A DNA stretch of 38,674 nucleotides from positions 184,791-223,464 of IMG/VR virus record IMGVR_UViG_3300021400_000048. One strand, written 5' to 3'. Origin of the DNA: a virus (Duplodnaviria; Heunggongvirae; Uroviricota; Caudoviricetes). Under the pieces are notes generated by a model. It did not search any database. It saw only the letters and a program-made list of their open reading frames with translations, and was not told where the DNA came from. This document shows positions 1-38,674 of the stretch, piece by piece (within the stretch, counting starts at the first letter, position 1; each line of letters starts with the position of its first letter). The position numbers and the translations under genes were made by a program.

Positions 1-612
1 TAATGGCTCTACTAATAAAGAGCCTTTATTAATCATTGTTCTAACTTTATTTTCACCACAATGATCAATAAATGGTCCTAAGAATGGAAGTAGCTTATCA
101 ATAACTTCACCTGGTAATGCACCTAAGTCTTTTGTATTTGCTACATCAACATTATTTCTAATTCAAATTATTTTTTCAAATTTTCCATGATTTAGTGCTT
201 CAAGACCTGCAGCAACAAGTATCATTGTTTTACCTGTTCCTCAAGTGCCACATAATAATTTAACTGTAGTATCACCGTCTTTCACTAAATTAAAAGCACA
301 TATTTGTTCATCATTTCGTGGCATATAAACATCATTATTTTTCTTGGTCGATGTTCGTTTTTTCTTTTGATTGTCAGGAATGACTACTTCTTTTTCTTCC
401 TCTCGTTCAATTTTTATAGTATTTCTACCAATTTTTTTAAGCTTTCCAGCTTTTTTAACATATTGAGCTTCAAGTTCATTTTGAGTATTATATATTAATA
501 AATACTCATTTTCTAAAAGCTCAAAAGGAACGACTTGATCTGACATAAAATCAACTCACTCTTCTGCAGTTGGAGTTCATTTTTTTCAGCCTGTGTACTT
601 TTGTTCTATCAT
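1..612 (-). CDS. phoH: PhoH-like ATPase (3' end outside window; TGA=Trp)
   Basis: AAGGAG RBS then ATG at 612. Reading TGA as W gives MIEQKYTGWKKW...NDEQICAFNL...LLCGTWGTGKT...KIIWIRNN...DLGALPGEVIDKLLPF, with a Walker A and the PhoH LGxLPG motif. 5 in-frame TGA. Confidence 0.88.
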
Positions 613-631
613 AGAAACTCCTTATATAAAA

Positions 632-664
632 AATTAATTGAAGCTATAAAAGCTTCAATTAATT
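632..664 (-). terminator. Inverted repeat / intrinsic terminator overlapping a late-type promoter motif
   Basis: AATTAATTGAAGCT-5 nt loop-AGCTTCAATTAATT, followed by a T-run on the minus strand, just after the 678 stop. Confidence 0.6.
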
Positions 665-670
665 TAGCAA
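660..670 (-). promoter_or_regulatory. Putative phage late promoter TTGCTAAATTA (copy 1, upstream of phoH)
   Basis: Identical 11-mer in five intergenic regions, each ~20-70 nt upstream of a start codon. Confidence 0.6.
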
Positions 671-677
671 TTATTAA

Positions 678-1148
678 TTAGGCTAATTCGCGTCTTCCAT
701 TAATATAATCTAAGACTAAAATATCAGTTCTAATTAGCTTTAATAAGGCTTCACAAGCAGGAAAATCTTCATTTTTAAAATAATTATTTAAAACTTTTGT
801 TATTTCTTCAGCTCGTGCTTCTTTTAAAAATGCTTGTTTATTATCAGTAAGCTTTTTACTGTATAGAATAATTTGTGTAAGTAAACAAGCAAGTACTGTT
901 AAAATTTCATCTTTTTCTTTCTGCTCTTTTAATAAATTTGTATACAATGGTGATTTATTTTTATTATGGCTTTTTCTAAGCATTTCATAAAAATTAATAA
1001 CTTCAATTCCTTGATGAGCAGCAATAAATTTTAAAGTGTCAATAGGTACTTCTTTTGCTGTAGCAAGTTTTAATATTTGTTGATTAATGTTAACACCATT
1101 ATCTTCTAATTTTACTAAAATAGACATGCAATCTTCTTTTGTAATCAT
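678..1148 (-). CDS. Hypothetical protein (helical, ~156 aa), downstream of portal
   Basis: Open frame; ATG at 1148 follows a GAAAGGGA RBS-like sequence (ORF track starts at 1166). Confidence 0.75.
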   Translation of the reverse strand: MITKEDCMSILVKLEDNGVNINQQILKLATAKEVPIDTLKFIAAHQGIEVINFYEMLRKSHNKNKSPLYTNLLKEQKEKDEILTVLACLLTQIILYSKKLTDNKQAFLKEARAEEITKVLNNYFKNEDFPACEALLKLIRTDILVLDYINGRRELA

Positions 1149-1175
1149 ATAAATATTCCCTTTCAAAAACTTATA

Positions 1176-3179
1176 CTATTCATTCCTTGAAAAATCTTTA
1201 TTTTTGTCTAGTTCTTCTGGTGATGGTAAATTATCATCTTCAGTTAAAAAATCAGATTCGTCCAAGTTTAAATCCATATCTTCAATTAAAGGTTGAGTTT
1301 CTTCAGTGGGTTTGAAGCTTTCCATTGGGGCTTCTGCTGAATTACCAAGATCTATATCAATATCTTCTATTTCTGCTTGCTTATTACCTGCTTGGCTATT
1401 TAAATTTGCCTCATTTTGAGCTTCTTCCTCAGCCTTTTCTTCTATTTTTTTGGCAGTACCAATTTCTTTATCTAATATATCAAGAATTTCATCACCATAG
1501 TTCAATTTAGCAACTAATTGTTTAACAATCTCTAATTGTCTTGAACGTGTTTCAACATTTGAGAATAAGCTTTGGAAGTTACTAATTGCATTAATTCTAT
1601 CATTTAGATTTGCTCTAAAGTCTAACTCTTCTTGTGATACAGGTTCACGCATTTTTAGTGTAAAGTTATTTAAATATGACATTAAGCCTTTATTTATTAA
1701 AATTAAATTAATTGCATCTGATAAAGCTTGAATTAATGCATTTTGAATATGCTTAATACCTTTAGCAAATACACTTGAAATAATAGCAAGTGATTGGCCG
1801 CCATTAAAGCCAGCACCATCATCTGTATAACCAAAGAATGCTTTTGGAATACCAAAACTTGAGTAATATTTATTAATTCAATTATCTAAATCTGCAAGAC
1901 CTTTAACATCGACATCACCACCAACAGCACTTACTGAAACAGCACCTTGTCCACCGTGAGTAGTGATATAAACATTATTTTCTACAGGCCCCATATTCGC
2001 ATATTCTGCATATGATTTATCTGTATTAATTGCAGATTTTTGTTCAAATAATGATTTAACTTGTTTAACTACATTTCTTGATTGAGTTTTGCCCATATTA
2101 CCAACTTCAACTTGAATTAATCTAATAATACTTGATTTAGTTACACGATTTAATAAAATAACATCTTCAAGTAATGTTTTTTCTCTTCAAATTTTATATG
2201 AGTCATATAGCATTGATTTACCACGACGAACATTATAAGAAGAGCTTGTTGTAGAAGTTTTATTATCTTCATCAACTTTAAACAACTCAACTTTTTCTGG
2301 ATAACGCGAATTTGCATCTTCTAAGCAAGCATGAACAAAATCATCTGCTTGATAAATATTTACATCATTAGATTTCATTCTATAGTTTCCGACTAATGAA
2401 TTCATATTACCATTTGTGTTAACTAAATAGTTATTTAAATAATTATTTTGAGTATCATCATTTGGTGTTTCAATGTATCCAAAGGTTTTTCCAAGTCTAC
2501 ATAACTCAAACATTGTACTTGGGTCATCAACCATTTCAATATATAAACTATATGGATCACTAGGTGAGTGTATATTCATTTGAACAGATTCATCTAATTT
2601 TTCACCATCAGAAAATATATCATTGACAGCCTTATTTAAATCCTCATTTAACACATTTCTGCTTCTATAAACTTTATCAATAGTATTTGTGTCAAATAGA
2701 CTGTCTTTATATTCAGATTCGCGATAAAGTCTTAAATAAACATCACCATATTTAACTAGATTATATGCTCATTTATACATTTGCTTATCTGCATTCATAA
2801 CATTTAGTAAATAGTTAACATACATACTAACTTTTTGGTCATCAGATTCTGCTCAGATAACATGGCCATTATCAGCTGTTTCAGTAGCTTCTTCTGCATA
2901 CACTTTAATAATAGCACTAACATCAGAGTCTGCTGCCATTGTATCAATTAATGTATAAATCTGCTCACGACTATTAGAAATTGCAGTAAATTCTTCTAAT
3001 TTAGAAATATCTAGGCCACCACTTAAACCACCTTGAATAATATCATCAATTAAAGTTTGTTTAGTATCAATATCTAATTTTACAGTATTATCTAGGACTG
3101 TTGGTTTAGCTTGAGCACCATTTAAGTTAGATTTTGTTTGTTCTGGTTTTACAGGTTTTTTCTTTTTTTCTTCTGCCAT
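1176..3179 (-). CDS. Portal vertex protein, T4 gp20-like (667 aa; TGA=Trp)
   Basis: Four same-frame ORF fragments joined by 4 TGA. GKSMLYDSYKIWREKTLLEDVILLNRVTKSSIIRLIQVEVGNM resembles the gp20 LLED...R..R.....ID.GNMP block. Lies next to the terminase. Confidence 0.85.
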
Positions 3180-3188
3180 AAAATTCTC

Positions 3189-5255
3189 CTATAATACAAT
3201 AATTCCATCTGCTATATCTTGTAAAGACATTTCTTCTTCTTGTTCTTGCTGTTTAGCAACTTTAAATGCTTTATTTTCTTCTTGTCAGATTTGAAGTAAA
3301 TCATCTTGTAGGTTTTTAATAAATGATGCTTTATCATTTGAATTTAAATTATCTTCTAAATTTACTTCAACGTCGCTTATTAACTGATCACCATATTCAT
3401 ATGAATATTGCTCAGAATATTTACTTGCCATATATAAGCTTCCACACACAGCATCACATTGGTCTTTTGAACCCTCTTTACCAGCATTTCTATGCTCAAT
3501 GTGGCCATCTGCTAAACGTTCAAGTTCAGTAATTTCTTTTGTTAATAAATCACATTTTTTATATATTTTAATACGTCTTTCATAAATAGCTGTTTTAAAA
3601 TATGCATAAGCTGGTTGCTGTTTAGTTTGCGCTTCTACACGGTCTACTGATAATATTTCAGTTTTAAATCCATCAGCTGCTAAATCTTGTCTGATATTAG
3701 CACTATTAAATGTATCTGATGAAATAACTTTAATATCAAAACCTTTTTCACGAAGTCATCTAATAAAGTTTCTTGTTTTTTCAAAAGATACTTGGAAACC
3801 TTTTGGTGCTTTAACTGAGACAGAAAAAGCTAGTTTATATTGTAAGTCTCTTGAATAACTAATTTCATCTTCTGCATTAGTTTGTCCAGGAATTACTTTA
3901 GCAGTTTGTTTCCAACCATCAATTCATACTCCTGCAATACCAGTCATGTCTCCTGATAAAGACAAGTCAAGGTGCATAAATAAAGGTTTTCTTAAATCAT
4001 CACTAGATACAGCAGATAAATCAAAGAAATTAGCATATTGTAAATGATCTTCTGGACTGTTACCAACTTCAATAATATCTTTTGTAAATGGATTTTTATA
4101 AGTGTCTGTTTTAGTTTGATTTAAACGTTCACCAGAAATAAACTTTAAAGTACTGGCAGTAGCAATACCAATAATACTACAAATAGCTTCATCTAAGTTT
4201 TGTTGGAAAGTTTCTAAATAACCAATTGGTACTTGCCACATATCATATCCTTGTGCACGCATTTCTTCAATTTTTTCTTCAGGTGCATCAAGTGGAAGTA
4301 ATTCATTAGACAAGAATTTATTACCAACGCCAACTCAGAATTTTCTATCTGAATTTTTACGATCATCAACTACCCATTGTGGTTCATCTACAATTAAAGT
4401 AGTTTGTGAGTTTGTTTCACGTTTATTTTTAATATAATCATCTAAGAATGCTTGATCAGTATCTTTTGAAGAGGCTAGAATATTTAAAGTTGGTAAGTAT
4501 GTTCCACGTAAGAAACGTGAACGCATACGAGCATCAACTTGAGTAATAATTTTTAGCATTTTCTTTTTAGCTTTTTCTGCATTACTTGTTAAAGCAAAGT
4601 TAACTTCATCTGAGAAATTACAGAACAAAGCACGACCAACAATTTGGTTATTACTTGAAGAAGCAATAAATTCAATATGTTTATCTGGGTGGTAAACTAA
4701 ATTAGTTGTTCCACGCATTTCACCATGTGCCATAAATCATTCACTTGATAAAATTAATTGGTTCATTTTATCTAATGCAACACCCTTGGCATTTTCAATA
4801 GTAATATTCATGAATGAGATAGATATTTTATCAATTAACTGCATTCCAAAATATGTATACGGGTCCTTTAAACAAAGTAATCTATATAACATATATAAAA
4901 TACAAATAACTGCAAAGAAAGATTTACCAATACCAATAGAGCCGGTTAATACAATATTATTATATTTAGTTGTTGTATTTGTAGGAAAAACTTCTTTTAA
5001 TTTTTCTTCTCAATATGGGAAAACTGTAAAACGACCTTCATTATCATAAAGGCCTTTTCCAAGATATTGCATTTCATGTAGAAATGTTCCAACATCAACA
5101 GGAATTTCTTCTCAGTCTGCTCATTTTATATCTTTTTCTAAAGCTGATTCACCTGAGACAGCATATTGCTGTAATATTTGCAAAACTTGTTGTCGTTCTT
5201 CAGGAGATAAGCCCTCTAAAGATTGCTTTAATATTTCTTGTTCATCAGACATCAT
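3189..5255 (-). CDS. terL: Terminase large subunit (688 aa; TGA=Trp)
   Basis: AGGAGA RBS. Walker A LTGSIGIGKS, Walker B FSDEVNF, nuclease motifs HLDLSLSGDMTGIA and SKDQCDAVCG. 8 in-frame TGA, TAG stop at 3189. Confidence 0.9.
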
Positions 5256-5280
5256 CTGGTTGAATCTCCTTTATATCTAT

Positions 5281-5293
5281 ATATTATACAATA
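5281..5293 (-). promoter_or_regulatory. Sigma70/SigA-like -10 motif TATTGTATAAT upstream of terminase
   Basis: Same motif occurs intergenically at 29837, 33182 and 38271. Confidence 0.5.
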
Positions 5294-5307
5294 TTTTATA
5301 ATTTAAT

Positions 5308-7650
5308 TTATTTTTGGCTTTCTTCAGATTCTTTTTCTTTTTTCTTTCTGCCACCAGTTCCAGTAATAGGATTTTTGTTAGAGCCTTTTTTAAATTTTCC
5401 ACGATCTTTTGCCCATTGGTTAATAGTATCAATTAAGTTAGTATCAGTTTCTAAATTAGTATCTTCTGGAACTAGATTATCTTCTATAGCATCGTCTGCA
5501 GGAATTCCATATAATTTAGGAAATATTAACTTTAAGAAAGGTTTTTTCATATGTTCAGCAGCATAATTACAATAGTTCATAATAACTGATGAAACTTTCA
5601 TTATTCAAGAACCATTAGCTATACATAATAAAATATGTTTACATCCCTTACCCTTATCATTATTTGGATTAGTAATACCTCTACCAGGACCTGGGTCTTT
5701 TGAAGTGTCATCAACACTGTAATTGTTTATAATTGATCAATGTGCAAAACGATATTGAAAATCTTCACATGTACATTTTACATAAACATTTTTAGTATTA
5801 AATACTTTTGTTAATGATTGTAGAACAGTCTTGAATTCAAATTGATTATTATGCTGTTTAATATGTCTTGCAATTTCTTCAACAACACCTTCAAGCTTTA
5901 TTGTTACAGTATATTCATCAGTTTCACCTTGTACAGGAATTTTTATTTGAAGAATATCTTGTTTAAAGAACTCGTTCATATTAATTTGATTGTAGCTTTT
6001 TACTTGTGTAGAAACTTTAGAATATTTTTTTCTTTCTCATCTATTTTTGCCACGCTCTTTATTTTTATATTCACCAGCTTTTTTTGAGGCATTTGCAAGC
6101 TGAGCTCTAGTATCTTCTAATAAGCTTTCATATTTTAAAACTTCTTCATCGCCTAAATCACATACTGGACATTCACCAGCATCATTTAAGCGTGTACCAC
6201 AAGTTTGACAATATTTTATTTTAGAATCTTCAATTGATGCTGGATCAATATCTGTAAAGTCAATATCTTTATAATTAATATCTTTTTCGCCTAAAACTTT
6301 AACTTTTTCTTCTTTGATTTTAAAATTTGCCCCAGCAGATCTATCATAGCCATATGCTTTTGCAGCTTGAAACTTTAAATTGTTTATAGCTTTAGCCAAT
6401 GAAACTGCCATTGTCTTTAATTTTAAATTGCCCATATATGTTGAAAATCTATAAACTGGGCCATCATATGTATAACAATGATAATCTGCTTTACTATATT
6501 TTTCAGGCAATGTTTTAGGGTCTATTCTAGTGCCGCTAAGTATTAGTTTATTATCAAATAAAATATAACAAATATCACCACGTGAGCTTTCACCAAAATT
6601 AGCATATTTTATACAATTATAATTTTTTTCCTTTAAGAATTGTACTAATAGCTTTAATGCTAGTTTTTTATCTTGTGTTGCACGTATTTTTTCAAGTGTA
6701 TCAAGATCAGCATAGTTTAGATTATCTATATTTACTACACTATTATCTACATTATCTTTTCAATTATTTCCTTCTTCATCAGTACCAAAAGTCGCACCAT
6801 ATACATTTTTATTCTTAATTTTATTAATTAATAATATAGCAATTTCATTTGCACTTCAATCAAGAATATCTATATCAAAAGAAGCTGGTTTTAAATTCTT
6901 TGCATCTAATATATATTTATATAAGTTGCCTTTTTTAAAGTCAAGTCCTCTATTAGTTGCTAAGTCTTTGCAAGTTTCAATAGTTGTTGATAAATGAATT
7001 CCTTGATAATTTGGCTTTATATTATCAAAACTTTTTGGGCTTCAATGATATGCTATTATTTCAGATAATTCTTCATCGAGTGGGTGTGTTTTATAAGCTT
7101 CAATAGCTTTTTTTCATTGAGTCTTAAATGATGGATCATTAATTACTTCATTAATTTTATATCATTTAGCTGTAGATTTCATTGATTTATCTTGATCAAC
7201 TTTATCAACATCACCAGTATATTTGCCATCATACTTAGCAATAATTAAACAAGTATAATAATTATACCACCATTCCTCTTCAGGAACATTTTCTTTAACT
7301 CAGTCTTTTACTTCATTGTGACATTCACAATAGTCAAATTTTGTATCAACTGCTTCTTTAACATTAATATAAACTTCTTCTTGTGCTTCACGAATAGCTG
7401 CTTGCAATGGCGTTTCATTTTCTTCAAGCCCACCACCAGGCAAACTAAATACACCTGGTTCATCTGCTTCTTCACCAAGTAAAATTTCATTGTCATTTAA
7501 AATAATGATACCAGCGCGTAATCTTGATTTTTTACCATTAAAAATAATAGTTGCATTACAAGTACTATCCTTAGGATTAGTTCAGTATGTAATATCTTCA
7601 TAATCCCAAGTACGCTTATTTATATTTACTAATTCTTCTAATAAAAGCAT
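5308..7650 (-). CDS. Multidomain protein: Nudix hydrolase + ADP-ribosyltransferase-like + Zn ribbon + SWIM-type Zn finger (780 aa; TGA=Trp)
   Basis: Single frame from ATG 7650 (AAGGAG RBS) to TAA 5308 with 10 TGA. Nudix box GGGLEENETPLQAAIREAQEEV; ART-like AYHWS...GIHLS...YNCIKYANFGE...YILFD; CQTC..CPVC; CTCEDF...GCKH. Confidence 0.82.
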
Positions 7651-7684
7651 AAGTATCTCCTTATGAAAGAATTTTGTTTACGTA

Positions 7685-7695
7685 TAATTTAGCAA
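7685..7695 (-). promoter_or_regulatory. Putative late promoter TTGCTAAATTA (copy 2)
   Basis: Repeated intergenic 11-mer, 35 nt upstream of ATG 7650. Confidence 0.6.
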
Positions 7696-7712
7696 ATATA
7701 TTTATTAAAAAT

Positions 7713-7740
7713 AAAAGGGGACTATTATAAGTCCTCTTTT
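7713..7740 (-). terminator. Intrinsic terminator
   Basis: AAAAGAGGACT-TATAAT-AGTCCCCTTTT hairpin plus T-rich tail at the end of the 7725..11039 gene. Confidence 0.65.
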
Positions 7741-10700
7741 TCTTTAATTCTACCACGAATTGTTCAATATCTTGGTTGTAGTCCTGTAAATACTGGACGA
7801 CTGAAATCAAATTTACCAGCAATTTTATCTAATTTTTCTACATAATCTAATTGACGTAATTGTCTTAATATATTATCAACATCAGATTCTTTAACTAAGT
7901 TAATAGTAAAATTATTATTATTATCAATAAGTACTTGATTATGAGCAATTCGTGAAATCTCGATTTGATAGTCTCTTCTTACACTATCATCTAATCTTTC
8001 TTCTAAGCTTTCTAAGCTTAATTCTTTAGATTTTAGCTCATTCTTTAAAGTTTTTAAGTCGTCTAAATATCCAAGGCCTCTAATCTCCTTGAATGTTAGA
8101 TTTTTTAATGAGTATTCAGACTCAGCAATGCCTTCTTTTCTAACTTCATAAATATCTTCAATATATTTTTCAATATCTTCAACAGTTGGGTTAGCTTTAA
8201 TTGTATTATATTTATCAATTCAAGGTTGAACTAGCTTATCTAATTCTGCTTGATCAATTTCAGGAATATCAGACACAGCAGGCTCTTTAATTCATTCATC
8301 ATTTAAAACTGAATAAATACCGGCTGAATTTAAAGCAGAAGTTTTACGTTCTTCAGTAATTTCATTATTATCAATTTGCTCTGTCTCTTCTGTTTCCACA
8401 AATAGCTCAACAGGGATACCCTTAATAATAGGATCAAACTTATTATTAAAAATACTACGATATGCAGAGTATAATAATGGATATAAATTATCAGGACAAT
8501 GTAATGATTCTGTTTCTGCAACTAAGTGCAAATCTAAGTCTGAATTTTCATTATAGTTATATGAACAGTTTGAGCCAACAATTTTAATATCTTTTAAATT
8601 AAACTTAATTTCATCTTTTTCTAGGCCATCAGTAAATTCTTTAGCAATAGCTAATAATTTCTCTCTTACTTCTGGTAAAAGTTTATTATTTGCATCAAAT
8701 AGTGCAGGATTTAAGGTATCATGTTTTTCTACTTTTTCTTCTAAGTCTTCCTTTGAATTAATGTTTTTTAAATAATTTTTGACATCACTATATTTAGGAT
8801 CATTTAAAATTTCAGCTAATTTACTAAAGTCTTCATCAGAAAAATTTTCATGATATCCATTAGCAAACATTGCTTTTCTTTGAGCATCAGCAGCTTTCTT
8901 AGTTTTAAATGTTCCATGAGTTCCTTCTTTGCCTTTATTAACTCATTTACCATCTTTTACTTTTTCAGTACCCTCTTCTAAACTTTCATTAGCATTATTA
9001 GAGTTTACTCGTTCAACGTTAGTTATATGATATTGTTTTCCAGAATTAATACTTCATTTATTAATAGTGTCGTCAAAAGCTTCTTTAGAATCATAATAAT
9101 AGTAAGAATTTACAGTTTTGCCACTTCAAGCATCTTGATAAGTAAAATAATAATTACCAGGACCAGATCATGCATTTTTTAGTTGTTCTTGTTCTTCTTG
9201 ATCTGATTGATTATTTACTTGACGTCAGCAATCAATATCTTGATTACTTAATTTACTAATATCTTCATTAATTAAATTAGCTTTTATTATATCATCTAAT
9301 TTTGCTTTTAAAGTATAAATATTTTTATCATATGCTATTAATACATTATCCTTATACGCACAATAATCTGTTATACCAGTATTTTTGTAATAAGGGCCGC
9401 TCATAGAAGATTCTTTTTTCTTATGTATTCTAATAAAACTTATTGGAGCATAAATATTATATCCATTATAATTAGAATTAAAAGTAAAATATTTATGATT
9501 TTTAATAACATCCTCAGTTTTAGGATGCTTAGAGCTGGCTGTTTTTCCTTTGTTAACTGAATATGCTCCAGTAGAATTTTTACTGTTATTAATTAATAAT
9601 TTTGCAGGGTCTACATCTTTTAATGTATCATCTTCACCAACAATATTAGTTGATTCGACTAAATCTTCATTTTGTTTTTCTTTAAAGTTGACAATTTGAT
9701 ATAAGACATCTTTAATATCTTGATCTGCTAATAGCTCATCGACAATTTTTTTAATTTTATTAAGTGGCACATTATGTACGCGAACTAATTCATTTTTTAA
9801 TATATCTACATAGTTTGCTTTTCTTTGTAGCATTGCATAAATTAAATATAAAAATGTAGTTCTTATGTTTTTTCCAGTAAGGCTTGTTGCTGGATTGTCT
9901 TTTACAAAAGCATAATCTGCATAGTGAAAATCATTTACTGTAAATTTTGGTAGTGATATAGGCATTAAGTCAGCAATCAGACCAAGATTCCCATAAATAT
10001 TTTTAAGTTCATTTTCAATATATGTTTTTGCTCTTGTTAAACTATTTTGAACACATATATTATAATTATATCTTACTTTTTCTGCACTTGCAGCACCAAC
10101 ATTAAAACCACGTGTACCATTGTTAAGTTGTTTCATTTTATCAAGTTGTGTTCAATATTCAAGTTTTGCTTCATTTAAATTATTCATATTAGCATTTCCT
10201 TTCATGTTTTCTTTATATCATCGACTGCTTTTACAAATATAGGCTGGACCACAATCTGTATTAACTTTAGTTGCCATTGATAAATCAGTTATATAATTAT
10301 TGCGACTAATTTCAATTTGTTTATCGCTAATTACATAGCGCCATGAAGCAAAATCTACTGCTGACTGCATTGGATTTTGCTTAAATTTAGTAATAAAATC
10401 TTTTGCTTCTTGTATAGTGGCAAATAAAGGCACATCACTCGGTAATTTATCATTAACAGTAGCCCCACGTACTACTATTTTATAGGTATCACCAATTTTT
10501 TTACCGAAAAATATGTGGCAACGACTTCCTGTGACCTTTTTTGTAGGATCTAGCGCAGTGAAGTCTTTTAAATAATATGTTATTATTTGAAAATATGGGG
10601 CATTTTGATTCTTAATATTATATTCAATTTCACTTTTTCTTTTTTCTCATGCTTGTTTAACAAGTATTTCTGGATTTGTAACATTTAAAGCAGCATATTT

Positions 10701-11039
10701 ATGATAGTTGTCTAAATACATCGAAACAAATTGACTACTACTTAGCGCCTTTATAATTGATAAAAGTTGATTAACTGTAAGATGATTTCTTCAATAGATA
10801 TCTGTTAGCGATTTTTTAATTCGCTCTGCTAAAGCAGGTCAGTCTAAAAGCATAGCTGCCATTAAGCGTCTAACACCTAAGCATAATATCTCTTGACCAA
10901 CCTGAGGATCCTGAGACATCAATTTAGTACTGTCTAATCATAGCATTTTACCATGCGTTTTAGCATCTAACACAGTTTTAAAATCTTCTTCAGTTGGTAC
11001 ACAGTTCTTTAAGGTATCAAAATCTTGTGAAAGTGTCAT
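7725..11039 (-). CDS. Large multidomain protein with C-terminal Pol-beta-superfamily nucleotidyltransferase (1104 aa; TGA=Trp)
   Basis: Open from ATG 11039 to TAA 7725 with 14 TGA. NTase motif IVGSNCSYNYNENSDLDLH (GS...DxD) and VELFVE, then EYSLKNLTFKEIRGLGYLD. Confidence 0.8.
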
Positions 11040-11061
11040 AATCAAATGCCCCTATAATTTA

Positions 11062-14000
11062 TTATTTATCTAATTCTTCATTTTTTCTATTTCTTAATTG
11101 TTCCAATCTTGCAGGAATTACAAACTTTGCATTACAGCTATCACAGCAACGTCCTTCTTCTTTTACAGGAGCAGGATTATTTCCATAGCCATAACTTTCT
11201 TCACCACAAATGCAGCAAACAAATTTATCATCTTTAGCTTCAGTTAATTTTTCACCATAAGCATTATAAGATTCAAAAGTTAGGTCAAATTCAGCTTCCT
11301 CTAAATCTCCAGCTTTATCTTTATTATCTTCAATATCTTCATTTAAGTCTTCGTCAGTAATATCAACAAATTCTTCTTCTGAAGCTTTTTCTTCAGTAGC
11401 TGGCTTTTCAATAACAGGAGCAGCTGTATCTTTACCAAATGGAATTTCTGCAGTAGCATTAATTAATTCATCAATATGTTCTTTTTCTTCATCTTTAATA
11501 TGATCTAAAGTATCAATAATTGCATCTTTATGCTCAATTGGTGCATCTAAAATTTCAGCTTTTGCTTCTTCATAGCCATCAATTGATTCAATTTCATCTG
11601 CAACTAAAGTATTTAATGTATTATGAGTATTTAATTTAACTACTTCAGGGTCAGCTGGCAAGTCATCTTCATCTTTTTTAGCTTCAGTCAATTTAGCAGC
11701 TCTAGTATCTTTTTTATAACTACACCACAAACTTTCTTCTCGAGAATATAATATAATATAACCTCCTTTTAAATCATATCGTGTACTATAACCAATCACA
11801 AAACCTTTTTTAATATAGCCACTGACTCAAATAGGACTAGTTCAATTACGATAGTCACGATGGTCTAATCATATAATATCTTTTTTACCAAGGCCACTAG
11901 CGATTAAGTTTTTAAGCAGTTCAGAAACTTTATTAGCACTAGTACAACAGTCTTTAAAAATAGCAAGTTCAGCTGGTGTTAAAATATCATGTTTTTTAGT
12001 AAGATCAGCTTCTTCAGTTAAACTTTCTACTAATTGACAATAAGCTTTTTGTCATTTTTTAGGGTCTGGCCAAGTAATTTTAATTTTGCCTTTTTCTTCA
12101 AGTGCCTTTACCTTATCTCAGAAGTAACGAACAGCATCATCTCATTGAGCTGCATAGATTAAATCATTTAAATTAACTTTTGTCTTTGAATTATTGTTAG
12201 CTAATTTACAGATAATACTATATAAATAGTCTTCTGGATTTTGTTCTTCAGTTAAAGCTTCGTCTAAGAAGTCTTCATCTGTTAGTTCAACAAAAACTTC
12301 CTCTTTAGATTCTTGTAAGCTTTCAGCAAAGTTTTTACCATTTGCATTTATTTTATCAAGTACTTTACCGTTGCAGCCTTTAGCTCATATGCTATCAGTA
12401 TCGGCAGTTCCATTAGGCGCTAAAATAAATACATGAGTTGGTATTTTACTATTTAATTTATTCCAAAGACGATTAGCAACTGATTTAGCAGTTGCAAAAC
12501 CTTTACAAGCATAATGTTTCTTTAGACCATTTGAAGCATAAAAATCTGGATGTTCTGGATCTTCAACTTCTACATAAGCTACTGTATATTTATCTTTATT
12601 ATTTTCTGCTCCAGTTAAAGTTTCATCTACAGGGAAGCCATTTCTTGTAGTAATATCTTTATCATTAATTACTGTAAAATCTTTACCACATTCTCTACAA
12701 ATATATTTAATAGAATCTTCATCTTCATCTATAAAGTCTACATTTTCACTATGACAATATGGGCAGCTACCATCAAAGTCTTCAGTTAAAGGCTTTTCAA
12801 GTGGTTTCTTTTCTAAATTACAATCAACTGGCTTTTCATCTTCGCAGTGTGCAACTACATCATATTTTTTACATTTAACTACTGCATTATCTGTACCGTA
12901 TAATTTTTGGTCAGATTCGATTGCTTCATCGCCATCATAATATTCGTCAAGTAGACCATCTGTTCAGTCAACATCTTCGACAACAGTTACTTTAGTCATT
13001 CTGTCATCATATTCATCACTCTTTAAATCGCTTTCAGTTGGTTTACCTGAGAATTTTTTACGATCTTCTTCATGTTTAATAGATAAGTCATAATCCATTA
13101 CTTTAACATGATTTTTATCATAAAGAATGCCATCATCGTAATAATAAATAATATCATCATTAGTTAATTTAGTAACGTCTTTAACATCTCCTAAATTATT
13201 TAATGTATAAACTGAGCAGTTTTCATTGCCTAAATCAATTAAAGATTTTAAGATTTCTGATTTATTGCTACAGAAAATTTGTTGTGGACGAATAAAGTAA
13301 CGTCTTACATAACGTTTAGCTTCTGTTAAAGGCTTATCTTTCAAGCTTTCACCCATAGCTCCACCTTCTCCACTAGCAGAAGCACCTGAAGCCTCTCCGC
13401 TAGTACCTTCACCAGCACCATCAGCTACAGCATTATTTGCAGCTTGAGCAGCAGCCTTAGCTTCTTCAGTACTTGGGTTATTGTTATCATTGCCAGGAAA
13501 AGCTGTTCCCATACGTTGATTAAACTTACTTAAATTATAAGCAATATTTCCTGTTGTTATAGATTTAGAATCATAAGGTTTTTTCTTTTTCTTAGCTTCA
13601 GTTAAAGATTCACTATAGTCTTCCTCGTCTGCATCTTCGTAGCTAAAGTTAAAGTCATAATCATAAACATCTTCTCAGTCTTCTCATTCATTTGCATAAT
13701 GATTTCCAACTAAACCTTTACCTCAATTACCTAAATCTTGCTTATTTGCAAATTTAGTAGCCAATTCATCAAAAGCTTTAGTATTATGACCAATATATTT
13801 AAATACTGTTGGATGAACATCTTCTATATAATTACCATCTCAGTCATCTCATGCATCACATAAAGCATTAACCGCTTCATCATAATCATATCCTACATAA
13901 TAAACTTCTTCACTTGATGCATCACCAGTATCAGTTGCAAGATATCTTTCTTTTCCGTCCCCTTCATAGTTAACTTTATAGCTAAGGTATTTAGCGTTTT

Positions 14001-14700
14001 CTATTGGGCCATCTTCTAAGTGGTAGAAATTGCCAACTGTTCAAAAGCTACTTAATTTATCATTAATATTTGCTGTATCAAATAATGACATAATTTCAGA
14101 AAAGCGTTTTTTAGCTTGTTCTGTGCCAAATTTAATCTCGTCTTCAGCATGGTCAAGAAAATATTCTAAGTATTTTACTATGTCAAGTTCATCTTTAAGT
14201 GCATCTTCATAAGGATAATATTCATTTTCATCAGATAAATCTTTAGCATCTTTTGCTGCCTCTTTTTTATAGTCTTGAATAAGTTTATCTTTATTGTTGT
14301 CTTTTAGTAAACTTTTTGCCATAGCTATACCAAGATTCTCAATATCTACCCAATAATCCACATCATCTAAGTAATCATCTACCATAAAACTAATAGGTTT
14401 ATTAGCTTCGGTTAAATCTTCATGTAATTCAATACCCTTAGTATCTTTAAGTCATTTTTCAAATTCATTCCAATACTTTTCAGAATAAATTACATCACCT
14501 GCAAAATCTGGAAAGCCATTAGGATAACAAGATTTCATAAAGCCATCTTCGCCATAGACTAAATCATCTAAATCGACACCATATAGGTCAGAAAACTTTC
14601 TATAATAATCGCCAATTTCTTGAGATTGAGATTCGTTTAAACTTTCATCAACGTTATCAATATCATCTAAGTAAAATTCTAATAAACTTTTAGTATTCAT
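11062..14700 (-). CDS. Large acidic multidomain protein, probable virion/head-associated polyprotein (1212 aa; TGA=Trp)
   Basis: Four same-frame fragments joined; 15 TGA and no TAA/TAG. Zn ribbons CPYC..CREC and CCIC..CCDSC, a ferritin-like DE..A..Y/DEEKEH helix pair, and many LTE/LNE motifs. Confidence 0.78.
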
Positions 14701-14728
14701 ATAATCTCCTTATTATTTACTATAGTAC

Positions 14729-14768
14729 GATAGTACATCGGTGAAAGGAATAAGACCAATATACTATC
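14729..14768 (-). promoter_or_regulatory. 5' leader hairpin with an anti-Shine-Dalgarno-like loop
   Basis: 14-bp stem GATAGTATATTGGT/ACCGATGTACTATC (2 G-U pairs) with loop CTTATTCCTTTC, lying between the promoter motif and the RBS. Confidence 0.55.
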
Positions 14769-14771
14769 AAA

Positions 14772-14782
14772 TAATTTAGCAA
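14772..14782 (-). promoter_or_regulatory. Putative late promoter TTGCTAAATTA (copy 3)
   Basis: Repeated intergenic 11-mer. Confidence 0.6.
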
Positions 14783-14784
14783 AT

Positions 14785-14813
14785 AAAAAAGCCTAATTAT
14801 AATAATTAGACTA
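14785..14813 (-). terminator. Intrinsic terminator
   Basis: AGTCTAATTA...TAATTAGGCT stem followed by TTTTT on the minus strand. Confidence 0.6.
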
Positions 14814-14838
14814 ATTTTTTACTATTTTATTAATTAAA

Positions 14839-15399
14839 TTATTTAATGAAAGGATAGCCTTGATCATGAAGTCTTTCTTCTGTTGGTTCTGGATCATCAA
14901 AATCACAGAAATAGTCAAATGCACCTTCAAATTCTGGCTTAGCTGTATCATTATCATTATCATTAATAATAATTGTAACATCTTCATTTAAAGCTTCTTT
15001 AACATCTTCTTCGGGAATGTCTTCTTCAGGCAATTCTGGGGCCAATGTTTCTTCTTCTACTGGAGCAGGTTTTTCAACTTTTTCTTCTGGTTTATCAAGA
15101 CCTAAAACTTTAGCATCTGGAAGTTCTTCATTTAAAGCTTCTTTTAGGCTACCATTAGTTTCTTCTGGAACTTCAACATATTTTTTATCTTGCAAAATTC
15201 CTTGTAATTGGCCAATAGCAATTAAATAAGCATCAGATAATTCTTGCAAAACTTCTGCAACTTCTTTAGTATTTGTAAAACTTTGTTTAATTGCATCAAT
15301 ACTTGCTTTTATATTACCAACTTCTTCTCAGCCTTTTGAAATAAATTGAGTGATAAAATCAATTGGTAATTTTTCTTTTGATTCCTTTAAAATTTCCAT
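14839..15399 (-). CDS. Acidic hypothetical protein (186 aa; 1 TGA=Trp)
   Basis: AGGAGA RBS and ATG 15399; frame continues through the TGA in SKGWEE; EALNE motifs. Confidence 0.75.
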
Positions 15400-15409
15400 T
15401 TTATATCTC

Positions 15410-17377
15410 CTAATCTCATTTTATAGAATATTCTTTAAGTCCTGTAGCACCATCTAAATGTTTAGGTAATGCATCGGCACGACTTCTTTTTCAAATATAT
15501 CAAACACATCCGTCTACTCTATAATATTTATTACTTGCAATAGCATCATATTCCATATCGCTATCTGTAACTATTAAAACATTTGAAGGAGCTGTTTTTA
15601 TTATATTTGCAATAATTTTAGGTCAAGCACATGTACCACCTTGATTTCTAGCACTATAATAGTCTCTAAATATATCATCTGAAAAATAATAAAGATCTAT
15701 GATAATTTCGCCTTCATCTTCAAATTCTTTTACAACTTCTAATAAATCTTTTTCTCGCTTTATATCATCTGAGTTAAAAGATGCAGAGCAGTCTAAATAT
15801 ACTTGAATTAATGGTGTTTTTTCATCATATTCTCCACGTATAACTTTACCTTGCTTAATAATATTATCATTTTGATGATGTTTATTAATTGCTCCTCAAG
15901 AATTTTTTTCTTTTTTTATCTTATCAAGCTGATCACGAATAGTATCATATAGGTCATCTTTAAATTGTTCTGTGCCTGGCATATATGCAACATTAGTTCT
16001 TCGTGCTTCACGTCTTGCTTCACGGTCTTTCTTTATTCGATCTCCGCCACCTTGAATATTTATAGCGTCTTCTCGATCAAAATCACGTCTTGATTTAGGT
16101 GATTCAAGATCTTGTTTAATTTTTTTAACACGTAAATCTCTTGGATCATCATAGCTAATTGGCTCAACAGTATCAACATCATCTAATACTTGATTAATTA
16201 TATTATCAAAACTGTCATCATCAATTTCTTCAATAGTTTTGTTAATAACTAAATCTTCATGTAGAGATTCTTGTTTAGCTGCAGCTTCTTGACGACTTTT
16301 TAATATGTCATTTAAAGCAGCTTTAGCTCCGGCAGATTCACCATTACGCAGCATTTTTAAAATTTGCATCATATTGTCAAATTCATCTTGAGGTGATTTT
16401 TGTGAATTACTTGAATTACTTTGGCTAGGATCTACATTTCCGTGTCTTGGTGATAAATCAAATGGATTTTCTATTTCCTGTGCACTTGATTGGCTATTTG
16501 AGCTGCCATTACTATTTTGATTATTATTTTGCTCATTATCAGAGTCACTATCATCTTCATCATCTTCATTAGCTTCATCATCAGAGCTATCGCCATCTGA
16601 TGAACTATCAGCATCATTGTCAGATTCTTCACCTTCATTATTAGAATTGCTTTCACCAGCAGCTTCTTTAGCACCTTCAGCAGCTTCTTCAGCCTCACCA
16701 GCAGCCTTTTCTGCAGCATCAGCTTCAGCTTGTGCTTTTTCACTATCACCAGCTTCTTCAGCATTCTTAGCAGCATCTGCATGTTTTTGTGCTGCCCTAG
16801 CAGCTTCTTCAGCAGCTTCTGCTGCTTCTTTTGCAGCTTCAGCAGCATCTGCTAAATCTTCACTATCTGCTTGTCCAGATTCTGCTGCTTCTTTTGCTTT
16901 TTCTGCAGCTTTTTCAGCAGCATCTTTTGCTTCTTCGGCTGCATCTTTTGCAGCATCTGCTGCATCTTGCGCACGATTTGCATCACTTGTATCAGTATCT
17001 TCATCTTCAGAATTTTCAGAATCACCTGTAGCTGAATTATCTTTATCTTGGCTTTTACCACTACCACCTTTACTATGATTCTTAGATGATGTTTTATCGC
17101 CTTTGCTAAGTTCATTACGATTAGCTCAACGTTCTAATTGGTCAGCTTCTTTATCTAATTTATCAGCCATTGCAGTATTACCATCTGCTCTAGCTTTTTG
17201 AGCAGCTTCTCTTGCATCTCTAGCTACACGAATAGCCTTAATTCTTCGTTCTCTAATAATTCTTGCTTTTTCTTCTTGCTCAGCTGAAGGAGTATTATTA
17301 AAAATATCCTCTATATCAGTTGTTGTAGTATTAGTTTTGTTATCAGTATCTTCTAATAATATTTTATGTACTTTCAT
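15410..17377 (-). CDS. VWA (MIDAS) domain protein with long Ala/Glu/Lys- and Asp/Ser-rich linker (655 aa; TGA=Trp)
   Basis: VYLDCSAS, GGT and LIVTDSD MIDAS motifs appear only after TGA readthrough (6 TGA). Confidence 0.82.
16500..17060 (-). repeat. Low-complexity coding repeats (AAEAAKEAA helix; D/S/N-rich linker)
   Basis: Runs of GCT/GCA/GAA codons within the VWA gene. Confidence 0.6.
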
Positions 17378-17386
17378 AAAAACTCC

Positions 17387-18484
17387 TTATCTACAGCACT
17401 TTATAAGAGCTCCAATTTGATCATCAGTATAATTAGAATCTTTTAATTTATTCATAATTTCTTGATACCAGGCATTATAATCTTCTTCATAAGTTGTATC
17501 ACCCTTAATAAGCTTAAGACACTCTAATGCTACTGACTTTTCTTCAGGTGAATAAACAGTAGTAAACACTTCTCCAGTAATAGGTGAAACAATGTCACAC
17601 TGACTAATTGGCTTACTATTATAAATTTCTTGCATCATTTTATCAATATCATTAGGTGTATAGTCAGCTTTTTTTGCTTCAAGTTCTTTTAAACTATCAA
17701 AAATTTCTTGATAGTTATCGGCCATCTTAGCATCTTCTCCATATCGTTTTTTAAGATTATTTAAAATTGTATCATAAAAATCTTGTATATTTATATATTC
17801 TGATGGTGCTGTATTATTTTTGTATGAATGTAAACTATAGGAAGCCTTTTTTAAAGTTGCACTGTCTTCATCAGAATTGATTTCACCTGTTCAATTATAT
17901 TTTTTCATCTCTGCTTCAAGTGCTTTATACATTTCTTCTAAAGACATTCTTTCCCAGTCTCTACGGTGGTCTTCTGTAACTAAACCAGAAATAACTCTAC
18001 CGTTTATTCACAGATGCTTAACAGTAGACTTATCTTCTTTTGTATATCTTTTATTTGATATTTCAAAATCTTCAATAATATTTAACATCTCGTGAATAGA
18101 CATACTTGTTTTTAAGTGCATCTCTGGTATTTCATCTTTAAGATAATTAACCATACGAATTTGATGCATCATTAAATAGTGTGCTAATTCATGTCTTAGT
18201 ATTACATTAAGTTGATAAAATGTTGTTGGATCAATTAAAAAGCCTTGATTTATATAAATATTGGCACCTTCAACATCAACTGCTGCTGTTGAAGGCTCTT
18301 GACCATATGGAACTATCTGTATTGTAAATTGCTCTAATACTTTTGCATATTTTGCATGATGATGTCCTTGACCGTCATCTTTTAAAAGATTTATTAATTT
18401 CTTTTTTAAAATTTTTTCAGTACGATTCATGTAATCACGAGTATTTTCACCCTCGGATAAAAAAGCAGGTGTTAAATTTGCCAT
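17387..18484 (-). CDS. Zincin-like putative metallopeptidase (DUF2201_N-like; 365 aa; TGA=Trp)
   Basis: TAAVD..G..IYINQGF...ILRHELAH...NIIEDFEIS (HExxH plus downstream acidic residue); 2 TGA. Confidence 0.8.
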
Positions 18485-18502
18485 AAATAAATACTCCTAA
18501 AC

Positions 18503-19903
18503 CTAAGATCAGCTATCAGTAAAGCCATTAATAATGTCTTCAATTTCTTTAGCAGATTTTACGCCAGCATTAGCAGCGGCAGCACCAGCAGCTTTGTTTC
18601 AGAAGTCTGGATCATCATCATCTTCTATATCTGAATTTGCATTTTGACTATCTGTATTTTGTTCCTGATTAGCTTGATTATCTACATTATTTTGATTATC
18701 AGCTGTAACAGCTTTAGGCTCTTCAATGCCAGCATCAGCAAATAGATCTTCACGAGTAGGTGATTCATAACCTTTAATAATTTCTAATAACATTTCTGTT
18801 GTATTATCTTGACCTGTAACAGATTGGTCTAAGAAGTTTGCACCTCTAAGCAATCAGTTCTTAAATTTTTCAACATCACCTTTTGCTGCAGCTATTCCAG
18901 TAGTTAATGCACGTTGATTTAACATTTTTTTACCACTATTAGCAAGTTCGCTTAGCTTATCTTTTCCATCATACTCAAATGTATCATCATTGCAAATCCA
19001 AGTACCTAAATCCACAATTCTTAAATATTTTTCAATTTTATCAAAATTTGGATGCTCTTTTGCTTTTTCTTCATCAATTCTCTTAAGATAATATTTATTT
19101 AAAAATTCAATAGTAGTATTTGGGTCAGAATCAATATTATCAAAATAATATAAGAAACGTGTTTTTTCAGCATCATTTAAATTTGCCGCACCTCTATCTG
19201 TACGAACAGCCGGGTTCATTATAGCAATTGTAAACAAGAAATTTGGAAAATAACGTCTACCATTTTTATCTTTACCAACAATATAATGTTCATTAATTAA
19301 TGTTAAAACAGATGCACGAATTTGGTCTTCTGTTTGTCTATTATATTCGTCTAATAAAAGAATAGAGTAGTCTTTATCTAACGAGTCTAAGTTTCTTGAG
19401 TAAGCTTGAACAATATAATCTGGATCATCTTTTGATTGAACAGGATAACCATTAATAAAAGCCTCCAAATCATTATTTTTCATATTTAAATACACAAGAT
19501 TTATTTCTTTTCCATTTACTTTTGTACGCTTTGCCCAGTCATAAACAGAAGCTGTTTTACCAGAACCAGGAAGTCCACAAATCATAATATTTGCAACTTC
19601 AGTAGATCCTTCTTCTTTTCAATCAAGAGCTGTTTCCAAGCATTCATCTAAGGCATCAGTAATAAAGTTTTTAACGCCTATGCCAGTATCTTTATCAAGA
19701 TCTACTACTGCTTTTTCAGCATTAATTTTATCACCTGCTGCTGCAACATCACCTGCAAGTTCTGCAGGATTAGTTTTAAGATTACTTGCATCAACTTCTT
19801 TTTCAACCTTGTCTAATACCTCTTTACCAGAGTCGTCATTGTCAATAACAACAGCACCATCTGCTTCTTTTAAAAGTGATTCATTAAGTTTTTTAATTTT
19901 CAT
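18503..19903 (-). CDS. MoxR-like AAA+ ATPase (466 aa; TGA=Trp)
   Basis: Walker A GLPGSGKT, Walker B LLLDEYNR, sensor AIMNP, and LNDAEKTRF arginine finger; three fragments joined by 4 TGA. Confidence 0.85.
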
Positions 19904-19921
19904 GTTATATTCTCCCCTAAA

Positions 19922-21082
19922 TTAAGAAATGCTTTTTTGCATTCATTCACTATAAATATCTATGTCTTTAATATTAACACCTTCAGTAAGTTTTTCTTCC
20001 AGCTCTTCATTTAATACAGAAGCTTTAATAAAAGCTTCTCCAACATCAGTTGATACTTTAAAATATCCTTTTCCATCAGCTTTTTGTGTTACTTTACTTA
20101 TATTAGTATATTTAACACCAAATCTTTTCTCACAAAAATCTAATGCTTTATCAGCTGCTGCAACGCTTTCAAAGAATAATGTACAATCTGTATAACCATT
20201 ACCAGAACCAAATTTAACTTTTTCTGCAGCTTCTTGTGAAACTGTTTTTACACCGCCTATACTAGTAGCTATAAGTGGAGTAATAAAAGCTCTTGGTGTA
20301 TTTTTACCAATTTTATCTGCAATTATACAATAAACTGGTCCACTTAAATAAACTTTTTCACCAGCATTGCCAATTAAATTTGGAATATCTTGTGAGTGTC
20401 CACCAGAAGATTTATAGCCATTCGCAGGTGCTTTTTTAGCAGCAGGTGCTTGGCTATTTGTGGCAGTTCCTTGATTAGATGCAGCTGGTGCTGCTTGTGC
20501 AGCTGTTGCTGTAGGTGCAGCTTGAGCTGTTTGATTTGCTGTTTGATTTGTTGTTTGATTTGCTGTTCCTGTATTAGTTGCTGCTTGTTGAGTTGAAGTA
20601 GCAGGTTGTGGTTTATTATTTAAGAAACAACCAGCTTTAAATAGAGCATGGCCTAAATAAGTAGATTTATACTCGTCTAGTTGTTCTATCGATATATCAG
20701 TATCATCCCAAATGATATTATTTTTAGCACAAAACTCAGCGATACAATATGCTATACCTTCAGCTGAAAGATCAAATCATTCATTAGTTTTTGAATTAAA
20801 GTAGGAAAATCCTGAAAGAGCACCAATTATATAGTTTAAATCTTTACTAATAAAGCCTCATTTATGATAGACTATTTCCTCACAAATCTTTTTGCAAAGT
20901 GCAGGAAACGCACCACCTCTGTTAAAAGCTAGTGTATTAGTACCAAATAGTCCATCATACTGCTTATTTTTATCTTTTACAAGTCCGCCATAAGAAAATA
21001 GCGTCATTAAGAATGCTCCTTTATAACTTGCATACTCTGGTGACTTGCTTGATAATTCCGAAAGAGATATAAGTTTATTCAT
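19922..21082 (-). CDS. Hypothetical protein with central Ala/Thr/Gln linker (386 aa; TGA=Trp)
   Basis: GAGGAG RBS; open to TAA 19922 with 3 TGA. Confidence 0.75.
20526..20567. repeat. 12-bp coding tandem repeat (~3.5 copies; TANQ/TTNQ)
   Basis: GCTGTTTGATTT GCTGTTTGATTT GTTGTTTGATTT GCTGTT. Confidence 0.7.
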
Positions 21083-21118
21083 ATTAAATAACTCCTCAAG
21101 TTATAATTTTAAATCAAT

Positions 21119-21129
21119 TAATTTAGCAA
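21119..21129 (-). promoter_or_regulatory. Putative late promoter TTGCTAAATTA (copy 4)
   Basis: Repeated intergenic 11-mer upstream of ATG 21082. Confidence 0.6.
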
Positions 21130-21135
21130 ATAAAA

Positions 21136-22950
21136 CTAATTGATATTCTCAATATGTTGACAGTTTGGATAATTTGAACAGCCCTTAAATAATTTACCAA
21201 ATCTACTTCTTCTAATGACTAGCTTGCCACCACATTCAGGACAAATATCTGTTGATTCTGGCATATCTAAGTTCTCAGAATTTGTTTTTATAGAAGCTTC
21301 TAAATTTTGGAAAAATTCATTAAGATATGTTATTCTATCTAATTTACCAGCAGCAATTTTATCTAAGCTTTCTTCCATTTCTTTTGTATAATTTAAATTA
21401 ATTAAATTTGGAAAAGCTCTATCTAAAAATTCAGAAAGTTGTATACCTTTATCAGTTGGTTTAATTTTTTTGTCCTCAACTGTTGCATAACCTCTTAGTG
21501 GACTTACAACTGTATCTACAATTGTTGCATAAGTTGAAGGTCTACCAACACCAAGATTTTTTAATTGTTGAACAAGTGATGCTTCTGTAAATCTTGCAGG
21601 TGGTTGTGTAGATTTTGTTTCCATTTTTAATTCACAATCCTGCAAAATTTCATCTTGATTAAAAGTTTCTTTAATAATATTTTCATCATCTTTTTCATAA
21701 TTATATACTTGTCTATAACCTGGGTCTATTAATTCGTTAGAAACCATTGTGAAATTATGACCATTATTAGTAATAATATATTTAGTTTCAGAAAATTTTG
21801 CATCAGGGAGAACACATGCAATAGTTCTTTGCCAAATAAGTTTATATACTTTTTGTTGTATATTATTAGAATTTTGTTCATTAAATAATTCTGGTGTTAA
21901 TGCTGGATCTGTTATTCTAATTGCTTCATGTCCATTTTGAGCTAAAGCATCAGATTTGCCAACTCTTGGTGCTACAACTGTTTTATAATTAGTTTTAACA
22001 TAATTTGTTAAATCTGTAATAAAGTCTGGTGCAAGTGTTGTATCATCAGTTCTATGATAAGAAATTTTACCATCTTCAAATAACTTTTGAGCAACTGACA
22101 TTGATTCTTTAACGCCAATGCCTAATTTACTTGCTACTTCTTGCTGAAAAGTTGCAGTGCAGAAAGGTGGCTTTGGTGATTCCTTTTTCTCACGTTTTTT
22201 AATATCAGAAATAACAAAGTCATTTCCTTTGCAATCTTCAATAACTTTATCAATTTTATATTTTTCAGTAATTCTGTCACTATCATATTTTGCTTTAAAC
22301 TCTACATTGTTTTTCTTAAAGTTTAAAAATAGCTCAAAATAAATTTCTGGAATAAAATTTTGAATTTCTTTTTCTCTATCAACAATAACTTTTAAACCAA
22401 TTGATTGACATCTACCAACTGATCTGGCACCTAAATAATTTCTCGCTATCGGTGATAAAGAGTAGCCTATTAATTTATCTATAGAAAGTCTTGTTAATGC
22501 GGCCTGGACTAAATTTTGGTCTAATTCTAAGGCATTATCAATAGCTTGTACAACTGCTTTAGGTGTAATCTCATGAGTATAAGCTCTATAATAAGCTTCT
22601 GGCTTTAATTTTAAAAATTTAACCAATGATCAACCAATTAATTCACCTTCACGGTCAGCATCAGAAAAGATTACAACTTTAGACGCACGCTCAGCCTGTT
22701 CTTTTAAATTTTGAACAATTTGATAATGTTCTTCATCTATTTGTAAATTTAATTCAAAATCTTTATCTGGGAAAACACCAGAATTTTTATAGCTTGTACG
22801 TTTATCAGCAAGAGTCATTATATGACCTTTGCTTGCCATAACCATTACTTTATAGCCAGCATCATCTAAAATTTTAGTAATCTTTTTTGCTTTTGTAGGG
22901 CTTTCGCAAATAACAAGCATTCTATCTGTTTTAGTTATTTTCTTTGCCAT
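21136..22950 (-). CDS. topA: DNA topoisomerase IA (604 aa; 1 TGA=Trp)
   Basis: Toprim CESPTKA, SKGH and DADREGELIG-[TGA] at the conserved Trp; SVGRCQS; catalytic ISYHRTD; GVGRPSTYA; C-terminal Zn ribbon. Confidence 0.93.
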
Positions 22951-23107
22951 CTTCTTTCTCCTGTTCAGGAATTTCCAAATTTAATTTTTCTATTAATAAT
23001 TGTCTAATACAGGCAGAAAGCGACAAATCTCTGTTAAATGCTTCTAACTTTAAAGCTGTTCTTAAATAGTCAGGAATTTCTAAACTAATAATTTTTGTTT
23101 TTGACAT
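22931..23107 (-). CDS. Ribbon-helix-helix (CopG/Arc-like) DNA-binding protein (58 aa)
   Basis: MSKTKIISLEIPDYLRTALKLEAFNRDLSLSACIRQLL fits the RHH pattern; AAGGAG RBS; below the ORF-track size cutoff. Confidence 0.7.
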   Translation of the reverse strand: MSKTKIISLEIPDYLRTALKLEAFNRDLSLSACIRQLLIEKLNLEIPEQEKEDGKENN

Positions 23108-23118
23108 ATTTGTCTCCT

Positions 23119-23334
23119 TTATTTTAAATTCTTATAAATTAATGAGACTACTGTATTTCCTTGCGATACTACTCTGCCAAAGAAATCAGTAGTATGGTCA
23201 TATTTTTTTCTGTAAAAACCAACAATTTGTCTGCTTGACCAAATTCTTGCAATTTGATCCCCATTTGGACAAGTTTCAATAATACCTAAAAAATGTCCAT
23301 AAAAATCTTTAATAATCTCTTCTTTATTTGCCAT
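23119..23334 (-). CDS. Hypothetical protein (71 aa)
   Basis: ORF translationally coupled (TAATG overlap) to the upstream gene. Confidence 0.7.
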   Translation of the reverse strand: MANKEEIIKDFYGHFLGIIETCPNGDQIARIWSSRQIVGFYRKKYDHTTDFFGRVVSQGNTVVSLIYKNLK

Positions 23335-24062
23335 TATTTTTTCTTCCCTTTTAAAAAATTATTAAACATTGCTTTATTTTGTGCTTTAATATATTTATTT
23401 TGTTGTTCACGAACTTTACGGTCATCTTCTATAACTTGTGTTCTTCCATTAATAACATCTTCAGTAAATTTTAATTTTTTATAAATGTCTTGGTCAGCTT
23501 CAGAAATTGCGTCAGTTAATGCTTTAGTTTTTGCTTTAACAAATTCTTTATAAACATCAACAACTTGATTAAATTCATCATCTGTTAAATCCCAAAGTGA
23601 CCCATCTTCTTCAATATCTGAAACTAGACCTAATTCATTTGGTAAAATTCCATCTAATAATTGGCATTGTTGATCAAATAATCTTGCAACTGTTTTTAAG
23701 AATTTATTGTCTTCATACTTAAATTCATCATTGTAATAAACAGCTCTAATTTCTTCTGGTCTTGCAATTAAAATTTCTTTGCCAGGTAATGAATTAAATG
23801 TTTCTGGACCAATAATACTGCCAGTCTTTTTAGTAATAATTGGATTAATAAATACTTTAATTTGGTCTGCAAATCTAATACAGAAAATACGTTTATTAAT
23901 TCCAATCTGAGGCGCTGCAAGTGTAATTAATTTTTCTTCTTCCATTGTAGCCTTTAACTTTTCAACTATTTCATTGCCCTCTTCACGTTTTGTGCCAGCT
24001 TCAGTTAAAAACTCAAGAGGTTCTGCTGGTTTTTGTAATAAATTTAAATCTGTTATAATCAT
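23334..24062 (-). CDS. Peptide deformylase-like protein lacking catalytic/metal motifs
   Basis: LAAPQIG and VFINPII retained, but EGCLS is ETFNS and QHExDHLDG is DQQCQLLDG. Confidence 0.8.
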   Translation of the reverse strand: MIITDLNLLQKPAEPLEFLTEAGTKREEGNEIVEKLKATMEEEKLITLAAPQIGINKRIFCIRFADQIKVFINPIITKKTGSIIGPETFNSLPGKEILIARPEEIRAVYYNDEFKYEDNKFLKTVARLFDQQCQLLDGILPNELGLVSDIEEDGSLWDLTDDEFNQVVDVYKEFVKAKTKALTDAISEADQDIYKKLKFTEDVINGRTQVIEDDRKVREQQNKYIKAQNKAMFNNFLKGKKK

Positions 24063-24081
24063 ATAATCAGCTCCTTACTAT

Positions 24082-24092
24082 TAATTTAGCAA
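24082..24092 (-). promoter_or_regulatory. Putative late promoter TTGCTAAATTA (copy 5)
   Basis: Repeated intergenic 11-mer immediately upstream of the AAGGAG RBS of the PDF-like gene. Confidence 0.55.
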
Positions 24093-24131
24093 ATTATTTT
24101 TTTAATATTTTAATAATTTAATAAAATAAAA

Positions 24132-24158
24132 AAATAAACAGCTTAGTGCTGTCTATTT
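24132..24158 (-). terminator. Intrinsic terminator
   Basis: AAATAGACAGC-ACTAA-GCTGTTTATTT plus T-run. Confidence 0.6.
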
Positions 24159-24509
24159 TTGTAATTCTGAAATTTTATTTTTCATAGATGTGATAGCATT
24201 TTCATTCTCTTTTAAGACAGCTTCACCATCATTATTATGCTTATTTAGTCTATTTAGTAGCTTTTGTTGCTGTACAGTATACTTTGCCTTCTTATTTTTA
24301 CGATTTGGCAAACTTAATAGATAAAAAATATATTCAATACGTTCTTTATTTTGCTCAATATTTCTAAGCTCTTCTTTTAAGTCAGCTACTTGGTCTTCGG
24401 TTACAAAACCATCTGCTAAGCCTTTTGCAAAATCTGTTAAATCATCTTTGGCTGTAATATATTGGTCTAAAATAGTATAATAATAGTCTTGTAAATCTCT
24501 TATTGCCAT
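24153..24509 (-). CDS. Hypothetical protein (118 aa, helical)
   Basis: ORF with AGGAG RBS. Confidence 0.72.
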   Translation of the reverse strand: MAIRDLQDYYYTILDQYITAKDDLTDFAKGLADGFVTEDQVADLKEELRNIEQNKERIEYIFYLLSLPNRKNKKAKYTVQQQKLLNRLNKHNNDGEAVLKENENAITSMKNKISELQK

Positions 24510-24517
24510 AATAACTC

Positions 24518-24889
24518 CTATAAGTTTTCAAACATTGTAATAATGTCAGGAAAATTGTCTAAACCTTCTTCAGTAGCTATTTCATAAGCTTCTTCTACAC
24601 CATTTCCATTTAAAAAAATATTAATTTCTTTTTTAATCCTTTTTTCATTATATTTAAATTGTTTGGCTTCTACTTTAAAACCATTAATTAATAATGCAAA
24701 ATCTGGTGTAATAGGGCCAATAGTTAAAGTTGTAGTAGTTCCAGCAATTGTTCTAATAAACATATAAAAATCTGCTGGACCAATATCTTTAACATCGCCT
24801 GTTGCTTTTATACAAGTGTTACCTTGATCTTCAACTTCTAATGTTTGAGTAAAAGTTCTTTCAACTGCATATTCTACAATTAAGCTCAT
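24518..24889 (-). CDS. Hypothetical protein (123 aa)
   Basis: ORF coupled to upstream gene. Confidence 0.72.
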   Translation of the reverse strand: MSLIVEYAVERTFTQTLEVEDQGNTCIKATGDVKDIGPADFYMFIRTIAGTTTTLTIGPITPDFALLINGFKVEAKQFKYNEKRIKKEINIFLNGNGVEEAYEIATEEGLDNFPDIITMFENL

Positions 24890-25185
24890 TATTTTTCCCC
24901 AATTTTAATATAGTATTTATCATTATTAAAATCAGCTATTAAGAAAATATTATAAGTAATATTATCTAGGTCTAATTCAAAATAATTAATAGCTTTAGTT
25001 GTTGTTCCATTTGTATTAGTTTCAAAGTTTGGATACTCTGTATTAATTGCTGCATCCTCTAATTGTGTGTAGGCTTTTGCATAATCATTGCTATCATCTA
25101 AATAAACAATATAAAAATGATTTTCATAATTTCCTGTCTTATCAATCTTTAATTTTTTAAGAACTTCTTTAATTTTATTTGTCAT
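24889..25185 (-). CDS. Hypothetical protein (98 aa)
   Basis: ORF overlapping its neighbours in an operon. Confidence 0.7.
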   Translation of the reverse strand: MTNKIKEVLKKLKIDKTGNYENHFYIVYLDDSNDYAKAYTQLEDAAINTEYPNFETNTNGTTTKAINYFELDLDNITYNIFLIADFNNDKYYIKIGEK

Positions 25186-25735
25186 TTTTATCTTCCTCTT
25201 CTTCTACAACAGGTGTTGTATAAATTGGTGCAGTTCCTTGTCCTTGTTGAGGCAGAATACCTTGTAAAATACTATTAACTGCAGCCATTACACGTTCTCT
25301 AGATTCTTTTGTTTGCGGTTGTGCACCGGAAAAATCATTATTTTGTTGATTAATTTGAATAAGCGGCTTTTCATCTGCTCCCATAACCTGCCTACGAGAC
25401 TTTTCAATAATATCTTGAATAGTTTTTAAACCAAGAAATAATTCTTGATTTGATATTTCATCTGGACGTTCTTGATATCTTTTAATTGCTTGATCAGTTA
25501 ATGTATCCATTAATTGGCTTAGCTTGTCAACTCTAACCATTGTTTTTTTATCTTGATTTATATTAAATAAATGAGTTAAATCTCTAGTTTTTTCAATGTC
25601 AGTTTCAACAATTAATTTATTTAAAAGATCCTTAGATTCTGTATCAAGCTCAATCATTCTTAAGGCAGGCACACCTGCTGTCGACTCTTGTTGAACTGCT
25701 TGGTTATCAAGTTCTTTTAATTCATCATTAGCCAT
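25175..25735 (-). CDS. Hypothetical helical protein (weak candidate small terminase)
   Basis: ATG 25735 after GAGG; helical core followed by IQINQQNN. The function call is weak. Confidence 0.65.
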   Translation of the reverse strand: MANDELKELDNQAVQQESTAGVPALRMIELDTESKDLLNKLIVETDIEKTRDLTHLFNINQDKKTMVRVDKLSQLMDTLTDQAIKRYQERPDEISNQELFLGLKTIQDIIEKSRRQVMGADEKPLIQINQQNNDFSGAQPQTKESRERVMAAVNSILQGILPQQGQGTAPIYTTPVVEEEEDKNDK

Positions 25736-25736
25736 A

Positions 25737-26066
25737 TTAGAATACCTCATCATAAACTTTTATTAACTTATCTACTATAGCTTGTTCAAGAGCCTCCTCA
25801 AGTGGGTCAATTTTATTATTAATACATTTTTTAATTGTTGTTTTTAATTCTTGACTTGGTATAAACTTACATTGCCCATCAGCTAAATTTACACTTAATG
25901 TGCCTAGTCCGATATTTAGTACTGCTATATCTTCTTTAGCTTCTAATGCATCATGAATTGCACTACCTATACAAAGAATTTCTTTTGTATTAACTGCATT
26001 TAAAACTTTGATAGGAATTTTTGTTGCAGAACTTATATCAGTAATTATATTTGATTGTAATGCCAT
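25737..26066 (-). CDS. Hypothetical protein (109 aa)
   Basis: ORF with AGGAG RBS. Confidence 0.72.
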   Translation of the reverse strand: MALQSNIITDISSATKIPIKVLNAVNTKEILCIGSAIHDALEAKEDIAVLNIGLGTLSVNLADGQCKFIPSQELKTTIKKCINNKIDPLEEALEQAIVDKLIKVYDEVF

Positions 26067-26076
26067 ATATTTTCTC

Positions 26077-26292
26077 CTAATCTATCTTTTTTAAAATGTC
26101 CATTGGATCTTTGCCATTTAAATTTCAGACATGTTTTTCAAGTTCTTTAATATATTTTTTTAAAGACTCATCTAATTTATGTTGAATACAGTGTGCCATT
26201 ATGTCAGATTGAGCATATTTATTAGCAAATATTTCTTTTATAAACAGCACTCTTGTTTCAAAAGTTCGAGAAGCTTCATCAAATTTACTCAT
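26077..26292 (-). CDS. Hypothetical protein (71 aa; 1 TGA=Trp)
   Basis: MSKFDEASRTFETRVLFIKEIF...KHVWNLNGKDPMDILKKID fills the gap between flanking genes; TAG stop. Confidence 0.65.
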
Positions 26293-26683
26293 GCTTCATA
26301 TTACTCCTATCAATATTATAATCTGCTAAGATAGGCAGTATTTTTAAATATAATTCAGTAATTTTATCACGTTGTTTTGGTGTAATATTTTCTAATTTAG
26401 CTTGTGCTTCTATAAATGAATTATGCTCAATATTTACATATTGATATAACAATAAAGCATTTGATAATACTACCATTTCAGATTCAGTTGGAAATTTAAC
26501 AGTTTTTCCGGCAAAATAAGTTAATATACGTGTTAAATTACTTCCATCACATAAATAACATAATTCACTTAATACTGCATAATCTGGAATTTCCTGTACT
26601 TTATAAAGAATAAATAACATTAAAGAATAAATATCAGATAAATGTAAAGAATTTACACTATCTTTAATACTAGTCGTCTTCAT
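26285..26683 (-). CDS. Hypothetical protein, possible Mor-like transcription regulator
   Basis: GGAGG RBS before ATG 26683; LSELCYLCDGSNLTRILTYFAGKTVKFPT resembles the Mor-family L.E.......L...FGG..(I/V)Y(I/F)P motif. Confidence 0.6.
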   Translation of the reverse strand: MKTTSIKDSVNSLHLSDIYSLMLFILYKVQEIPDYAVLSELCYLCDGSNLTRILTYFAGKTVKFPTESEMVVLSNALLLYQYVNIEHNSFIEAQAKLENITPKQRDKITELYLKILPILADYNIDRSNMKHE

Positions 26684-27494
26684 AGTCCTCCTTATATAAT
26701 CCGTCTGGTGAAGCAATCATTTTTTCTAATATAGCATCACTCAAATTATTTTCTTTATAACATTCTATTAAGTTTTCTTTAAATGTTGTATACAGCTCGG
26801 TTAATAAAATTTTAACATAACCAATTAATGACTTTGGTAATTTTCAAAGTAATACTGTTACTGGATTTCATTCAATGGCACCAGTTGTATTTAAGCCATG
26901 TAAGAAGTTTAATAAAAGTGTTATTTTTAGCTTTTTTCATTCCGGCTGATTTTTATGAAATGGTGAACCAGCCAATGTTTGATCAATATATTTTGGAATA
27001 CTGTGTAAAACATCAGCAACAGCTACTTGCAACATTACACTTGTTTGCGACTGTGCTGCTTGCTCCTTTAAAGTTTCTTTAAAAGCATAAGCATCAAATT
27101 GTTTACTAGTAAATTCTTCAGAAATTACTTGGGCAAAAGTTTCACGCATATATTCAACTTTCATTGGATATAATAAAGCTTTTGTATAATTCAAGCAAGA
27201 TTTGATAGGACTAATAACTTTACCTTTAATGGTCTTACCTTGATTTTGATAATTTTTTTGAATTGCTGTAAATAATCTTTGCGCAGCATATAAAGCATAA
27301 CCATCATAATCTTCAAAATTTTGGAACATACGTTTTTTAATACTTAGAGCTTTTGTCAATAGGTATAAATAATTATAAACAGTGTCCTCAATATCTGGGT
27401 ATTCTCCTGGGTGTTCACCAATTTTCGGGATATTCTCATCTATTCATATACACATATCAGTATAACGCATATCTGCGGGTTTTCTTCAAAGCAT
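26670..27494 (-). CDS. Hypothetical protein, possible T4 gp55-like late sigma factor (274 aa; 5 TGA=Trp)
   Basis: AGGAG RBS, ATG 27494, TAG 26670. YLLTKALSIKKRMF...ALYAAQRLF...KSCLNYTKALLY loosely follows the sigma region-2 pattern; adjacent to gp46/47 homologues. The CDS is solid, the function tentative. Confidence 0.6.
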
Positions 27495-27505
27495 AATTAA
27501 TTCTC

Positions 27506-29422
27506 CTAAATTACAAATACTTCACTGATACCATCAGAATTTTTAACTACTTTTAATTCAGAATCATAGCTTAACTCTAATTCGTCAGCATGATGTGAAA
27601 TAATAAAGACTGATTCAATATCACAAAGTTTTGTTGTTATTAAATTTAAAATATTTTCTGTAGCAACTTTATCTAAGTTATCAAAAATTTCATCAAGTAC
27701 TAAAATATTAGAGCTATAATTTGATTGAGTACTTAATAAGTCACGTAAGGCAAATTGAACAATTAAGTCTACTCTTTGCCTTTCACCACCTGATAAGTTA
27801 TCTAATAACTTATTACAATAAGAAATATTTAAATCATTTCCATCTAAATAAATTTCTAATTCATCAGTACCAAATACTACTTGACTATACTCTTTTGCTT
27901 TTTTGTTTAAATAAGCTATAATATTTACTAATAAATATCCACGAAAATCACGTTTAGCTAAAGCATCCATTTTTCTAATAATATCTAAATGATCACTTAA
28001 TATAGTACGTTGATCTGTATTACTAGTTATTATTTTATTTAAACGTTTAACTTCAGTTTCAAGAGCACCTTTTGTATTTTTTAAGTTATTAAAAGTTTGC
28101 TCTTCGTGTTCTTTTTCATATGTTAATTTTGCAAGGCCAGTATTTAGCTTTTGCAATTTAGTATTTAAAGTTAATTGTTCTGTTTGCAACTCAAACCCAT
28201 AATTTTTTAAAGTTGCTTGTTGAGACTTAATACTATTAATTGCATCATCATATTTATTATTAACAGTTTGCTTTTCAACATCTAATTTTTCTTGCAAAGT
28301 AGTCGTATCTGCCTGAACTTTATTAAGACTTTCTGTTAAAGTTATTTTTTCATTGTACTTTTTTTGTAATTGCTCTTCTTGTGCTGCTGTACTTGGTTTT
28401 TCTTTACCAGGAATTTTTTGGCCACAAGTTGGACAAATATCAGTAATAGCTTTTAATCGCTTAATTTCATTTTGCAATGCTGTACACTCACCAGTAATAG
28501 AATTTATATCAAGCAATATTTTTTGTTTTTCTGCAGCTTTATTATTTAAGCCTTCATTAAATCTATTAGTTACAGCTATAATTTCAGAACTTCTATTATT
28601 AGTAAAATTTAATAAATCATTGTTAGCTTGTTCTAAATAGCTATCATTTGTTTTAATTTTATCATTTATTTCATTTAGCTTATTTTGACAACTTATTATT
28701 TCATTATTTGTATCTAAGATTAATTTATCATAATCTGGACAAACACGTTGCTCTAATTGTTTTACTATACTACTAAGCTGAGCTTGGGCTGTAGATAATT
28801 GTGTATTTGCAACTAATAAAGCATCATCGACTGTTCTAATTTGACCTAAAATAATGTCTTGCCTTGCAGATATTCTATTTTTAACATCTTCAATCATAAA
28901 ATCTGAATTAGTTAGCTTTTCTAATAAATCTTTACGACCAGACGGCTTTAAACTTGAAAATTTTGTAGGTAGACCTTGTCCAAGAATTGCAGTTGTTGCA
29001 ATTAAATCTTTTGTTAAAGCAGGTAGTTGTTCGCCTAAGATTTTTTCACTTTCAGTAAAAGTTTTACCACTTAAATCAACATCATTTTTAACAATAGTTA
29101 AGTTAGACTTTGGTGCAAAAGCTCTTGTTATTATATAATGATCATTATCTACAGTTATATCAACAGTAGTATAACCCGTATTATCATCTGTAATATTAAG
29201 ATTTTTTAAATTCTTTTTTAATCCTTGAATTGTTTCACCTGTTATTGTGTAGCATAATGCTGACCATAAAAAAGATTTTCCTGAGCCATTAGATAAAGCA
29301 TTATCTTTTTTATATTTGTTTTCACCAATTACTGAGCAAAAACCTTTGTCTTTTAAATCAACTTCAGCATGATTATAGCTACCAAAATTATGCAAAATAA
29401 CTTTATTTCATAAAACATTCAT
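27506..29422 (-). CDS. SbcC/Rad50/T4 gp46-like recombination ATPase (638 aa; TGA=Trp at codon 5)
   Basis: MNVLWNKVILHNFGSY start after GGAGG; Walker A NGSGKS, zinc hook CPTCGQ, signature LSGGE, Walker B LVLDE, IISH. Confidence 0.9.
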
Positions 29423-29825
29423 CAGTTACCCACGCCTCCATATAATGTGCTATATTGTTCCATAATAATGTCCAATATAACTTTGATTTTTTTAATAAGT
29501 TAGCTACCTGCTTATCTTTTTCCTCTTGAGTTAAGTTAATATCATTTAAAATAATATCTTGCTTAAGGAAACAATTTTTATAATTAATATAATTATCTAG
29601 CACTAAAGTCAATGATAAAAACATATTATTAATAGTTTCTTGATTAACAACTAATTGTTTAGTTAATGCGACTGTATCTTGCATATATTGTAAGTACAAC
29701 ATCAGTGTCTCGAGCCCAATAACAAAATTTGGCTCCATATCTAGCATATTTTTAGTACATTTATTAAATTCTTTTTTATAATAATTATAAAGTTTTCTAC
29801 AAATTTTTTTATTATTTTTTAGCAT
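29403..29825 (-). CDS. Hypothetical protein (140 aa)
   Basis: ORF with 3 TGG Trp; possibly leaderless just downstream of a TATAAT motif. Confidence 0.68.
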   Translation of the reverse strand: MLKNNKKICRKLYNYYKKEFNKCTKNMLDMEPNFVIGLETLMLYLQYMQDTVALTKQLVVNQETINNMFLSLTLVLDNYINYKNCFLKQDIILNDINLTQEEKDKQVANLLKKSKLYWTLLWNNIAHYMEAWVTDECFMK

Positions 29826-29836
29826 ATTTTTATATT

Positions 29837-29849
29837 ATATTATACAATA
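29837..29849 (-). promoter_or_regulatory. SigA-like motif TATTGTATAAT
   Basis: Repeated intergenic motif. Confidence 0.5.
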
Positions 29850-29868
29850 TTTTTAACTTTATTTTAAT

Positions 29869-30156
29869 TTACATTTCTTGTGCTTCAACTTTAATACTTG
29901 TTGGAAATCTAAGCTTTTGCCCACATTTTACACAATAATTTATTTGCTTTGAAATTTCATTTTCGCAAGTTTCAAAAACTTGCTGCATTGTTGTTCCAGA
30001 ATTAAACTGAGCAACAACATGCCCGCAATTTGGGCATATTAACAGTGGAACTTCAATAACTCCACTGTTTTGCGGAATACCATTTATCATAACTTGCTGC
30101 GTATATTGAGTTTGAAATTGCAGATTACAGCATTTGCTTATATTGCGTTCTTCCAT
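29869..30156 (-). CDS. Double Zn-ribbon protein (95 aa)
   Basis: CPNCG and CVKCG motifs. Confidence 0.7.
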   Translation of the reverse strand: MEERNISKCCNLQFQTQYTQQVMINGIPQNSGVIEVPLLICPNCGHVVAQFNSGTTMQQVFETCENEISKQINYCVKCGQKLRFPTSIKVEAQEM

Positions 30157-30162
30157 AAATTA

Positions 30163-31191
30163 TTACTTGCAAATTTCAGCAAGCTCCTCTTCAAGTATTT
30201 GACTGTCAGTAAATTTTACTTTGCATAGTTCAATAAATTTTTCGATTGGATTTACATTTAACTCAAGTTTTTCAGCAGATTCATCTGAAGTGCTTGTAGC
30301 TTTTTGAAAAACTGTAATAATACGATAATTAACAATTCTATTAGCTTCATCGACTAAACATTGTTTTAAATCATTTACATACTTATCTAAACATTTAATA
30401 GATAAAACTGAATTATATTTAAGCTTAAAAATTTGCTCTAAATCTTGCTCAGAATTGATTTCTATCTTATAAAAATTATAAGCATATGGATTCTCAATAA
30501 AATCAATATGGCCAGAATTTGTGTCTAATATTAAAACATTATGAGAATACTTTGTAGCATCTTCTGAAAAGTTAAAACCAGTTAAATTTCCAATATTTAA
30601 AATTCGATCTTTTTTAACCCAAGTTCCATTATGTAAATGTCCATTAATAAACAAATTACATTTATTTAATATTTCTTCTTGTTCAAAACCAAGTGTTGTA
30701 ATAACTGGCCCCATTTGAATTCCAGCAATAGTATTGTGTGATAATACAATATCTGCATGACCTGTAAATAGCTCTTCAAGAGTTACTTTTGTCAGTTCAG
30801 AAAAATATGGAACAAATACAATGCTTTTGCCTTCAATATTTTTAATTTCTACTCTATTAATAATTTCAAAATTTGGTTTTTCTAATACTTTAACTGAGTT
30901 GTAACATAAATCACCTTGACCAGATTCATGATTACCAACAATAAATCTGTGTGGCAATGAATTCCATTGAATATCTTTTAAAGCAGTAATTTCTTCTTCA
31001 TATAAGTCAGGCTTATTAAAAAAATCACCTAAGCACCACACTTCACTACAACCTTTTTCTAAAGCAACTTTTTCAAGCCAATTAATAGATTTAATTTGAT
31101 TCTCTAAGCGCTCAAAATACTTATTACCACGCCTATTTAAAATAGAACCAACTTTACAAAAGTGATTATCTGAGAATAATAAAACTTTCAT
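30163..31191 (-). CDS. SbcD/Mre11/T4 gp47-like nuclease (calcineurin-like phosphoesterase)
   Basis: SDNH, GDFF, GNHE, SH and GHLH motifs; near its SbcC partner. Confidence 0.88.
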   Translation of the reverse strand: MKVLLFSDNHFCKVGSILNRRGNKYFERLENQIKSINWLEKVALEKGCSEVWCLGDFFNKPDLYEEEITALKDIQWNSLPHRFIVGNHESGQGDLCYNSVKVLEKPNFEIINRVEIKNIEGKSIVFVPYFSELTKVTLEELFTGHADIVLSHNTIAGIQMGPVITTLGFEQEEILNKCNLFINGHLHNGTWVKKDRILNIGNLTGFNFSEDATKYSHNVLILDTNSGHIDFIENPYAYNFYKIEINSEQDLEQIFKLKYNSVLSIKCLDKYVNDLKQCLVDEANRIVNYRIITVFQKATSTSDESAEKLELNVNPIEKFIELCKVKFTDSQILEEELAEICK

Positions 31192-31200
31192 TTTATCTCC

Positions 31201-31773
31201 TTAATTTATAACATAATTAACAACATCAGTGGCCATTTGAGTTAGATTTACAAGTGGAAAATCTACTTTAATTTTATGACAATCTATCATATTTTGGTCA
31301 CTTGAATAAATAATTGCCAATGCTTGCTCATCTGTTAAATTAAAAAACAATTTTGCACGCATATAAGAGCTTAGCCCAACTGAGCCAAAAGAAACTCTAT
31401 TTTCTCTGACTCTATATGCACCTTGAGTTTCCCAAGTATTTGTTTGTTCATTTTTAACATTTCTTGTAAAATATTCATATAGTTCTGCTTTATAAAGGTT
31501 ACTTAATAGACCTACTAAAATAATATCAGCATCTTTATAACGGCCAGGATAATAAGCACCACATAAATTTTTTAGCTCGTAATATAAATTTAAGCTATAT
31601 TCACATAAACCACCTGCATAACAACCACCAAAAGTTGATTGAGCTGTAGCTGGCTGCTCATAAAAATTAACCTCATCTAAGTATTTAGCAAAGTTAGTTA
31701 AATCAATATTTAATGTAGATAATAAACTAAAAAATTCACATTTATTTTTGTATATCTGTTCTTGTGTTAGCAT
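31201..31773 (-). CDS. HD-domain (YhaM-like) homologue with degenerate active site
   Basis: PA...GCYAGGLCEYSLNLY and GLLSNLYK correspond to the usual HHAY.GGL.EHS and LLHD.GK, but the His/Asp ligands are replaced. Confidence 0.7.
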   Translation of the reverse strand: MLTQEQIYKNKCEFFSLLSTLNIDLTNFAKYLDEVNFYEQPATAQSTFGGCYAGGLCEYSLNLYYELKNLCGAYYPGRYKDADIILVGLLSNLYKAELYEYFTRNVKNEQTNTWETQGAYRVRENRVSFGSVGLSSYMRAKLFFNLTDEQALAIIYSSDQNMIDCHKIKVDFPLVNLTQMATDVVNYVIN

Positions 31774-32407
31774 TTAATCTTGTCCTCCTATCTAAAGCCC
31801 ACATTTGTCTATAATTTGGAATATTTGTATCAATATGAGCTTTACCATCAGCATCATAAATTCTGTATGTTGGAATATCTTTTACTTTTAATCTATGTTG
31901 TGTTCTAAATTTATATTTTTGGGCAGTAGTTATATTTAATTCATTTAAGCTTTTATTGAAGCAGTCACTACAAACATAGCCCATCCAACCACCTATACGT
32001 TTATAACGAGCAGGTTTGCCGCAATCTTCACAATAGCAAATTGATAATTTTTCATAATATCTTAATACTTCATCTACTTTTTGAGAAGTGCCACTACCAT
32101 CTAAAACTAAAGCACCCCACTTTTCTTTAATATCGAAAAAATAGAATGTCCTTAATAATTTTTCTTCCTTTAAAACTTTTCTTAGATCTTTTGTTAATTG
32201 CTTACCAAATGCTTTTTTCCAGCCAGGTGAAATTAAATTTTCTTCTGAAGAAGTCCAACATTTTTTACCTGTCCAAACATTTTTTGGTTGCCAAAATGGA
32301 TATTTCATAAAATAAAAGAAATAATAAATTGCTCTAAATGGAAGCCATATTGTATGCTTAAAAAAATATTTTAATTTAAAATATTTCAATTTAGTTTCTA
32401 ACTTCAT
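31742..32407 (-). CDS. Phage hypothetical protein with Zn ribbon
   Basis: IKEKWGAL...SICYCEDCGKP...CSDC; 8 Trp, all TGG. Confidence 0.75.
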   Translation of the reverse strand: MKLETKLKYFKLKYFFKHTIWLPFRAIYYFFYFMKYPFWQPKNVWTGKKCWTSSEENLISPGWKKAFGKQLTKDLRKVLKEEKLLRTFYFFDIKEKWGALVLDGSGTSQKVDEVLRYYEKLSICYCEDCGKPARYKRIGGWMGYVCSDCFNKSLNELNITTAQKYKFRTQHRLKVKDIPTYRIYDADGKAHIDTNIPNYRQMWALDRRTRLNANTRTDIQK

Positions 32408-32409
32408 AG

Positions 32410-33159
32410 TTATTCCTCCTCAATTTTTTTACAGCAATTACCAACAGCATAAACAGTTGGAATGATAGTTGTTTGATTATCTTTATTTACTAAGATATAA
32501 TTATCTTCATCTTTTTCTAAAAAACCGTTAACTGTAGGAAAGCTATCAGGTAATTTATCATCTAACCAATAAATATCATTACAAATAATTTCATCAAAAT
32601 TATCTAATTCAATTTTATATGTAGTGTTTATTTGTATTAAATTACTGACATTTGTATTTGTTAAATACTGTAAGTTCTTTTTATTTGCGATTTTAAGCCT
32701 GATTCCTGGCTCATATTGCGTTTTTATATTTTTATCTATAAAATATACTAACTTGCACTTTTTTGCAATATCAGTCGCTAATTGACCTGCCTTATTACTA
32801 TGGCCAACAACTACAATAATATCATCTTTTGCAATTTCTTTGTGTGGATACTTGTAATAAAAATTTGTAAGTATATGATTTTTTATTGGGACTGTTTCGG
32901 TAGCAATTACTAAATGTGTACATAATAATAATTTACCATTTGTTAGCTCTAATGTAATTAAGCCGTGATTAAAACTTGCATATTCTACAGTGTCTGTAAA
33001 GTAGTCAACTCCATCAAAAGTTTTAATATTTTCTGGATAGCTTTTACTAATAAACCCAATATTAGCTGTAAGATTTTTCTTTAAGTAGCTTAGACCAGCA
33101 TTACTTGCCCCAACAATAATTGTATTGTAAATATTATTTTTTAATAGTTGTTTTGTCAT
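32410..33159 (-). CDS. Thioredoxin-reductase-like (FAD/NAD(P) Rossmann) homologue, degenerate
   Basis: TIIVGASNAG, LVIAT, VVVGHSNKA and DNYILVN...TIIPTVYAVGNC follow TrxB order; no redox CxxC. Confidence 0.65.
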   Translation of the reverse strand: MTKQLLKNNIYNTIIVGASNAGLSYLKKNLTANIGFISKSYPENIKTFDGVDYFTDTVEYASFNHGLITLELTNGKLLLCTHLVIATETVPIKNHILTNFYYKYPHKEIAKDDIIVVVGHSNKAGQLATDIAKKCKLVYFIDKNIKTQYEPGIRLKIANKKNLQYLTNTNVSNLIQINTTYKIELDNFDEIICNDIYWLDDKLPDSFPTVNGFLEKDEDNYILVNKDNQTTIIPTVYAVGNCCKKIEEE

Positions 33160-33181
33160 ATTTATTAACCTTTCTTATATT

Positions 33182-33194
33182 ATATTATACAATA
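33182..33194 (-). promoter_or_regulatory. SigA-like motif TATTGTATAAT fused to a terminator tail
   Basis: Repeated motif directly following the T-run of the 33195-33222 hairpin. Confidence 0.5.
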
Positions 33195-33222
33195 AAAAAG
33201 CCAGAAATTTAAAATTCCTGAC
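33195..33222 (-). terminator. Intrinsic terminator
   Basis: GTCAGGAATT...AATTTCTGGC-TTTTTT just after the cca stop. Confidence 0.65.
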
Positions 33223-33223
33223 A

Positions 33224-34642
33224 TTAATTCTTAGTGTAAGTTTCTAAAATGTGCTTAACTAAAATTTCCTTTTTATTTTCAAATTTTTCTTCCAAAACAT
33301 TTGTTAAACAATCTTCTAAAATAACTTTAAATTTTGGTCCTGGTTTATAGCCAAGCTTAATTAAGTCATTACCATTAACTGATAGATCTTTTAAAGAAAA
33401 GCATTCTTGCTCAGCTCTAATTTCTTCCAGAATGTCTAAATATTCCTTAATAAAAATAGGCTTTAAGTTACTATCTATTAATAATTTTTGATTATGAGTA
33501 TGTCTATCTGCATCTTTTAAATCAATTAACTTTTTAAATAATTCATATTTATCAATACTTTCTGAAGTAATAAAATTATTTATATTATTTAATATCTTTT
33601 TAACTGATTTCTTAGAATAAGCAATTTCAGCATCGTGATAGAGTATTAAACATATAACTTGTTTAATTATGTCATTTGGATATTTTAAAGTTTTTAAACA
33701 GTCTTCAGCTATTGAAGCACTTACGGCTGGATGGTCATAAAAATGTCCGTTAATTTGTCCATCAATAATTTCTTCTGTATAACAAGTTTTCTTACCAATA
33801 TCATGAAATAATGCAGCAAGTCTTGTAACTAGATCTTTTGGGCATAAAGTAATTACTTGTGAAGTATGTTGTGTTAGTACTTGATAAATATGCCATTTAT
33901 TGTTTTGAATTATAAATAAGTCCATCAACTTAGGAACTTTTACTGCTACTAACTTAATAAAGTCTTCAAAATATTCATTAATATTATTACTTAATAAATA
34001 CTTATCTAATTCATCTCTAATACGTTCATTAGAGATATTTCTGATTAAATGTAGATTTCTATCAATTACATATTTTGGTATTACAATTTCACCATTTAAT
34101 TGTGCAGCAAATCTATAAGCTCTTAAAATTCTTAAACCGTCTTCATTAAATCTTTGTGCTGGATTGCCGACAGTTTCTATTTTAATTTTTTCACCACACA
34201 AATCTTTTATGCCATTAAAATAATCATAAATACGTCCATTTAAATCTACAGCTAAAGCATTAATAGTTAGGTCTCTTCTAGCTAAGTCTTCTTTTAGAGA
34301 TGAAGTAAATTCTACTTTATCTGGATGTCTATTATCAGAATATTCACCATCAATTCTAAAAGTAGTTACTTCTATTGGATAACTTTCATATAAAATTGTA
34401 ATTGTTCCATGCTTTAAACCTGTTGGAATATATTTTAAATTTTGTTCTTCGCAAAGCTCAATCATTTGTTCTGGTAAAGCATTTGTTGTTAAATCATAAT
34501 CGTGTGGTTGCTTTTCTAAAAGTAAATCACGAACAGCTCCACCAACAATATAGATTTCATAGTTAGCTTCTTTAAAAATATTCATAACAGCTTTAATTTC
34601 TACTGGAACTTGTGTTAAATCTATCATATAATTTAAAGTCAT
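33224..34642 (-). CDS. cca: CCA-adding tRNA nucleotidyltransferase with HD domain
   Basis: VGGAVRD...DYD, EVTTFR, DLARRDLTINALA, RFNEDGLRILRAYRFAA, ALFHDIGK. Confidence 0.92.
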   Translation of the reverse strand: MTLNYMIDLTQVPVEIKAVMNIFKEANYEIYIVGGAVRDLLLEKQPHDYDLTTNALPEQMIELCEEQNLKYIPTGLKHGTITILYESYPIEVTTFRIDGEYSDNRHPDKVEFTSSLKEDLARRDLTINALAVDLNGRIYDYFNGIKDLCGEKIKIETVGNPAQRFNEDGLRILRAYRFAAQLNGEIVIPKYVIDRNLHLIRNISNERIRDELDKYLLSNNINEYFEDFIKLVAVKVPKLMDLFIIQNNKWHIYQVLTQHTSQVITLCPKDLVTRLAALFHDIGKKTCYTEEIIDGQINGHFYDHPAVSASIAEDCLKTLKYPNDIIKQVICLILYHDAEIAYSKKSVKKILNNINNFITSESIDKYELFKKLIDLKDADRHTHNQKLLIDSNLKPIFIKEYLDILEEIRAEQECFSLKDLSVNGNDLIKLGYKPGPKFKVILEDCLTNVLEEKFENKKEILVKHILETYTKN

Positions 34643-34672
34643 AAGCTGTTCTCCCTTCTATATTTTTATTAT

Positions 34673-35041
34673 TTATCTGCTTCTATCCCAACCACCACGA
34701 GAAAATCTTGGATCAAAATAAGCAGTTGACATCATACGAACTTGGTCTTTCATATTTTTAAATCCATATTCTTCTTTGGTTGCAGGCAAAGTTTCTAATT
34801 GAGAAATAATTGCATAAAGCTCATGTAAGTCCATATTATACCCTGAATCAATTGGCTCAAAACCATCACCTAAATCAGTGCATCTATGAAAAAATCCTTC
34901 ATCAGTTTGATAATAAGTAATTTTTACATTTGGGCCAAGACCTTGAACAGTTACTTTATTTTCTGGACTTAATGCAAAATACTTTAATAATGCTGGTAAA
35001 AATTCAATTTGATCAAAATAATCTATAGTTAAATTTTTCAT
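34673..35041 (-). CDS. Hypothetical protein (~122 aa)
   Basis: ORF; ATG 35041 after AGGTG RBS (ORF track starts at 35050). Confidence 0.7.
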   Translation of the reverse strand: MKNLTIDYFDQIEFLPALLKYFALSPENKVTVQGLGPNVKITYYQTDEGFFHRCTDLGDGFEPIDSGYNMDLHELYAIISQLETLPATKEEYGFKNMKDQVRMMSTAYFDPRFSRGGWDRSR

Positions 35042-35042
35042 A

Positions 35043-36020
35043 TTATTCACCTATATTAATAAGATTTTCTATATAAAATCTTCCTTCGCTAACAAAACAA
35101 GGAATATCATAATCTAAAATCCATTTAGATATTTCTTTAACTTTAATTTCTTCACCTTTAATTCCTACTTCCCCATCTATTTTATTTAAATAAAATATTG
35201 GATAAAAGTAAAAACCAAGATTATCAAAATAAAATTGGCCTATTCTATCTTTATAAGTAATTTGAGAATTATTTTCTACAACTTGTCCGTCATCTAAAAG
35301 ATATTTTACATCTTTAATGCAGCAAGTTCCACGCTTTTGTGGCGTTGGTAAATTACCCCAGATAATGCCCTTTTCAGTTTCTAACTTAGCTACTAATTCT
35401 TTACAAGATTTGCCCTCTAATTCTTTTTGTGAATAGTTAGCTTGTGCTACAGATAAAATAGAATTTCTTTCTGCATCTTTTTGTCGCCAAAGAACACAAT
35501 TAGTAACTTCTTCTTTTGGAATATTAAATACTCTTGCATCAAATACAGCACCTTTATTCAAAGCTTTAGTATATGCTGAGTAATAATTTTCAGCTAGCGT
35601 TTTTGTTCCAAACTTACCTAATTCAACAGCTTTATTATATATAGCTTCTTGTAAATTTTTACTAAAGTTTCTATTAAAAGCCAGTGTAGCCATTGAGGCA
35701 GAAATTGAAGTCATTTTTTGAACTTCATAATCAAACCATGCAGAAGTATCTAATTTATTATAATCAACTAATACTAATGTAATTTCATCAGATTGAGTAT
35801 AACCTAATACGCAACCTTGAATATTTTCACATAAATATTTCATTGTATCTTGCATAGTTTTCATAAAAATATCATCAAATGGTTTTTTAAAGCCTCTTGT
35901 AAAAGTATGAAAAGCTTTACCATCTAATCTAATAATTACAGGCATTCTACGAGTAAGTTTTATTTTAGAGACTTCCTCATAATATGTCTTCATTCTATTT
36001 CCTAAATTATCCTTAACCAT
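35043..36020 (-). CDS. Thg1-like protein (tRNA-His guanylyltransferase / 3'-5' polymerase)
   Basis: RLDGKAFHTFT, YTQSDEI, FDARVF, WRQKDA..NSI. Confidence 0.92.
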   Translation of the reverse strand: MVKDNLGNRMKTYYEEVSKIKLTRRMPVIIRLDGKAFHTFTRGFKKPFDDIFMKTMQDTMKYLCENIQGCVLGYTQSDEITLVLVDYNKLDTSAWFDYEVQKMTSISASMATLAFNRNFSKNLQEAIYNKAVELGKFGTKTLAENYYSAYTKALNKGAVFDARVFNIPKEEVTNCVLWRQKDAERNSILSVAQANYSQKELEGKSCKELVAKLETEKGIIWGNLPTPQKRGTCCIKDVKYLLDDGQVVENNSQITYKDRIGQFYFDNLGFYFYPIFYLNKIDGEVGIKGEEIKVKEISKWILDYDIPCFVSEGRFYIENLINIGE

Positions 36021-36053
36021 AGTTGACTCCTTTTCTAATATTTATTTTGTATT

Positions 36054-36536
36054 TTATTGTCTTCCTCAAATATCACTTTCATAATCATAGTAATCATCTT
36101 CATCGAATTCGTCTCTGATTCGAATTTCATCTCGTTTTCGAATTTCATTTCGTTTTTTCTCTTTTTCGATTGCATCATTAATTACATGCCAAGCTTCATA
36201 GCCAGAAACGCATTTGTAATTTTTTCCTTTTCTTTCATACCATTCTTTTTGTTTATCAGTTAATTCATGAGCATAAACATATCTTTCATTGAGGTCATCA
36301 AATTTGACTATCTCGTAAGTATCTATTTCATAATCAAAATCATCTTCATTGTATGAAGTAGTATAGCTTCCTAAAATAACATAATTAGGTCCAAAACCAA
36401 TGACATTATAAGAATGATACCTATTATAAATATATTTGTAATCTGAATCATCACGACAAACCATACATGGTATTAAGTTCATAAGTTCTTCATATGACTT
36501 ATCTTTAACTATGTCTTTAAAAAGAATTTTATCCAT
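36054..36536 (-). CDS. Hypothetical protein (ends at TGA 36066 under code 11, or at TAA 36054 if TGA=Trp)
   Basis: AGGAGG RBS before ATG 36536; ...YESDI-TGA-GRQ-TAA. Confidence 0.68.
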
Positions 36537-36765
36537 TTTTTCCTCCTGACTCAAGATTGTTTTCAAAGTTTTTTGATATTTCAGAATTATAATCTTCTGG
36601 TTCATAATTAATTATAACATCTTGTCCATAAGCTTCATAATTTTTAATTCTACCACAAATTGCACAATATTGCATTGTTTCAATAATACCAGCTTCATCA
36701 TAATAATTTTTAGAAATAAGATTTCTATCGCAATTATGTAGTATTTTATTTCTATAATCTGTCAT
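36529..36765 (-). CDS. Hypothetical protein (78 aa, HxC...CxxC)
   Basis: ORF with GAGG RBS. Confidence 0.68.
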   Translation of the reverse strand: MTDYRNKILHNCDRNLISKNYYDEAGIIETMQYCAICGRIKNYEAYGQDVIINYEPEDYNSEISKNFENNLESGGKNG

Positions 36766-36776
36766 TTTTACCTCTT

Positions 36777-37007
36777 TTATTCTTCGTCAGTATAGTTAGA
36801 GTTAATCCAATTACTATTTTCTTCTTTTTTAACTAATTTCATAGTAATAGTTGGTATACCGGATTCATCTATACTACACATATGGACGAATTTTAAATCA
36901 GGGTGATCTTTAAGATATTTCTCTGTTAATTCTTTTGCATGATTATCATAAAAGTCTTTAATTTTTTTATTTAGCTCACAAACTTCTTTAGGTTTTTTAT
37001 CTAACAT
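36777..37007 (-). CDS. Hypothetical protein (76 aa)
   Basis: ORF with AAGGA RBS. Confidence 0.65.
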   Translation of the reverse strand: MLDKKPKEVCELNKKIKDFYDNHAKELTEKYLKDHPDLKFVHMCSIDESGIPTITMKLVKKEENSNWINSNYTDEE

Positions 37008-37021
37008 AATTTTATTCCTTT

Positions 37022-38041
37022 TTATAATTCAAATTTATCATCAAATTCACCGTTAATAATTCTTTTATTAACTGACATAACCCACTCTTCAATTTTTTTC
37101 ATATCAGGCTTTTCAGGTAATTTTGAAGTTTCATAAGCTTCATTCATTCTTTTATCTAATGAATCAACCATTTCATAAAATTCTTTTGTCATACTACCAT
37201 TTTCATCCATATACTTACCATTTCTGATATCCATTAATAAATCATGGTCTTTATCACGATAAGTATGAACTTCACCTGTTTCTAACATTTCAATACACAT
37301 TGATAATAATCTAACAAGATGCATAGCATGTTTATTCAAATGTGCGTCATCTTTCTTTCTATTTCTATTTAGCAACTCTTTATAGTTTCTTGTGGTGTTA
37401 GAAACTGTTGCATAGAAATCTTCAAATTCGCCACTTTCAATATCAATATCTAATTTAAATCTTAATTTACCAGCTTCGTCGACATAAGCAAAAGCAGGAT
37501 TAATTTCCGTATTATGTTGATTATTAAAAGTAGTTAATGCACTTTGTAAAGAAACAGAAATATGTTCATTCTTTTCTTTCTCAGGATAGTTATCGCGAGC
37601 TAAAGCATTTTGTAATCTTTTTAAGTTAGCTTTTGCATAGCCTCCAAATGTAAACTTGCATCTTTTACTTAAAAATAAATCTTTATGATCTAATAATTCT
37701 TGACCTAATTTAGAAACATATAAATATTGGTCTGGATTTAAACCAATAATTTCAACAATATTAGGATTATTTTGCATTAACAATTGAATCATTTTATTAA
37801 AAGCAAAAATAGTAGTATCAGTCTTTTCATTAATAAATTGTTCAAACTTTTGATAGCCAATTAATTCCTCTGGCTTTTCAATAGCAATACCTCTAATATC
37901 TAAGTCAGATGTTGGAACATTAGTACCATAAGCATGTGAACCACCTAAACCTAATAAAATAATATTATTACCTAAATGTTCATTTTTATATAAAAAATCA
38001 TAATCTGGATTTTCTTTAATTAATTTTTTGTAATCTGTCAT
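37022..38041 (-). CDS. Nucleotidyltransferase, Nuc-transf/RlaP-like (Pol-beta superfamily)
   Basis: GGSHAYGTNVPTSDLDIRGI, NNPNIVE, KHAMHLVRLL, LLMDIRNG. Confidence 0.88.
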   Translation of the reverse strand: MTDYKKLIKENPDYDFLYKNEHLGNNIILLGLGGSHAYGTNVPTSDLDIRGIAIEKPEELIGYQKFEQFINEKTDTTIFAFNKMIQLLMQNNPNIVEIIGLNPDQYLYVSKLGQELLDHKDLFLSKRCKFTFGGYAKANLKRLQNALARDNYPEKEKNEHISVSLQSALTTFNNQHNTEINPAFAYVDEAGKLRFKLDIDIESGEFEDFYATVSNTTRNYKELLNRNRKKDDAHLNKHAMHLVRLLSMCIEMLETGEVHTYRDKDHDLLMDIRNGKYMDENGSMTKEFYEMVDSLDKRMNEAYETSKLPEKPDMKKIEEWVMSVNKRIINGEFDDKFEL

Positions 38042-38043
38042 AA

Positions 38044-38253
38044 TTATTCCTTCATGTATTTCTTTTCAAATTCAGCTTCGAGAACTTCTTTATTTTCATT
38101 ATAAAAGTTTTCAATATCATCAGCAGTATATCCTAAACACATAAAAATACAAGTTGATGGATTTGAAAAGCCTCCTTGGCAAGAGCCACAGCATCTAAGC
38201 TGCTTTTTGTCTGCAAATTTGTTAACTAAAAATTCTAACCATAAATTATGCAT
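38044..38253 (-). CDS. Small Cys-rich hypothetical protein (69 aa)
   Basis: ORF with GAGG RBS; CCGSC...CIFMC. Confidence 0.62.
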   Translation of the reverse strand: MHNLWLEFLVNKFADKKQLRCCGSCQGGFSNPSTCIFMCLGYTADDIENFYNENKEVLEAEFEKKYMKE

Positions 38254-38270
38254 ATATAAATACCTCTATA

Positions 38271-38283
38271 TAATTATACAATA
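38271..38283 (-). promoter_or_regulatory. SigA-like motif TATTGTATAAT
   Basis: Repeated motif abutting the terminator T-run after the tRNA. Confidence 0.5.
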
Positions 38284-38322
38284 AAAAAACTACTTTTAAG
38301 CAATATTTTGCAAAAAAGTAGT
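38283..38322 (-). terminator. Terminator downstream of tRNA
   Basis: ACTACTTTT...AAAAGTAGT stem followed by a T-run. Confidence 0.55.
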
Positions 38323-38332
38323 GAATTTTTAT

Positions 38333-38408
38333 TGGCGGTCCTACGGAGAGTTGAACTCCGACCTCCAGAGTGACAGTCTGGTATCATAAACTGTTAGACT
38401 ACAGGACC
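38333..38408 (-). tRNA. tRNA-Asp (GTC)
   Basis: 76 nt; acceptor GGTCCTG/TAGGACC plus GCCA end; anticodon arm CCAGA-CTGTCAC-TCTGG; T arm CGGAG-TTCAACT-CTCCG. Confidence 0.92.
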
Positions 38409-38414
38409 ACGAAG

Positions 38415-38674
38415 TTATAAAAGAATTCCAGACTTTATATGTTTCCGAAATTCTTGTTAGAAATATTCTAATTAAATTACCTCGCAAGCTAATTTATTAT
38501 ATATTTCCCGAGCTACACTTTTGTGCATCCACATTCAGCGACGCATCGCATAGTGCCTTAAAACATGAAGATTTTTTCAAAACTCATCATCTAACGATAA
38601 TGTTGATGGATAATCTTCAACCTGCTTCACTTCCCTCTTCGAGACGCACTGTTAAAGTAATCGAAGTCTTTGAT
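38415..38674 (-). ncRNA. Candidate 3' part of a large structured ncRNA (truncated by window edge)
   Basis: No long ORF, higher GC than its surroundings, several nested stems (38421-32/38444-55; 38566-73/38612-19 enclosing 38588-38608), immediately upstream of a tRNA. Confidence 0.45.

What the first reader, a model, noticed from the sequence alone, without database searches (positions are those of the whole stretch)
1..38253. Two genetic codes in one phage: TGA=Trp in morphogenesis/late genes, strict TGA avoidance in the tRNA-repair/early block
Seen: across 1-29422, genes are intact only if TGA is sense. It falls at a conserved Trp in topoisomerase IA (DREGELIG-W) and at Trp-compatible sites in PhoH, portal and terminase. 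Manual count is ~80 TGA vs ~22 TGG. In the 13 genes from 29403-38253, ~28 Trp codons are all TGG and none is an internal TGA, although AT bias would favour TGA. Known: stop-codon-recoded gut phages concentrate recoded codons in late genes. Inference: the host uses code 11 and the phage switches code mid-infection, so TGA works as a translational lock on late genes. The suppressor tRNA or release-factor machinery is not in this window.
Basis: partly seen in the sequence, partly recalled or inferred. Interest (0 to 1): 0.88.

Follow-up and report, generated by a model that had tools for sequence, protein, structure and literature searches.

The report
Recoded gut phage gates late sigma
This gut phage reads the stop codon TGA as tryptophan with its own tRNA, a known trick, but across its family the gene most reliably loaded with TGA is the probable master switch for late genes, so virion production would wait for the code change.

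Summary
Observation confirmed: 82 TGA/22 TGG in 1-29422 versus 0 internal TGA/28 TGG in 29403-38253. TGA is Trp. The window is part of a complete 223-kb T4-like gut phage that carries a tRNA-Trp(UCA), Lon and TrpRS outside the window, and no RF1. This is the known kind of TGA-recoded, Jade-like phage (Borges et al.). Gene donors point to a code-11 Bacilli host; no spacer confirms it. Corrections: three promoter classes give internal TGA/TGG of 0/36 (early), 53/281 (middle), 286/94 (late), so the 'early' block is middle-class. Late TGA use is at or below the AT-bias level, and the major capsid gene never uses TGA, so late genes are not all locked. New: the 274-aa gene at 26670-27494 is a probable gp55-like late sigma factor (fold of a 54% homolog). 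In recoded relatives it has 77 TGA/21 TGG against 7/44 in co-transcribed SbcC, and it leads 34 conserved families. Gating at sigma is likely; selection for it is not shown. First readers of this scan had guessed the sigma gate, unchecked, here and on another genome.

The parts
26670..27494 (-). Probable gp55-like late sigma factor, 274 aa, 5 TGA (codons 3, 17, 186, 209, 217), 0 TGG; candidate gate
   Evidence: fold done on homolog P0121 (54% identical), not on this protein
27506..29422 (-). SbcC/gp46-like ATPase, co-transcribed upstream of sigma; TGA at codon 5 here and in G001, nearly TGA-free in other recoded relatives
29839..29849 (-). Middle-class promoter motif (wATTGTATAAT) heading the 140-aa gene, SbcC, sigma operon; further copies start at 38283, 33194 and 5293
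   Evidence: 36 copies on the coding strand versus 3 on the other
29403..38253 (-). 13 middle-class genes without internal TGA (SbcD/gp47-like, FAD oxidoreductase, CCA enzyme, Thg1, RlaP-like); 28 TGG
36066..36068 (-). TGA four codons before a TAA; probable true stop with a backup stop
24082..24091 (-). Late promoter motif TGCTAAATTA; further copies start at 21128, 14781, 7694 and 669
   Evidence: 27 on the coding strand versus 2; shared with recoded and standard-code relatives
21136..22950 (-). Topoisomerase IA; TGA at codon 107 (22630-22632) in an invariant Trp position
5308..21082 (-). Late block of large TGA-rich genes (780, 1106, 1212, 186, 655, 365, 466, 386 aa), mostly of unknown function
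3189..5255 (-). Probable terminase large subunit, 688 aa, 8 TGA/3 TGG
   Evidence: Walker A/B motifs and position; no HMM hit
1176..3179 (-). T4-like portal, 667 aa, 4 TGA/0 TGG
1..612 (-). 5' part of PhoH-like gene (298 aa in the genome, 6 TGA/0 TGG)
38333..38408 (-). tRNA-Asp(GTC), last of a 29-tRNA set that continues across the contig end; the suppressor tRNA-Trp(UCA), Lon and TrpRS lie outside the window at genome 11081-11155, 8623-10995 and 7623-8621

Best explanation
A T4-like jumbo phage infects a code-11 Bacilli host (inferred). Early genes, from host-type promoters, contain no internal TGA (shown) and are read by the host machinery. In the middle phase the phage transcribes a tRNA-Trp(UCA) from its own promoter, plus TrpRS (genes and motifs shown; timing inferred). 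The tRNA competes with host RF2, so each UGA is read only partly (inferred; shown for Jade pairs in E. coli, PMC12636597). Genes needed early or in bulk, such as replication enzymes and the major capsid protein, are kept free of TGA (shown). The gp55-like sigma factor is transcribed in a middle operon but carries several TGAs, the first at codon 3 (shown), so full-length sigma, and with it transcription from the TGCTAAATTA promoters, needs the suppressor to build up first (inferred). The code change thus gates the late programme mainly at one regulator; most other late TGAs are tolerated drift.
For: TGA=Trp. tRNA-UCA with G73, short variable arm and clean cloverleaf, starting 5-6 nt after its own -10 box, next to Lon and TrpRS in G000 and G001. 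Internal TGA/TGG by promoter class 0/36, 53/281, 286/94. Capsid gene 0 TGA/42 TGG in 12 recoded loci. Sigma family: best structural match is chain F of the T4 gp45-dependent late transcription complex (Z 8.1, rmsd 3.1, 95 aligned), about 29 of 50 rows are sigma factors or their complexes; the gene sits next to gp46/47. In 26 recoded loci sigma has 77/21 versus SbcC 7/44, p=1e-14. In 13 loci called recoded from late genes alone sigma has 40/12 versus 47/61, and none has a TGA-free sigma. Sigma ranks first of 34 families in weakly recoded genomes. Closest TrpRS donors use code 11, with RF2, Mur ligases and GGDEF proteins.
Against: Sigma TGA use (117 of 151) equals the synonymous A-ending expectation (111), so selection for TGA is not shown. 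Trp3 is older than recoding (TGG in standard-code relatives). The sigma call comes from a homolog's model with a middling Z for a helical domain; Foldseek on PDB gave nothing significant and no HMM matches. The link between this sigma and the TGCTAAATTA motif is by analogy only. tRNA and sigma share a promoter class, so the delay may be short. Loci are related, so p-values overstate independence. The host is inferred from gene donors. No suppressor tRNA was found in recoded G002, G009 or G010.
Confidence: 0.55

Rival explanations
1. No regulatory role: once a suppressor exists, TGG drifts to TGA under AT pressure wherever it costs little. Sigma is TGA-rich because it is made in small amounts and is not needed before the suppressor appears.
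For: Late genes 0.77 TGA versus 0.86 A-ending; sigma at the neutral level; recoded loci are more AT-rich (GC 0.30 versus 0.35); capsid exempt; homing endonucleases, PhoH and a MurE-like gene are also TGA-rich.
Against: Sigma reaches that level before any virion gene, in every recoded lineage with data, including a 52% GC genome (2/0 versus late 10/52). Even if neutral in origin, sigma still depends on suppression.
Confidence: 0.3
2. One reading: TGA is a distributed lock on structural and lysis genes, released by a mid-infection code switch, as proposed by Borges et al.
For: 54 of 60 Trp-containing late-class genes carry TGA; isolated late-promoter genes inside TGA-free regions are TGA-rich; in G002 a TGA-rich peptidase follows TrpRS and RF1.
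Against: Capsid gene is never recoded; no excess over AT bias; weakly recoded relatives have mostly TGG late genes but a recoded sigma; late genes already have their own promoter.
Confidence: 0.1
3. The host natively uses code 4, and TGA-free genes are recent imports or codon-optimised.
For: The TrpRS donor lies among Bacilli, near code-4 Mycoplasmatales on the tree; no spacer evidence fixes the host.
Against: TGA-free genes are the conserved, syntenic replication core; code-4 TrpRS are 47-52% identical versus 58-61% for code-11 genomes and form separate clades; relatives use TGA as stop; the code flips at least twice on the sigma tree; the phage carries a MurE-like ligase and c-di-GMP riboswitches.
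Confidence: 0.05

Closest known systems
Jade clade of TGA-recoded gut phages (Borges et al., 10.1101/2021.08.26.457843)
   Same: About 200+ kb, TGA=Trp, Firmicutes host predicted, TGA-free TrpRS with a UCA tRNA, recoded structural modules spread over the genome. Relative G002 has TrpRS and RF1 directly before a TGA-rich peptidase.
   Different: This genome has tRNA-UCA, Lon, TrpRS, no RF1, and the module is not next to lysis genes. The paper does not mention sigma factors, promoters or capsid exemption.
AP1 and HF2 TrpRS:tRNA-Trp(UCA) pairs (Seki et al., PMC12636597)
   Same: Phage TrpRS plus UCA tRNA that insert Trp at UGA in competition with RF2; G73 discriminator as in AP1; residue numbering near L6/F40/V147 is similar but offset.
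T4 late transcription: gp55 and the single-element late promoter
   Same: Sigma domain-2 fold, gene next to gp46/47, single-element late promoter, made in the middle phase (T4 facts from my own knowledge).
   Different: 274 aa with a longer helical C-terminal part; different motif; translation depends on a suppressor tRNA.
Dual-coded blocks in crAss-like phages (Pfennig et al., 10.1101/2022.06.29.495998)
   Same: Early genes read the same in both codes; late genes need the alternative code.
   Different: Here the split follows promoter class on one strand, not strand-switch blocks.

Membership tests
Stop-codon-recoded (code 4) phages of standard-code hosts | Coding density gain above 5% under code 4 | tested here: met
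   0.66 to 0.90
Stop-codon-recoded (code 4) phages of standard-code hosts | TGA aligns to Trp | tested here: met
Stop-codon-recoded (code 4) phages of standard-code hosts | TGA concentrated in structural genes, rare in replication genes | tested here: met
   113/33 versus 4/57; families
Stop-codon-recoded (code 4) phages of standard-code hosts | Host uses code 11 | tested here: inconclusive
   Donor family of TrpRS is code 11 with RF2; its Lon and RtcB also match; no spacer link
Jade clade | Falls in the Jade terminase clade | not testable with these tools
   Reference genomes not held; terminase not matched by HMM
Jade clade | Suppressor tRNA-UCA plus TrpRS in standard code | tested here: met
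Jade clade | RF1 in the code-change module, upstream of the lysis cassette (reported in two Jade genomes only) | tested here: not met
   No RF-1 domain in the complete genome; present in relatives G002 and G010
gp55-like late sigma factors | Sigma domain-2 fold | tested here: met
   Homolog model, pLDDT 92; Z 8.1 top hit and about 29 sigma rows; middling Z
gp55-like late sigma factors | Position beside gp46/47 | tested here: met
gp55-like late sigma factors | Sequence match to a gp55 profile | tested here: inconclusive
   No Pfam or PHROG match
gp55-like late sigma factors | Directs RNA polymerase to late promoters | not testable with these tools
   Needs in vitro transcription
Code 25 (TGA=Gly) or selenocysteine decoding | TGA aligns to Gly or Cys; Gly or Sec tRNA body | tested here: not met
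   Gly 1, Cys 1 of 179 sites; G73, short variable arm

The most novel reading that the evidence does not exclude
This phage family uses a natural AND gate: a suppressor tRNA and a multi-TGA late sigma mRNA must coincide, and the several TGAs in sigma are kept by selection to set a threshold for the whole late programme, while bulk virion proteins are spared. This would be a single-gene mechanism for how recoding times infection.
Probability: 0.35. Interest if true: 0.8.

Novelty: new variant of a known kind. Interest (0 to 1): 0.58.

Why it matters
Whether stop-codon recoding regulates phage development or is tolerated drift is an open question argued mostly from gene-class enrichment. This family offers promoter-defined timing classes, recoded and standard-code sister lineages, and one regulator in which a few synonymous changes test the idea. 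It also adds an untested TrpRS:tRNA-UCA pair of a kind already used for genetic code expansion.

Tried and rejected
The fold was therefore done on homolog P0121. Foldseek on PDB: no significant hit; on viral models only unnamed homologs, including Bacillus phage SP-15, and weak sigma hits. Pfam, PHROG and PDB sequence searches did not name the sigma or the terminase. No RF-1 or sigma region-4 domain in the genome. CRISPR-spacer host search was not possible: the genome search scores only two candidates per genome. No RNA holder listed. No suppressor tRNA found in G002, G009, G010. Supplements of PMC12636597 not held. The first TrpRS tree put the phage next to RFN20-type Bacilli; wider sampling moved it to an unnamed family. 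Both are quick trees. Base after TGA: T is lower than after TGG (0.17 versus 0.37 here), a weak hint of RF2 competition, not relied on. Rejected: assembly error, pseudogenes, Gly or Sec decoding, code 15.

Full report
Setting. The window is bases 184791-223464 of a complete 223,464-bp virus record with terminal repeats, 29% GC. It has a T4-type portal and Gp23 capsid, sheath, tube and baseplate genes; the nearest cultured matches are about 30% identical Firmicutes phages such as SP-15. Runs sharing the sequence are gut metagenomes, the named ones from goat and cattle.

Observation. Code 4 lifts coding density from 0.66 to 0.90. TGA is Trp: TopA W107 is W in 71 of 71 homologs, and TGA sites align to Trp codons at 131/179 and 61/103 positions in two relatives, otherwise mostly Phe or Tyr.

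Machinery. Outside the window lie a tRNA with anticodon UCA (genome 11081-11155), Lon and TrpRS, all TGA-free. The tRNA has G73, a short variable arm and begins 5-6 nt after its own -10 box. Relative G001 has the same arrangement. There is no RF1. Relative G002 has TrpRS and RF1 before a TGA-rich peptidase, the module described for Jade phages (10.1101/2021.08.26.457843). Two Jade pairs were shown to insert Trp at UGA in competition with RF2 (PMC12636597). The basic finding is thus a known kind.

Host. Among 399 Bacilli genomes the best TrpRS matches (58-61%) are six genomes that use code 11; the five searched carry RF2, three have GGDEF proteins, and Mur ligases occur in the family; genomes with TGA inside the gene score 47-52% and sit in other clades. 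One such family also matches Lon and RtcB at about 64-70% DNA identity. Three near-complete relatives use TGA as a stop and lack TrpRS, RF1 and a UCA tRNA. The code state changes at least twice, six times by parsimony, on the sigma tree. A donor is not proof of the host, and no spacer was found.

Timing classes. Three intergenic, strand-biased motifs recur: a host-type -35/-10 promoter clustered at 119-139 kb, a -10-only motif wATTGTATAAT before replication, tRNA and code-change genes, and TGCTAAATTA before virion genes. I read them as early, middle and late (inference). Internal TGA/TGG are 0/36, 53/281 and 286/94; assignment by nearest upstream motif is rough and puts some virion genes in the middle class. 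The window's TGA-free block is middle-class. TGA-free genes end in TAA or TAG; three probable TGA stops each have a backup stop within four codons. They read alike in both codes.

Lock or drift. Core late genes use TGA at 0.77, slightly below the 0.86 A-ending level of other two-codon boxes. The capsid gene has 0 TGA/42 TGG in 12 recoded loci. The strong signal is selection against TGA in early, middle and bulk genes, which fits incomplete suppression. It does not show selection for TGA in late genes.

The sigma gene. The 274-aa gene after SbcC has TGA at codons 3, 17, 186, 209 and 217. A model of a 54% identical homolog (pLDDT 92) matches best chain F of the T4 gp45-dependent complex, which I take from memory to be gp55 (Z 8.1, rmsd 3.1, 95 residues), and about 29 of 50 rows are sigma factors. 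The Z is middling; position beside gp46/47 and the single-element late motif add support. Of 101 non-redundant loci, 42 have TGA in this gene. In 26 of them with full SbcC, sigma has 77 TGA/21 TGG and SbcC 7/44. In 13 loci called recoded from late genes alone, sigma has 40/12 against 47/61, higher in 12 and equal in one. In weakly recoded genomes it ranks first of 34 families at 0.72, with terminase 0.45, portal 0.21 and capsid 0. Codon 3 is TGA in 32 of 37 recoded Trp cases. But the pooled level equals the neutral expectation (117 versus 111), and the loci are related.

Mechanism. Shown: codon meaning, gene content, motif distribution, TGA loading of sigma. Inferred: the timing classes, RF2 competition, that this protein is the late sigma, and that yield falling with each UGA delays late transcription. 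Dependence of sigma on suppression follows if the identity is right; whether it is selected is open. I give 0.55 to a functional gate at sigma, 0.30 to pure drift, 0.10 to a distributed lock, 0.05 to a code-4 host.

Novelty. The Borges text does not mention sigma, promoters or capsid, and searches found no paper on a recoded late sigma; the library is incomplete. The sigma idea came from unchecked first-reader notes and was tested here. Verdict: new variant of a known kind, interest 0.58.

Noticed in passing
L001:18013-18206 (-); L046:1962-2149 (+): Two tandem c-di-GMP-I riboswitches, kept in G001, upstream of a 238-aa unknown gene about 7 kb before the suppressor tRNA.
   Followed up: partly
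L004:584-19486 (-): A 6300-aa late gene with 100 TGA/39 TGG; function not examined.
   Followed up: no
L003:12123-13454 (-): MurE-like ligase, 6 TGA/0 TGG, at the end of a late unit.
   Followed up: partly
L005:15334-15945 and 17479-18153 (-): TGA-rich probable homing endonuclease genes with their own late motif, among TGA-free genes; one lies between two NrdD pieces, and Rfam found no intron.
   Followed up: partly
L001:11081-11155; L059:14931-15006; L366:2900-2995: The UCA tRNAs of G000/G001, G003 and G011 have different bodies; the G000 one resembles a tRNA-Cys of a relative, and the G011 one has a long variable arm, suggesting separate origins.
   Followed up: partly
L222:11666-11754 (-): Standard-code relative G005 has an odd 89-nt tRNA with an 8-nt loop containing TCAC.
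   Followed up: no
G002, G009, G010: Recoded relatives with no detectable UCA tRNA; G010 is 52% GC and carries RF1 without TrpRS.
   Followed up: partly
window 23334-24062 (-): Peptide deformylase-like gene behind a late motif, conserved in relatives; catalytic state not checked.
   Followed up: no
window 38415-38674 (-): ORF-free stretch upstream of tRNA-Asp with no Rfam match.
   Followed up: no
L011:9311-10723 (-): 470-aa gene, 0 TGA/7 TGG, with a middle motif, sitting among late genes and found patchily and in either orientation in relatives; probably mobile.
   Followed up: no
L001:2913-4097; L006:1336-3681; window 33224-38041: Large RNA-repair set: RtcB, Pnk/Rnl1 fusion, CCA enzyme, Thg1, RlaP-like, all TGA-free.
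   Followed up: no
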